Shown: one piece after another, positions 1-64,000 of the stretch | How positions within the stretch are numbered: the stretch's first letter is position 1 | How the letters are laid out: the number at the start of each line of letters is the position of its first letter | Assembly (NCBI GenBank): GCA_043228905.1 | Contig: JBHGNT010000005.1 | Coordinates: forward strand, 2,170,001-2,234,000 | Reading direction: 5' to 3' | Source: Azolla caroliniana | Taxonomy: Eukaryota; Plantae; Polypodiophyta | Length of the DNA: 64,000 nt | Translations under genes and position numbers: made by a program | The notes under the pieces: model-generated | Database searches by the model: none | What the model was told of the DNA's origin: nothing | The model's input: only the letters and a program-made list of their open reading frames with translations

Positions 1-346
1 GCCGGAAGCTGAAGGCAGTTTGAGCAGATAACGGAGGAGAATACCGGGGGCAGTTCGAGGAGTACTGTTGCTCGAAGGGAATCCGGCTCGAATTTACCGT
101 GCCGAAGATGCCGGAACTAAACGGGTTGGCCGAGAGGATGAACCAGACCATAATGGAGAGGGTCTGGGGTATGCTCGGGCATGCAAAATTACCCAAGAAG
201 TTTTGGGTTGAGGCACTGTCGACGGCGACATATGTGATAAATAGATCACCCTCAGTACCCTTGGACGAAGACACGCCACAGAGAGTATGGACCGGTAAGG
301 AAGTGTCCTACCGGCATCTGAAGGTGTTCGGGTATCTCGTGTACGT
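1..346 (+). pseudogene. Copia integrase core fragment
   Basis: DNGGEY...PELNGLAERMNQTIMERV...LPKKFWVEALSTATYVINRSP...HLKVFG motifs typical of copia integrase. Confidence 0.93.
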
Positions 347-991
347 TGTCGAGGTATTCCTCGCGGATGCGTGGAATGAGGCGGGACCTCGGGGGTCCTG
401 TACCGAAGAGCAAGAGAGAAAGGAGAAGAGACCCACTACGTGCGAGAGTAGATTCATAGGGACACGGCCCTTCGACACAAAGACGCGAGTGGGATAGCGA
501 CACAGAGAGACATGAATGTATGTATGTATTAACAAAGACAAACAACAAAACACGAAGTTGGTTACAACCGAACAGGCCGGCGAACAGATGCCGATACCTG
601 TTCGTAAACGGACAGAAAGGAAGGAGTAGGTTGGAGGTGCTGCCGGAAGCACTCGGGCATTCCTCAGAGCAGCGCGAGCCTCCCGAACCCTGCACAGAAG
701 GAAGCTATGGAGTTTGCGAACCAAAAAGAGAGAGAGAGAAGCCTTCGCACACAAACCGACAGCACTTCGTCCTCGACTCTCCGCGATCCCCTTCCCCCTC
801 CTCGTCTCCCTCCTCTTATAGGCAAGGAAGGAGCCGTTTCCTATTAACTTCCTACCTACCGAATCTACCTACCTAGGATCTTCTATGTCCCTCATTCTCC
901 CTTATGTACAACGTAAGGCGTACGTGCATGAAGAGTCGGTTCCTATGCTCCAGCGCACCGATTCCGATCGTGGACGGTTTTCTTCACGACA
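347..991 (-). repeat. 3' LTR of gypsy A (645 bp)
   Basis: TGTCG...CGACA termini; near-identical to 19548-20194; G-rich PPT adjacent at 992-1008 (minus strand GGTTAGGTGGGGGCGGA). Confidence 0.95.
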
Positions 992-1064
992 TCCGCCCCC
1001 ACCTAACCGCGCATCCACCGGCATGCGCCAAATTGAGTTGGGACGGAGAAAACCGGTCCAACCT

Positions 1065-4000
1065 TTATTCCCCGCCCGTCAGTTCTTCTTCGGTTTCGGA
1101 TCGTTCGTCGTCCCGGTCCAGGTTATCCGGATCCGGCTCGTCGTCGTGACGCTTCTTGAACGCTTTGATCCGCTTCCCAGCTACCGGTATCGCCATTCTC
1201 GTGCCGTCGAGTTCCGCCAGATGGTACGTCCCGTTGTCGTTGGCGCTTTGTACCACATAAGGCCCGAACCACCTTCTTGCGAACTTCCCTGTCGCTCGGT
1301 GTTGGTTGTCGAGGCTGGTGTCGTAGACTAGCACCCAATCGCCTTCCTCGATCTTCTTCGATCGGAGCCGGTTCGTCTGGTCGAACCGGGCTTTGTTCCT
1401 CGTCCTACCCACCCGAAGCTTTTCCGCAGCCTGCTCCACGTCCTCCGGTCTTCGCTCGAGCTGTCGTATGCGCGCCGTCAACAGTTCCTCCCGGCTCATC
1501 TCGTCTCTCCAGTCCACGGTTGCCCATGAGGAGATCGTACGTTCCATCGGCATGATCGGCTTCTGCCCAAACATGAGCTCTGCCGGCATGAATCCGGTTA
1601 CCGAACTGTGCGTAGTTCGTTCAGCCCACAACGCGTAAGGCAGCAGCCGCGGCCAGTTCCCGACTTGACCTCCGCATGCCCGAACTAACGCCTTGACGAT
1701 CGGTCCGTGTCCGCGCTCCACCTTCCCATTCGCCTCCGGATTGTATGCAGTGGTGAGCGAGAGCTTGACTCCTAGCCGATCGAATAGCTCCTCGGCCTCT
1801 TCGGCGTCCAACTCCCCGCGATCAGCCACTATCTTCCCGATGCACCCGTACCGGCATATCACGTCCTCAATTAGGAACCGACATACGGCCGCGGTCGTTT
1901 TGTTTTGAAGGGCTCGGCCTTCTACCTGGTTCGTCAGATCTTCCCAAGCCAGGACCAGGTACCGCATCTGTCCTACTCCCATCGGCATCGTCACCAGATC
2001 TACCATCCATTTGAAGTGGATGGTCGGCGGGTACGTAGGGTGAAGCTCGTCCCGATGTTGGACTACGGAGTGCATTTGACAGCTCTCGCAAGTTGTCACG
2101 AACCGATGCACGTCCCGGTACAGTCCCGGCGACCAGTACTTCCCCTTTATCTTCTTGAACGTGGCCCACATTCCTGTTCTTCCTTCATCGCAACCACCCG
2201 GAGCGGGATGCCTTTCCTCTTCTTCGGGTTCTTCCATAAGTATCCGTCCCGAAGAAAGAATCGGTAAGCTTTCTTCCGGATCCGGCGTCATTGTCCTCAA
2301 AAATCCACCGATCTGGAGCCACTCGCCGTCGTACTTGCTCTCATCGAAGTCGTTAAGTGCCGGAGTGCTCGTCCCATCGGTCGTCACGTACGCCGCCTCG
2401 AAGAAGTCCACGCCGACTTCTTCGTCCTCCGAAACCATGCCGCCCTCGTCATCAAACCTCGCCCTCGAAAGCATGTCGGCCATGGCGTTGTCCTTTCCGG
2501 AAATGTGCCGTATTTCCGGGTCCAGGGACTTGATGTACGCTATCCACCTGAGCATCACCAGGTCCGGTGTCGCGCATCCGGAAACCATGCCGAGAATTGG
2601 CAGGAAATACGTCTCGATGATCACTTCCGTCCCGATCAGGTAGTCTTTGTCGGCCTTTACTGCCGAAACAATACCCCAGAGTTCGCGTTTAACCTGGGCA
2701 TACCCCCGTTGTCGCTCACTGAGGACCTTCGCGCCGAATCGGATCGGGAACCGAATGTCGTCCTCGTCTTCTTGGTTGACAACCCATCCGATCCCGGTCG
2801 GACTCGTATCCACTGTTATGTATACCGGGGTACCCTTCTTGTAGACAGCCTTCCGGAGCGCCGGTGCCGCCGCAAGAGCTTCCTTTAGCTTCCGGACCGA
2901 CTCCGTGTGCTCGTCTCGCCACTCGAATTTTCGCCCCTTTTTCAGCGACCCGTATAGCAGCTCCGCAACGTGGGCGTAATGCGGGATCCATATGTGGTAG
3001 AACGCGCATGCCCCCAGGAACCTCCGAACTTCCGTAACCGAGCTACAGTCGGTCTTCATCGCGGAGATGGCTTCTACTTTTTCCGGAGACGGCTTCCGGC
3101 TATACGATCCACACAGGTGTTCGACCACCAGGATTTCTGATTGCCCGAAGGCCGATTTCTCCCCGGAGAAGGTGAGCCTCGCATCCTCTAGCCTTTGTAG
3201 CACCTTCTCGCAGTCGTCGATGTGTGTTGCCACCAATCGCCGGCATCCGTCCGGCCCGAGTGTTGCGTCCTTCTCTTCCACTGGGCACCCCTTGATCGGG
3301 ATGTCGTCTAGAAATGGTATGGTGATGTCCGGGATGCAATCCCTCAGTACCTTGTTCATTGCATTCACCATGTGGGCCACCGAGTTGGTTCCTCCTTGTG
3401 GCAGGGTACACATTCGCACTAGGCCGAGGGGAGTTCGCATCGTCGTAATGTCTCTGCTCTCTACGGCTAGCTGGAATTGGTCGTACCCCGAGTACAGATC
3501 ACCGACCGAGTAAATCGACCTTCCGGCGAAGGCCTCCGCGAACTCGTCTATGGTCAATCCGATTCCTGCGTTCCGAATGGTCACTCTGTTGACCGGCTGC
3601 AGGTCCTGAATGAAGCGCAATGTTCCGTTTTTCTTTGGTACGGTAAACCATCGGTTCGAGTATGGCGCGCTCGACGGTTCGAGAATACCCATATCGACTT
3701 TCTGCCTCAGTAGCTCCATCAACTCCGGGATGTGAGCTCTTGGTACCGGAATCGGCTTGAGATTCCACGGTACATGCGGTACCGTGAATATCACCATCGG
3801 CTCCACGATTGTCGGGTCTACGCACCCAATCTCTTCCGGTGAGAATGCGAAGGCTTTCCCATGCCTTCCGAGCATTCTCCGAAACCGGTCTTCCTCCGCC
3901 GGCAGTAGGAACCCGCCCCCACCGATTTTGAGCTCCCGAACTGGGGTCCGACGCAACCCCTCTGATTCGGGACTCGCTGCCCTCCGGTAAGGGTGCCGCA

Positions 4001-4430
4001 ACTGGCCTTACCTTCCGGTCCACAGTCTTGTACTTCGTGCAAACTCGGGCCGTCCGATCCGACCCGAGCCCCCGACTGAAGTTCGCGATGACTTTACATC
4101 TCTTCGGAACATACCGGTATCGTCTGGTCTTCGTTAAGGTCTTCTCCGGCTACCTCCCTCAGCATTCCCAAGGTGTCATCAAAGGAGACCGCCTCCACGG
4201 CTCCGCTGATTTCCTCGTCCGGGGCGAGAACTCCGCACGCTTGAAGTCGCACTTCCGCCCTTGTCTTTTCTCGGCCAACGATGCCGACTATCATACACCC
4301 TCCGTTGTTGGAGAAGGAAAATTTCCTACCTATCGTACAGGGCTCCTTCGGTTTCGGTTCTATCGTACAGTCGTGGGGTCTTCCTCGAGTGTCCGGACTG
4401 TCTCGGCCCCACGCCTTGGCAACCCTCTCT
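1065..4430 (-). pseudogene. Gypsy A pol (RT-RNase H-integrase), with deletions and frameshifts relative to B
   Basis: 978-aa ORF 1065-4001 with FLDD RT, TVDTS RNase H, DLV...DRG...E integrase core and GPY motif. Lacks segments present in B near 3940 and 2160-2290. Confidence 0.93.
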
Positions 4431-5646
4431 AAAAATCCTCCCGGTTCTCGCTACCGAGGGATTCGCGGTTTCGCTCGTGGTTTGGTCGCACCGTCAGAAA
4501 TTGGACCGAATGGCGCCCGTCCTGGCTTTTGACCCTTGCGTAGGCCGAACCGTTGTCCAGCACCTTGGTCTCCATTCGCGCCGCCGTGATGTATGGTTCC
4601 CCTAATATGACCGGGTGCGAGGACGTCTCCTGTACGAAGAAGTGCTGGTCAATCTCGACGTCGCTGATCTTGACTCGCACGTTTGGGCAGGCCCCGTGCA
4701 GTTCCTCGGTGGCGCGCGTCGCCGCCCGTATCTTCCACCCGTGCTTAGTGTTGATCAGCCACTTTCCCTTCTTATAGAAGTCCATGGACATTAGGTTTAT
4801 TTCCGAACCGTGGTCCACCAATGCCACCACCGGTTCCTGAACATCTCCGATCTTTACCGGGGTCTCCGTGGTCGCTCGGGCCCAGTGTGGCCTCGAATAG
4901 TGGCTCTCCGCCCACTCATCTGCCAGCGCAGAGTCGTCGATGTGCGTCGTCCGCACCTCCACCGGTCTTTCCGGTTCCGTCTCCGTCGACAACCTCTTCC
5001 GTTTCACCAAGTCTACAATGGAGTCGTGGAACTCCTTCTTTGCGATCCCTAGCACCTCCCGCAATGACAGCTCCACTTTGCTGTCGAGGATCCGTTCTTC
5101 TAGGACCTTTCGTAGGTCCGTAGTCCTTTCTATTTCCGTCCCCAGTCGGTATCCGCCCTTCCTGGGGTTATCTTGCGAGCCGGACCCACCGGCATCGTTC
5201 CGTCGTTGCCCGAATCGGGTCTCGTACCGTTGTGAGGGCCCGGCCGCTCTGGCTGTCCCCACTCGTTTGTCTTCTACCAGAGCCTCGTAGTTCCGGCAGG
5301 CGGCTTCTACGAAGCCCGTCTTCTCCTCGACCGGATCGCTCCAGCCGGTTATTTCCGCGCGGTCCGTTTCGTCTTTCCTTAGCCGTGCGCCGGCAACACC
5401 TTCCAGCATTGCCGACCAGAATCCGTCTTTGCCCTCCTTTCGGGCCTCGCTGCCCCCGACCCGAATGCCGGCCGACGCCGAGTAGTGGATGGCCTCCACG
5501 TGTCGGGCCATTGCCTCTTCCATTAGTCTCTTCATACCTCCTCGTCCGTTGTTTCGGTTTAGGGCCCTGCTGGTGTCGTCGGCGTGCACCCGGCCTTCCC
5601 ACAGGTACACCACCCGGTTCCTCAACGCTTCTACGAAATCGCCGCA
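4429..5646 (-). pseudogene. Gypsy A gag C-terminus and aspartic protease (3' half of the split gag-PR)
   Basis: Homologous to the B gag-PR ORF; ALVDHGSEINLM protease motif; ends GAG GAT TTT TAG. Confidence 0.92.
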
Positions 5647-5919
5647 GGGTCGAAGCATGCTACGGTGTACCAACTTTTGGCCAAAAATTTAGTACTAAAT
5701 CGAAGAAGAAAATAAACATTAAAAATTGTAAATAAGTTTCAAAAAACAAAAAACAAATTCATTACGTCACACTCGAATGCACAAAGATATTGTACGTCAC
5801 ACTCGAAATGTCACTAGGCCATATTTAATACATTAATTGTTGCCCCAGTCTCCTAGGTAGAGTTGTACGAAAGCACACCTGGAGAAGGTATCCATTGTGA
5901 CAGTTGGTCAGTCTCAGTA

Positions 5920-5994
5920 TCTCTCTCTCTCTCTCTCTCTCTCTGGTATGGGTAGTCGAACGTGTCAATTGGTATGTCTCTCTCTCTCACTCAC

Positions 5995-6027
<33 letters not shown>
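5920..6027. repeat. (CT)n microsatellites in the putative 5' region of the accessory gene
   Basis: Directly visible CT runs. Confidence 0.85.
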
Positions 6028-6030
<3 letters not shown>

Positions 6031-7033
6031 GTCTCGAAGTTGTCAGACAGACAGTGGCGGAAAGTTAAATAAAGACGACATATCTATTACAGGTCTATCT
6101 CTCTCTTTCTCTCTCTCACTCCACCTTCAAAGCTCTGTTTCTTTCTTTCTTTCTGTTTCTCTCTCTCACTCCACCTTCGATTCTCTGTTTCCCCGCGTAG
6201 CTGTGCTTGTGTTCCCCTCTGTGCCAGGTTCGATCTCTGAACGCAGAGATTTTTGTTTCCCCTGCTCGTTGTATGTGTTGTTGATTTTCCTTCCTTGTGT
6301 ATGCTCGTTTGTTTCCTCTGTCTATGCTCGTTTGTCTCCTCTGCAGCAGCCTCGTTTGTCGAAATCAACACGGTGTGGTACCTCTGCAAGTTGTACGACC
6401 TCCAGGTATTCTCTGTGTTGCATGCCCAACTGGTATGTTTTCTTTTTCTGAATGTTTCCTGTCTGTCTGTTTTTTATTTGCATGTGTATGGTCATTTTTA
6501 GGGTTTGATTATTCATAGTCTATGTGTTGCATGCCCAACTGGTATGTTTTTGTTTTCTCTGTGTTTCTCTGTGTTTCTTTTAAAAATGTATGACAATATT
6601 TTGATCGAGGTGGTTGTGTGTTAGACATGTTTGTACATGCAACGTAAATGGAGTTGGCTATGATGAGTTGCTATGTTTTCGTTTTGTTCTTGTTTCCTGT
6701 CCATCTGTTTTATTTTGTGTGAGTTTGACATGGATAAGTGTTTTTCCGACTATTTTGGGTTTTTGTGTGTTTGACATGGCTTGTACATGCGATGTGATGG
6801 AGTTGGCTATGATGATTTACAATGTTTTCGTTTTCTTTGACTTTCCTATCCGTCTGTTTTTATTGTCTGTGTGTTTGACATGGATGAGTTTTTTTCCGAC
6901 TATTTAGGGTTATTGTGTGTTTGACATGGTTTGTACATGCAATGTGATGATTTGCTATGTGTTGATGGTAATTGCTTGAGTTTTCTTCTAGTACATGCAT
7001 ATTCATTCCTTGAGAATTGTGTTGACTAGGACA

Positions 7034-10000
7034 ATGACGAGAAGGACACCCATAAAGAAGACATTGATGAAAGAGAAAGTGAAGACACCAGTGAAGGAAG
7101 GAAGAAGGACACCCATGAAAGAAAGCAAGAAGACACCCACAAGAGAAAGGGTGATGAATTCATCAACACAGAGAAAGAAGATGTACCACTCCATCAGTCG
7201 AGACACACCTCTTGGATGGAATTATTTCCTTCGAGTACGACCCGACGTGTATCCAGAGCTGAGAGAGTGGTTGTTAAAAACCTGGGGGTCAGCACATCCT
7301 GACACAAGGCGAGGATTCCACATAAGTGGTTTGAAGAGGGAATACATGAATTTATTGAAGACGAGATACGAACATGTTTATGATACAAATCAAATCACTA
7401 ACAATGAGGTGGGTACTGTTTTTGCACGTGCTTTTGCATGTGAAGTTCAAGGTGGCATTGACGTAAATTGGGAAGATTTTAATCGGCACCGGTCAGAACA
7501 TTACAAAGGGTCCTCCAGTACCAACACTGGCTTGAAGTCATCTGGAACCTCTCATGTGGATATTCTAGCTATAACACCTGTCCACCAAGTTCTAGAGGCA
7601 AAGGTACGGGCCACAATGACTGAAAAGCATGAACAGATGATGGCCGGTTGCATAGCTTCTATGAGCTCAAGAATACAAACACTACTTGCTGATTTGGAAG
7701 CAGTTAAATCAGCTGAAATACAGGCAGAAAAGAAATTTTCTTCAATAAAAACTACATATGAATGGATTGCATCGACAATCCAAAATTCAGAAAGTGAGGT
7801 GTTGAAAGAGGAGTTGAAGAAAGAGCTAAACAATATGGGCACTCAATTAGGTTCACAGATGAGAGACCTTGATACTTGCAGGAATGCACATGAAGAAATA
7901 GATAATAAGTTGTCAGCCTTAAAGTTGCATTCTGAGAACCTTGCATGCTTGATGCAGGATTTAAAACAAAATGGTTTTGATACTTTGTGTCCATCTGTAA
8001 TTGAGCACCCAAGTGGTATAGAAAGTACCATTATTAGTATAGCTATATCACGGTATTGGCTTTAAAAGTTATTTATTTCTACTTCTCTGGTATAAATAAG
8101 TGAGCAGCTAATATATTATAACTTGTGTTTGCAATCTTCCAGGTGTATATTTTGTGGCCTCAGATTCAAGCTGGAGGCTATGGATGTTGTGATTACACCA
8201 TGCTTGCACACATATCATGTGCTATGTGCTAAGTATCATTTTGAGAAAGAGAATACATGTATGGACTGTAAAACTACAATTGCGGCTGAGTGGTACTATG
8301 CTTGGGGTTTAAAAGTACACCCGTACGGTATGTGGCTCTACTATTCTATTGTTTGTATTATATGATGTCAATTAACATTTGGACTAGAACTAGTGTATGC
8401 CACAATTCATACTTCAAATTTAGTGTAATCTCTAACAACTATTATGTGGAACCCTAATTATGTGGGTTAGTATTGGCAGTACTCTTAATATATAATTGGT
8501 ATGTGTAGTTGAAGGGATATTTTCCACAATTAGTAGTACTAAAAGGGAACCAGGTACAACATCATCCAATCTATATTGCAACTTGCCTAGTATTAGTTTA
8601 GTAAACACTATACTTATAGTACACTGTTGACTGTTAAGATTGTTTGTGTAACATGGGAATTAGTACTAGTAATGTAATTTGGGAACAAGGTGTATAGTAA
8701 ATTGCTGAATAATAGTACAATTATTGTAATTTGGAAATGAGGTGTGTCAAACACATATCACGTTTAGTACTAATACTGTTCAAGATTAATACTGTTGGTG
8801 TAATTAGTACAAGTTATGTAACTAGGTGTGTAGAAGACATATCATGTTTAGTATTACTTGTGTGCAAAATACCAATCTACATTTGTTGGATTAGTACTTA
8901 GTAAGTACTACATGGTTCATGATTAGTACTAGTTCTATACTTTGTGAACTAAGTTACTAGTACATTGCTCATGATTAATACTAGTTTTGTAATTTGGGAA
9001 CTGAGTAGTACTTTGTTCCTTATTAGTACTAGTTTTGTACCTTATTAGTAATAGATCAGTAATCTAGAAAATAAGTGAGTAGTACATTTTGTAGGATTAG
9101 TACTAATTGTGTAATTTGACTAAGTCAGTGGTACATTGTTGAGTAGTATATTGTGCATGATTAGTACTACTTGTGTAAATTGGGAACTAAGTGAGCATTA
9201 CATTGTTCGGGATTAGTACTCCTTGTGTAATTTGCTAACTAAGTGAGTAGTATATTGTGCATGATTAGTACTACTTGTGTAAATTGGGAACTAAGTGAGC
9301 ATTACATTGTTCGGGATTAGTACTCCTTGTGTAATTTGCTAACTAAGTGAGTAGTATATTGTGCATGATTAGGACTACTTGTGTAAATTGGGAACTAAGT
9401 GCGCAGTACATTGTTCGGGATTAGTACTCCTTGTGTAATTTGCTAACTAAGTGAGTAGTATATTGTGCATGATTAGTACTACTTGTGTAAATTGGGAACT
9501 AAGTGAGCAGTACATTGTTCGGGATTAGTACTCCTTGTGTAATTTGCTAACTAAGTGAGTAGTATATTGTGCATGATTAGTACTACTTGTGTAAATTGGG
9601 AACTAAGTGAGCAGTACATTGTTCGGGATTAGTACTCCTTGTGTAATTTGCTAACTAAGTGAGTAGTATATTGTGCATGATTAGTACTACTTGTGTAAAT
9701 TGGGAACTAAGTGAGCAGTACATTGTTCGGGATTAGTACTCCTTGTGTAATTTGCTAACTAAGTGAGTAGTATATTGTGCATGATTAGTACTACTTGTGT
9801 AAATTGGGAACTAAGTGAGCATTACGTTGTTCGGGATTAGTACTCCTTGTGTAATTTGCTAACTAAGTGAGTAGTATATTGTGCATGATTAGTACTACTT
9901 GTGTAAATTGGGAACTAAGTGAGCATTACGTTGTTCGGGATTAGTACTCCTTGTGTAATTTGGTAACTAAGTGAGTAGTATATTGTGCATGATTAGTACT

Positions 10001-12215
10001 ACTTGTGTAAATTGGGAACTAAGTGAGCAGTACATTGTTCGGGATTAGTACTAGTTCCGTGATTTAGGAAATAAGTGAGTAGTACATTGTTCAAGATTAG
10101 TACTACTTATTAATTTGACTAAGTCAGTGGTACATTTTTCGGGATTAGTACTTGTGTAATTTGGTAACTAAGTGAGTAGTATATTGTGCATGATTAGTAC
10201 TACTTGTGTATATTGTGCATGATTAGTACTAATCGTGTAAATTGGGAACTAAGTGAGCAGTACAGTGTTCCTTATTAGTACTAGTTCAGTAATTTAGGAA
10301 CTATGTGAGTAGTACATTGTTCATGATTGGTACATTGTGTAAAATGGGAAGCAGCTCTTGTGACCTACATTATATATTTTAGATGATGGTACTAACATTC
10401 AAGGTTTTTTTGTTTCTTGCAATGAATGTTGTAGTGTCAAGCAACTCCACGCCAAGGAAGGTAATGGAACAACCAGCCCCTATGCCTAAACCCTCAATAT
10501 CTGCTACACATTCCAAGGTTCAGGGACCATCACTACCAATAACCTATGATTTTTATGATGAGGATGAATGTATGAGAAGGGCCATTGGAGCAGTGGAACA
10601 TATGCTTCTACAAACAAATTCCCCAAGCTCCGGTCAACATCAAGAAATAGAGCCCACTAAGAAGAGAAATGCAGTTTCTTTACAAATAGAGCCCAGTAAG
10701 AAGAGAAATGCTGCAAGAATGTTGTATGGAAACGGCAAGAAAGGCAAAGTTGAATGCAATGGTGAGTCATATAAGTTCTCACCTGTCTGGAGCATTGTCA
10801 ACCTAATCCATTGTCTAATACCATGTACTTGTGTTACTAGCTGATGATGAAATGATATTTGGTGACGGAGATACGAGTCCAAAACCTGATCATGAAGACG
10901 AATTTATCACACTCCCAGGTACACATCAAAAGCCAGACTTTGAAAACAATGATTAAGCTCATAACAACCCTATTTTTGTTGTTATTATAGATCATAACAA
11001 CACTGTTGAGCACCTAGATGTTGTGGAGAAGATGACCGAGCCCACCACTTGCAATGGGGTATCTACGGCTGTACAGTATGACGATGTAACATTAGGTAAA
11101 AATGTGGCCCTAAACCCTATGTTCATTGTTTGCAAACTTTTGAGTATGTGAGTTCATACCAATATTCTTTGGAATCCCATTAATTAGGTTTACAAGAGTA
11201 GTTTGATTCCCAACTGCAATCAAATGAATCGGGAACTTCATGGAGCACAAGTGCAGAATCAGATTCCCATCAGAGTCAGAATCAAATTAACCTTTGCAAG
11301 GAGGCAGACTCTGGAAGCACATCTTCCACACATGAGGATTGTGAGAAAAACGAAGCATTCATATGTGAAGAGCAGTTGGCATGTACAAACAACACTATGT
11401 CTAAAGAAGCCTATGAGTGTGGAAAGAATATGGCAAGTACTGAAGAGAAGATTGAAGCCCATGAAGAGTGTGGAAATAATATGGCAAGTACTGAAGAGAA
11501 GACTGATTGTACTGATAATGTGGCAAGTGCTGAAGAGAAGACTGATTGTACTGATAATGTGCTAGTACTATCTAAAGATTCCCATGAGGATCATGGAAAG
11601 AACATTGCTAGTAATGAAGAGGAGCTTGATTGTACTGAGAATGTGCTAGTAGTGTCTTGTGAAGCCCATGAGGATCGTGGAAAGAACATCGCTTTCCCTG
11701 AAGATAAGCCTGATTGTACAGAATCCCATGAGGAGTGTAGAGCGAACAACGTTACTAATGAAGGTGGGCCTGATTGTACTCAGAGCGAACAACATTGTCT
11801 TAAGAATGAGGTGACATCCATCGTACAAGAGGAGTTGACCATGACTACTGCCACGGTCCACATACAGGAGTCTAATAAGAACGAGTGTATAGGCATCGGT
11901 GATGATGATAGGGCAATAAAGATCGCTAGGAGTACAAGCATTCAGGAGATGAGTGATAATTTGTCTATCGACAACACCTTTGTGGATTTGTGTACAAGCA
12001 TTGCAGTTGCAGAAAACATAGTTGCTCTCTCAAGCTTGCCACCAGTACAAGGTGGCCGCGCATCCACGCCTGTCTCTGATGCCTCTGATGATGAAGTGCC
12101 ACTTAGTCAGCTCATACCTAAAGGCTTTAAGATAAAGAAGAATGTAAAATCAGAAAAATCTGGCACCAACAACAAGCGCATTACAAGATCGGCCAAGTTA
12201 CCCTCTAGTGCCTGA
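7034..12215 (+). pseudogene. Multi-exon accessory gene of the Sola2-like element: basic N-terminus, coiled coil, RING-H2 finger, acidic/Cys-rich repetitive C-terminus
   Basis: Inferred exons 7034-8052, 8143-8327, 8509-8553, 10435-10761, 10841-10918, 10991-11095, 11188-12215 joined by GT-AG introns in frame. RING-H2 CIFC-x15-CLHTYHVLC-x10-CMDC. One in-frame TAG near 11199-11201. Confidence 0.7.
9140..10050. repeat. 104-bp higher-order tandem repeat (two related 52-bp monomers, about 8.5 copies) in an intron; degenerate copies extend about 8600-10340
   Basis: AAGTGAGTAGTATATT recurs at 9241 and 9345; AAGTGAGC monomer at 9293; each monomer contains ATTAGTACT. Confidence 0.93.
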
Positions 12216-12344
12216 TTGTCTTTCGATTGTACTTGAACTTTAGTTGTTAGTGATGTCTGAAATTGAACTATTTGGATACCAAAATACTGTTTCAATTGCC
12301 AATGTAAAAAATCCAGTTCATGAATCTGAAATAGTTATACCAGT

Positions 12345-13310
12345 GTGAAATCAAGTTCATGTTTAAGGATTGCTTCTATATTTTGCTCATCAACATATAT
12401 CAAAAACAATGGGAATATACTTTTTTATCTAAGTATTCTTATTTTACAACGTTTTGTTTCTTTTTTGAGATCATCTCCTAATCCTCGCAAAGTCTTTCAG
12501 TCTATTGTAGATAAAATGCTTGAAAGTCTTCTTAGCTTGCTAGGAAAATTTAGGTTTTTAGGTGTTGATGATGAGAAACAGAAAATATCGGGTGTTATTG
12601 AAGATATACTGAAGTATAGACTGTTTCATCAATCCCATTTGGAGGATAACCAGAATGTGTGCAAATTGTTGAAGCAATGTGGGCCATATTTTGATGATAT
12701 CATCCCAAAGGATGAATCATCCACTAACAGTAGTAAGGAAATACTTACCTTTTTGAGCTATCACAAATTATTGTTTCAGAAGTTGGATTATTTTGTTAAG
12801 GAAAGGAAGGTCTGTACTTTAAAATCCATAGCCTGGATATTCAGGACTTATATACAAGAAGTAAAAACTCAGATGGCTTCACAGGACATATCATGAAACA
12901 AAAAAGGATTCTGAGAGAATAATTTTCATTGTTGTCTTTACAGAATTCATCGCCCCTTTTGAAAAATGAACTTACAGTAGAAAATCTTACAATATTAAAG
13001 TCTTTAATGAATTCAACTAACAATCTTCTCTTGGTAGCAAAAGAAGAGCAGATTTATGTGCCAACAGAGGACACACCAACTCTGCAAAACTCCTATGCTC
13101 AAATAACATCAGGAAACATGAGCAATATCGGCAATGAAGAAATCCAAGTCCTGTTGACAACAGCTAATATATTATGAAAGATAAGTACAAGTGGTTGAGA
13201 GGCATAAACCCTTTGGAAGAAAGACGAAATATATCAATTCATTTGTCAATCATCAAAATTAATAGTGAACTCCAAGTGGATGTTTTTCAGTTTTCTAGTA
13301 CAATGTATTG
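12345..13310 (+). pseudogene. Probable captured host gene fragment resembling plant URB2/Npa2 (nucleolar pre-rRNA processing protein)
   Basis: FLRSSPNPRKVFQSIVDKMLESLLSLLG, IEDILKYRLFHQSH and SYHKLLFQKL resemble, from memory, plant URB2 segments; stops and frameshifts present; no search was run. Confidence 0.5.
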
Positions 13311-13322
13311 ATAGGGTGACTT

Positions 13323-16300
13323 TCAAGCATTAAATAGAGAGACCTCCCCTAATATGTGCTCATGAACCTCTTGGGGGACCTTGTAGACAGTGTTGTATCC
13401 CTTAACCTTGTGCTTTGCTTGAGTCATATTGAATTTGATCGCAAGAATGGCATCAGCGTAGATTATTGCGATGGGTGCTTCTTTTAGTAATGCATATGTG
13501 TTCTTGCACTGCGGCAACTTTGCATAATAGTTTCCATACACGACAGACTCACCAACGTTGAAATTGTTGCCCCAACCATCCCTCACCACTTCTTTCAATA
13601 ATGTCTTTCCTTGCTTGCACACCACAATGTAGTAGTCTTCTAAATCTTCATTCTGAGAATATTTGAGCATTGCAAAATGATCTCCAACTTCCAATAAAAC
13701 TGCCAAGTCTTGATTTTCGTTGTAGTATACAATATCGTTTGAATGCACATCCTCTTCAATATCATCTTGTCGTTCAGGCTCAAGCTTCTGCAGCTTCCAG
13801 GGCTCCACGATTGATAGGTTGATGCATTTATCCCAAGCTTCATCTAGACACATGGAACAAAAGCATGATAAACTACGGAGTAACAATTGGGTTGTGTCCT
13901 TGCGGCTAAACCCTAACACACAATGGGTGTTGCGTGTGCCTTTCACGGTTTTACAACCATATGATTTAGTTCTATCAACCTCATCAGCGCGAACTTCAAC
14001 AAACAATATGTTCTTACCATCATTTGACATCTTCCATGATAGCCACTGCACAACATCATGTGCATTTTGTAACTTAGCGCCATTATTATCCAACTGCTCA
14101 CTTGTAAGGGCACGTTTGATCACAGCCCCCGCGCCATCATGCTCTCCTTTTCCATGTCCAGACCCGAAGTAATTCCATTGCATACGAATATTGAATAAGG
14201 AGAAATACCTGCTTTGGTATCTCAGGTTTCCAACAAAATTAGTACTATGTTGTCAATTGAGAGTACTACACTTCCATTAATATTGATTTAGTACAAATAC
14301 AAAACAAAGCATAGCACAACGTATCCATTGAGAACACTCTACACTTATTAAAAGATAAATAGTACTATGTTGTCGACCAACAGTACCTGGCATCCATTTA
14401 ATACTAACTTAGTATGGATATAGCACAAAGTATAGTACAATGAGTTCATGGAAAGCACTCTACATGTATTAACAGATAAATAGTACAAAATGTTCAATAT
14501 CGGATAGTACAATACAATGTGTCCACAGAGAACACAACCCTCCTTAGAAGATCATTAGTACTACAAGACATGTACTTTACATCCCCCAATAAACACTGAT
14601 TTAGTATAGATACGCTGAACATTGATTAATAGATAATCAGTACCACACAGTGTGTTTAAAAGATGAGTACAAGATGAGTACAATACCATGAGTACAACAT
14701 GAGTAAATACTGATTTAGTACAATTCTCTTAAGGACGGACAATACTATGAGTACAAGATGAGTACTTTACATCCTCCTGTAAACACAACATAGTACAGAT
14801 ACAACACACAACATAGTACAATGTGTCTATGGAGAACCCTTCACATGGATTAAAACATAATTAGTACAATTCTCTTAAGGACGGACAATACTATAAGTAC
14901 AAGATGAGTACTTTACATCCTTTTGTAAACACAACATAGTACAATGTGTCTATGGAGAACCCTTCACATGGATTAATCGATACTTAGTACAATTCTCTTA
15001 AGGACGGACAATACTATGAGTACAAGATGAGTACTTTACATCCTCCTGTAAACACAACATATTACAGATACAACACACAACATAGTACAATGTGTCTATG
15101 GAGAACCCTTCACATGGATTAAAACATAATTAGTACAATTCTCTTAAGGACGGACAATACTATGAGTACTTTACATCCTTTTGTAAACACGACATAGTAC
15201 AGAACCAACACACAACATAGTACAATGTGTATATGGAGAACCCTTCACATGGATTAAAACATAATTAGTACAATTCTCTTAAGGACGGACAATACTCTAA
15301 GTACAAGATGAGTACTTTACATCCTTCTATACACACAACATAGTACAATGTGTCTATGGAGAACACTTCACATGGATAAAAAGATCATTAGTACAATTCT
15401 CTTAAGGACGGACAATACTATGAGTACAAGATGAGTACTTTACATCCTTCTATACACACAACATAGTACAATGTGTCTATGGAGAACACTTCACATGGAT
15501 TAAAAGTTACTTAGTACAACATAATACAAACAAAATTAGTATGCATGCATCCATTCACAAGTGCAAGATTCGAATAGTTACAAACATAATTAGTATGCAT
15601 CCATGTGACTAGTACTGTTTGTTAATAGTTACAAACATAATTAGTATGCATCCACTAACACAAGAATTACTTCCTTACACATTGCATGATAAGTACTAAA
15701 CATATGGATTAAAAATTACCTGGCGATAAAGTAGAACGATCATGCCGCCTTAAACTGCGAGGCAGCACCATCAGACCAAACCCAATGACGGTTAAAGGTT
15801 AACCCTAGAGAAAATAAATATGCATGGTGAAGCTTAAAACAATGTTGAACAAATAGTGTATCATGCTTTTTATCATCTGAAATGTAAAATATTGATTTCT
15901 TATGTAACTCACCGTCTTGCCTCCAATAGCAAATATGTACAAGTATTGTACATTGATCATTGTACCAATGCATTGATTGAACCTCATTTTGAACTTTAAA
16001 TGTATAGTTTTCTGCAAAATCAATAACGGATACAATGACACCTGTTGGTAAGTTATTAATACATTCCTTGAACTGTGAATTTTGCCAATAACTCCGGAAG
16101 TTATGTGGAATAAACTCCCCAAGTTGTTTCTTAAATTCTGAGACAAGGGTAGCAGCACATGTCTCCTTATATACTTCCTTGATACGCTTAGTTACAACTC
16201 CCTTGCCAATATTTTCAGTCACATACTCCAAATATTTCCATTTCACGATATGACTATTTCCCATATCAAGCTCCTGCCTACAAAATAATGGTAGCGGACA

Positions 16301-17367
16301 AACCTTACATGTTCTTAATAGACATGTACGACGATGCCACTCACATGATGGTTCTTTTTCACAAACACAAGACCTCTATAGCTCAAAAACGGATGCATAA
16401 GTCATGTTTCGTGCATTACACCTATTATCCTCCCCATTTGGTCTACAAATCTCACAAGTGCAGACACATAATTCCCCATGTATACCCTTAGAATCAGTAC
16501 GCATTGCATTCACTGCTAGCCTTAACATGTCCATCTTCACATGGTACACACAACAACATGTATTCCTCTCATTTAATTTTCTAACATAAAATGGTTTCAA
16601 ACCTTGGAACTTGCGGAATCCGACAGTCAAGCTTGGATGTTGGTCTTTAAAGTTCATGTACAATTCAGCCTACATCAACCAATATATATAGCAAACATTA
16701 ATATACACTTGGTCAAAACACAAAGTTATGGAATGTGAATTGTTATAAAAAAATGGAATACCTCTGTCATCTCCAAGAAGTGTCTAGGGTGAATCTGGTA
16801 CTTACCCTGACTTATTCGTTGTCTACACACGTCCTTCTTATTTGGTGAGACACGAGTATTTTTGGCCCAAAATGAATCCACTTTCTCAATAATCTCTTGA
16901 GCTAAGGCATCACATCGTCGTCTACGTCCCGACCCCAGCCACTTGAATTTGCTTGAGTGTATATTTCGGCGATGTTTCCTCAAGTTCCTTCTTTGAATAC
17001 CTAGGGCTAAGGCAACTTTAGTATCACTATATTTTTTTTCTCTCGCACCGTTCACAACCATGTGTAGGGCTGCCCTCTTTGCAGCAAGTTTGTCTAAGCT
17101 CTCTACACCTTTCACTAAGTCTAGGGATGACTTCATAGACTCCACAATCTCTTCTGAAACACATTGGTCCCTAAATTTTATTCTCTCCATGTCTTCATTC
17201 AAACTTTGATGGTGTAACACTCTACAGATAATATCCCTACGATCCTCTTCACTAAATCTCTTCGTTATTTCTACCAAATAACGGACTATGTGAAGAACCA
17301 CTCGTCTCTTAGTCCTTTCAGATATGCATGAGTTACTTGACAACTCACTCTCGTTAGGAACCCCCAT
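13323..17367 (-). pseudogene. Sola2-type DDD transposase, three inferred exons (17367-16762, 16669-15720, 14208-13323)
   Basis: GT-AG introns 16761-16670 and 15719-14209 join the ORFs in frame; Cys-rich region followed by the catalytic motifs; premature stops TAG (16376-16378) and TGA (15740-15742). Confidence 0.85.
14715..15520. repeat. Tandem repeat, units about 123-146 bp, about 6 copies, inside the transposase intron
   Basis: TTAGTACAATTCTCTTAAGGACGGACAATAC recurs near 14715, 14861, 14984, 15130, 15265 and 15388. Confidence 0.9.
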
Positions 17368-17422
17368 TCGGTCACTAGATTTATCCACAAAAATTAAGTG
17401 TCTTGCGAAAGTAGTTAATGTT

Positions 17423-18060
17423 ATATAGACTCAACCAAGAAAACACAATCAAATGTTTTTAAATGTGGCCTGCAAAGTGAGAAATATTTTGTTTCAAACA
17501 TTAGAATTACATATCAAATATGACAAATGTCAATTCTAAAAATTTAGTACTGAAATATGAAGAAATGAAACATTTTAGTACTGAAAATAAAAAAAATGGA
17601 TGGAAGGAACCTCCAATGGTGGAGGGAGCGTGGATATATAGACTCAACCAAGAAAACACAATCAAATGTTTTTAAATGTGGCCTGCAAAGTGAGAAATAT
17701 TTTGTTTCAAACATTAGAATTACATATCAAATATGGCAAATGTCAATTCTAAAAATTTAGTACTGGAATATGAAGAAATGAAACATTTTAGTACTGAAAA
17801 TAAAAAAATGGATGGAAGGAACCTCCAATGGTGGAGGGAGCATTGGATATGCCGCCTCGATTTGGTGGAAGGAACCTCCAATGGTGGAGGGAGCGTGGAT
17901 ATGCAGCCTCGATTTGGTGGAAGGAACCTCAAATGGTGGAGGGAGCGTTGGATATGCCGCCTCGATTTGGTGGAAGGAACCTCCAATGGTGGAGAGAGCG
18001 TTGGATATGCCGCCTCGATTTGGTGGAAGGAACCTCCAATGCCGCCTCGATTTGGTGGAA
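17423..18060. repeat. 213-bp direct duplication followed by about 53-bp tandem repeats upstream of the transposase
   Basis: GACTCAACCAAG at 17428 and 17641; GCCGCCTCGATTTGGTGGAAGGAACCTCCAATGG repeated about 5 times. Confidence 0.88.
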
Positions 18061-18605
18061 AAAGCCCCAAATCACCACGACATCAACTGCAATCGGTGGA
18101 AGTACGAAAGTCGTTGTCGAAGAAGTGACTATTGGCTGCTACCTAAACCCTCAAAACAGTCTCTGTACCTCAACCGAAACCTAACAAAAACAGAAACCCT
18201 AAAAAAATCAGAAATCCTCAACTCAAACTCTCCAACCAGACATGGATGTCTGAGATTTAGATTGAAGGAAAATCAGAAACGTGACATGGATGTCTGTGAT
18301 GAAAAGCTCAGAGGGATAGAGGAAGAACAGTATGAGGGGAATCGCCAAAACGACGTGAGGGGAAGCGCCAAAATCGACGTGAGGGGAAAATAGCCCCCAA
18401 AATGGAAGAACATCTCCTCACGTGTTCCCCCCACTCCTTCTACAGTAAATGACACTTGTACTACAGTCACCCCACTCTCCAAAATCGATTTTCTTTTTCT
18501 CTAATTTTTTTTCTGAATTATTCAGTACTAACAGTATTGAAAGTACTGACAATTTTTGTGGCCAAAAACAGTACTTTTCTGGTACACCGTAGCGTGCTTC
18601 GACCC

Positions 18606-19503
18606 CGCAGTCCTTCCGGATGTGGCCGACCTCGTCGCACCACATGCACCTGTTCCCTGTTGCCGGTCGTCGGTCACGAGCCGGTTCGCCGCCTTCCCTT
18701 CGAGTCTGGGCGATCTGGAGATCCTTTATCGCCCGCGTCAACTCCTCCAGCGTTGCTCCTCCGGACGAGCCACTGACCATGCCGGTCGAAGCCGGACCGG
18801 TTTCGAGCCATTCCCAGGTATCTTCCCTTCGCCCTTCCGGTGCCGGTTCAAGCCTCCTTGCTGTGACAGACCCCGCACCGGCCGCCCCATTATCAGCCCA
18901 TTCTCGCCGTTTGTCGAAACGGCCACAGACTCTCTTAACCGCAGCCCAGTCGGTCGTCAGCCCGTCTTCGGTTTCCAGCAAGGAGCTGACTTGATCCCGG
19001 TCCCGCTCGTCCACCGACTTGACGAACAGTAGGACCCGGCTCGTATCCAGAACGGTTCGGTCAAGCGCCGAAAGGCGCGCAAAGCGTTCTTCAAACTCCC
19101 GGAGGAGTGCCGACGCGTTTCTTCCCTTGCCGGGGGACTCCACCCATTCCATGAAGTCTCGTTTCGAAAGCCGGAGCGCGTCGTCCAGCCCGTATTTTTC
19201 CAGGAGTCGGCCTTCGAACTCCTCCCAGGTACGGCTCTCCGCCCGCACCTCGAGCACCTCCGCATGGATGCTCGGCATCACCACTCGAGGAAACCCGGCA
19301 AGACTCCTCTCTTCCAGAATGTCCCGCATCAGCATTTCTGCCCCGTAGGACGCCAAATACTTCGTGGCATCCTTTCCGCTGAACCGGCCGATCGTACCGA
19401 CGACCGCCTCAATGGCTCTATCGAGGGCGTCGGAGCCCTCGCGTGCGCTCAATATCCGATCCACGGCCGAAGCCATGGCCTCCGCAAGATCCGACCCTTT
19501 CAT
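18606..19503 (-). pseudogene. Gypsy A gag N-terminal half, ending at the CCHC zinc knuckle
   Basis: MKGSDLAEAM... through CMWCDEVGHIRKDC; cut by the Sola TIR. Confidence 0.92.
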
Positions 19504-19525
19504 CTTCTGCTCTTCTGCCGCCTCC

Positions 19526-19543
19526 TTCACGTCGGGTTCACCA
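19526..19543 (-). promoter_or_regulatory. Primer binding site, tRNA-Trp (gypsy A)
   Basis: TGGTGAACCCGACGTGAA is complementary to the 3' end of plant cytosolic tRNA-Trp (...UUCACGUCGGGUUCACCA); 4 nt from the LTR. Confidence 0.85.
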
Positions 19544-19547
19544 AAGA

Positions 19548-20194
19548 TGTCGAGGTATTCCTCGCGGATGCGTGGAATGAGGCGGGACCTCGGGGGTCCT
19601 GTACCGAAGAGCAAGAGAGAAAGGAGAAGAGACCCACTACGTGTGAGAGTAGATTCACAGGGACACGGCCCTTTGACACAAAGACGCGAGTGGGACAGCG
19701 ACACAAAGAGACACGAATGTATGTATGTATTAACAAAGACAAACAACAAAACACGAAGTCGGTTACAACCGAACAGGTCGGCGAACAGATGCTGATACCT
19801 GTTCGTAAACGCACAGAAAGGAAGGAGTAGGTTGGAGGTGTTGTCGGAAGCACTCGGGCATTCCTCAGAGCAGCGCGAGCCTCCCGAAACCTGCACAGAA
19901 GGAAGCTATGGAGTTTGCGAACCAGAGAGAGAGAGAGAGAGAAGCCTTCGCACACAAACCGACAGCACTTCGTCCTCGACTCTCCGCAATCCCCTTCCCC
20001 CTCCTCGTCTCCCTCCTCTTATAGGCAAGGAAGGAGTCGTTTCCTATTAACTTCCTACCTACCGAATCTACCTACCTACGATCTTCTATGTCCCTCATTC
20101 TCCCTTATGTACAACGTAAGGCGTACGTGCATGAAGAGCCGGTTCCTATGCTCCGGCGCACCGATTCCTCTCGTGGACGGTTTTCTTCATGACA
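19548..20194 (-). repeat. 5' LTR of gypsy A (647 bp)
   Basis: Direct repeat of 347-991 with scattered substitutions. Confidence 0.95.
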
Positions 20195-20198
20195 ACGT

Positions 20199-21163
20199 GC
20201 ATGTTGCTAAGGACTTCGACGAGATATTTGCCCCGGTAGTAAAGATGACCTCCATCCGGACGGTGCTGAGTATAGCGGCAAGCATGGACCTCGAGGTAGA
20301 GCAGCTAGACGTGAAGACGGCATTCCTTCACGGTGACCTCGAAGAGGAGATCTACATGCAGCAACCGGAAGGATTCGGGGAGAAAGGGAAGGAGCACCTG
20401 GTATGCCAGTTGAAGAAGAGCTTGTACGGACTGAAGCAGGCTCCCTGACAGTGGTACCGGAAGTTCGACTCCTTCATGACCGATCAAGGGTACCACAAGA
20501 CACAGGCCCATCACTGCGTGTTTGTGAAGAAGTTCGAAAGAGGCGACTTCCTAATATTCCTTCTGTACGTGGACGACATGTTGATCGTCGGACGGGACCA
20601 AGCCAAAATACGGATGCTGAAGAAGGCTCTCAACCGGACCTTCTCAATGAAAGACTTGGGTCCGGCAAGACAGATGTTGGGGATGCATATCATCCGGAAC
20701 TGGCCAACATGTACGTGACAAAGGTGCTTCAGCGGTTCAACATGTTAGAAGCTAAACCGGTCGGATCGACACTCCCGGCAAACTACAGGTTATCCGGTAA
20801 GCAAAGCCCGAAGACGAAAGCAGAGAAGGCTGATATGATGAAGGTTCTATATGCCTCTGTTGTCGGGAGCTTAATGTACGGAATGGTGTGTACCCGACCG
20901 GATATAGGATACGCAGTCGGGGTGGTGAGCCGGTTTATGAGCAATCCCGGCAAGGAGCATTGGAACGCGGTCAAATGGATACTCCGGTACTTGAAGGGCA
21001 CTTCGAACATGTGTCTCTGATTCAGCTCCGGTAAACCTCAACTTGACGGCTTTACCGATTCGGACATGTCGGCTGATGTGGATACCAGCCAATCTACATC
21101 CGGGTATGTAATGACATATGCAGGGGGAGCTATCTCGTGGCAGTCGAGGCTGCAGAAGACCGT
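20199..21163 (+). pseudogene. Copia reverse transcriptase to start of RNase H, disrupted
   Basis: QLDVKTAFLHG, LKKSLYGLKQAP*, LLYVDDML, TRPDIGYAV, FTDSD motifs; premature stops and a frameshifting deletion near 20700. Confidence 0.93.
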
Positions 21164-21946
21164 TGTCGTGAAGAAAACCGTCCCTAAGTGGAATCAGCAC
21201 ACCGAGGCGTGGGAACCGGTTCTTCACACGCGCACGCTCCAAGTTGTACATAGAGTCGAATTAAGAGGATAATCGGCAGGAACGGGCCCTAACACGAGTG
21301 GAGACAAAGACCGCGCGAACAGTCTTTTCGGTCACGCGCGCGAACTGTACGAGTCGGCGGCGTAACTACGCGGATGCGTGAAGAACGGAGCGGATCCCTG
21401 TCCAAAAGGGACAGGGAATAAAGCTGACATGACGGCCTGCTCGTCGGCCTATATAAGGAGCAGGAAAGAGCTGTTGCAGGGATCTCGCGCGGAGAGGACG
21501 AAGTGCTGTCGGACCGTTTCTGGACGCTTCTCTCTCTGCTTTCCCCCCCCTTCTTGAGCTCCATAGCTTTCTGTGCAGGGTTCCGAGGAGGCTCGCGCTG
21601 TTTCGAGGAACGCCCGAGTGCTTCCGGCAGCACCTCCGACCTGCTTCCCCTTTGTGCGTCGAAGCGAACAGGCATCGGCATCTGTTCGCCGGCCTGTTCG
21701 GTTGTAACCAACCTGCGCCCCGTCGAGGGTTGTAGTCGTGCTAGCCATTTTGTTAATATACGTATTCAGTCATTCGCATCTGTCTGTGCCGGTGTCTATC
21801 GCGTTCTCCGTATTGAGGGCCGTGTCCCTGCGTATCCCCGGTCCTGCGTAGCCGGTTCTCTCTCTTTCTCCTCCCTCGCTTGCTCTTTGGTTCGAGACCC
21901 CCGCGGTCCCGCCTCGTTTCACACGCACTTGCGTAATATCTCGACA
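21164..21946 (+). repeat. 5' LTR of gypsy B
   Basis: TGTCGTG...CTCGACA; TATA box CCTATATAAGG near 21448. Confidence 0.96.
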
Positions 21947-21950
21947 TCTT

Positions 21951-21968
21951 TGGTGAACCCGACGTGAA
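21951..21968 (+). promoter_or_regulatory. Primer binding site, tRNA-Trp (gypsy B)
   Basis: TGGTGAACCCGACGTGAA. Confidence 0.85.
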
Positions 21969-21990
21969 AGAGGCGGCAGAAGAGCAGAAG

Positions 21991-24117
21991 ATGAGGGGGT
22001 CGGATCTCGCAGAGGCCATGGCTTCGGCCGTGGATCGGATTGTAAACGCGCGCGAGATCACCGGTGCCCTCGACAGAGCTATTGAGGCGGTCGTCGGCAC
22101 GATCGGCCGGTTCGATGGGAAGGATGCCACGAAGTATTTGGCGTCCTACGGTGCAGAGATGCTGATGCGGGACATTCCGGAAGAAAGGCGTCTTGCCGGA
22201 TTTCCCCGGGTGGCGATGCCGAGCATCCATGCGGAGGTGCTCGAGGTGCGGACGGAGAGCCGTACCTGGGAGGAGTTCGAAGGTCGGCTCCTAGAGAAAT
22301 ACGGGCTGGACGACGCGCTCCGGCTTTCGAAGCGAAGGTTCATGGAATGGGTGGAGTCCCCGGGGAAGGGAAGAAACGCGTCGGCGCTCCTCCGGGAGTT
22401 CGAGGAAAACTTTGCCCGCCTTTCGGCGCTCGACCGAACCATCCTGGACACGAGCCGGGTCTTGTTGTTTGTCAAGTCGGTCGACGAACGGGATCGGGAG
22501 CACGTGGGCCTCTTGCTGGAAACCGAAGACGGGCTCACTACCGACTGGGCGGCTGTCAGGAAGGTCTGTGGCCGTTTCGACAAACGGCGAGAATGGGCGG
22601 ATAACGGTGCAACCGGGTCGGGCTCGGTCGCAGCAAGGAAGCTCGAACCAGCGCCACAGGTGCGAAAGGAAGAGACCCGAGAGTGGTTGGATACCGGTTC
22701 GGCTTCGACCGGCGTAGTCAGAGGCTCAACCGGAGGAGCGGCGCTGGAGGAATTGACGAAGGCGATAAAGGACCTCCAAATCGCGCAGGCCCGAAGGGAA
22801 GGAGGCGAACCGGCTCGTGACCGACGGCCGGCGGCAGGAAACAGGTGCATGTGGTGCGATGAGGTCGGCCACGTTCGGAAGGACTGCGGCGACTTCGCGG
22901 AGGCGCTGAGGAACAGGGTGGTGTACCTGTGGGAAGGACGGGTGCATGCCAGCGACACCCGAAGGGCCCTGAGCCGAAACGACGGAAAAGGTGGTATGAA
23001 AAGGTTGATGGAAGAGGCGGCGGCCCGACACGCGGAAACCGTTCACTACTCGGCGTCGGCCGGCATTCGAGTTGGGGGCGGCGAGGCCCGAAGGGAAAGC
23101 AAAGCCGGATTCTGGCCGACGATGCTGGAAGGCCTTGCCGGTGCAAGGCTTAAAGGGGAGGAATCGGACCGTGCGGAGAAACGGGTACGGGAGATGACCG
23201 GGTGGAGCGACCCGGTCGAGGAAAGGACGGGCTTCATGGAAGCCGCTTGCCAGAACTACGAGGCTCTGGTAGAAGAGAAGCGGGTGGGGAGACCCGGGAC
23301 GACCGGGCCCTCACAACGATACGAGACCCGGTCCGGGCCACGACGGGACGAAGCCGGCGGGGCCGGTACGCAAGATAAACCCCAGAAGGGCGGGTACCGT
23401 CTGGGGACGGAGATAGAAAGGACCACGGACTTACGAAAGGTCCTGGAGGAACGGATCCTCGACAGCAAGGTGGAGCTGTCGTTACGAGAGGTGCTGGGAA
23501 TTGCCAAGAAGGAGTTCCACGACTCCATCGTGGACTTGGTGAAACGGAAGAGGCTGTCGACGGAGACAGAACCGGAAAGACCGGTGGAAGTGCGGACGAC
23601 GCACCTAGACGACATGGCGCTGGGAGACGAGTGGGCGGAAAGCCACTATTCGAGACCACACTGGGCCCGAGCGACCACGGAAACCCCGGTGAAGATCGGC
23701 GATGTCCAGGAACCGGTGATAGCTTTGGTGGACCACGGATCGGAGATCAATTTGATGTCCATGGACTTCTATAAGAAGGGCAAATGGCCGATCAACACCA
23801 AGCACGGGTGGAAAATAAGGGCAGCAACGCGCGCCACCGAGGAACTGCACGGGGCCTGTCCGAATGTGCGAGTCAAGATCGGCGACGTCGAGATTGACCA
23901 GCACTTCTTCGTGCAGGAGACGTCTTCGCATCCGGTCATTCTGGGAGAGCCGTATATCACGGCGGCGCGAATGGAGACCAAAGTGCTGGACAATGGTTCG
24001 GCCTACGCAAGGGTCAAAAGCCAAGACGGGCGCCATTCGGTCCAGTTTCTGACGGTACGGCCGAACCACGAACGTAACCGCGATTCCCTCGGTTCCGAAA
24101 ACCGAGAGGATTTTTAG
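21991..24117 (+). CDS. gag: Gypsy B Gag-protease polyprotein
   Basis: Open ORF (first ATG 21991); CX2CX4HX4C knuckle CMWCDEVGHVRKDC; protease ALVDHGSEIN...VILG. Confidence 0.92.
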   Translation: MRGSDLAEAMASAVDRIVNAREITGALDRAIEAVVGTIGRFDGKDATKYLASYGAEMLMRDIPEERRLAGFPRVAMPSIHAEVLEVRTESRTWEEFEGRLLEKYGLDDALRLSKRRFMEWVESPGKGRNASALLREFEENFARLSALDRTILDTSRVLLFVKSVDERDREHVGLLLETEDGLTTDWAAVRKVCGRFDKRREWADNGATGSGSVAARKLEPAPQVRKEETREWLDTGSASTGVVRGSTGGAALEELTKAIKDLQIAQARREGGEPARDRRPAAGNRCMWCDEVGHVRKDCGDFAEALRNRVVYLWEGRVHASDTRRALSRNDGKGGMKRLMEEAAARHAETVHYSASAGIRVGGGEARRESKAGFWPTMLEGLAGARLKGEESDRAEKRVREMTGWSDPVEERTGFMEAACQNYEALVEEKRVGRPGTTGPSQRYETRSGPRRDEAGGAGTQDKPQKGGYRLGTEIERTTDLRKVLEERILDSKVELSLREVLGIAKKEFHDSIVDLVKRKRLSTETEPERPVEVRTTHLDDMALGDEWAESHYSRPHWARATTETPVKIGDVQEPVIALVDHGSEINLMSMDFYKKGKWPINTKHGWKIRAATRATEELHGACPNVRVKIGDVEIDQHFFVQETSSHPVILGEPYITAARMETKVLDNGSAYARVKSQDGRHSVQFLTVRPNHERNRDSLGSENREDF

Positions 24118-24173
24118 AGAGGACTGCCAAGGCGTGGGGCCGCGACAGTCCGGATGCTCCGGGAAACCCCCAC
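24108..24173 (+). promoter_or_regulatory. Putative -1 ribosomal frameshift signal (G GAU UUU, spacer, stem-loop or pseudoknot)
   Basis: Pol frame is -1 relative to gag-PR and open from the heptamer to 27596; same heptamer at 4432-4438 in A. Confidence 0.7.
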
Positions 24174-27100
24174 ATCTGTACGATAAAACCGTGTACAATA
24201 GGTAGGAAATTTTGCTTCTCCGACAGCGGAGCATGTACGATGGTCGGCATCACCGGCCGAGAGAAAACAAAGACGGAGGGGAGACTTCGGGCGTGCGGAG
24301 TTCTCGGCCCTGACGAAGGAATCAACGGAGCCGTGGAGGCAGTCTCCTTCGACGACACCTTGGGGATGCTGGGGAAGGTAGTCGAAGAAGACCTTAACGA
24401 AGACCGGACGATACCGGTATGTTCCGAAGAAATGTACGAAGTCATCGCGGACTTCGGTCGAGGGCTCGAGTCGGAACGGACGGCCCGAGTGAGCACCAAG
24501 TACAAGACGGTGGACCGGAAGGTGAGGCCAGTTGCGGCGCCCTTACCGGAAGGCAGCGAATCCCGAATCAAAGGGGTTGCATGGGACCCCAGCTTACGAG
24601 ATCCGGCCTGCATAGGACACACCTTCACCAACGAGACGCTCCGCGAGCTGAAGATCGGTGGGGGCGGGTTCCTACTGCCGATGGAGGAAGACCGGTTTCG
24701 GAGAATGCTCGGAAGGCACGGGAAAGCCTTCGCATTCTCACCGGAGGAAATCGGGTGCGTAGACCCGACGATCGTAGAGCCAATGGTGATATTCACGGTA
24801 CCGCATGTACCGTGGAATCTCAAGCCAATTTCGGTTCCGAGAGCTCACATCCCGAAGTTGATGGAGCTGTTGAAGCAGAAAGTTGATATGGGCATTCTCG
24901 AGCCGTCGAGCGCCCCGTATTCAAACCGGTGGTTTACCGTACCAAAGAAAAACGGATCATTGCGCTTCATTCAGGACCTGCAACCGGTCAATAGGGTGAC
25001 CATTCGGAACGCAGGAATCGGACCGACCATAGACGAGTTCGCGGAGGCCTTCGCCGGAAGGTCGATTTACTCGGTCGGTGATCTATACTCAGGGTACGAC
25101 CAGTTCCAGCTAGCCGTGGAGAGCAGAGACATCACGACGATGCGAACTCCCCTCGGCCTCGTGCGGATGTGTACGCTGCCGCAAGGAGGGACCAACTCGG
25201 TGGCCCACATGGTGAATGCAATGAACAAGGTGCTGAGGGACTGCATCCCGGACATCACCATGCCGTTTCTAGACGACATCCCGATCAAGGGATGCCCGGT
25301 AGAAGACAGGGACGAGACGATCGGGCCGGACGGATGCCGGCGATTCGTGGTAATGCACATCGACGACTGCGAGAAGGTGCTGCAAAGGCTAGAGGATGCG
25401 AGGCTCACCTTCTCGGGGGAGAAATCAGCCTTCGGGCAGTCGGAAATCATGGTGGTCGGACACTTATGTGGGCCATATGGCCGGAAACCGTCTCCGGCAA
25501 AGGTAGAAGCCATCTCCGCGATGAAGCCCGTCTGCGGCTCGGTCACGGAAGTACGAAGATTCCTGGGGGCATGCGCATTCTACCACATATGGATCCCGCA
25601 TTACGCCCACGTTGCGGAGCCGCTATACGGACTATTGAGGAAAGGGCGAAGATTCGAATGGCTAGACGAGCACACGGAGTCGGTCCGGAAGCTGAAGGAG
25701 GCTCTTTCGGCAGCACCGGCGCTCCGGAAGGCCGTCTACAGGAAGGGCACCCCAGTGTACATAACGGTTGACACGAGTCCGACCGGAATCGGGTGGGTCG
25801 TCAACCAAGAAGACGAGGACGGCAATCGGTTTCCGATCCGATTCGGCGCGAAGGTCCTCAGCGAACGACAGCGAGGATACGCCCAGGTTAAACGCGAACT
25901 CTGGGGTATCGTTTCGGCGGTAAAGGCCGACAAGGACTATCTGATCGGGACAGAGGTAATCATAGAGACGGACTGCATGCCGATTCTCGGCATGGTTTCC
26001 GGATGCGCGACGCCGGACCTGGCAATGCTCAGGTGGATAGCGTACATCAAGTCCCTGGACCCGGAAATACGACACATTTCCGGGAAAGACAACGCCATGG
26101 CCGACATGCTTTCAAGGGCGAGATTCGATGACGAGGGCGGCATGGTTTCGGAGGACGAAGAGGTCGGCGTGGACTTCTTCGAGACTGCGTATGTAACAAC
26201 CGACGGAACAAGCACTCCGGCGCTTAACGACTTCGACGCGAGCAAGTACGACGGGGAGTGGCTGCAGATCGGTGGGTTTTTGAAGACGATGACGCCCGAT
26301 GCGTCATGGACGAAGGACGAGGCCAACCGGATCCGGAGGAAAGCGTACCGGTTCTTTCTCCGGGATGGCTACCTATGGAAGCACCCGAAGAAGAGGGACG
26401 GCGCTCCGCTCCGGGTGGTGGCGATGAAGGAAGAACAGGAGGAGCTGCTGACGGCCTACCACGACAGCCCTTGGGCTGGACACCGTGGAACATGGGCTAC
26501 GTTTGAGAAACTAAAGGGGAAGTATTGGTGGCCGGGGCAGTACCAGGACGTGCATCGGTTCGTGACAACTTGCGAGAGCTGTCAGATGCACTCCATAGTC
26601 CGACATCGGGACGAGCTTCACCCCACGTACCCTCCGACCATCCACTTCAAATGGATGGTAGATCTGGTAACGATGCCAATGGGAGTAGGACAGATGCGGT
26701 ACCTGGTCCTAGCGCGGGAGGATCTGACGAACCAGGTGGAAGGCCGGGCCCTTCCGAACAAAACGACCGCGGCCGTATGCCGGTTCCTAATCGAAGACGT
26801 GATATGCCGGTACGGGTGCGTCGGGAAGATCGTGGCTGACCGAGGGGAGTTGGACGCCGAAGAAGCCGCGGAGCTGTTCGACCGGCTGGGAGTCAAGCTC
26901 TCGCTCACCACTGCGTACAATCCGGAGGCGAATGGGAAGGTGGAGCGCGGACACGGGCCGATCGTCAAGGCGTTGGTTCGGGCATGCGGAGGCCAAGTCG
27001 GTAACTGGCCGCGGCTGCTACCTTATGCCTTGTGGGCCGACCGGACCACGCACAGTTCGGTAACCGGGTACATGCCGACGGAGCTCATGTTCGGCCAGAA

Positions 27101-27596
27101 GCCGATCATGCCGATGGAACGGACGATCTCCTCGTGCGCAACGGTCGACTGGAGGGACGAGATGAACCGGGAGGAGTTGTTGGCCGCGCGTATACGACAG
27201 CTCGAGCGGAGACCGGAGGACGTGGAACTGGCTGCGGAGAGGCTCCGGGTGGCGAGGGCAAAGAACAAAGCCAGGTTCGACCGAACGCACCGGCTCCGAC
27301 CGAAGAAGATCGAAGAAGGTGACTGGGTGCTCGTCTACGACAGCAGCCTCGACAACCAGCACCGAGCTACACGGAAGTTCGCACAAAGGTGGTTTGGGCC
27401 TTACGTGGTACGGAGCGCCAATGACAACGGGACATATCACCTGGCGGAACTTGACGGCACGAGAGTGGCGATACCGGTTGCAGGGAAACGGATCAAAGCG
27501 TTCAAGAAGCGACACGACGACGAGCCCGACCCGGCTCTCCTGGTCGGCAGGGACGAACGATCCGAAAACGAGGAGGAACCGACAGGCGAGGAATGA
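24114..27596 (+). CDS. pol: Gypsy B Pol (RT-RNase H-integrase), probably entered by -1 frameshift (first ATG at 24240)
   Basis: 1118-aa ORF; FLDD, TVDTS, H-H-CC zinc domain, DDE core, GPY motif; no chromodomain seen. Confidence 0.93.
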   Translation, partial: LERTAKAWGRDSPDAPGNPHICTIKPCTIGRKFCFSDSGACTMVGITGREKTKTEGRLRACGVLGPDEGINGAVEAVSFDDTLGMLGKVVEEDLNEDRTIPVCSEEMYEVIADFGRGLESERTARVSTKYKTVDRKVRPVAAPLPEGSESRIKGVAWDPSLRDPACIGHTFTNETLRELKIGGGGFLLPMEEDRFRRMLGRHGKAFAFSPEEIGCVDPTIVEPMVIFTVPHVPWNLKPISVPRAHIPKLMELLKQKVDMGILEPSSAPYSNRWFTVPKKNGSLRFIQDLQPVNRVTIRNAGIGPTIDEFAEAFAGRSIYSVGDLYSGYDQFQLAVESRDITTMRTPLGLVRMCTLPQGGTNSVAHMVNAMNKVLRDCIPDITMPFLDDIPIKGCPVEDRDETIGPDGCRRFVVMHIDDCEKVLQRLEDARLTFSGEKSAFGQSEIMVVGHLCGPYGRKPSPAKVEAISAMKPVCGSVTEVRRFLGACAFYHIWIPHYAHVAEPLYGLLRKGRRFEWLDEHTESVRKLKEALSAAPALRKAVYRKGTPVYITVDTSPTGIGWVVNQEDEDGNRFPIRFGAKVLSERQRGYAQVKRELWGIVSAVKADKDYLIGTEVIIETDCMPILGMVSGCATPDLAMLRWIAYIKSLDPEIRHISGKDNAMADMLSRARFDDEGGMVSEDEEVGVDFFETAYVTTDGTSTPALNDFDASKYDGEWLQIGGFLKTMTPDASWTKDEANRIRRKAYRFFLRDGYLWKHPKKRDGAPLRVVAMKEEQEELLTAYHDSPWAGHRGTWATFEKLKGKYWWPGQYQDVHRFVTTCESCQMHSIVRHRDELHPTYPPTIHFKWMVDLVTMPMGVGQMRYLVLAREDLTNQVEGRALPNKTTAAVCRFLIEDVICRYGCVGKIVADRGELDAEEAAELFDRLGVKLSLTTAYNPEANGKVERGHGPIVKALVRACGGQVGNWPRLLPYALWADRTTHSSVTGYMPTELMFGQKPIMPMERTISSCATVDWRDEMNREELLAARIRQLERRPEDVELAAERLRVARAKNKARFDRTHRLRPKKIEEGDWVLVYDSSLDNQHRATRKFAQRWFGPYVVRSANDNGTYHLAELDGTRVAIPVAGKRIKAFKKRHDDEPDPALLVGRDERSENEEEPTGEE

Positions 27597-27667
27597 AGAC
27601 GGGCCGGTTTTCTCCGTCCCAACTCTCCTGGCGCATACCGGAGGATGCGCGGTTAGGTGGGGGCGGA

Positions 27668-28450
27668 TGTCGTGAAGAAAACCGTCCCTAAGTGGAATCA
27701 GCACACCGAGGCGTGGGAACCGGTTCTTCACACGCGCACGCTCCAAGTTGTACATAGAGTCGAATTAAGAGGATAATCGGCAGGAACGGGCCCTAACACG
27801 AGTGGAGACAAAGACCGCGCGAACAGTCTTTTCGGTCACGCGCGCGAACTGTACGAGTCGGCGGCGTAACTACGCGGATGCGTGAAGAACGGAGCGGATC
27901 CCTGTCCAAAAGGGACAGGGAATAAAGCTGACATGACGGCCTGCTCGTCGGCCTATATAAGGAGCAGGAAAGAGCTGTTGCAGGGATCTCGCGCGGAGAG
28001 GACGAAGTGTTGTCGGACCGTTTCTGGACGCTTCTCTCTCTGCTTTCCCCCCCCTTCTTGAGCTCCATAGCTTTCTGTGCAGGGTTCCGAGGAGGCTCGC
28101 GCTGTTTCGAGGAACACCCGAGTGCTTCCGGCAGCACCTCCGACCTGCTTCCCCTTTGTGCGTCGAAGCGAACAGGCATCGGCATCTGTTCGCCGGCCTG
28201 TTCGGTTGTAACCAACCTGCGCCCCGTCGAGGGTTGTAGTCGTGCTAGCCATTTTGTTAATATACGTATTCAGTCATTCGCATCTGTCTGTGCCGGTGTC
28301 TATCGCGTTCTCCGTATTGAGGGCCGTGTCCCTGCGTATCCCCGGTCCTGCGTAGCCGGTTCTCTCTCTTTCTCCTCCCTCGCTTGCTCTTTGGTTCGAG
28401 ACCCCCGCGGTCCCGCCTCGTTTCACACGCACTTGCGTAATATCTCGACA
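27668..28450 (+). repeat. 3' LTR of gypsy B
   Basis: Direct repeat of 21164-21946. Confidence 0.96.
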
Positions 28451-28454
28451 CCGT

Positions 28455-28809
28455 TGCGTTGTCAACCACGGAGGCGGAGTACATGGCGGCTGTGGAAGCC
28501 AGCAACGAAATATTATGGATGAAGGACTTCATCGGAGAGCTTGGTATCCGGCAAGATGAATACCGGCTCTATTGCGACAGTCAAAGTGCCATCCACCTTG
28601 CTAAGAATGCGGCCTACCATTCCCGGACGAAGCATATCCAACGAAGGTATCATTAGATCCAGGAAAGAGTAGATGAACAGGAGTTCGTGTTGACGAAGAT
28701 CCACACGGCCGAGAACGGGTCAGATATGCTGACCAAAGTACTGATACCCGACAAGTTAGATGCATGCCGGAAGCGGATCGGACTAGTAAGACACCCCATG
28801 CCGGAGTGA
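28455..28809 (+). pseudogene. Copia RNase H C-terminal part
   Basis: ALSTTEAEY, YCDSQSAIHLAKN, HSRTKHI, KIHTAENGSDMLTK; one TAG. Confidence 0.92.
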
Positions 28810-28948
28810 AGGGGGAGTTCGCACTGACGAAGATCCACACGGCCGAGAACGGGTCAGGTAGGCTGACCAAAGTACTGATACCCGACAAGCTGGATGCATG
28901 CCGGAAGCGGATCGGACTAGTAAGACACCCCATCCCGGAGTGAAGGGA

Positions 28949-29758
28949 GGCCGAAACCGGATGTGGAGTACCCGGCTACGGAAGACCCGGTGAGAACCGG
29001 ACGAGGAGTACCCAGCTACGGAAGACCCGGTGAGAACCGGACGAGGAGTACCCGGCTATGGAAGACCCGGTGAGAACCGGACGAGGAGTACTCGGCTACG
29101 GAAGACCCGGTGAGAACCGGACGAGGAGTACCCATCTACGAAAGACCCGGTGAGAACAGGATGAGGAGTACCCGGCAAGAGCCGGATGGTGAAGGCCCGG
29201 TGAGAAGTGCTCACCGGATGAAGGGACATATTCGCAAATATGTTTTCTGAGGGTCCATCGGGGCTATATTTGTAAATAGCTGAAAAGATTAGTATAAATA
29301 TGACTTAAGGCAAGTGTAATGTGTTGTTGTCATTTCTTGTTGGTGCAAGATTTGAGAGCGTAACAACGTACAGAGAGAGATAGAGAGGAAGAGGTCGTTG
29401 CCTCTGTTTGTAACCGCCGCCTGTGGCAAAGATAGAAAGCTCAAGGTTGTTGCCTCGGTGCTTTACTATTGTATATTGTAACATAGTGATAGTTTGCAGC
29501 CTGTTGGTTGCCGTGGGTTTTCCACATAAACATCCTGCGTACTCTTCTCTCCATTGTGTCGTGCATTCATTCCCGTTTTCTGTGTGTGATTCTAAGCCTC
29601 GGTTGTGGCCGAGCGTAGTTCATCGTGAACATGTAGTTCGTGTTAGTTTATTCCCTGTCCTTTCGGACAGGGATACGCCTCGATTCCCTCCGTACTAAAT
29701 GCGTGCTGCTTAGGATTTCGCCTCAGGCGACTTGTACCTACCTACGGACTATACAACA
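28949..29758 (+). repeat. Copia 3' LTR with 40-bp U3 tandem repeats (about 28958-29176, about 5.5 copies)
   Basis: GAAGACCCGG-type unit recurs at 28981, 29021, 29061, 29101 and 29141; TATAAATA at 29293; ends CAACA; 5' TG terminus not found. Confidence 0.75.
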
Positions 29759-30072
29759 AAACTTGTGCCCATGTGTAAGGGCCGATTTAAGCACATTGTC
29801 GTGAAGAATTTCGGCCAGAGGCAGAAACCGGGAAACATTGGCTACATTGGCGGGGTGCGGCATGTGTGTTCACCCTTGTACATTTAGTGTGAATAACGAG
29901 GGCGCCTTTATGGCGCCGAAGAGTAGTGAAGTCGGGACAGACGATCCCATGTAAGTCGGGATTTATCCCACATTGTAACACATCCCTCTCCTTGTTCTAA
30001 AAAAGGAAGGGAGCGCCCTTTGAGAAAGGGGTTGCCCATTTTGCGTTAGAGGATATACCGCTAGATTTAGGG

Positions 30073-30105
<33 letters not shown>

Positions 30106-30376
30106 CTTCTTCTCCCCCTTCGTGTTCACTTAGGGTTGGCTTCAGCTCGTCTCCTGCGCAAGACCCCGCTCGGCGCGACAAGCCCGTGAGCTCCCGACCT
30201 ACGGCTTGGCAGCCGACGACTACTGTAACCTACCTTGGACCGGCTCGAAGCCGGGAATGTATTCTTCCTTTTATATATATACATTTGCGTCTGCCTGTGT
30301 ATATTGGTGTCTCTGTTGGTGTCAGGTGCTTCCCCTTTCCTGCGTTTCCTGTACATAAGGGCATGAGTCGGGTCGG

Positions 30377-30416
<40 letters not shown>

Positions 30417-33019
30417 TGAGTCGGTGTCAAGCACGCGCTCCCTCTCTTTCTCCCTCTCCCTTCGGTTGCTTCCGGTGTCCTTCTGGGATGCCCCGGAAAC
30501 GGTGAAGTACAACTTCCTACGCTCCGTCACCCCCTAGTCCAAGACCCCCATGGTCCCGCCTTTCTCCACGCACACGCGTAACAACGCGACATATTTGGTG
30601 AACCCGACGTGAAAGGTGGCAAGGGAGGATGGAGTCGGAAGACGACGACCTCGCGGTGATGGTGGCTGAAGTGGTGTTGGAGTCGGCACGAGTGGTGATG
30701 AGGCGAGAAGCAGCGCAACAAGCGGTCGAGTGAGTGGTCGAAAGAGTTGGCCGTTTCAACGGGGACAAAGTCCCATCTTACTTGGAAGCCTACAATGCGG
30801 AAATGGAGGACGTGGCGTAGACGAGTCGTTGAGGCTGGAGTTCTTCTGTCGGGTCGTAGTTGTTCGGATGCGTGTGGAAGTAAAGGAGCTTTGTGAGGCT
30901 CATAGTTCGTGGGAGGCCTTCGAAGAGGCGCTCCTGAAGGCATACGAAGGACGGCGGAAGAGCCGGGGACGACACGACTTTGACCAGTGGGTAGCATCGG
31001 CAAAGACCCACCGTGGCGCGACCAAGGCGTTCTGAGAGTTCGAGCGACGGCTTGCTCGGCTCCCGGAGCGGGAACAAGGTTTGGTGGGGGCGGACAAGGT
31101 CCTATTGTTCGTCAGGTCGATGGACTGAGCGGAACGGGAGGCCATCGGGATTGAGCTCGAAGACGATGATGGAGTGAATGGGCTTACGGAGGACTGGTCG
31201 AAGGTCGGAAGGGTGTGCCAACGGCTAGACAATGAGCGAGCCAAGAAGGCTAAGAGGAAGGTACGCGACGGTGTGCCATCACAGCGGGAAGAGGCCAAAC
31301 GGCAAAGAGAGTCGGCAAGGGTCTGCGTTGGGGCCAGGATTGCAGAGGCGTACGCAACTCTCGAGGCGATGCTCGAGGAAGAGGAAAGACCGAGGCCGCA
31401 AGCAGAGACTGAGGAGACGGACTTGCCCCACGCGATGGCGGAAGATCGGTACCACGGTACCACGGGAGAGGGTGCGGAACAAAACGCCCTCTCGACTTGC
31501 GGAGATAGAACGGCCAAGGACGAGGCCGAGATACAGATCACGGAACCGGATAGTTGGGACCAGCGGTTTCGGGCGTGTCAGCCCGAAACCCCGGAAATCG
31601 GAGAAGCAAGCCCAGGCGGGGCTTGCGCGATCGGTAAGAAGACGACCGCCGACCACAAAGAGTCGGTGGCTACGGACAAGGGCATAAAACGGACGGGCGA
31701 TTCTTTGTGTCTTCCCACACTTGCTCCTGAGATGATGGCAGTCGGGCCCGAGTGCCCACGTGAGTCCCAAGCGGAGGAAGGCGGTGGCGAAAGACCAAGA
31801 ATCACCGGCGAGACGATACGGGGAAGGAACAGACGAAAGCCCTCGGACCCGATTCCGGAGAACTCGGCATTCCGGAGACCGAGGAGATGTATGGTGGTAC
31901 CGAGGAGTCCTGGCATGATGCCAGCGAAGATGGATGGGAAACGGCCTGTGAGGAGGCCGAGGACGGACGCGGCACGAGGAGATCGGCATTCCAATGCGGA
32001 TGGAGCAGAATCCGGTCGTGGATCATTCGATCAGGGCCTGATTCGATACGAAAGAGGATGCGGGACGAGCCGCCCTCTTTTACATGGGGAGAAAGACCGA
32101 CCAGGTGAAGGTCGGGAATTGGAAAGGAAGGTGATCAAAGGTTCAGAACAAGTCTGGCAAGGTCGGCATCAGAGCCGAAACTCCGGACATTGGAGAATCA
32201 TGCTCAGGCAGGGCTTGATTGATCACAGAGCGGATGCTATCCACCGACACCACTAAAAGGGGCGGTGGCCTGGATGAGTTGCAGAAAGACGTTGCGAAAT
32301 CAGTTACGCCACATCTTATCCGGAGACTTCGGTTGTTCGGCCGACGGGGCAACGTCAGACCAAAAGAGATGGACGACGGAGGCGGGAATGCAGCAAGGAG
32401 AGCAAAGACAAGTTCGGGAGGAGTACAAAGGACGAAGAGGAGAACGAAGACCGGCCCTACAGAGATCCTTACACCGATCCGGCTGTCGGCCCGAGTGCCG
32501 ACGTGAGTCCTATAGGAGAGATCGGTGGCGACAGGAGAACGGGACCCGGCAATCCGGAGAAGGACGAACAGACCCGGACGAGAACCGGGCGGAACGGACT
32601 CCCGGATGACCATTCCGGGAGGGAGGAAGAAATCAGGCCTACGAAGAGGCCGAGGAGACGGTACGTCGGGACCACAGGAGAGGGTGCGGAGTAAACCGCC
32701 CTCTCGGCATGCGGAAAAGGACGACCCGAGACAGGGTCAGGAAGACAAATCGGAGGCCCAAGGAGGATCCTTCACACCGGTTCTACAGAAACCGACGGTC
32801 CGCCCGAGAGCCGGCGGTCGGCCTGAAGTGACGAACGGTGGCAGCGAGGGGACGAAGGCAAAGGGCTATGGATGGGCGGTCTACGAAGATCCTCACACCG
32901 ATCCGGTGGTCGGCCCGAGAGCCGGCGTGAGTCCTATAGAAAGGACGGTGGCGGCAGGGGAACGTGACCAACAGAAGAGGATGGCGAAGGCAGAGCGGAG
33001 CAGCTATGACCTTACACGC

Positions 33020-33700
33020 TGTCGTGAAGATTTTCGTCCACAAGCGGAAACCCGAGCAACGAGAGCCAAAGAGCGATGTGCAACGTTGCACACGTACATA
33101 ATGTATTTGTAATAGTAATAAAGGTATAAAGGTGATGTGGTTGTACGCACATCCACGCGAGAGAGAGAGAGAGAGAGGTACTATGCGGTACATAGGTACC
33201 TAGTTGTTTGTGAGGAGGTGGGAGTTAAGGGGCCATCAATCTCACCCTCCCCCAAATCAAGGCAAATATCCCCTTTGAATGAAAGGGGATATTTTAGTCT
33301 CACCTTTGTAAGCAGTCTTCCGTCCTTGTGCTATAAAAGGAGAGAGAAGGCACCATTGTGGGGGTTGCCTATTTTGTGTGAGTAAGGTATACCACTTAGT
33401 CGAGGGTTCTACTTCTTCCCATTTCGTTTTAGGGTTAGGGTTTCGGTTAGGGTTTTCTTCTTGGGTTTTCCTTTAGGGTTTTTCATATAGTCGTTTGGTG
33501 CGGCCATGGCGGCCACCATTTGTTGTAATCATTCATTTCTTAATAGAACTTCTTGTTGAGTATCTTGATTGCACCTTCTTCTTCTAACATAATGTCATAT
33601 TCGTTCTCTTCTCCTCTTGAGCTAATCTTTCTCCTCCACTCCCTAGTCCAAGACCCCCGTGGTCCCGCCCTTCTACACGCACGCGCGTAACAACGCGACA
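33020..33700 (+). mobile_element. Solo LTR D (681 bp)
   Basis: TGTCGTG...CGCGACA with perfect TSD ACGC. Confidence 0.92.
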
Positions 33701-34481
33701 ACGCACTGATTCTAGAGACTCCGGCAGCCGACGACAAGAGGAGGCGTGAGACCTAGAGTAAGGGACGGTGGCGGCGGCAAGGCGGGCAACCGAAGCCTGA
33801 AGGGGAGGTCCCACGAAGACACAAACACCGATCCGGCGGTCGGCCCAAGTGCCGGCGTCAGTCCTACAGGTGAGATCGGTGGTGGAAGGAGAACGTGATC
33901 GGACAACAGGAGGCAACGAACGGCAAGGAGGTATGAGGCCGGCGAGGCGGCTACGAACCAAATCGGACCTTCCGGCAAGGTCTTGGCATAACGAAGTCCG
34001 GTCCTACGGGATCCCCACACCGAACCAGAGACTCCGGCAGTTCGGCCAACGTGGCAACATGAGACCGAGAGAGAAGGTTGGTGGCAGCGGGAAACGGGAC
34101 CCGGCAACACGAAGACGGAAACCGGCCACGCAGAAGACACGAGGAGAGTCGTGAAGGACTCCGACAAAAGACACCCGGATCTCAGCAAGCGACGAAACAA
34201 AGACAGGTCCTATGGGACCCTCACACCGATCCGAAGACTCCGGCAGTTCGGCCAACGTGGCAACGTGAGACCTAGGGAGAAGGACGGTGGCGGCAGGGAA
34301 CGGAACCCAATGACACGAGGTAGCGGATCGGGAGTCGGTAAGACGGGGCGGACGAAGTGCGAAACCCTCACCGGCCGGTTACGGTTTCGGAAGTAGCTGG
34401 TAGGGGCAAACACAAGGAGGTGTGTCGGGCCGGAAAGGCACACCTGGGACGGAATAAGAGTCTCGTCAGTGGCCATCGCGG

Positions 34482-35131
34482 TGTCGGGTTGCTACGCGCG
34501 TGCGTGGAGAACGAGGCGGGACCACCGGGGTCTTGAACCAAAGAGCAGGTGATAGAAGGGGAAAGAGAAAGAGAGAGACGCTCGGTTACGTATGAGCAAA
34601 GAAACTCAGGGACACGGCCCTGTCAACGCAGAAGACACGAATGGACACAAAGACAGAGAGACACGAATGTTTGTATATTAATGAATGACAAATAAACAAC
34701 AGAACACGCGAGCTGTTACAACCGAACAGGCCGGCGAACAGATGTCGATGCCTGCTCGTCTGCGCACGAAAGGGGATAGGATGGAGGTGCTGCCGGAAGC
34801 ACACAGGCGTTCCTCGAAGCAGCGCGAGCCTCCCGAAAACCTGCAGAGAAGAGCGATGGAGAACGAACAGAGGAGAAGCGTTCGGTTTCGGTCCGACAGC
34901 ACTTCGTCCTCCTCAATAATATATTCCCCCCTATCTCCCCGCGTCTCCCTCTCTTTTATAGCTTCAAGAGGGGAGCCGTTTCCCTCATTAACTTCCTACC
35001 TACCGAATCTAACTACCTAGGATATACCTTTGTACCCCATTCTCTATTATATACATTAAAGGGCGCGCACGCGTGAAGAGCCGGTTCACGCTATGCACCG
35101 ATTACGCTAAGGGACGGTTTTCTTCACAACA
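34482..35131 (-). mobile_element. Solo LTR E (650 bp), related to the A LTR
   Basis: Shares CCGAACAGGCCGGCGAACAGATG and terminal blocks with A; perfect TSD GCGG. Confidence 0.92.
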
Positions 35132-36099
35132 GCGGGCCGGATCAAAGCGTGACTACGGGACGGTGTTCGGCGAAGACGGTGCCGAACAAAGGAAGCGGAA
35201 GACGGCACAAGGGAGGTGCCGGGAACGAGGTGCCGGGAACGAGGTGACGGGTGCCTAGTGGACTGCACATGGTCGGAGTCAGGGGATGGCAAGAGAGGCC
35301 GGAGGAGGATCCTCCACACTTGCTTCGTAGATCTCGGTAGCTCCGTCGAAGTAGCGAAGACTAACACGGCAAGCCCAGGGTGACAAGTTGGTGGGGGCGA
35401 GGGGACGATGGCAAGCGGAAGACTCAGGACCAGTTGCAGCAGCACGAAGATGGGAAGGGCCAAGCGGGCTACTACGGGGTGTTCCTCAGGTGCGGAGGAC
35501 ACCAGTATGCGGGTGAGCGGCAATGCGCGATCTGGCCGGGAAACGGGCCGACAAGGCGTGCAATGAACCGGAGTACGACACAGCTAGTGCCAAACAACGG
35601 ACGAGGGTATGTGGCACACGGAGGTGCCGGAGCAGAAAGGCGAGCACGGAGATGGGTTGCGCGGTCAGGGAGGTAAGCGCGAAGGAAGAACCAAAGCTGA
35701 TGGATCAAACCGGCAGCGAGCCGGGGTGCGGATTACGGAAGACCGGTTTTTCACCGGCCGAAATCTCTCACCCTTCACCGGGTTTGGCACGTACCGGTGG
35801 ACGTGCGGTTAGGTTGGGGCGGATGTCGTGAAGAATTTCGGCCAGAGGCGGAAACCGGGAAACATTGGCTACATCGGCGGGGTGCGGCATGTGTGTTCAC
35901 CCTTGTACATTTAGTGTGAATAACGAGGGCGCCTTTATGGCACCGAAGAGTAGTCAAGTCGGGACAGACGATCCCATGTAAGTCGGGATTTATCCCACAT
36001 TGTAACGCATCCCTCTCCTTGTTCTAAAAAAGGAAGGGAGCGCCCTTTGAGAAAGGGGTTGCCCATTTTGCGTTAGAGGGTATACCGCTAGATTTAGGG

Positions 36100-36131
<32 letters not shown>

Positions 36132-36657
36132 CCCCCTTTGTGTTCGCTTAGGGTTGGCTTCAGCTCGTCTCCTGCGCAAGACCCCGCTCGGCGCAACAAG
36201 CCCGTGAGCTCCCGACCTGCGGCTTGGCAGCCGACGACTACTGTTACCTACCTTGGATCGGCTCGAAGCCGGGAATGTATTCTTCCTTTTATATATATAC
36301 ATTTGCGTCTGTCTGTGTATATTGGTGTCTCTGTTGGTGTCGGGTGCTTCCCCTTTCCTGCGTTTCCTGTACATAAGGGCATGAGTCGGGTCGGCCTGTG
36401 TGTGTGTGTGTGTGCGTGTGCGTGTGTGTGCGTGTGCGTGAGTCGGTGTCAACCGTGCGCTCCCTCTCTTTCTCCCTCTCCCTTCGGTTGCTTCCGGTGT
36501 CCTTCTGGGATGCCCCGGAAACGGTGAAGTGCGACTTCCTATGCTCCATCACCCCCTAGTCCAAGACCCCCGTGGTCCTGCCTTTCTCCACGCACGCGCG
36601 TAACAACGCGACAATGTTATACTCGGTTTCCGCCTAGGGACGGTTTTCTCCACGACA

Positions 36658-37365
36658 GCGCATTCGGGGAAGGATAATCGCACACGGGAAGAGCCTACGG
36701 AAGGCGAGCGCGGAGCGGAGAGAGTCGACACGCGGAGGTGTTCGGGACGCGGAGACGATCGAACCAACGGAGGGACATGCACGGCACGCAAGGCGCGGAA
36801 TCTGGCGTACAACCAAAGTGGCCCGGCGTGCGATCGGAGAACATACGCGGCGAACAGCGGAGGAGTGACTGGATCGGCAACGGTGTTCAGGAGGACCAAT
36901 CAGGGAAGAAGGCACGAACACCGGATATGGGGGCCTGACAATGAGCCGGCAAGACCGATCGGGGCCGGTAAGGAGCTGGCGAGACGATCGGGTGTTGGTA
37001 AGCCGGAGGACCCGGTTGATCACTGTCACCAAAATCTGTCACCTTTCTTGGCACATACCGGTGGATGTGCGGTTTGGTGGGGGTGGATGTCGTGAAGATT
37101 TCTGGCTATAGTGTGAAACCGGGGCAAAATGGGCAAGTCGGTGTGTGCAACATGTGCACATTTATAGTAGGAAAACGGTGTATAGAATAAGGGGGGAGTA
37201 TTGATCCCACATTGTAACGTTCCTCCCTCCTTGGGCTATAAAAGGAAGGGAGGGGTCTCTAGTATGGGGTTGCCCATTTTGAGTTAGGAGGGTATACCGT
37301 TAGATTTAGGGTTAGGCAGTTCCTCTTATTCTTGTTTCATTCTAGGGTTTCATCTTGGTAGTTTT

Positions 37366-37396
<31 letters not shown>

Positions 37397-37820
37397 GTCG
37401 TCGTCGTGTGGGTTGAGAGTTCGTGTATGTTTAGGGTTTGCTTCTGGTTGGTCTCCTCTGCAAGACCCCGCTCGGCGCGACGAGCCCGAGAGCTCCCCGA
37501 TCGGCGGCTTGGCAACAGACTGCCGTTGTAACCTACCCTACCTTGGTCCAGCTCGAAGCCGGGGTTGTATCTTTTCCCTTGTAATATACATACTCATATA
37601 TGTTTGTGTATATTGGCGTATTTGGTGGTGTCGGAAGCATAGCCCTTGTTTCTTGTGCATAAGAGTCGGTGTTGCGCGCTTGCTCTCTCTCTCTCTCTCT
37701 CTCTCGAGTTCGATTGCCTCTAGGACGTGTCCAGAGTCGGTTTCTCGGCATCCCTTCCTCCCTCGTCCGAGACCCCCATGGTCCCACCCCTTCTACACGC
37801 ACACGCGTAATAACGCGATA
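36658..37820 (+). mobile_element. 3' end of gypsy-group element F (internal 3' region, PPT, LTR 37088-37820)
   Basis: PPT GGTTTGGTGGGGGTGGA then TGTCGTGAAG; LTR similar to C; right flank CCGA. Confidence 0.85.
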
Positions 37821-37997
37821 CCGAGTTGTGAAGTTGAGGGATTACCTACGCCAATCCACAATGGGATTGTGCGTCACTAACCAGGACAACCTTAGAATGA
37901 CAGGATATTGAGGAGAAGAAATTAGATTGAACGCGATCGTTTCATGATGAGATCCCATAATGAGCTCTAGTGGAATCGTTTCTTCAATGATAGCACT

Positions 37998-38636
37998 TGT
38001 TGAGAAAGGAATCGTCAATCCACTAGGAAAGGAATATGCTGAAATACACAACTCTAAAGCACAGGAAACATTGTACACAGATTTAAAGTGGAAACCCTAA
38101 AGCGGGTGGAAACCCCAGAGAACAGAGCTTCACTATACAGTGGATATACAACAATGAGATTAGAGTGTAAATAGCCTCGAAGGACACTTGGCGTATGTTC
38201 TTATGATCATAGCTATGGCGTTGCTAACACACTCATGCTACCTCACCCTCTTTTCTCTTCTGTCTCACACTATGCACAACAGAGGCTCATACATACACAC
38301 CTATACATGTTTTGTTTGACCTAGGTGTATTTATAGTAATACACAGAATGGACTATTTACAATCATGGCCATTATTATTATCTAATAATAATAGTAGTAG
38401 TCTTACTAATCAATCGACTCATTCGTCGACTATCGGGTCGGTCCGACTAGTCGGCCTGATCATCGACCATCCAGTCGGCCCGACTAGCCGGTCGTGTCTT
38501 CGACCTCGATCAACTCTCTCTGAGTCGACTCCTCTACCGTCGGCTCTCATCCAATCAGTCAGTTGCTCCCTATCTTCGATTGTCGGCTCTCATCCAAGCA
38601 GTCGACTCCTCCCACTGGAGGGACATATTCCTAACA
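37998..38636. mobile_element. Solo LTR I (639 bp) with decayed 5-bp TSD
   Basis: TGTTGAG...CTAACA; flanks GCACT/ACACC; host protease frame is restored on removal. Confidence 0.75.
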
Positions 38637-39385
38637 ACACCCGATAGGAGCGGTCATTCGTCAATAACCTCAACCAGAATAGGCTTTGTTTTGACGACCT
38701 TAGGGATGGAGTGTGTATGGCCAAAGAGCACGTCCATAAAACATGTCGTGGCTCCAGAATCAAGTAGGGTGGTGGTGTATATCACCCGAGTCCCTATCTG
38801 CAAGCTCATCGGTACCATAAAACCATTTCGAGATGGCGCCTCATGAGTAGAGGTGATCATTTGACTGATGGCGCCTAGTTGCATAACTCTTACTGCACCT
38901 GGACCCTCCCATTTCCCAATATGCGACTACCTTTCATCGCGCACGAGGTAGCAAGATGTCCAGACATGGCACAGTAGAAACCCAAGTTGTCTCGTCAATC
39001 AGTGTCACACTTTACCCACCTCTATCGGCGTAGGTGAATCAATGGTTGGGACTTGGTTCAGGACATATGGCGGGGTTGGAGATTGAGAGGAAGAAGGCCA
39101 AAAAAAAGACAACCCATGCCTTATTTCCCAGGTCGTACACTCCTCTTGACGGAGCTTGAAGAGGCGGTTATCACAACGTACCACCTGTGCTATCGCTTCG
39201 TTCAACAAGGTCAACTCTAGAAAATTTAGTAATAAATTTTTTACATCACCTGTCAATCCCCGACAGAATTGATCACATAGGGCTTGATCGCCCCACCCCA
39301 CATCGCAGGCAAGTTGGCAGAATTCGGAGGCGTAGGTGGAGGTTGCATGATTACTTTGCTGAAGGGAATAGATCTTAGTGAGCAT

Positions 39386-40918
39386 TGTCGTGAAGATCCG
39401 TCACTACATGTGGATCGTGAGGCGGAACCGTCAGGGTTCTAGACTGCAAGGATTCGAAGTTTGCACAAGCTTTAGCAAGAAAGTATTTAAGATAGATTGA
39501 AAGAGAGAGAGAGCTTGAGATAAGATAGAATGCTTGACTTTAGATTGAGAGACAAGATTAATACAACACAAAAATGGAATAATGAATTTTCTTCCTCTTA
39601 ATTTCTTAATTAATACATAACTTCCCTTTTGTCTTTTTCAACCACTCTTTTATAGATGCCTTCATGCATATGTCGCATGTGAGGCTACAAGACATGCATA
39701 CAATGCATGGAATGCATGTTTGCCATTTGGTGCTCATGCATTACATATGATGCATGATAACCATCTCACTCAATCAAGCTATAATATGAGAATTTACATG
39801 AAAAAGTATAATGATAGAAGAAATATTTTTAAGCATATGACTTAGCTTAGTGGTAAGTCTATTGCCTTCTATCTTGGAGGTGCAAGGTTCAAGTTTGGTT
39901 TATATCCCTTTTATAGCACAAAATACTATGGCTTTTAGACCAAATATCTTTAAAACACCATGCATCGCGATCAACCGACCCGACTTATTTGCATCCATTT
40001 GGTCTGGCCCAGTTGTTCGCATCCCAAGGTCGTCGAATGCTAGTAACCGGGTTTGCCGACACTGGTCGGTCGCCAGTTGCCGGTTGTCGGTTCCGTCACT
40101 AGCTAGTCACCAGTCGCCAAATGTCGTTGGTCGGTCGTCGGTTGCATCCGTTCGGTCTGGTCTGGTTTGGTTCACATCCCAAGGTTGTCAATCGTCGCAT
40201 CCTAAGCCAGTTCGGTCCGCATCTCGAGGTCGTCGGATGCCAGTAACCGGGTTTGCGGACATTGGTCGATCACCGGTTGTCGGTTGTCGGTTCCGTCGCC
40301 AAATGCATGTTTTGTCGCCGGTCCACGCATCCCGAGGTCGCCGGATGCCAGTAACCGGGTTTGCCGACATTGGTCGGTCACCGGTTGCCAGTTCTGTCGC
40401 CAGTTGCCGATTCGGTCTGCATCCCGAGGTCGCCGGATGCCAATAATCGGGTTTGCCGACACTGGTCGGTCGCGAAATGCCGGTTCCGTCGCCGCTTGGT
40501 CGTCGTCTCGCCGTCTCCATCCAGAACAAATGAACTTGGATACATCCATTCATCAAGTCATTCAACTCATCCTTCCTATTCTCCACACATAGAGATGAAC
40601 CAAATAGCTTTTGCTTTACCTTATATATGGTGAGATCCTTATTTGTCATGTCTATGTGGGATATGTTAGAATTTTTTTATTTTTCTCTTTTTCTTTGCAA
40701 ACTTCATACCCACATAACTTGACACTTAGAGGTCTGTTTGTTATGTAGCAAAGTGCATTCAAAAGCTCTTCAAGACCTCCATCTTTTTGTACCAAGATAT
40801 TAAACTTATTTAAAGTAGTATCTTCACTATTATTGTTTTATATTTCGTGAGAAGAACCACACTCGATTTCGTATGTTCCTCACAAGTTTCACACTATCAC
40901 CGAAAAATCTTCACGACA
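39386..40918 (-). mobile_element. Long solo LTR G (1533 bp) with internal tandem repeats at about 40020-40490
   Basis: 12-bp terminal inverted repeat TGTCGTGAAGAT; U3 start resembles F; flanks GCAT/ACGT; interrupts the Tcn1-type gag. Confidence 0.8.
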
Positions 40919-42759
40919 ACGTAGCTCGACATCAGTCCATCTCCCCAAACTTAGCTTCAAACTCCATGAGAAAGGTTGCGAAAATTTCCAAAAGTGGCGA
41001 TGTCGTTTCCACCAAGGGAGTGAACCACGCTTGTGTTGGTCCCGTCAACAATGAACCCAAGAGACCGGCCTAGTGGAACCCTATGGCGTAACGACGGGGC
41101 TGTAGGCGGATGATGAGGTGGATCTAATTAAGGAAGTCGCGTAGTCGTGCATGCGTTCCATCAAACTTATCGGGAAGGCTAATCTTGGGTTCATAGTAGG
41201 GTTCTTGGGATGGTGGTGGTGGGTTGAGTGTGGTGGATGGGGTAACCAAGGATGTGGTAGATTGAAGCTCAAGTAAAGATTGACGAAGGGTAGCGTTCTC
41301 GGCTTGGAGTTGTTCCAAAGCTACGAGTATTTGGGGTGGGCTATCGGATGGATCAGACATGGCTTTCGATGTGTGGTTAGTGAAGAGGGGGAGAGAGCAA
41401 AGAATTGAAGGAGAACAAACTGTTAAGGACAAAAGAATCAGAGCTACAAGGATACTACAAGGATGCGATCGACAAGCCTAAACGCTCTACAAAGACACGA
41501 TTGACAAGCTAAGGGCAAGTATCATCAACTAGTGTTGTTCACCTTGAATTCATTCAAGGTGAACTCAAATATTTATACTAAGCGGCATGCATGCTTGTTG
41601 CATGCATTTGATACACTAGAGCATGTATGTACGCATGCATGTGGCAGTGTGAAATTATAATACAGGAGCAATTATGCTCATGGTGCTAACTTAAAGTTAC
41701 AAGCAACAATTGTGCATATGAGTGTATATTGAACATGTTGGTTAACACATAACATTCGATTATAACACAAGAGGTTACTAGTTCAGATCTTGACGTGACC
41801 GTCGTCATGTAAAAGGGGATTTTGCCAACCCCAACTTTGGGGTTTCCTACTGGTCCCAATGCTTTCTACTTTGCGTTCACAAAGAGCCACTTTCCTCCAT
41901 GTAGCTTTTTCACACTAATTAATTGAGATATATATGTTTTTTGGTTAACAATTATCAACACCTTGTATGTTTCTATTACAATGTAAAAGGCCAAGAAAGT
42001 AATTCTCACAAACTATAGGATGTATATAGGCCAAAAAATGATACAAGGTAAAAGGTTGCCAAAATCAAATTTTTTGTGTCCATGAATTTTTCTATAGGTT
42101 CAAAAACAGTTATTCAATTGCTTCATGACTCTTCCTTCCAACAGTGGTATGAAAGCCAAGATTGTGTGTAATCGAGTCGGCCAAAAGATTGTAAAATCCA
42201 AACCGGAATGTGACATCATTGTCTACAGTTATGAGAGGTAATCCTTACTACAATCTTACTACTACAGTCTGCAATAATTCTTCATCCAAATTTTGCAGAT
42301 CTAATAGAGGTGTTTCTATCGGTCTTAAAACTTCTAGTAAATACATATATACCCGTCCTTAGATTACAAAGAAATGAGTGTTCATCTATGTGCACTAGAT
42401 TGTGACATAGAAGTTGTATTTTAGATGCATGCCCACTTCACGAGAGATTGTGAAATGGAAGTTGTGTTGTCATGATGTGGTGAGTAAGGTAGAACAAGGT
42501 GCTAAAAAGAGGGGACGAGACAATAACCAGATAAATGTGTATATATATATAACAATAATACAACAATAAAAAGTAGATAGCCAAATGGCAAGACTATAGA
42601 TTGTGTAAAACAAAGTGTGAAGTTAAAAGATGTTGAATGGGACTATCCTTTTATGGTTTTCATGGAAAGGGGGTTGGTGAAAATTAAATGTGGTTGGTGG
42701 CACCTCTCTCTCTATAAAAAAAGGTAGAGGGCTCATTTTGGGGTTGGACATTTTTTGGC

Positions 42760-43200
42760 CATGTTGAAGAAAAATATTGAGTCATACTTTGGACATGGAA
42801 ATTTCAGAAAATGTAAAAGATATGCTTGGCATGCATATTACTTGTGATAAGAGTAATGGGTGTATTTATTTGTCTCAATCGGAGCATATATCCAAAATAA
42901 TCAAGAGGTTTAATATGGAGAGCACACCATTATATATTCATGTAAAATTGAGTATCAATTAATGCCCTAAATCTTAATATAAAAAGGAGTTCATGAGCGA
43001 AATATCCCACTAGTCTATTGTTGGTACCCACATGTATTCTACGATAGCAGCAAGGCCAAACATTACCTTTGTTGTGGGAGCTATGAGTAGATTTTTTTTT
43101 AAATCTTGGTGAGAAACACTAAGAAGAAGTTACAATGATATTGATATATTTTAGTGGCACTAGGGATAAGTTTCAATGTTCAAGTGGTGGTAATGTGTCT
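42760..43200 (+). pseudogene. Highly decayed copia RT remnant
   Basis: MLGMHITCDKSNGCIYLSQSEHISKIIKRFNME resembles copia RT. Confidence 0.6.
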
Positions 43201-45749
43201 ATTACATGGTTGTTTACGTACCCGTATTAAACGTTTAAATATGTATAGTACCGCATAATTTGTATAGTATGTATTATACCTCAATGTTGTTCAGTCAAAT
43301 ATCATGTACATTTGTCCAATACAATATTGAACGTACATTTGAAAAAACAGATATAATACGAATTTATAAAAAAATGTAAGTAAAACCCCAACAAAAAGCA
43401 AAAGAAAAAAAAAAAGATTTTAGTAAAAAGGAAGATTTTTATTCCCCAATTCCATTGCACCCTTTGTGGCACTATACCGATCATGTCTTTCCAAGTACTT
43501 CATATTGTGGTGTCCATAGATTGTTTTCTATGCATATTACCACCTGTGCATAATTTAAATGTGATCGAAAGACAAAGCCTTTTCTTTTTCTTTTTCTTTC
43601 GAAAAAAATATACTCCATTGGTATTAAAAGGAAAATGGCCAAAGGCAATATACAAAATAGTCCAACAATCCAATGTTTGTAGGTAAAGATAATTCCTTTC
43701 CTTCAAACAAACATGAGGAATAGCCTTTAATATTTCCTTTGAACTCTTCTGCAACAAATTATCCACAATCACTAAACCGGTCTTTGACATGCGAAACAAA
43801 CATAAAGCAAATAATGACTATTATTTCGTTTACATGCCAAATAAACATGAAGAATAGTCTTCAATACTTCCTTCGAGGTCTTCCGCAGTAGATCATTGAC
43901 AATCACTCAACTGGTATTTGATATTATCAATTGCTTTACACTATCTGCTTCCTCCTCGAAGATATGTAGGTTGTAAACCAGTATGTCATTGACCTGCATC
44001 ACAAGATCTTGGGAAGTCGTTGTTCTTCAACACATGTTACAAATGTTGCATTTGTAGACAGCAAACCTACCATGATACACATGCACTTGGAATTCCTTCA
44101 TCTCCACAACCCCTCAACGATCTGCTTTATCACAAGAAGAGAATAATCCATCAACAATCCGGTTTATCACAACTTTCATATTCTCACATTAGCCATGTCA
44201 ACTTTCGCTTTGTCATAAACTCAAAAAAAACATGCTTCGACCCCCACACCATCTTCACTCATCCTTATCCCACAAATTGTTTTTCTTCATCAAGTCCGCA
44301 TCAACCATCTCACTGATTATCACCACTTTCCAATACAAATAACAAACAAAATAAATCTATCGTGTTTCCTCATCCCCTCATGATCTGCTTCGGCTCCCAC
44401 ACCATCATCATTCATCCTCTCGTCGTGTCAATATTCATTATTCATATGCTTCAATCCCTACCACCACACCAACATCACTCGTCCTAATGATCAACATAAA
44501 TCTTCTCCATTCAACAGCTTGAGCTCGCCATGTCACCGATTTCCATCAACATCTTGTGTAGACAACAAACATTTAGTGTAAACAGTTTCCTCACCTACTC
44601 ATGATAATATACTTCAAACCCCACACCATCTTAACTCATCCTTATAACTCAAAATAATTTGCTTCTGAAGTCCACATCAACCAGCTTGCCATCAACATCC
44701 TGCATAGACAACAAAAATTTAGTGTAAACAGTTTCCTCACCTACTCATGATAATCTGCTTCAACCCCACACCATCTTCACTCATCCTTATCCCTCAAAAG
44801 AATTTGCTACTTAAGTCCACATCAACCATCTCGCCGATTACCAGAAAGTTCTTGTACAAATAGTTACACCAAAATGAGTATAGAATGTTTTCTCATCCCC
44901 TCATATATTTGCTTCAGCCCCCACACCATCAACACTCGTCCTCTCTTCATGGCAATATGCTATAAAGACAAATAACTACGTGACAAAAACGACAACTAGA
45001 TCCTGTTTGTTGCAATCACTAAGAAACCTAAAATCTTCTTCATTCCGTCCTCATCAACATCTCGCCAACCAGCTTGCCATGTCGCCGACTACCACCAACA
45101 TCTTCTAAGGACAACAAAAAAATGAGTCTAAAAATTTCCTCTCGTTATGACAAACCGCTTTAAGCCCCCACAACAGCATCACTTATCTTGACAAAAACAT
45201 CGTTCATCTATGTTATGTCATGTTGTTTGTACTAAAGACGGTGCAGTGGCAGGAACAACCAACGAGGTAGTACATAATTCCACTTGACATCAGCAGATGC
45301 ATCAAACATAATAGGAATAGATGACCAAACTCTACGAATTCTCATTCTTTTCTTATTAGTTTTGTTTCTAGAACCGTATGTACCAATAAGTCCCAAAAAG
45401 ACTTAACATGATCCACGATGTGAATGTTTTCATCATTGTATAGCTTGGAACCTTACACGACATGTCAACCTTTTTTGTTCACAATTGACTCAACTTTCAA
45501 AACATATTCGCGTGGTCTATGAGAGTTCTTTGGTGAGCCATCATAAAATACAGCAAATGTCAATCAACATTACCCTATCAATACTTCTTTTGGTCTTTAA
45601 ACATAGTCCAAAATCACTTTAAATAGAGTCATAATTTCAAAACTTGTACTTAATGGTCACCTAAAATAAATAACTAGTCGATAGTGTTTTTAAAACTGAA
45701 ACAATTAGCAATGTGATCTAAACAATTAGGTACCTATCGGATCCGCCCT

Positions 45750-48700
45750 CACTACAACAAACATTCTTCGAGTAACTATGCCATTATTATTGAGATTATC
45801 TGTATTGTTATTTGCACTAATAGATCATTAATACATAATGAGTCAACAATTCAATTACATGTAATTAATGAATGATTTGATCACATTTTCCCTAATAATT
45901 GAGAATCAAAGTCTAACCAACTAGGCATGTTCTTTAATTGCATCCCTAGTTATGATTGATTGATTATGCGGAAGAGTTTGATTTGTAATGTATGGAAATA
46001 ATATGATTTTAAGCATGTGGAATTATACCCGCTTTTTGATAGATGAGGTACACATTGGCATCTTAAAGTTTAATTTTATTACCCCTTATAGAAGGGATAA
46101 CTTAGCCTGAAAATTATCTTACTGATAGATGTGCATCAACTACGATGTTTATAATGGGACATGGACGGACTCAAAGCAAGATATGTAAGTTATAATGTGT
46201 GTGAAACGGAAATTTCTTGAGGTAATGTTGTGCTAAACATCTTACCATGCAAAAGGACGAAAACTAGCAAGTTCTGTATTGAGTTACTCTATGAGAATTT
46301 AAGGAAAATGTTGAAATATGGAGCCATTGCTTTCAAAACAAAGATAGAAAAGGCTTCCATATTTATGTTACTCATTCATCTTTTGTTTTTCTAATCGTAT
46401 GATCCCATAATAAATTGCTATTAAGAAAGGTTTTGAAATGCTAGTTTTGGCCACTTTCGTTGAGACCTGTATTTAGATATTTCACTAAAATTGGGTTAAA
46501 CTACAATTGAAGTTTTTAGGTTATTCACTTTAAAGACGATGTTCCAACAATCCACACTACTTAAAGCATAAAGTTGACATTATTTTCTGTAGTTGAAATT
46601 CTTTGCGGAGAACATTTAACATTTAAAGATTACTTTACCCTTTCACTATTCTATGGTTCTTGTCCATCTTTCTCTTTCAAAACTCTATCCCCTATTTAAA
46701 GACCTTCGCATGGTTGTATAACTCTTTACTATCATAGTCTATCGTACAAAAACCTATTTAGGTAGTGCATCCTATTTAGGTTGAACTATAGTCGAAGTTC
46801 TTGATATTGTTGTCTAGTGCATCCGCAAGAAAGAAACTCAAGGCTCATTTGAATCAAATGGGCATGACCAAATACCACTTATATGAGAGAAAATCTTTTA
46901 GATAAACAGTATTATTAGTATAAGTAGAGATAGTATTATTAGTATGTTTTTGCACATTAGTATTATTAATATAACAAGAGATAGAGACACTTGTTTAAAA
47001 GTATTCTTATGATTCTTATGAATATTTGTAATCCATGTCATTATTGCTAGTGTACAATGAAATGTTGTTGGCTAATTTGAACACCAAACGAAGCTTGAGC
47101 CAAACAATGAAATGATAGATAGCTCAAGGAGCTAGATGCTAGTAATCAAAATAAAAAGTTGAAGCATTTTTATCAACAAAATTAGGTAACACCCAAATTT
47201 GCAATGACATATCCATCATCGATAAAAAGGAGAAATAACCTAAGGATTTGCATGCACATTGGGCTTTAAGTTATCACTAACTATAAGAAGGCACGTTTCA
47301 GTTCTTGGAGCCAATCCAATAATCAAATACCATTTGAAGTATACGAATGTGCGCACATTATGAGTACTAAACAATTGCCCATAAATTCATGGAATCGACT
47401 ACTTTGTTTTGACCACATGATTTTTATTTTTATTTTTTCCCTAAAGAGATATGCCACATGATTTTTTATAATACCTTGACCACATGATCTTTAATTAGCT
47501 TCCATTGTACTTGACTCAAATTATCACTACTTTAAAATTTTAATATAGGGCTCCTATTAATGTTAAATTGATATTTTATTCTACAGTTGGTCAACTCCTT
47601 TGTCATGTTTGCTTTGGATGAGTCACGAACTCTAGTGTTGAAATGTTGGAAGCTCCCAAATTATTGTCTATGAAAAGCAACTTTATGTTTAACCTTTTGA
47701 CATGACAAGGAAAACTTCAAAGTTTGTCTCAGCAACATTATACATGTTAAGTGCTTAAAGGGTGGCTTGCTTAGAACTTTATAAAACTTAAATGTTGCTT
47801 GGCACGAGCACCTTTGGCATCCAAACATTTGGATTGTTGTGCACCCAACTAATGTGGCATCACATTAAAGCCTTTTCAAAGGAGCCTCATTTTAAACATC
47901 TTTGATGCTTGAAACGTATGTTGAAAGTTATCTATGACTACAAGTTTGGGTCGTGCTCATTCCCATATGCATGTTTATCTTTGGGGAAGAAGAGGGTTGC
48001 ATAATTTGGATCATATTTATTCATTCAACCTGAGTGTGCCCACAAAGAATTTCGAAACCCTTTTGACATAATTTTTGCAACGACTAGATTTTTTCTAGTA
48101 AACTCACATGATAAAATGTGTAGTGTGGTCCAATTTCAAAGTCATATGGACAAGCAAGAAACTAATGTGAATGCTCTACAAAGCCTATGTCTCTTCTTGT
48201 TCACATTTGGAGAGTTGCGGGTTCCTTCCACAGTTTTTCTATATCCCCTTGTGAAATGTGCAACTCACACTTGGGACTCTTTCCAACAAAGGTCCATTTT
48301 GACCACGTATCAAGCAATATTACTCTCTATTTTAATAGCTATAGTAATATTGTAAATTCTAGCTTTATATATTGGAGTGGGTGATATCTATTCCTTAGAT
48401 GGTGAAAAGCTTAAACAAGTACGTTTTTTGGATTCAAGAAAGAGTATCTAGATGGTAGAATAAAATATATGAATACCATTTGGATTGTATTATCTATTGG
48501 TAATAGGATTATATTTGTAATTATAAAAAAACATGATCCAATGCATTGAAACCTAATTGTTTTGTTGTTCTCCTTTCATCAAAGAGAAATGCTCGACCAT
48601 AAGAAGATGCACGCCTCATTTAAAAAACTTTCTTTTTTGTACTAAGATTGGTTGTATTTCATGAGAATCTCTTCCATCAATAGGGTCATCGAAAGGCTTT

Positions 48701-51600
48701 GTAGATGGTGTGAAACATCATTATGGATCTTGAGAATGTCATTATGCCAGAAGACGTGAATTAGCAACAATACAACCCAATCCAATCCAATGCCACAAAA
48801 TGGCAAGAATTTTAGCCATATGCTTAGCATACAAATGGCATAACAGTTTCAGGTAAAAATATATGTGATAAAGCACATGAAGATAATCAATGACAAATTG
48901 TTCCTAAATTTCCACTAGTGAAAGCTCATATTAGAAATAAGATTAATAAACAAATTCATAGGTTACGGTTAACTAGCATAAGATTAAAGTAGTTATTCAT
49001 CAAACAATGTATGACCACAATTGAAGAATAATGTGATGAAGGAAAATAAGATGGACACAAATGCAAATCACTGTTACTACACTCTTACAAGCTCACGTAA
49101 CACATGGGTGTCACAAAGGGTTGTTTGTGGACATTGTGACAATAACATGTTGGGCCAAAACAATGAATCATCCTTTTCGTATTAGCGCATATTGTATGGT
49201 AGTATGTTGATATTTGAACCATCTCAACATAGGCATTTTATGTGTTCACTTACAACCCAATCACCTTGTAGCACCATTGCCTACTTGCAGTCCTTTATGA
49301 AATAACTTGTAGACTTGTAGTGCAAATTGAGTTTACAAATTTGTCTTCACTAAGGTATCCTCTTGTTTTTTAAATTAACAATTCGGTGACCAATTTTATT
49401 GAAGCAAAAGCCTTTGATGCACATACACTTGAAAATGTCCAAGCAATAACACGAATAGTTTATAATATTTTTTATTACCGATCTCAAGGACAAAATTTGT
49501 GAAGTTTACATAACAAAAATATATGTAGTGACATTTGGTGATGGCCATGCTAATTTTGGCAATATATGTTTTAAAAGAAAGTCAATATTTCCAAAGTTTT
49601 CTTTTTATGTAATGCCATAAAGAAAAGATGGGCAAAGAAAAGATGGGCGAAGTTTAATAACGTTGGATAAGATCAGCCTTATTTGGCGCCCAAAGTCGAA
49701 GAAACATAATAACATGGTATTGACGTCACCCCATCAAAGTGTGGCTGGCAAAGGGAAATCACTAAACTCAAAGCATTCACATTTCTCCACGTGTTTGTGT
49801 GTCTCTAAGGGAGCAAAGTGGGTTTACTCTTTCTTGAAAGGATATCATTCCCAATTTCCCAAAACACTTCCAATTTCCAAGGAGTGACATTTAATCATAG
49901 ATGGAGGGGATGCTTTTCTTCCTTTGCCTTTTTAACGCCAAAAACAAAGTTTCTAGAAGCAAAAGAGGATGTGCCCTTTGAAGTTTGCCCACTGGTATTT
50001 TTTAACACATACTAGAATTAGTAGTAGAAGAAGAAGTGGGAGCAAGGCACAAAGAACAATTATCTCTTACAAGCCAAGGACCATCCTTGTTTAATGAAGT
50101 TACGGCCCACGGGTTTCATTAGCATCCTACTAGCAACTAACTAACTAGCTATAGAAGCGCACCATACAACCAAAAAACCAATAGCATGTTTTTTGAGAAA
50201 AATACCTCAATGGTTGTGTAGTTCACTTATTTTCTAGAATATCCCTCCATGTTTCAGAACTACCAAAATACTCCACATTTTGGACTTACCATCACTCAAA
50301 AAATACACTTCATAACATACAATCGAAGTATTAATATACCTTATAAAATACCATTACATCCCAAACAACATAATTACTAAACTCAATACTCGATTTACAC
50401 CTAACTTAATTACCAACATGTCGTACATACTAAACATAATTACCTTTATATGTAGGTGGCAAATTGTACCAAAATGAATCACCATGGTTCATTACAATCA
50501 AAATGGTGCAAATTGTACTTGTTGGTGACATGCCTCATGAAAAAGGTGTCCCTATCTCTAACAAGGTAGCCTAGAAAAGTGAGACAAAATGGTCATGCTA
50601 AAATCTTTGGGATCATGTCATTGCATACCAAAAGCTTCATAATTATTATCAAAATGTGATGGAAGTTAACCCCAACAATGTAGTATATGATACAATTGAA
50701 GCTTGCTTTCCTTGTATTCTTTATATTGCAATGCAAGCATTAAATGATTTCCTCATTGTAAGTCAATCATCGGTCCACATGAAACTCATTTGAAGGCGGG
50801 ATATCTCGGTATAGCAAAATAAAGCTTTGTTTGCAATTGCATATAAAGTGGTAATAGCAAAGAGTAATGAGATTTGATGTTCCTCAATGCACATGTGAAC
50901 TAGCAGTTATTTCAAACAAAGGAGATATATTGATGGCATCATGTTGGTGTTTTGAAGTGATCCAACACAAGTCTATTGCACGCGCCATTTCACAAACAAA
51001 GTTAGAAAAGTATTTGAATCACTCAACTCCACTATATATGCAACTAATGTTCAGGATTTTGATATTTTCATTGGTACACTAGAAATGCAAGCTACAAATA
51101 GTTGTGTAGTTCATGAGCATACATGTAAGTTTTGAAGGAAATTATTTGAACATTTGACATTCAACATTGCCACGTCCCTAAACGCATGGTTGCAAGATGA
51201 TAGACATATGGCTATTAGAGGGATGTCCTTATATGAAAGAAGAATTGATTTAGAAAGAAGGATTCTTTTTGTCAAGTGTACATAATCCATTGATAGGATG
51301 TGCAAAGTAATCCATCAACAAAACCTTTACGTGAGGAAGACTTTGCCAAAAATTGTCATCTATGAAAGTTGTCTTCATATTCCCGTACTTCAAAACTGCC
51401 AAGATTACAAATCCAGCTGTAAGTACCTCTACATGAGTTTGGGTAACCAAATATTAACTGGTACCATAGGCACCTTGTGCACAGATTGCAATAGCTAGTT
51501 TGTCTAGAAATAAATATGGGCAACTTTGTCATACAACACATTTTCATTGCAATCACATCACAAGAATTACAAGGACCTAATATTCCTTGTCATTTTAGCA
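45750..51600 (-). mobile_element. Possible highly decayed CACTA-type transposon remnant
   Basis: CACTACAA at about 45750; faint transposase-like fragments on the minus strand at 50.4-51.5 kb; partner TIR not found. Confidence 0.25.
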
Positions 51601-53830
51601 CATGATAATGTTAATAGAGGTACGCTACCACCACCACCTCATGTAGAGTGTCTCCACATCCAAAAACCCAAAGTCGCATGCACAAGAGAAGAAAGAATAA
51701 CATCGCAAAGGTGTCGTAGAAAGAGACACAAGGTTTATTATAGTCGCAAGTCCCCCAATTCAATGATGATTTTTCCTTCTAAAATCTAGATGTCAAATCC
51801 CTAGCGATTTTATGCAAATTATATTTGGTATGGATGGTTTAGTATCCAATGAGATTTTGGCAATTAAATTTGGTCTGTATCGTATCTTGCTGAATAAGAT
51901 TTTGTGTTTTGCCGAGTGCATTTCTTTGAGCAGGGGGGGTGGTAATTCGAACTCCAGAGACGCGAAGAGGTATCTATGTATTAGAAAGGTGAACTCACCG
52001 GAGCATTCTGATGTAGTTTTCCCTATGTTTTTCTTTTAATGAACTCGCACACTATCAAGGAATATCTTCACTCAACCTAATACTAGATAGAAATAGACAC
52101 AATCAGAAAAATGCACCTTTCATCTGAACGTAATTATGCACCTTTCCTTCTCCAGTTGAAATCAGATTTTGGCTACTTGATATATACCGCCGCAACAGAG
52201 TTATAATGATGCTGAATTCAATTTCTTATTTCATAAATCAACAGATGGATTTATTTATTGTTGGCTATATATAAATGCATGATCTAATATTATTCATCCT
52301 ACAGGATAACATTCAGATGGTAGTAAATTTGACAATCAGATACTAATAATAGCAAAAAATGGATTCTGATTGAAATATCATTTATTTCAGAACGCAGAAA
52401 TCAATAGAAGTTGCACGTGGTCCAATGTCATCCTCACCCAGACGGCAACCAGTAAATATCACGTCTGCAACATACATACTTGCTTTTTCCCTTAATCGCA
52501 ATGATCAATCGCCCTTCGGGAAGAGAAATGAGGCAAGAAATATAAAACAGTCATAAAGGCTTTCTGCTCCACTTTTTGCTGTATGCATGTATGTATGTAT
52601 GTATGTGTAATAAAGGCTTTCTTCCCCACTTTTTGCTATATGCATGTATGTATGTATGTGTATACAGCAGGAGAAGAATGATGAAGGAAGAGCAGAGAAA
52701 TATACTGGTTGTCAGCCAAAAAGGAAAGATGAAAAAAAAAACAAAAAATATCCTTAAGCTCGTTGATCCTGACACAGTCATTAAATGCCATAGAGAAACG
52801 TACACAGCCACACTCACATACATATATACAATACGATAAGTATTCCTAAGTTCTATGATAATTAAGCCACATTAAAACACTGGCACTTGCGAGTGATGAC
52901 CCTAGACTCTAGGTCAACAACACGCATACACAGACAGAAAGAAGGAGATGTAGATAGATAAGGACGTTATAAGAATGACTACATAACTTATTGGATAGTC
53001 ACAATAATAGCAGAGACAACATTAAATGAAAGTGAAGTTAGAGAGTCAGTCAAGTCAGTCAGTCGCTCAGTGTATTGTAGAGCAAAGAAGTAGGTATTCC
53101 ACCTAAAAATCATGTAGAATATTTGCCTAGACTTACTACCAACAAAGCATTCCAACGACATAATGAAATTGAACTGCACTATACAGGCGCATTAAACGTG
53201 GAATGTATGTACACATCAAATATACTGTAGAGATACATTAAACGTAAGCTAATAATGTATGCATAAATCCTAATATACTGGAGGTGAAGTATTGAGATGC
53301 ACAAAACGTATCATGAATTTGTAACGCTTCGTATACTTTGTATCTAATGAATGGTAAAGGTATAAGCCTCAATATACTATAGTAGTTTGTGTACAATACA
53401 GAAATGAAAACTACTTCTAATACTACGACTACCACGAACTAGCGTGTGCTTTCGTTAGATGGACATCTGTTATGTATGGACCATTGAGCAGAGCCAAAGA
53501 GAGAGAGAGAGAGGAAGGGGAGAGCATAGTACTGATCAGGTTTTGTAAGACGTACAAACACTCGCTGCACCTAGTATTCAAAAAACAATTATATATATAA
53601 ATATATGCAAAATCGCTGAGTTTGATGTTAGTGGTAGTCATTCATTTAATGTCTTTGTCCTCCTTAAATCTGAAAATAAGATATTGAGAAGGAAGAACTC
53701 CACCTAGGAACTTCAAGAGAGTAGGTTCGGTTAGCAAGGTAAGTAAGTAGAAACATATAACAAGAAGGTGTCGACAGAATTTAAGAAGGTGTTGAGGAAG
53801 AATTACGATTTGAATTAGTTAGTAAGGACA

Positions 53831-55138
53831 TCAATGGCGACTACCACTAGCACGACGGCTCCATGGCGGCACAATTTGCACGCTAGGTCTGCCACAGCAA
53901 GAAGAAGAAGGATTAGAACTTGCCGTAGGGCTCAATGTAGAAGAATTGCTTGTACTAGGGACATAATAGTTAACATGATGATGACGAAGCCCTGATGTTA
54001 TTGTTGTTGAAGAATGACCGGCAGAAGAAGAAGGATTATTACCAACACCTAAGATATCTACCAATGTACCTGGTGTGCTTAACACCTGCGCTGTTCTTTC
54101 AGACAAAACCTTGTTCTCCACGCTCTCCTTGGCGTCCTCCATAGCTTTCTGCTGCATCATGAGGTTCAATGGCCTAGCAGACGTATTATTACTGTTACCT
54201 TCGTTTAATGCTTGTAAGAAACATACACACACTCCTCCTGCATAGTTGAAAAGGTCTATAGGGCTTATCATCGGTTGTGGCATCTGAGACGGCATTACTT
54301 GATGCAGAATCGCTCTGCCTCCATAGCCTTTCAACACTGTGTCTAAAACCATTAATGTCTCCAATATGGGCTTGACCGCTTCCCTTTTCGCTTCTTCTTC
54401 ATCGTATGATCCTTTTTTGGCAAGTTTCCCTCGCTTAATAAGCTCTTTTACTATCTCGTTCTTCAAACTGACCACACTCGTATTCTGATCTAACATACAA
54501 TCCACCTTATTATGCTCTACTGCGTCTAGGCCTAGATTCCTTGCGAATGCACACAGTATATTCTTCTCCTTTTCTATGTTCTTGAACTGCTCGACTGTGT
54601 AGAAAGCTTCAGGATCGTAGCTTAATGGAAGCATCTTCTCCGCAAACGCTTTGAAAACTATGCGAGAAAGAGCGTTTAGTCCACTTCCAAGCTCGATCTC
54701 TCTCGCCTTCTCATATCTCTCAGCTTTCGACATATTCCTGTTATAGTTGTTATCATCTGTTCTAATATCATCATTATCACCATTTTAATATATATATATA
54801 TATATAATAGATATATGTGATTTACATAGATTTAAGATTCACAAAAATGCAAGTTTTTCCTTTAATCTGACACGTATCTGATATGCCAGACTTTTCTCTT
54901 TTACCATAGCTTCTTTAATCACAAAACGTTTTTTCCATGATCTTAAAGCATACACTTTTAAATTCATAAGCAGAACTTTATTAATAAATTAATGACCTAT
55001 AAGTAGGATTGATGCTTGATATTCTGCTTCTTCTTGATCTCTCTGTCGTTTCTCTTCCTTTTCCAGTTTCTTCAACTCGCGACTGAATTTCTTAGCCATT
55101 TTCTCAATCTCTGTTGTAGCTCGAGCTGTTCGAGACAT
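53831..55138 (-). CDS. Orphan host-like protein (about 350 aa; helical core, Ser/His-rich tail), function unknown
   Basis: 300-aa ORF 53831-54733 plus an upstream coding exon (ATG 55138, MSRTARATTEIEK...) that joins in frame through an AG acceptor at 54757; donor/acceptor sites and a CT-rich leader up to about 56660 suggest UTR introns. Confidence 0.6.
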
Positions 55139-57249
55139 ATTGAAGAACCTGCTTATGCGTCGTCGATTTCTGATGTCAAGTTTGGGATGAAATTTTAATT
55201 TATATATTTAATTGCGCAACATGTCAAAATCATCGTTACCATTTATTTAATCTACAAACTACTTACATCTAATCAAGTTCATCGCATGACATTGGACAGA
55301 CCAAACAACAATATTTCAATCTTGCCATTATAGATAGAGAATATCATCGACCAAGTATTGAAGAAAACGGATTTATTACAACGAGTTATTTCAGATGAAC
55401 AGGCAACAAATCGGTATCAATATTGGAACAATATCTGAGTAAAGCATGTAGAGCATTACAGGTTGATTCCTATTAGCACCGTTTTCAGCATTTCTGTGGA
55501 CTTGGCGATGACACTGACCTCAGAAGAGGTAACTCAATATTGCCAATCACCTACAGGTCTTTTCTTAGAATAAATACTGTTTTGCTTTGTCTGTAATTCC
55601 TATGTGAAACCATAAGGGAGAATTGATGTACTGTAATGGGAGAAAGACGGGAAAATAAATATTTCGGAACCATGTTTACATTTCCGGTTAGTATAAAAGG
55701 AACGTATTTCTTCACGATTGAAGATGAACCATGCTACGCAGGTTTGATTTGATTGATCGGTACAGTGTTGAACTTTTACCTTTATCTCTGAAGGAGAGCT
55801 GACCAAACTATTAATCTGTCAACAACTCAAAGCAATAGATATCATTAATGAAGCAAGTCTTCTATACTCTTTGCCGAGTGGGGAGTGCCATGGTCAAATC
55901 ATGTTACAAAAGTAAACATCATATAAACTCAAAAACTGGAGTATTTGTGCAAAGAGAAATGGGTTTCTAATCAAGAAATGGATTTCTAATCAAATAGATG
56001 ATTACCTAACATATGAGCTAATTAAAAACCTTTGGAAGATATTTTTCTTAGGAACGATTTAACTAAAAACAGCTTAAATAACTTGCACATGTATTTATGT
56101 GTTAGACAGAGAATAGGAGCCACTACTTTGACAAACATGTGGGTGCACACTTACAGAGAAAATGTAAGCTCCATTAGCGAAATGGATGGCTATCAACATA
56201 GAGAAAATACGTATGCAACGCTCGCATAGGTAACTTACAGTATAAAAGATAAAATAATGCTACGGGAAGCACAGTAAGGATTACTACCACGGAGAAGATG
56301 AATCAAACCTTCTAATAATAAGAAGGCCTGCTTATCTAAGAATGAGAAACGGGAAGGGAATATAACAAACTGAGAATGGTAACAATATCGGTAAGGAAAG
56401 GATGACACGAGTGTACAGTCGTGATATAATAACGGAATGCACAAACAGTTCCTGCAGCTATGGAGAATACAGTGTTGATTGTAAACTGAGAAAGGAAATG
56501 AGAAGTGGATAGAGGTACATTTCTTATAGATTGTTATTTACCTCTGAGTGTGTGCTTGTATGTGTGAGTGTGTATCTGTGGTGTCTTCGCTTAGCAGTGG
56601 AAATTAGAGCTTCGCCATGAATCCTTCAGAAGTGGAATAGGTAGGAGGAGGAGGAACGAAAGCGTGGGAAGAGAAAACATTTTGTATTTGTATTTATACT
56701 CAAGGATTGAATTCACACACGAGAGAGTCTGTCCTTTTCTGTAATTCTGAAAATGCCCCTCTCACAATTTTCTATAATTTCGAAAGTGCTCGCCTTTCAG
56801 CTTTTATTATAATTTCCGAAAACCACTAGTTTAACCCTAATCAGCTTACCCTACAACTGGGCTATTATTATGATGATGATCATGATGAGGCTACCAACCA
56901 ACAAAAGGTGTTCTCGGGTCAAGATCTCGGCTTTTTGCGAATCAGTTGTTTAACGGTTCACACAACCTTCCTTCCAACTATTTCCTTAGTGGCACTCTCC
57001 TTTGCTACGGTTAACTTGAATGCCTCTCTTATTACTAGTTGGCTTGGGAGTGTACTTCTCGTGTACTATATATAATTCCTCGAATGCCACTCTTATTTAT
57101 TATGGTTGCTAGATAGTACCTCGAGAAGCCTAGCGTGCATTAATGCACAACGAAAAAAACCAAATGGGAAAAGCTTGCAATCATGAATCTATTGTAATGG
57201 TAATTGGTAACGAATCATCTGAACAACATGGGGCATGAATATTCAAAGT

Positions 57250-58092
57250 TAAGTGGTTTAATTAGCGAACAAAGGGAGGGTTTAGGGGCGTTCTGAGATT
57301 TTGTAACCTTGAGTGCCATTTTGGGAATTTCACTAATTGAAGTGGTATTGTCACAATTTTGCTTAAAGCATGTATGTACACAAATATGTATTGAATATCT
57401 ATGATTGTATATGCAATTTACATAGTTTTCCCAACTTGTTGTACAATATTTCACTTATATTGGTTGCCTTTATGACGTTCTAAACATTTTACACAATCAG
57501 GACAGGAGACCACATTATAACATCGACTTAGTGGTTTAATTAGCGAACAAAGGGAGGGTTTAGGGGCATTCTAAGATTTTGTAACCTTGAGTGCCATTTT
57601 GGGAATTTCACTAATTGAAGTGGTATTGTCACAATTTTGCTTAAAGCATGTATGTACACAAGTATGTATTGAATATCTATGATTGTATATGCAATTTACA
57701 TAGTTTTCCCAATTTGTTGTACAATATTTCACTTATATCGGTTGCCTTTATGACGTTCTAACCCTTTTACACAGTCAAGATAGGAGACCACATTATAACA
57801 TTGATTTAGTGGTTTAATTAGCGAACAAAGTGAGGGTTTGTTTAGGGGCGTTCTGAGATTTTGTAACCTTGAGTGCCATTTTGGGAATTTCGCTAATTGA
57901 AGTGGTATTGTCACAATTTTGTTTAAAGCATGTATGTACACAAGTATGTATTGAATATCTACGATTGTATATGCAATTTACATAGTTTTCCCAAATTCTT
58001 GTACAATATTTCACTCATATTGGTTGCCTTTATGACGTTCTAAACATTTTAGACAGTCAAGACAGGAAACCACATTATAACATCGACTTAGT
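57250..58092. repeat. 278-bp tandem repeat, three copies
   Basis: AGTGGTTTAATTAGCGAACAAAG at 57252, 57530 and 57808. Confidence 0.93.
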
Positions 58093-59931
58093 AATAGTGA
58101 TTTTACATCTTGATTCAATCCTCGAGATCCTAAAGTAAGAAGACATAGGAAGAGAACAAGACATTCTCCGCTAAATCACAAAGTGAAAGCATTCCCTGTA
58201 TACATAATATAGATGTCTCTAAAACGTATTAAATTATCATAGATTCACGAGTTTACCTTATTGAAAATCTAAATATAGTGGTGAGTGGCTTGCAGTTGTG
58301 GGTTCTAGTCTCGAGTAATGGGGTTGATGTACAATGGCATTAAATTCGAGATCATTCAAACTAAAAAGTTTGCTCCTATTAAAATTACCTATGTTAACAA
58401 TACAAGATAAAATGCACCAAAGCGCAAACATTGCATGCCTTTATATGTCCAATATTGATTATAATCATACATAATGTGTCGGGAAATGTCAACTATACCC
58501 CGAATAGTCTTCGTGGATTGATGAATATAATATGCAAATGGTGAAAAAGTAAAGAAGTTCATTGTTTAAATATAATTATCAAAAGGCGAAGATGACTAAG
58601 AGTAAACTCATTAAAAGAACGTCGGGTATGTGTTGTAAAAATCATTTAAAAACAACATTTGTTGCTTAAAAAGGCATTTGTATGTTGTTCATTTGACTCA
58701 ATCTCAATTAACAATACTAATTCCTTTTTTTCTATAAAAAAATCCTCCGGTGGTATTAAAATTAAAGTAAACAATATACATATATTGTCTTGCATTTGTT
58801 CAAAACTAACAAGAGCACCTCCTCGGCATATACAAGGTCTCTATAGCCTCTTTTGAGTGCAGTCCATGAGACGATATTTGAAACCATAATTGTGGTAAAT
58901 GTTTTTTGTATAGTTTCTCCGTTTCGAGCATATCCTGAAATTAAACAAGTCCATTCAATAAGACTTCTTGATTGTCTTATAGCAAAGACTTGTTAAGGTT
59001 CAACCATACTTCCACATTTTGCATACATCTCAATAAGAGCACTTGTTTCTGTGACCTTCATGTATCACTCATTAAAACAATATCATGCATTATAACAACA
59101 TATTATGTGGGTCACTTGTGCATGTTTTTGTGCTAATTCCTTTTCATATGTGTACCACTTGCTTGTGGTGAAAAAAGGTAATGTCATCAATACAATTCAA
59201 TAATAATCTCATAATGTTGGGATCAAATTCAGTGTAGGGTTCTCATACTCTCTCTCTCAACTATTAGGTCAAAAGGTTAAGGTATACTCATAGAGTTGGA
59301 CTCTATGATCAAATTCTTTGTAGGCTTCCCATACAAGCTTCTCTCTCTCTAAATGCAAGGTTTACTCATAGATGGTTAGACGCTATGTTTCACAAACTTG
59401 TATAGGCTTCTCATGCTATAGTTAAGAGTTAATACTTAGCACGGGTTGGACTTTATGCTTCTCAAACTTCCTCTTTCTCTCTAATTTTTAGTTTGTAGAA
59501 TTAGATTTAGAGAGAGTGGAACTAAGAACATGAGTTAGAGAGGGGTGGACTCTATGTTGGATATAGGACATGATTTGAAGGTGAAGCTTACAAATGATAA
59601 ATGGTCAAATATGTATTCATTCATGATGAAATTATTTTATCATACAATAAGCACACAACCCTATGATCCCCAAATTGTTGATACCTCCATCTCAACTATG
59701 GCCTATTCCTTGGTAATGAAGGCTGGAGTCATTTTATTAAGAGCCTTGCACAAAGATTATAATGATGTTTTAGCATTCTTTGGGGCCACAAACATGACTC
59801 ATGGCACCAAATTTGTTATCTATTACGTTTTCTCTACTACGGGTAAAAGATAACACAAAGTGATACACCATCCCTTTCTACAACCATAGAGGTTTATGCA
59901 TTTAGTGTTGTAGAATCACACATGGAACACT

Positions 59932-59966
<35 letters not shown>

Positions 59967-61399
59967 ACAAATAATGGAGTTAAACGATTTCACAAAGAAG
60001 GGGGTCCAATTTGCTTTTACTAGTCATGGTGTTGGTGTTGCACCGAATGAAATGAGCCATCTTGAATGGCATAAGCCTAAAATCCAAATGTTATGGTTCC
60101 AGTTTATTAAGAAGGCTTAAGCATTTTCAAATGAAGAAAAATAGGACAAGCTAAGGAGTAGATATTAGTAAGTTCACAAAACTCACGGATATAGTGCTCA
60201 AGCACAATCATAAAGAGATGGCAAAGTGTGATGACACATGACGAGTCAAAGAATGTGATTATGAAACTTGAGGAGCACTTATGGAGTGTTCCTTGTGGTA
60301 GGGAGCAATTTGAAGTGTTAGAATAATAGGAATGGTTATGGCTTTAGTATTTTGGGCACCAACGTTTCCTAATATTGTAGACAATGCAAATAGAAGTGTT
60401 TGTAATTAAGTTGCCCGCATTTGAGGTGAAGGCAAGTTGGGAGGCTTTCACGAGGAGCAAGAACCATAGGAAGTATTTTCTATAGGAGGTAAAAAATACA
60501 AAGAAGTTTCATCTATGGTTGATCCAACCAAACACTACACAAATATAAAAATACCCTCTCAGGGAAATTTCTTTAGATAGGTATGAGGGGTAGATTTCCT
60601 CCCTCTCTAATATTATAGAAAAGATATCAATATTAGAAAGAATTGTAACCAATGAATACATAACAGTGATGGCATGATGTATGATAAAGATAGAAAACAT
60701 TGGCCACTCATCTTGGGATGTTTGGTTGCCTTGATGTGATGCGACTAAAATGTGTAAGACTATGTTGGATGCCAAGAGCATGGAATGCACATTTGCCAAT
60801 CCAAACTAGAGTCCAATAAAATAGACTATATAATCCAATTGGAAAAAAGGTCATACTCAATTGACACATGGAGTTTGATGGAATTCTACATACCTCAAGT
60901 CATAAAAGATTAAGGAAATAAAAGGAATGTGTATTGCGTATGTCAACTAATGGAAGAGAGGTAAAAGCCAAAATTCCTAGATGAAGACCATGACGATGAT
61001 GTAGTGAGCCTTGAAGACAAGAAAGAGGGCCATGTTCAGAGTGAGTATGTGGGCTCAGTAATATATGGAATGAGTATGTTGATTATATCATATAATATGT
61101 TTGAGACACTTGAGGATATTAGATGACAACTTCTCAATGGAAATGTACAAAAAAAGCAAGTTGAATTGTGGCATTAATCCAAGAATATCGTGGGAATCCA
61201 AGTATGGCAAAAAAGACCCTACATGGAAGAAAGCCATATGAATCGGGAAATTTTTCATGATATCAACCTTGGATTTTAATTGATAGACTATACAAGAAAG
61301 AAAGCGGGACCAAGTGAGTGAAGAATGTTGAAAACGAATTTAATGAATCAATGGTCAAATATTGAGCAACGTTTCAAGTCAAAGATATGTGTAGATGAA

Positions 61400-62600
61400 G
61401 GAACCCAAATTTAAGGAATCAGTGGCTCTAATTCCAAGGCAAGAAGGATTCAAAGGGTCCTATTATTGTCTACATTGGGAATTTGCTTACCATAGGAGAT
61501 GAATGCAGAAATCCACTTTTCAATATGGATAAAGTATTTGTGGAGGAACTATTGAGCTTCACATTATGTACATGACATGGAAGGAATGATTGTAAGGTTT
61601 TGCATATATCTCTATATCAATTGAAGTCAACCTCAAGGGCTTGGTATGAGTAAGTGAATAGATTCTTCATCAAAAGTAGGCCCATAAGACACCTTCTACA
61701 AAGTCCTATCGTCGGTCGTAGGATTATTGTACATCATTGTACATAGAAAGTTGTAAGCTTTTGGGCAGACAAGTTCAAGTTGTAGCCTTCGAGCATTTTT
61801 TCTTAATACTATTGAAAAAAATCTTTGAAGAAAAAAAAAGTAGGCCCATAAGGTGTTATAGACATGATATTTTTGACAGGTTCATAAGCTATTTTATAGG
61901 TTAGGGATAGGATAGTTGGGAAACCGATTATCCCAAGGATTGGGACAAAATCATAAGGACCTATAATAACAAATCATAATTCATGGTGGTCAAGGAGCAT
62001 TAGGTGTTAGGACTATATAAGGGTGATTATATACCCTCTTCATTACGACATCTTGAGATGTTGTTGAAACTCTACTAGTGAGGCGAAGCTCTCTTATTAG
62101 AATGAGTTATTCGGCTACCAAGGTATTACATATGTTAATATGCGGTGTTGTGGGGTCTTTATGGTATTTTATGTTTGTCTCGTGTCCTTCACCTAGGGGT
62201 GGTCGGAATACTTATCCTTAATATTTTATTATATTTGAAAATTCAAAATTAAATAATTGGATCAAACTATGTGCGATGCCACTTAGGAGAAAGACAAGCA
62301 TGTTCTTAAGTTCCCTTATTTTGATTTGTTTGTGCAATAGTGCAATCTCTTGGTAATATGAATGGTATGATTAAGTTTAAGATCTAAGTTTGGCTAAGGG
62401 ATTATGTTGGGCACGTATTGTGATGCTAAACGGGTTGGTGGTTTGATATATTTTGATGGGCAAGAAATAAGCAACCAAATAAGTGATTGTACTCGATACA
62501 AGTGGGGTACAAGCCAAGTAACTATCTTGTTTTCTCTAGTAGAAATGGAGGTCTAAGCCAAATAGCTATGCAAAGCACAAACAAGTTTACATTTTGAACA
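61400..62600 (+). pseudogene. Very decayed copia RT/RNase H remnant
   Basis: Traces of SLYQLKSTSRAWY-like and RNase H-like segments. Confidence 0.35.
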
Positions 62601-63189
62601 TCCTCATCAAGATTTACTTTCTACAAAACTCACGTAGTTTTAAGTTACTTCTAGATTGTTGCAAAGTATTTTCAATTTGTTTATTATTACTTTCGGCTAT
62701 CCTCGAGCATAAAATAAAAACTAAATCATCACTTCTTTTTCATCAAATAAAGTCCAAGATAATTGATCCAAAATTGCGAGTTGTTCTCAACATGAAGGGT
62801 TTATTTGGAAAAAGTAACTCTACATGTAAGGAGAATTTTTCATGCAAATTTTGAGAAGCCATTTGCAAGTGAAATAATAAGATGATATCATCCTAAAATC
62901 CCAAAAAGAATCATGGCATTTAGGATAGCTATGAGAAAGTTTCATATTCTTTCCAATTATCAAGATACATTGTTTTAGTTACAAGCATGCCACATATTGA
63001 AACCTCCAATTCTAGATTTGATTGAAGATATGCTTCAGGTAGATTGGTTATTTGGGGGGATGTAAAAGCTTGGCCAAACAACATACAATGGGGGGATCAT
63101 ATGAGGTTCCAACCTTGATATTGCACCATCATCTAATGTAGTATATTGCACCAGTTGGGTGGAAAAGCCCCATCACTATTTATTTGTTC

Positions 63190-63970
63190 ACGTGAGAAGT
63201 GCGCCAACAAATGAGCCCATGTAACTGTCGATTCGGTCTTCATGGATAGAACCAGGAGTAGGATATAGAACTCATCCCCCCTGAAAAGGTCAAAGTGTTT
63301 TTCTGGTTAATCACCCATCAAGCTGTTCCAACGAGAGAGTGGCTTGTGAAAAGCGGTGGCATGAGCGATTGCAAGGCTTGCGGAGCGAGTTTAGAGGACA
63401 TCGCACATTATTTGTGGAGCTTCCCGCTTGCCCAATAAGTTTGGACGAGGAGCTTAAGAATCTTGGCTCAGTATGGGGTTAATGTTCATATATTAAGCGC
63501 AACATTTATATGGTTGGCTATTGAATTGGCCGCGTGGTTCCATGCGTGAAATGAAAATAGTCCTTCTTCAAAGGTGGTGCATGGAATTGTACAAACCTTA
63601 ATATAGGGGGGTTCATGATACGTGGACATTTGGTTATTAGTGGCCAACACTACAATTTGGCAAGTGTTGCTATCTAGATGCAAAGAGTCTTTCACGGGTA
63701 AATCGACTGAGAGTTTAATGATGATCTACTTTAATCTTATTTCTACGTTACAAGGAGAGTTTGAAAGCATTTAGGGGACCTTGAATGCGAATGAAGAAGT
63801 TAGAGGCTGTTTCGTCCTGAAATGGAGAGGTTCTCCGATGTTGCAAATGGTGGACGACAATGCAAAGTGGATTTATTAGCCAACACAATGGTTGTTTCCA
63901 CCAAGGCTACCAAACATCGCAAATAGGTGGGCGTTGCCACGTGAGGAGATTGGAGGATGTCTATGCTAAA
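63190..63970 (+). mobile_element. 5'-truncated LINE (L1-type) fragment, zf-RVT region
   Basis: PEKVKVFFWLITHQAVPTREWL...CKACGASLEDIAHYLWSFPLAQ*VW matches the zf-RVT pattern. Confidence 0.75.
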
Positions 63971-64000
63971 TTAGGGTCGTATGAGGCTCACGTTGAGGGT

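What the first reader, a model, noticed from the sequence alone, without database searches (positions are those of the whole stretch)
343..40922. Gypsy group appears to integrate specifically at CpG: all 4-bp target sites are N-CG-N
Seen: four exact TSD pairs are ACGT (A), CCGT (B), ACGC (D) and GCGG (E). One-sided flanks are GCGC (H, 36658) and CCGA (F, 37821). Two old pairs, ACAT/ATGT (C) and GCAT/ACGT (G), are most simply explained by decay of ACGT and GCGT. All eight insertions, from several LTR subfamilies, are centred on CG. Established: most plant LTR elements make 5-bp TSDs with little sequence preference (solo LTR I here has 5 bp); sequence-specific gypsy targeting is known for example from Drosophila ZAM (CGCG). 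Inference: this chromodomain-less integrase reads CpG, possibly methyl-CpG, which would steer it into CpG-rich TEs and away from AT-rich DNA and would explain the nested island.
Basis: partly seen in the sequence, partly recalled or inferred. Interest (0 to 1): 0.82.

Follow-up and report, generated by a model that had tools for sequence, protein, structure and literature searches.

The report
CpG-targeting Phygy-type retrotransposon in fern
A group of jumping genes in what is likely a fern inserts almost only at CG dinucleotides, a preference already published for the moss Phygy group it closely resembles; its integrase likely reads the CG sequence itself, and whether methylation matters is untested.

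Summary
In the window, 4 of 6 two-sided insertions have exact 4-bp CG-centred duplications; the other two fit CG decay. Of 96 further unique flanks from metagenome contigs, 80 are CG-centred, 14 are TG or CA and 2 are other, against 4.2% CG background. TG/CA occurs at the same rate as CpG decay in the LTR (15% vs 12%, p=0.49). The motif is V-CG-B, best ACGT.

It is not new. Neumann et al. 2019 report 4-bp NCGN duplications and a tRNA-Trp primer site for the Physcomitrella Phygy clade. These elements share the TSD, lack chromodomain and extra RNase H, and have a matching primer site (isotype recalled). A tree against Phygy references could not be run.

Added here: a likely fern host, the finer motif, and candidate integrase residues. 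Methyl-CpG reading has no direct support. Steering is moderate: sequence alone predicts 3.8-fold more targets in the island, and 32 of 95 flanks are under 40% GC. The scan earlier filed nested elements elsewhere in this genome near Phygy (e1-10618240).

The parts
343..346 (.). Element A left TSD, ACGT, inside a copia integrase-region ORF
347..991 (-). Element A 3' LTR (96.6% to its 5' LTR); PPT follows at 992
1065..4007 (-). Element A pol piece (RT, RH, integrase), decayed
5647..18605 (.). 13-kb TIR DNA transposon interrupting A; not a member of the group
19548..20194 (-). Element A 5' LTR; PBS at 19526-19543 after a 4-nt spacer
20195..20198 (.). Element A right TSD, ACGT
21160..21163 (.). Element B left TSD, CCGT, inside copia RNase H ORF
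21164..21946 (+). Element B 5' LTR (783 bp, 99.7% to its 3' LTR)
21951..21968 (+). Element B PBS, 4 nt after the LTR; complement is a CCA-ending plant small RNA; tRNA-Trp isotype recalled
21937..24117 (+). Element B gag-protease ORF (stop to stop), DUF4100 hit
24078..27596 (+). Element B pol ORF, overlapping gag in another frame: RT, RH, integrase; no aRH, chromodomain or MBD hit
26235..27593 (+). Element B integrase: HHCC, D143-D202-E237, DRGEL motif (E205 at 26847), CTD loop Q375/H376/R380/K381 (27357-27377)
27656..27667 (+). Element B polypurine tract abutting the 3' LTR
27668..28450 (+). Element B 3' LTR
28451..28454 (.). Element B right TSD, CCGT
29793..36617 (+). Element C (LTRs 29797-30591 and 35824-36613, 96.7%), flanks ACAT / ATGT, inserted in the LTR of H; decayed interior
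33016..33704 (+). Solo LTR D (33020-33700), TSD ACGC / ACGC, inside C
34478..35135 (-). Solo LTR E (34482-35131), TSD GCGG / GCGG, inside C
36614..36661 (-). 5' tip of LTR H (ends 36657) with one-sided flank GCGC, inside F's interior
37088..37824 (+). Element F 3' LTR (37088-37820, mutated end) with one-sided flank CCGA
39382..40922 (-). Solo LTR G (39386-40918, 1533 bp, diverged subfamily), flanks GCAT / ACGT

Best explanation
These non-chromovirus Ty3/gypsy retrotransposons, likely of the Phygy clade and in a likely fern host, insert with a 4-bp duplication at V-CG-B sites (best ACGT), and their integrase likely selects the site by reading the CG sequence itself, whether or not it is methylated. 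Shown: TSD length, CG centre, loss of T at position 1 and A at position 4, later CG-to-TG/CA decay at the ordinary LTR rate. Inferred: the intasome kinks the target at the central pyrimidine-purine step, as 4-bp retroviral intasomes do; avoidance of T at the joining base is the general intasome rule; extra base contacts narrow the choice from any YR step to CG. The conserved CTD loop (Q375, H376, R380, K381) and the invariant Glu at the PFV Ala188 position are candidates for those contacts. Each young copy is CpG-rich (B: 103 CG/kb against 17 in the AT-rich arm), so it adds targets for later copies, which would be enough to build the nested island.
For: 80 of 96 unique flanks CG, 14 one transition away, T at position 1 in 0 of 96, A at position 4 in 2 of 96, little preference beyond the TSD. 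Decay 14/94 at targets vs 41/335 at three LTR CpG sites, Fisher p=0.49. In four DNA runs, contig ends that read on through ACG after the LTR are the largest listed class in three (88, 81, 60) and 9 vs 11 in the fourth (47 rows not shown). PMC6317226: Phygy 4 bp (100%) NCGN, tRNA-Trp PBS 81%, no extra domain. PMC4422553: 4-bp viruses favour central YR and disfavour T/A at TSD positions 0/+3. B integrase matches PFV and Ty3 integrases by sequence and predicted fold. Glu at the Ala188-aligned position in 45 of 45 aligned rows, K381 in 45, Q375 and H376 in 39. Targets occur in AT-rich and CpG-poor DNA (32 of 95 flanks under 40% GC, 26 under 25 CG/kb), one about 70 bp after the stop of a host Alba ORF (L002). 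ZAM integrase binds its CG-rich target directly (PMC2527525) in a fly that lacks DNA methylation (PMC6673714).
Against: No methylation data and no biochemistry. No Phygy reference sequence could be read, so clade membership rests on features. B is 7287 bp, below the Phygy range 7656-9968. The Ala188-position residue contacts bases outside the TSD in retroviruses, so it need not read the CG. The match of the CTD loop to PFV's target-contacting loop is recalled, not aligned here. In 7 contigs with a target flank on both sides of one LTR, 0 of 7 pairs match; two other contigs show PPT-LTR-PBS joins, so these are likely assembly chimeras, but they give no TSD pair outside the window. The search pattern needs intact CpGs in the LTR end, so it favours young copies; short-read contigs favour unique flanks.
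Confidence: 0.68

Rival explanations
1. The integrase prefers methylated CpG: the methyl groups are read at the centre of the target, steering insertions into silenced repeats.
For: All sites are CG-centred; CG methylation is widespread in a fern genome (PMC9477723); all placed insertions in the window's island lie in other elements, and 26 of 95 outside flanks are LTR-element DNA. Precedent for methyl-guided insertion by another route: MBD-bearing Copia (PMC6673714).
Against: No MBD, chromodomain or other reader hit; only a short acidic tail after the CTD in most relatives. No strand bias in decay (7 TG, 7 CA on the right flank), which single-strand deamination of a methylated target during gap repair would give. 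Sequence alone accounts for the window's clustering (p=0.22). One site lies beside a host ORF. None of this excludes it, since most CpGs in such a genome may be methylated.
Confidence: 0.14
2. Shape readout only: the intasome needs a very sharp central kink and CG is the step that fits best; no base-specific contacts are needed.
For: V-YR-B is the general pattern of 4-bp retroviral integrases (PMC4422553).
Against: Those viruses show only about 63% enrichment of YR. Here TA, a flexible YR step at 6.1% of background, is at the centre in 1 of 96, and TG/CA are no commoner than decay predicts.
Confidence: 0.12
3. A host CpG- or methyl-CpG-binding protein tethers the integrase and fixes the cut position.
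For: Ty3, the nearest solved retrotransposon integrase, is placed by a host factor; the acidic tail could bind a partner.
Against: The preference is confined to the four duplicated bases and is symmetric, as expected for contacts inside the intasome; a bound reader would cover the site (inference). The tail is poorly conserved and low-confidence.
Confidence: 0.05
4. Artefact of CpG-rich surroundings or of misplaced LTR ends.
For: The island has 87 CG/kb; two of eight window cases need decay to fit.
Against: 83% CG against 4.2% background in 96 outside flanks; 4-bp removal alone restores two host reading frames.
Confidence: 0.01

Closest known systems
Phygy clade, non-chromovirus Ty3/gypsy of Physcomitrella patens (Neumann et al. 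2019, PMC6317226; passages and supplementary file 5 read; files 1 and 3 too large to read)
   Same: 4-bp TSD with NCGN; tRNA-Trp-type PBS; no chromodomain, aRH or extra ORF; coding region fills the interior; nests into other LTR elements (PMC6911290, passages).
   Different: Host here is likely a fern, while the paper calls Phygy species-specific (later listed in the liverwort Apopellia, PMC12885004, passages). B is 7.3 kb against 7.7-10.0 kb. The motif is resolved here to V-CG-B. No tree against Phygy references.
TatI (same table)
   Same: 4-bp TSD, tRNA-Trp PBS in 75%
   Different: TatI carries an archaeal RNase H in 100%; none here. No NCGN preference reported.
4-bp-TSD retroviral intasomes: PFV, MoMLV, PERV, XMRV (Serrao et al. 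2015, PMC4422553; abstract, sections 6, 14 and first part of 12 read)
   Same: 4-bp stagger, central YR step, T and A disfavoured at the TSD edges; B integrase resembles PFV integrase in sequence and predicted fold.
   Different: Their bias is weak and covers all YR steps; here it is nearly absolute for CG. They have a small neutral residue at the Ala188/Ser119 position; this group has an invariant Glu.
Drosophila ZAM (PMC2527525, passages)
   Same: Gypsy integrase with a CG-rich sequence target that it binds directly
   Different: Target CGCGCg plus a second site nearby; the cited CGCG duplication is GC-centred; errantivirus in a host without CpG methylation.
CopiaMBD of arthropods (PMC6673714, abstract and opening read)
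   Same: LTR element proposed to aim at CpG-dense methylated DNA
   Different: Uses a captured MBD domain and gives regional bias; no such domain here, and the preference is at the cut site.

Membership tests
Ty3/gypsy LTR retrotransposon | TG...CA LTRs, PBS, PPT, domain order RT-RH-INT | tested here: met
Phygy | 4-bp TSD | tested here: met
   4 exact pairs; frame test; definition
Phygy | NCGN target | tested here: met
   80 of 96 CG, 14 one transition away
Phygy | tRNA-Trp PBS | tested here: inconclusive
   Same PBS in A, B, C and 19 of 120 loci; its complement is a CCA-ending plant small RNA mapped to gypsy (PMC5846777); the Trp isotype is recalled, no call names it; no tRNA gene in the window
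Phygy | No chromodomain, no aRH, no extra ORF | tested here: met
   No such Pfam hit at E<=0.01; about 50 residues between RH end and integrase start; none in precomputed domains of 120 listed relatives
Phygy | Length 7656-9968 bp (descriptive, not defining) | tested here: not met
   B is 7287 bp
Phygy | RT-RH-INT phylogeny groups with P. patens Phygy references | not testable with these tools
   Reference FASTA too large to read; no P. patens-named hit; quick tree of 36 rows places A and B among Riccia sorocarpa and unnamed relatives but holds no Phygy reference
TatI | Archaeal RNase H domain | tested here: not met
Chromovirus | C-terminal chromodomain | tested here: not met
Methyl-CpG-targeted element (CopiaMBD-like) | MBD or other methyl-DNA reader domain | tested here: not met
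Methyl-CpG-targeted element | Preference for methylated over unmethylated targets | not testable with these tools
   needs bisulfite data of empty sites or strand-transfer assay

The most novel reading that the evidence does not exclude
The Phygy-type integrase is itself a methyl-CpG reader: its intasome cuts around a methylated CG with no MBD or chromodomain, using a clade-specific Glu and CTD loop, so that a lineage spread over mosses, liverworts and ferns aims at DNA the host has already silenced.
Probability: 0.14. Interest if true: 0.8.

Novelty: new member of a known kind. Interest (0 to 1): 0.33.

Why it matters
The CG preference is in print, but only as one sentence and a table cell: a search for 'NCGN' with 'retrotransposon' gave 2 papers, one relevant, and none of the 18 papers holding 'Phygy' has ferns or its mechanism in title or abstract start (listings only for most). 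Near-absolute dinucleotide specificity is unusual for an LTR integrase. Element B is young and has open gag and pol frames, so it is a ready substrate for asking how an intasome reads CpG and whether methylation helps, hinders or is ignored. The likely fern host widens the clade's range.

Tried and rejected
No whole genome is held, so the genome-wide logo was replaced by 120 metagenome loci from about 130 estimated. Laying contigs on the whole B LTR gave no usable flank table; one joined contig showed LTR end to LTR start with a short spacer. TSD pairs from single metagenome contigs: 0 of 7 match, set aside as likely chimeras. Integration-coupled deamination as a sign of methylated targets: C's ACAT/ATGT fits it, but the 96 flanks show 7 TG and 7 CA, so rejected. 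Self-targeting of old TSDs: only 1 of 96 flanks is followed directly by another LTR start (L039). The copia RT search gave angiosperm names at 82-87% and was uninformative for the host. Atlas searches gave generic gypsy clusters. Cluster look-up of 10 relatives gave no organism names. P. patens RLG2 could not be tied to Phygy: the supplement shows 400 bases only. The tree is the quick version, the careful search did not finish. A Pfam scan of the 45-row alignment was not obtained. No aragorn or paper call named the PBS isotype. Earlier-finding searches by words and sequence returned nothing on CpG targeting.
Full report
Verdict. The CG-centred 4-bp target is real and strong, but it is the published signature of the Phygy clade. 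The methyl-CpG idea is neither supported nor excluded.

Anatomy. Self-alignment and reading of the window show a nest. F's interior holds LTR H. H holds element C and a copia element. The copia holds A and B, C holds solo LTRs D and E, and A is split by a 13-kb DNA transposon. G lies apart. B is young and whole: 7287 bp, LTRs 783 bp and 99.7% identical, overlapping gag and pol frames, RT-RH-INT, DUF4100 in gag, no chromodomain, aRH or MBD hit. A, B and C share one PBS 4 nt after the LTR and a G-rich PPT.

Window check. Four of six two-sided insertions have exact 4-bp duplications (ACGT, CCGT, ACGC, GCGG), none matching at 3, 5 or 6 bp. C has ACAT/ATGT; 17 of 26 differences between its LTRs are CpG transitions, so decay is plausible. 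G has GCAT/ACGT and is weaker. F's CCGA is a rare class and its end is mutated. Taking out A or B with one 4-bp copy restores the copia reading frame; 3, 5 or 6 bp do not. The 5-bp 'solo LTR I' was not found.

Outside test. No genome is held. A pattern for the LTR 3' end found 120 loci in metagenome contigs. Nineteen are followed by the PBS and five duplicate another flank, leaving 96. The centre is CG in 80, TG in 7, CA in 7, other in 2, against 4.2% CG in the flanks (p 4e-93). Position 1 is A 65, C 21, G 10, T 0; position 4 is T 52, G 23, C 19, A 2; beyond that there is little preference. The TG/CA share (14 of 94) equals decay at three LTR CpGs (41 of 335; p=0.49), so nearly all targets were probably CG at insertion. 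Contigs of four DNA runs laid on D's end mostly read on through ACG in three runs, and about evenly in the fourth (contig counts, 47 rows hidden). Against: 0 of 7 contigs with both flanks of one LTR give a matching pair; PPT-LTR-PBS joins in two others suggest chimeric assembly. The pattern favours young copies and the contigs favour unique flanks.

Host. One locus is 98% identical over 642 bp to the end of the window's DNA transposon (L023), so these contigs come from the same or a close species. An Alba ORF beside another insertion has ferns as best named hits (Adiantum 89%, Ceratopteris 83%, angiosperms about 72%). Named pol relatives are from the liverwort Riccia sorocarpa, up to 68% identity; a quick tree places A and B among them and unnamed rows.

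What is known. Neumann et al. 2019 (PMC6317226) write that Phygy elements prefer NCGN, the one exception among plant LTR lineages, and tabulate 186 elements, 100% 4-bp, tRNA-Trp PBS 81%, no extra domain. TatI shares the 4-bp TSD and Trp PBS but has aRH, absent here. PMC6911290 reports Phygy nesting into Tcn1 and PMC12885004 lists Phygy in a liverwort. The PBS complement is a CCA-ending plant small RNA (PMC5846777); its Trp isotype is recalled. The defining tree test could not be run because the reference file is too large to read, so membership is likely, not shown. B is about 370 bp under the Phygy size range.

Mechanism. B's integrase matches PFV and Ty3 integrases by sequence and predicted fold (pLDDT 74). 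Retroviruses with 4-bp duplications favour a central YR step and avoid T and A at the edges, because of a sharp kink and a clash with the thymine methyl (PMC4422553). That explains V and B. It does not explain the centre: TA is 6.1% of background but 1 of 96 centres. So extra base contacts are inferred. Candidates are Glu205, invariant in 45 of 45 rows where retroviruses have a small neutral residue, and the conserved CTD loop. In retroviruses the Ala188 position touches bases outside the TSD, so the loop is the better candidate; its equivalence to PFV's target loop is recalled.

Methylation and steering. No reader domain was found and decay shows no strand bias. A fern genome is CG-methylated in most features (PMC9477723), so sequence data cannot separate the two models. 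Weighted by the observed site preferences, the island has 12.8 targets per kb and the AT-rich arm 3.4. With that model, no insertion in the AT-rich arm among eight has p=0.22. Outside, 26 of 95 flanks are LTR-element DNA by a limited search, 13 of them the same group, while 32 are under 40% GC. Sequence preference plus the CpG richness of young copies is enough for the nest; AT-rich DNA is not avoided outright.

Earlier findings. One note from this genome also placed nested elements near Phygy in a likely fern (e1-10618240). I had reached both points before seeing it. Searches for CpG targeting returned no matching note.

Scores. Observation confirmed. Novelty: new member of a known kind. Interest 0.33; the methyl-reader case has probability 0.14 and would deserve 0.8.

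Noticed in passing
window:5647-18605: 13-kb AT-rich DNA transposon inside A's gag, with about 26-bp terminal inverted repeats. Ends read either as GGG...CCC with 4-bp TSD CGCA or GG...CC with 6-bp TSD CCGCAG. Transposase exons on the minus strand (13323-17430) look Sola2-like (recalled; no Pfam hit). It also carries plus-strand ORFs of unknown kind and 52-bp and 123-bp tandem arrays.
   Followed up: partly
window:21947-21950, 30592-30595; 19 loci among L001-L120: The PBS starts 4 nt after the LTR's CA (TATT 14, TCTT 3, one of 3 nt, one of 5 nt), while the PPT abuts the 3' LTR. The usual spacer is about 2 nt (recalled), so end processing may be asymmetric.
   Followed up: partly
L039:1112 (minus), L073:2714: Elements sit tail-to-head (L039) or head-to-head (L073) separated by a single ACGT, as if a new copy used an older copy's TSD as its target. 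Rare: 1 of 96 right flanks.
   Followed up: partly
window:1-342, 20199-21163, 28455-29630: The host copia is Tnt1/Tork-like, 82-87% identical in RT to angiosperm elements although the host is likely a fern; it lacks the stretch between integrase C-terminus and RT.
   Followed up: no
L002:1021-1403: An insertion about 70 bp after the stop of an Alba ORF whose last 104 codons are uninterrupted; L071 and L056 have DUF26 and DUF247 ORFs near insertions.
   Followed up: partly
window:21951-21968: The PBS complement equals the small RNA annotated as miR894 in plants (PMC5846777), likely a tRNA 3' fragment that could silence these elements.
   Followed up: no
window:18000-38000: Young elements here have CpG observed/expected near 1.0-1.2 against 0.3-0.6 in most AT-rich DNA: this group is not CpG-depleted.
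   Followed up: no
window:53831-54784 (minus): 317-codon open frame with no Pfam hit in the AT-rich arm.
   Followed up: no

Follow-up and report, generated by a model that had tools for sequence, protein, structure and literature searches.

A second, RING-H2-encoding gene in a Sola2-type transposon family, and its possible role as a motif-binding anti-silencing helper

The window, i.e., the whole 64,000-nucleotide stretch of DNA analyzed, contains a 13-kb DNA transposon (5647-18605; 12,959 bp) with 26-bp terminal inverted repeats (TIRs) and a 4-bp target site duplication (TSD). Its insertion into a gypsy gag frame was clean, with flanks that overlap by CGCA on an intact gypsy paralog. The TIR starts with GGG in agreement with the end rule of short TIRs with 5′-GRG termini that the founding Sola paper reportedly gives for Sola2. 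The DDD transposase contains the Sola2 motif series, as judged by eye from the window translation and the published alignment rather than by a profile score, and this match supports its assignment to Sola2. A 4-bp TSD is also described for Sola2 (PMC3627910).

The element carries two convergent genes, the accessory gene on the plus strand and the transposase gene on the minus strand (Table 1). The initial annotation had placed the former wholly within the TIRs of a Sola element, and the boundaries mapped here do enclose it. With one stop codon in the accessory gene and two in the transposase gene, the copy in the window is inactive or close to it. A 188-codon frame between the two (12330-12896) was considered as a third gene and rejected for now: all 12 of the 12 RNA differences listed were nonsynonymous, and reads ran unspliced through its putative intron.

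Table 1. Features of the transposon and its two genes, in window coordinates
Feature	Position	Strand	Description
Left TIR	5647..5672	+	Begins GGG; TSD CGCA at 5643-5646
Accessory gene, exon 1	7034..8052	+	Encodes a basic tail (aa 1-52; four S/T-P-x-K/R sites), then a helical domain (aa ~57-157), a linker and a coiled coil (aa 197-313)
Conserved N-terminal domain	7202..7513	+	All-helical; no Pfam or solved-structure match
Exon 2	8143..8327	+	RING-H2: C341, C344, C360, H362, H365, C368, C379, C382
Intron 2	8328..10434	+	Motif array; homogenized 104-bp (2 x 52-bp) unit x10.4 at 9140-10215, core ATTAGTACT
Exon 3	10435..10761	+	Low complexity; short conserved EDECMRRAIG, also in the expressed paralog
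Exon 4 (predicted)	10841..10918	+	Splice sites retained in locus L003
Exon 5 (predicted)	10991..11095	+	Donor retained in locus L003
Exon 6 (predicted)	11188..12215	+	Internal stop (TAG) at 11199; acidic repeats with Cys; C-terminal motif weakly common to Adiantum models
Insert between the two genes	12340..13170	+	Depth lower than flanks; holds 188-codon open frame, coding status unsupported
Sola2-type DDD transposase	13323..17367	-	3 predicted exons (to 16762; 16669-15720; from about 14211); about 815 codons; 2 internal stops
Transposase intron 2	14212..15719	-	Array of 123/135-bp units, AGTAC(T/A)-rich; unit unrelated to the accessory gene intron 2 array
Transposase upstream region	17422..18570	-	Repeats 213-bp x2 and 53-bp x4.3; seven AGTACT sites
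Right TIR	18580..18605	-	25/26 bases identical to left TIR; TSD CGCA at 18606-18609

The accessory gene was modeled with in-frame GT-AG splicing as 913 codons interrupted by a single stop, the one already reported. The original model had seven exons; only six coding exons were found. All 11 open AG-GT candidates for a seventh coding exon in intron 2 were short or inside repeats, and none was kept; a seventh exon could only be 5′ noncoding, and no read showed one. The open 339-codon frame of exon 1 has a chance probability of about 3e-11 given the base make-up. The encoded protein consists, in order, of a basic tail, a helical domain of ~100 residues, a coiled coil, a RING-H2 finger and an acidic repeat tail. 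The last three had been recognized at the outset and were all recovered, the coiled coil as two long helices in the structure model (aa 197-313) and the acidic tail as 39-bp x2.4 and 84-bp x2.2 repeats. When the likeness of the C-terminal exon 6 motif to the Adiantum models P0026 and P0027 was compared with 500 shuffles, a single shuffle scored higher in each case.

The N-terminal domain is the best conserved part, with 55-70% identity across five subfamilies; in distant relatives it is 55-62% identical, versus 31-35% for the coiled coil. Structure prediction, proposed with the first description of the gene, gave five helices (pLDDT 81.9, pTM 0.77). The domain is charge-neutral (14 K/R, 14 D/E). 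Pfam gave no match of this domain to a known DNA-binding family, Foldseek searches of PDB and BFVD with the domain alone gave no match of any kind at E 0.001, and the ESM Atlas returned no usable match for it; P0031 led to generic RING clusters under 0.9. The best Z in a fold search of 48,161 chains was 3.6, which implies neither a new nor a different fold. Generic helical hairpins were the sole fold matches of a 287-residue model, and a PDB sequence search yielded weak coiled-coil matches only. Homodimer prediction for residues 57-317, run with the alignment unused, scored 0.00, evidence neither for nor against dimerization.

The C3H2C3 RING is complete, as first claimed: all eight zinc ligands are correctly spaced at residues 341-382 (DNA 8144-8269). 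Against Pfam zf-RING_2 it scored 24.7 bits (E 2.8e-5), below the gathering score of 27.3. The ligands are kept in L003, P0022 and P0031, with 2-4 residues separating the last two Cys, and two of them are lost in the dead copies L002 and L005. Active RINGs typically have a Pro after the seventh ligand and a helix Trp, both hallmarks of E2 binding; the window RING has neither, with Lys at the linchpin place, and P0031 has the Pro.

The family is multicopy, as 411 and 520 contig records from two DNA runs fall on the two stretches compared. In run X5, near-identical contigs had word depths of 1,124-1,846 versus 15-20 for diverged ones, a depth that does not represent copy number. In two of the seven loci (L002 and L005, from one deleted lineage), exons 1-2 and the array are contiguous with DNA of the transposase gene, and such linkage is shown for the window subfamily only; L002, L004 and L005 have stops in common and are not independent. 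Exon 1 gave dN/dS values of 0.14-0.42 in six of six pairs, the lowest with L001 (0.14); the interval for L003, 0.07-1.07, includes 1. Values were 0.41-0.52 for the transposase and weaker, 0.53-0.58, for exons 2-3. Neutral simulations with transition bias had median dN/dS of 0.57-0.77; a value of 0.14 was reached in 0.2-0.3% of the runs, and one of 0.41 in 1.2-4.3%. On these substitution patterns exon 1 is under purifying selection, and neutral decay, as in Pack-type capture, does not describe it. The initial annotation had named absence from sister copies and neutral evolution as findings that would speak against an integral gene; sister copies and distant relatives carry the gene, and its first exon is constrained.

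Relatives of exon 1 with open, full-length products were found at 62%, 60%, 40% and 38% identity, and the intron position at which they end is common to all of them. An intronless relative of 405 residues combines the N-terminal domain, coiled coil and RING. The open frame is kept in three high-member clusters of relatives (31, 37 and 12 sequences), and five gene models of Adiantum nelumboides, several of them degenerate, are related. Prokaryote and viral contigs yielded no relatives, the searches brought up no named host gene, and no longer relative of exon 1 was present among 2,076 candidates, which is weak evidence. Poly(A) reads spliced intron 1 as predicted in a 62%-identical paralog from a second organism, under 90% identical and outside the window subfamily; 17 such reads from X21 and 6 from X23, all sense strand, connect the start of exon 2 with the end of an exon 1. 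Among the RNA entries listed none belonged to the window subfamily, which says nothing about its expression. The splice model had been put forward for verification by RNA; intron 1 was thereby observed in this paralog, and none of the other junctions was seen in the poly(A) reads. The paralog (P0036 type), the sole expressed relative seen, is low-copy and 98-100% alike across entries. It is only 62% identical to the window gene and has decayed siblings at 58-75%, a pattern typical of a transposon family of some age. The accessory gene is old and diversified, and one family member is transcribed and spliced.

AGTACT occurs at 55 sites in the element, 32 of them in intron 2 of the accessory gene and 12 in the intron region of the transposase gene, against 3 sites in 26 kb outside it (38001-64000). 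Sites adjoin both TIRs, at 5691 on the left and at 18524, 18542 and 18570 on the right; three of the seven sites upstream of the transposase gene are no more than 60 bp from the right TIR. The array core ATTAGTACT was found 32 times in the window for 0.57 expected (0/100 shuffles), most occurrences being copies within one tandem array. After removal of homogenized arrays, GTACTA was present 52 times versus 5.1 expected. The TAGTAC motif is dense in the two introns and near both element ends, and enriched in noncoding parts only. The AGTACT-rich arrays said to be common to the introns of both genes share the motif alone; their repeat units are unrelated, with a best inter-array match of 17 nt (E 0.032). 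Between the window and L002, TTAGT sites are 97% identical versus 76% for the background, and the C of AGTAC is modestly conserved (motif positions 82% versus 76%). A likeness of the motif to YAGTATTAY of VANC21 (7/9 bases) was treated as chance.

The multicopy family, the linkage of exons to the transposase, the dN/dS values, the open relatives, the Adiantum models and the splicing of intron 1 in the paralog together argue that this second gene is very probably genuine, integral to the transposon and representative of a new protein family. The transposon itself belongs to a multicopy two-gene Sola2-type family, likely of ferns. As to what the gene does, we tentatively favor, as the best single mechanism and with confidence short of even, that it encodes a motif-binding anti-silencing helper. 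The conserved domain and the basic S/T-P-x-K/R tail would contact DNA, and the TAGTAC-rich introns and ends, amplified via tandem duplication, would be the landing sites on which the coiled coil clusters the protein. The RING might recruit an E2 to ubiquitinate local chromatin or a silencing factor, or else provide a binding surface. Together with the coiled coil and RING, the acidic tail would be used in keeping the element active against host silencing, so that both convergent genes are transcribed and the element transposes. A far more specific scenario, which we consider unlikely, is that fern Sola2 elements evolved a sequence-specific ubiquitin-ligase anti-silencing factor independently of VANC and TnpA, in which a new DNA-binding domain brings the RING to the intron arrays to ubiquitinate silencing machinery or chromatin, one copy having later become a domesticated, expressed host gene.

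Transposases are able to lift silencing on their own, and the TAGTAC motif may thus belong to the transposase; that of AtMu1 alone is reported to bind and hypomethylate its own family, with peaks at TIRs (bioRxiv 10.64898/2026.08.24.746577). The accessory protein would then read no DNA sequence and serve as a protein-level helper, an E3 or scaffold in transposase turnover, transpososome assembly or degradation of a host restriction factor. We regard this as a genuine possibility, though a doubtful one. AGTACT adjoins both TIRs, where transposases bind, and lies upstream of the transposase gene; the N-terminal domain lacks a net positive charge, and RINGs and coiled coils are modules for contacts between proteins. 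Most motif copies, however, are intronic and kilobases from the ends, like VANC targets and unlike the TIR peaks of AtMu1 transposase, and conservation is highest in the novel domain, not in the coiled coil. Binding of the motif by the accessory protein might alternatively serve mainly transposition itself or self-limiting regulation, as with a TnpA-like cofactor or repressor, and leave silencing in place. The presence of the motif near both ends, the similar constraint on the two genes, and the requirement of maize Spm TnpA for transposition (bioRxiv 10.64898/2026.08.24.746577) fit such a role, which is nonetheless distinctly unlikely in our estimate: synapsis of the ends needs no internal intron arrays, and VANC (PMC5735166) and TnpA, the known accessory motif binders, both relieve silencing.

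Capture of a hitch-hiking host gene, with a selection signal stemming from the host copy and arrays that are neutral by-products of slippage, would account for the one low-copy expressed paralog and for the limitation of transposase linkage to the window subfamily. Sola2 elements do acquire cargo, those of amoebozoans carrying Fanzor1 as a second gene (PMC3627910). Nevertheless, selection is seen between near-identical transposon-borne copies (L001), the three large clusters hold the frame open, the expressed paralog, distant and with decayed siblings, fits an old element family, Adiantum has a number of degenerate models, and the search yielded no named host gene; we consider capture very unlikely.

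The reading as an anti-silencing helper would have wider implications. Sola2 is usually regarded as single-gene, and to our knowledge transposon-encoded anti-silencing factors are known from flowering plants only. If correct, this would be a third, unrelated anti-silencing system, in another superfamily and in seed-free plants, and the protein-plus-motif-array design would have been invented repeatedly; the RING would suggest ubiquitin as an effector of silencing-mark removal. Whatever the mechanism, plants harbor a long-lived branch of Sola2 with two genes, and the new protein family includes a small, well-predicted domain with no structural match. Our search of literature listings found no account of a Sola2 with a RING accessory gene, and an earlier annotation, in Repbase for example, is possible.

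By analogy, the layout of the motif in noncoding arrays matches the VANC and TnpA systems. VANC of Arabidopsis VANDAL elements is likewise the product of a second gene in a DNA transposon and binds motifs of 8-9 bases amplified in noncoding tandem repeats; like the window protein, it has repeats inside its variable part (PMC5735166, PMC10398659). It is described as having a coiled coil, as here, but also DUF1985/DUF287 and a MAIN-like domain, and as dicot-specific (PMC13547354). VANC is carried by a VANDAL MULE, in contrast with the Sola2-type element here, whose product has a RING and, by Pfam, no VANC domains: DUF1985/DUF287 gave no match at E 0.1 in exons 1, 2, 3 and 6, nor at E 0.05 in 18 relatives. 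A separate accessory regulator for the element's own sequences, as proposed here, recalls TnpA of En/Spm, which relieves silencing; TnpA is described as transposase-derived, with tandem helix-turn-helix domains, to which the searches here gave no match, and from flowering plants only (bioRxiv 10.64898/2026.08.24.746577), and is encoded by CACTA/Spm, whereas the window element has GGG ends, a 4-bp TSD and a Sola2 transposase. RAG1/ProtoRAG likewise combines a RING finger with a DDE transposon, but its RING sits within the transposase chain itself, whereas that of the window is encoded by a separate gene. With published Sola2 elements, the transposon shares transposase motifs in identical order (DFAENY, Q.E.QS.HW, SDG...Q.K, WN.F...HGK...DG.G), short TIRs and a 4-bp TSD, the latter being GC-rich (CGCA) and not AT-rich; where amoebozoan Sola2 carry Fanzor1 (PMC3627910), its own second gene is spliced, encodes a RING and a coiled coil, and comes with motif arrays.

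The element is 12,959 bp of AT-rich DNA inserted in a GC-rich gypsy retroelement. Its inverted repeats match at 25 of 26 bases and start with GGG, and CGCA stands on either flank, where the two flanks overlap on an intact gypsy paralog within the window. According to excerpts of PMC3627910, a 4-bp duplication is likewise the rule for Sola2, and by eye the motifs of the transposase (about 815 codons, three predicted exons, two stops) follow the order of the published Sola2 alignment (part of PMC3627910 Additional file 10). Both features agree with the initial assignment to Sola. The surroundings are nested retroelements, with Sola2 in the gypsy gag frame and the gypsy in turn inside a copia-like element.

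The second, accessory gene was modeled as six coding exons with GT-AG ends and 913 codons. The canonical junctions and single stop (a TAG) described in the initial annotation were thus recovered; the seventh exon that it counted was not found. The complete RING, coiled coil and acidic repeat tail that it reported are all present, the protein running from a basic tail through a domain of ~100 residues, a coiled coil (two long helices at aa 197-313 in the structure model) and a C3H2C3 RING (aa 341-382) to an extended tail, both acidic and repetitive. Within the basic tail, 18 of 52 residues are K/R and there are four S/T-P-x-K/R sites; relatives down to ~38% identity have such sites too, and the distant relative P0031 lacks them. 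The sites resemble CDK sites or the SPKK motifs of histone H1, and a connection of the protein with the cell cycle or with AT-rich DNA is conceivable. The ~100-residue domain, which matches no Pfam family, folds confidently when modeled alone (pLDDT 81.9, pTM 0.77, 18 sequences). The RING scores 24.7 bits against Pfam zf-RING_2, below the cut-off of 27.3. Because the typical hallmarks of E2 binding are partly missing despite a complete and conserved zinc-ligand pattern, ubiquitin ligation is the least secure step of the proposed mechanism; the RING has roughly even chances of being a ligase.

Coordinates of the features in the window
Feature	Position	Strand	Remarks
Nested retroelements	1-38000
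Sola2 element	5647-18605
Accessory gene	7034-12215	+	convergent with transposase
Basic tail	7034-7190	+
Intron 2, with motif array	8328-10434	+
TAG stop	11199	+
Insert between the two genes	12340-13170
Transposase	13323-17367	-
53-bp tandem unit	17813-18041		4.3 copies, GC-richer, upstream of transposase
Second GC-rich gypsy gag-pol	21937-27596		nearly intact; CpG not depleted (observed/expected 1.19)
Open frame, 317 codons	53831-54784	-	no Pfam hit; probably a host gene exon
278-bp tandem unit	57252-58092		3 copies, 94% alike

Four lines, namely copies, linkage, selection and age, establish the accessory gene as an integral part of the element, as first proposed. Sister copies do carry it, and relatives of the gene occur in diverged subfamilies. 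In DNA runs X1 and X5, 411 and 520 contig records map to 10340-14600 and 6040-8890, respectively, at identities from >99% to <90%, and 18 of the 24 runs listed contain at least half of the words sampled. Two of the seven fetched loci, L002 and L005, have exons 1-2 and the array joined directly to transposase DNA via one common deletion. L003 carries exons 1-5, the checked splice sites being intact, and the remaining four stop or break off inside or shortly past exon 1. The internally deleted derivative, seen on two contigs (L002:3115, L005:4252), fuses the intron array to the last transposase exon at a short common AGT-rich stretch. The insert between the two genes has a word depth of 73 in X1, versus roughly 150-700 around it, and sense poly(A) reads of a second organism match it at ~90-97% and diverge past 13157; it is probably a captured piece carried by a sub-lineage.

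Exon 1 gave dN/dS below 1, the sign of selection looked for, in all six comparisons (0.14, 0.41, 0.27, 0.41, 0.41 and 0.42 against L001 to L006; L007 was too short), although the interval for L003 includes 1. Because L002, L004 and L005 have stops in common, these amount to about three or four independent comparisons. The method gives low values for neutral change when transitions dominate (simulated medians 0.57-0.77); neutral simulations attained 0.14 in 0.2-0.3% of runs and 0.41 in 1.2-4.3%. Values were 0.53-0.58 for exon 2, from two dead copies lacking two zinc ligands, 0.56 for exon 3 and 0.41-0.52 for the transposase.

The only named relatives of the accessory gene are from Adiantum nelumboides, in line with a fern as the likely host. 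The 35 representatives and 35 profile hits gathered include subfamilies at 97%, 62%, 60%, 62%, 40% and 38% identity (clusters of 31, 37, 12, 4, 1 and 1 sequences), whose exon-1 products stop at the same position; from copy number and decay, we infer that the diverged ones are transposon-borne. P0031 (405 aa, intronless, ~27% identity) keeps domain, coiled coil and RING in a single frame. Among distant forms, identity is 55-62% in the domain and 31-35% in the coiled coil.

About 12 in 100 of each of two poly(A) runs of the second organism, X21 and X23, were examined, yielding 89 and 30 reads on exons 1-2, all sense and nearly all with <90% identity. Where exon 2 starts, 17 and 6 of them continue, by hand translation, into the exon 1 end of P0036, so intron 1 is spliced at the predicted place in a paralog that shares 62% identity with the window protein; this splicing evidence is the paralog's, not that of the window's own subfamily. 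Ten exon 2 differences among the rows listed leave five codons synonymous, four changed and all zinc ligands unaltered. The libraries further yield a short in-frame exon 3 match, plus a few sense reads mapping to the tail and the transposase, and no junctions beyond intron 1. The P0036-type paralog is 98-100% alike between entries, its nearest kin being decayed (58-75%); perhaps the host has domesticated it, or perhaps it alone survives from an old subfamily. P0036, P0001, P0037, P0038 and the reads on 7400-8340 together depict a single paralog that is invariant, expressed and spliced and whose siblings have decayed.

The element contains 55 AGTACT sites, versus 3 in a 26-kb stretch of AT-rich DNA elsewhere; they cluster in intron 2 of both genes and near either element end and are nearly absent from exons. 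With the homogenised arrays removed, GTACTA and AGTACT are still the top two 6-mers (52 observed vs 5.1 expected; 28 vs 2.0). The two genes had been said to share AGTACT-rich intron arrays: the motif is common to both, but the repeat unit is not (52/104 bp vs 123/135 bp), and since the arrays have at most 17 bases in common, they reflect two amplifications of the motif. When the window array is compared with the diverged one of L002, identity is 97% at TTAGT sites versus 76% elsewhere, and only 82% at AGTAC/GTACT positions, which points to a T-T-A-G-T-A-C core under selection or repeatedly amplified; either protein could be its binder. The introns are poor in CG and CHG, as expected for long-methylated DNA. 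The 53-bp unit, unlike the AGTAC arrays, is a possible second binding array.

Tentatively, we place first the reading that the accessory protein is an anti-silencing helper, which would bind the repeated motif and oppose silencing of the element, because the layout is that of VANDAL and VANC also has a coiled coil. The strongest rival, somewhat doubtful in our estimate, makes the transposase the reader of the motif and gives the second protein a protein-level role: motif sites flank both inverted repeats, and a transposase on its own can hypomethylate its family, according to part of a preprint (bioRxiv 10.64898/2026.08.24.746577). That the protein is purely a transposition co-factor seems unlikely, and a hitch-hiking host gene less likely still.

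As a kind, DNA transposons that have two genes and encode accessory regulators are known, and Sola2 elements with cargo (Fanzor1) appear in the excerpted PMC3627910. Among the titles searched, we found no account of a Sola2 element that has motif arrays and a RING/coiled-coil accessory gene, and we regard the protein as a new family. It matches neither VANC nor TnpA of En/Spm by sequence or host element, but excerpts on VANDAL describe elements that carry a second gene and have many copies of a short motif within tandem repeats of non-coding DNA (PMC5735166, PMC10398659), and an excerpt on VANC a coiled coil (PMC13547354), all of which are also found here.
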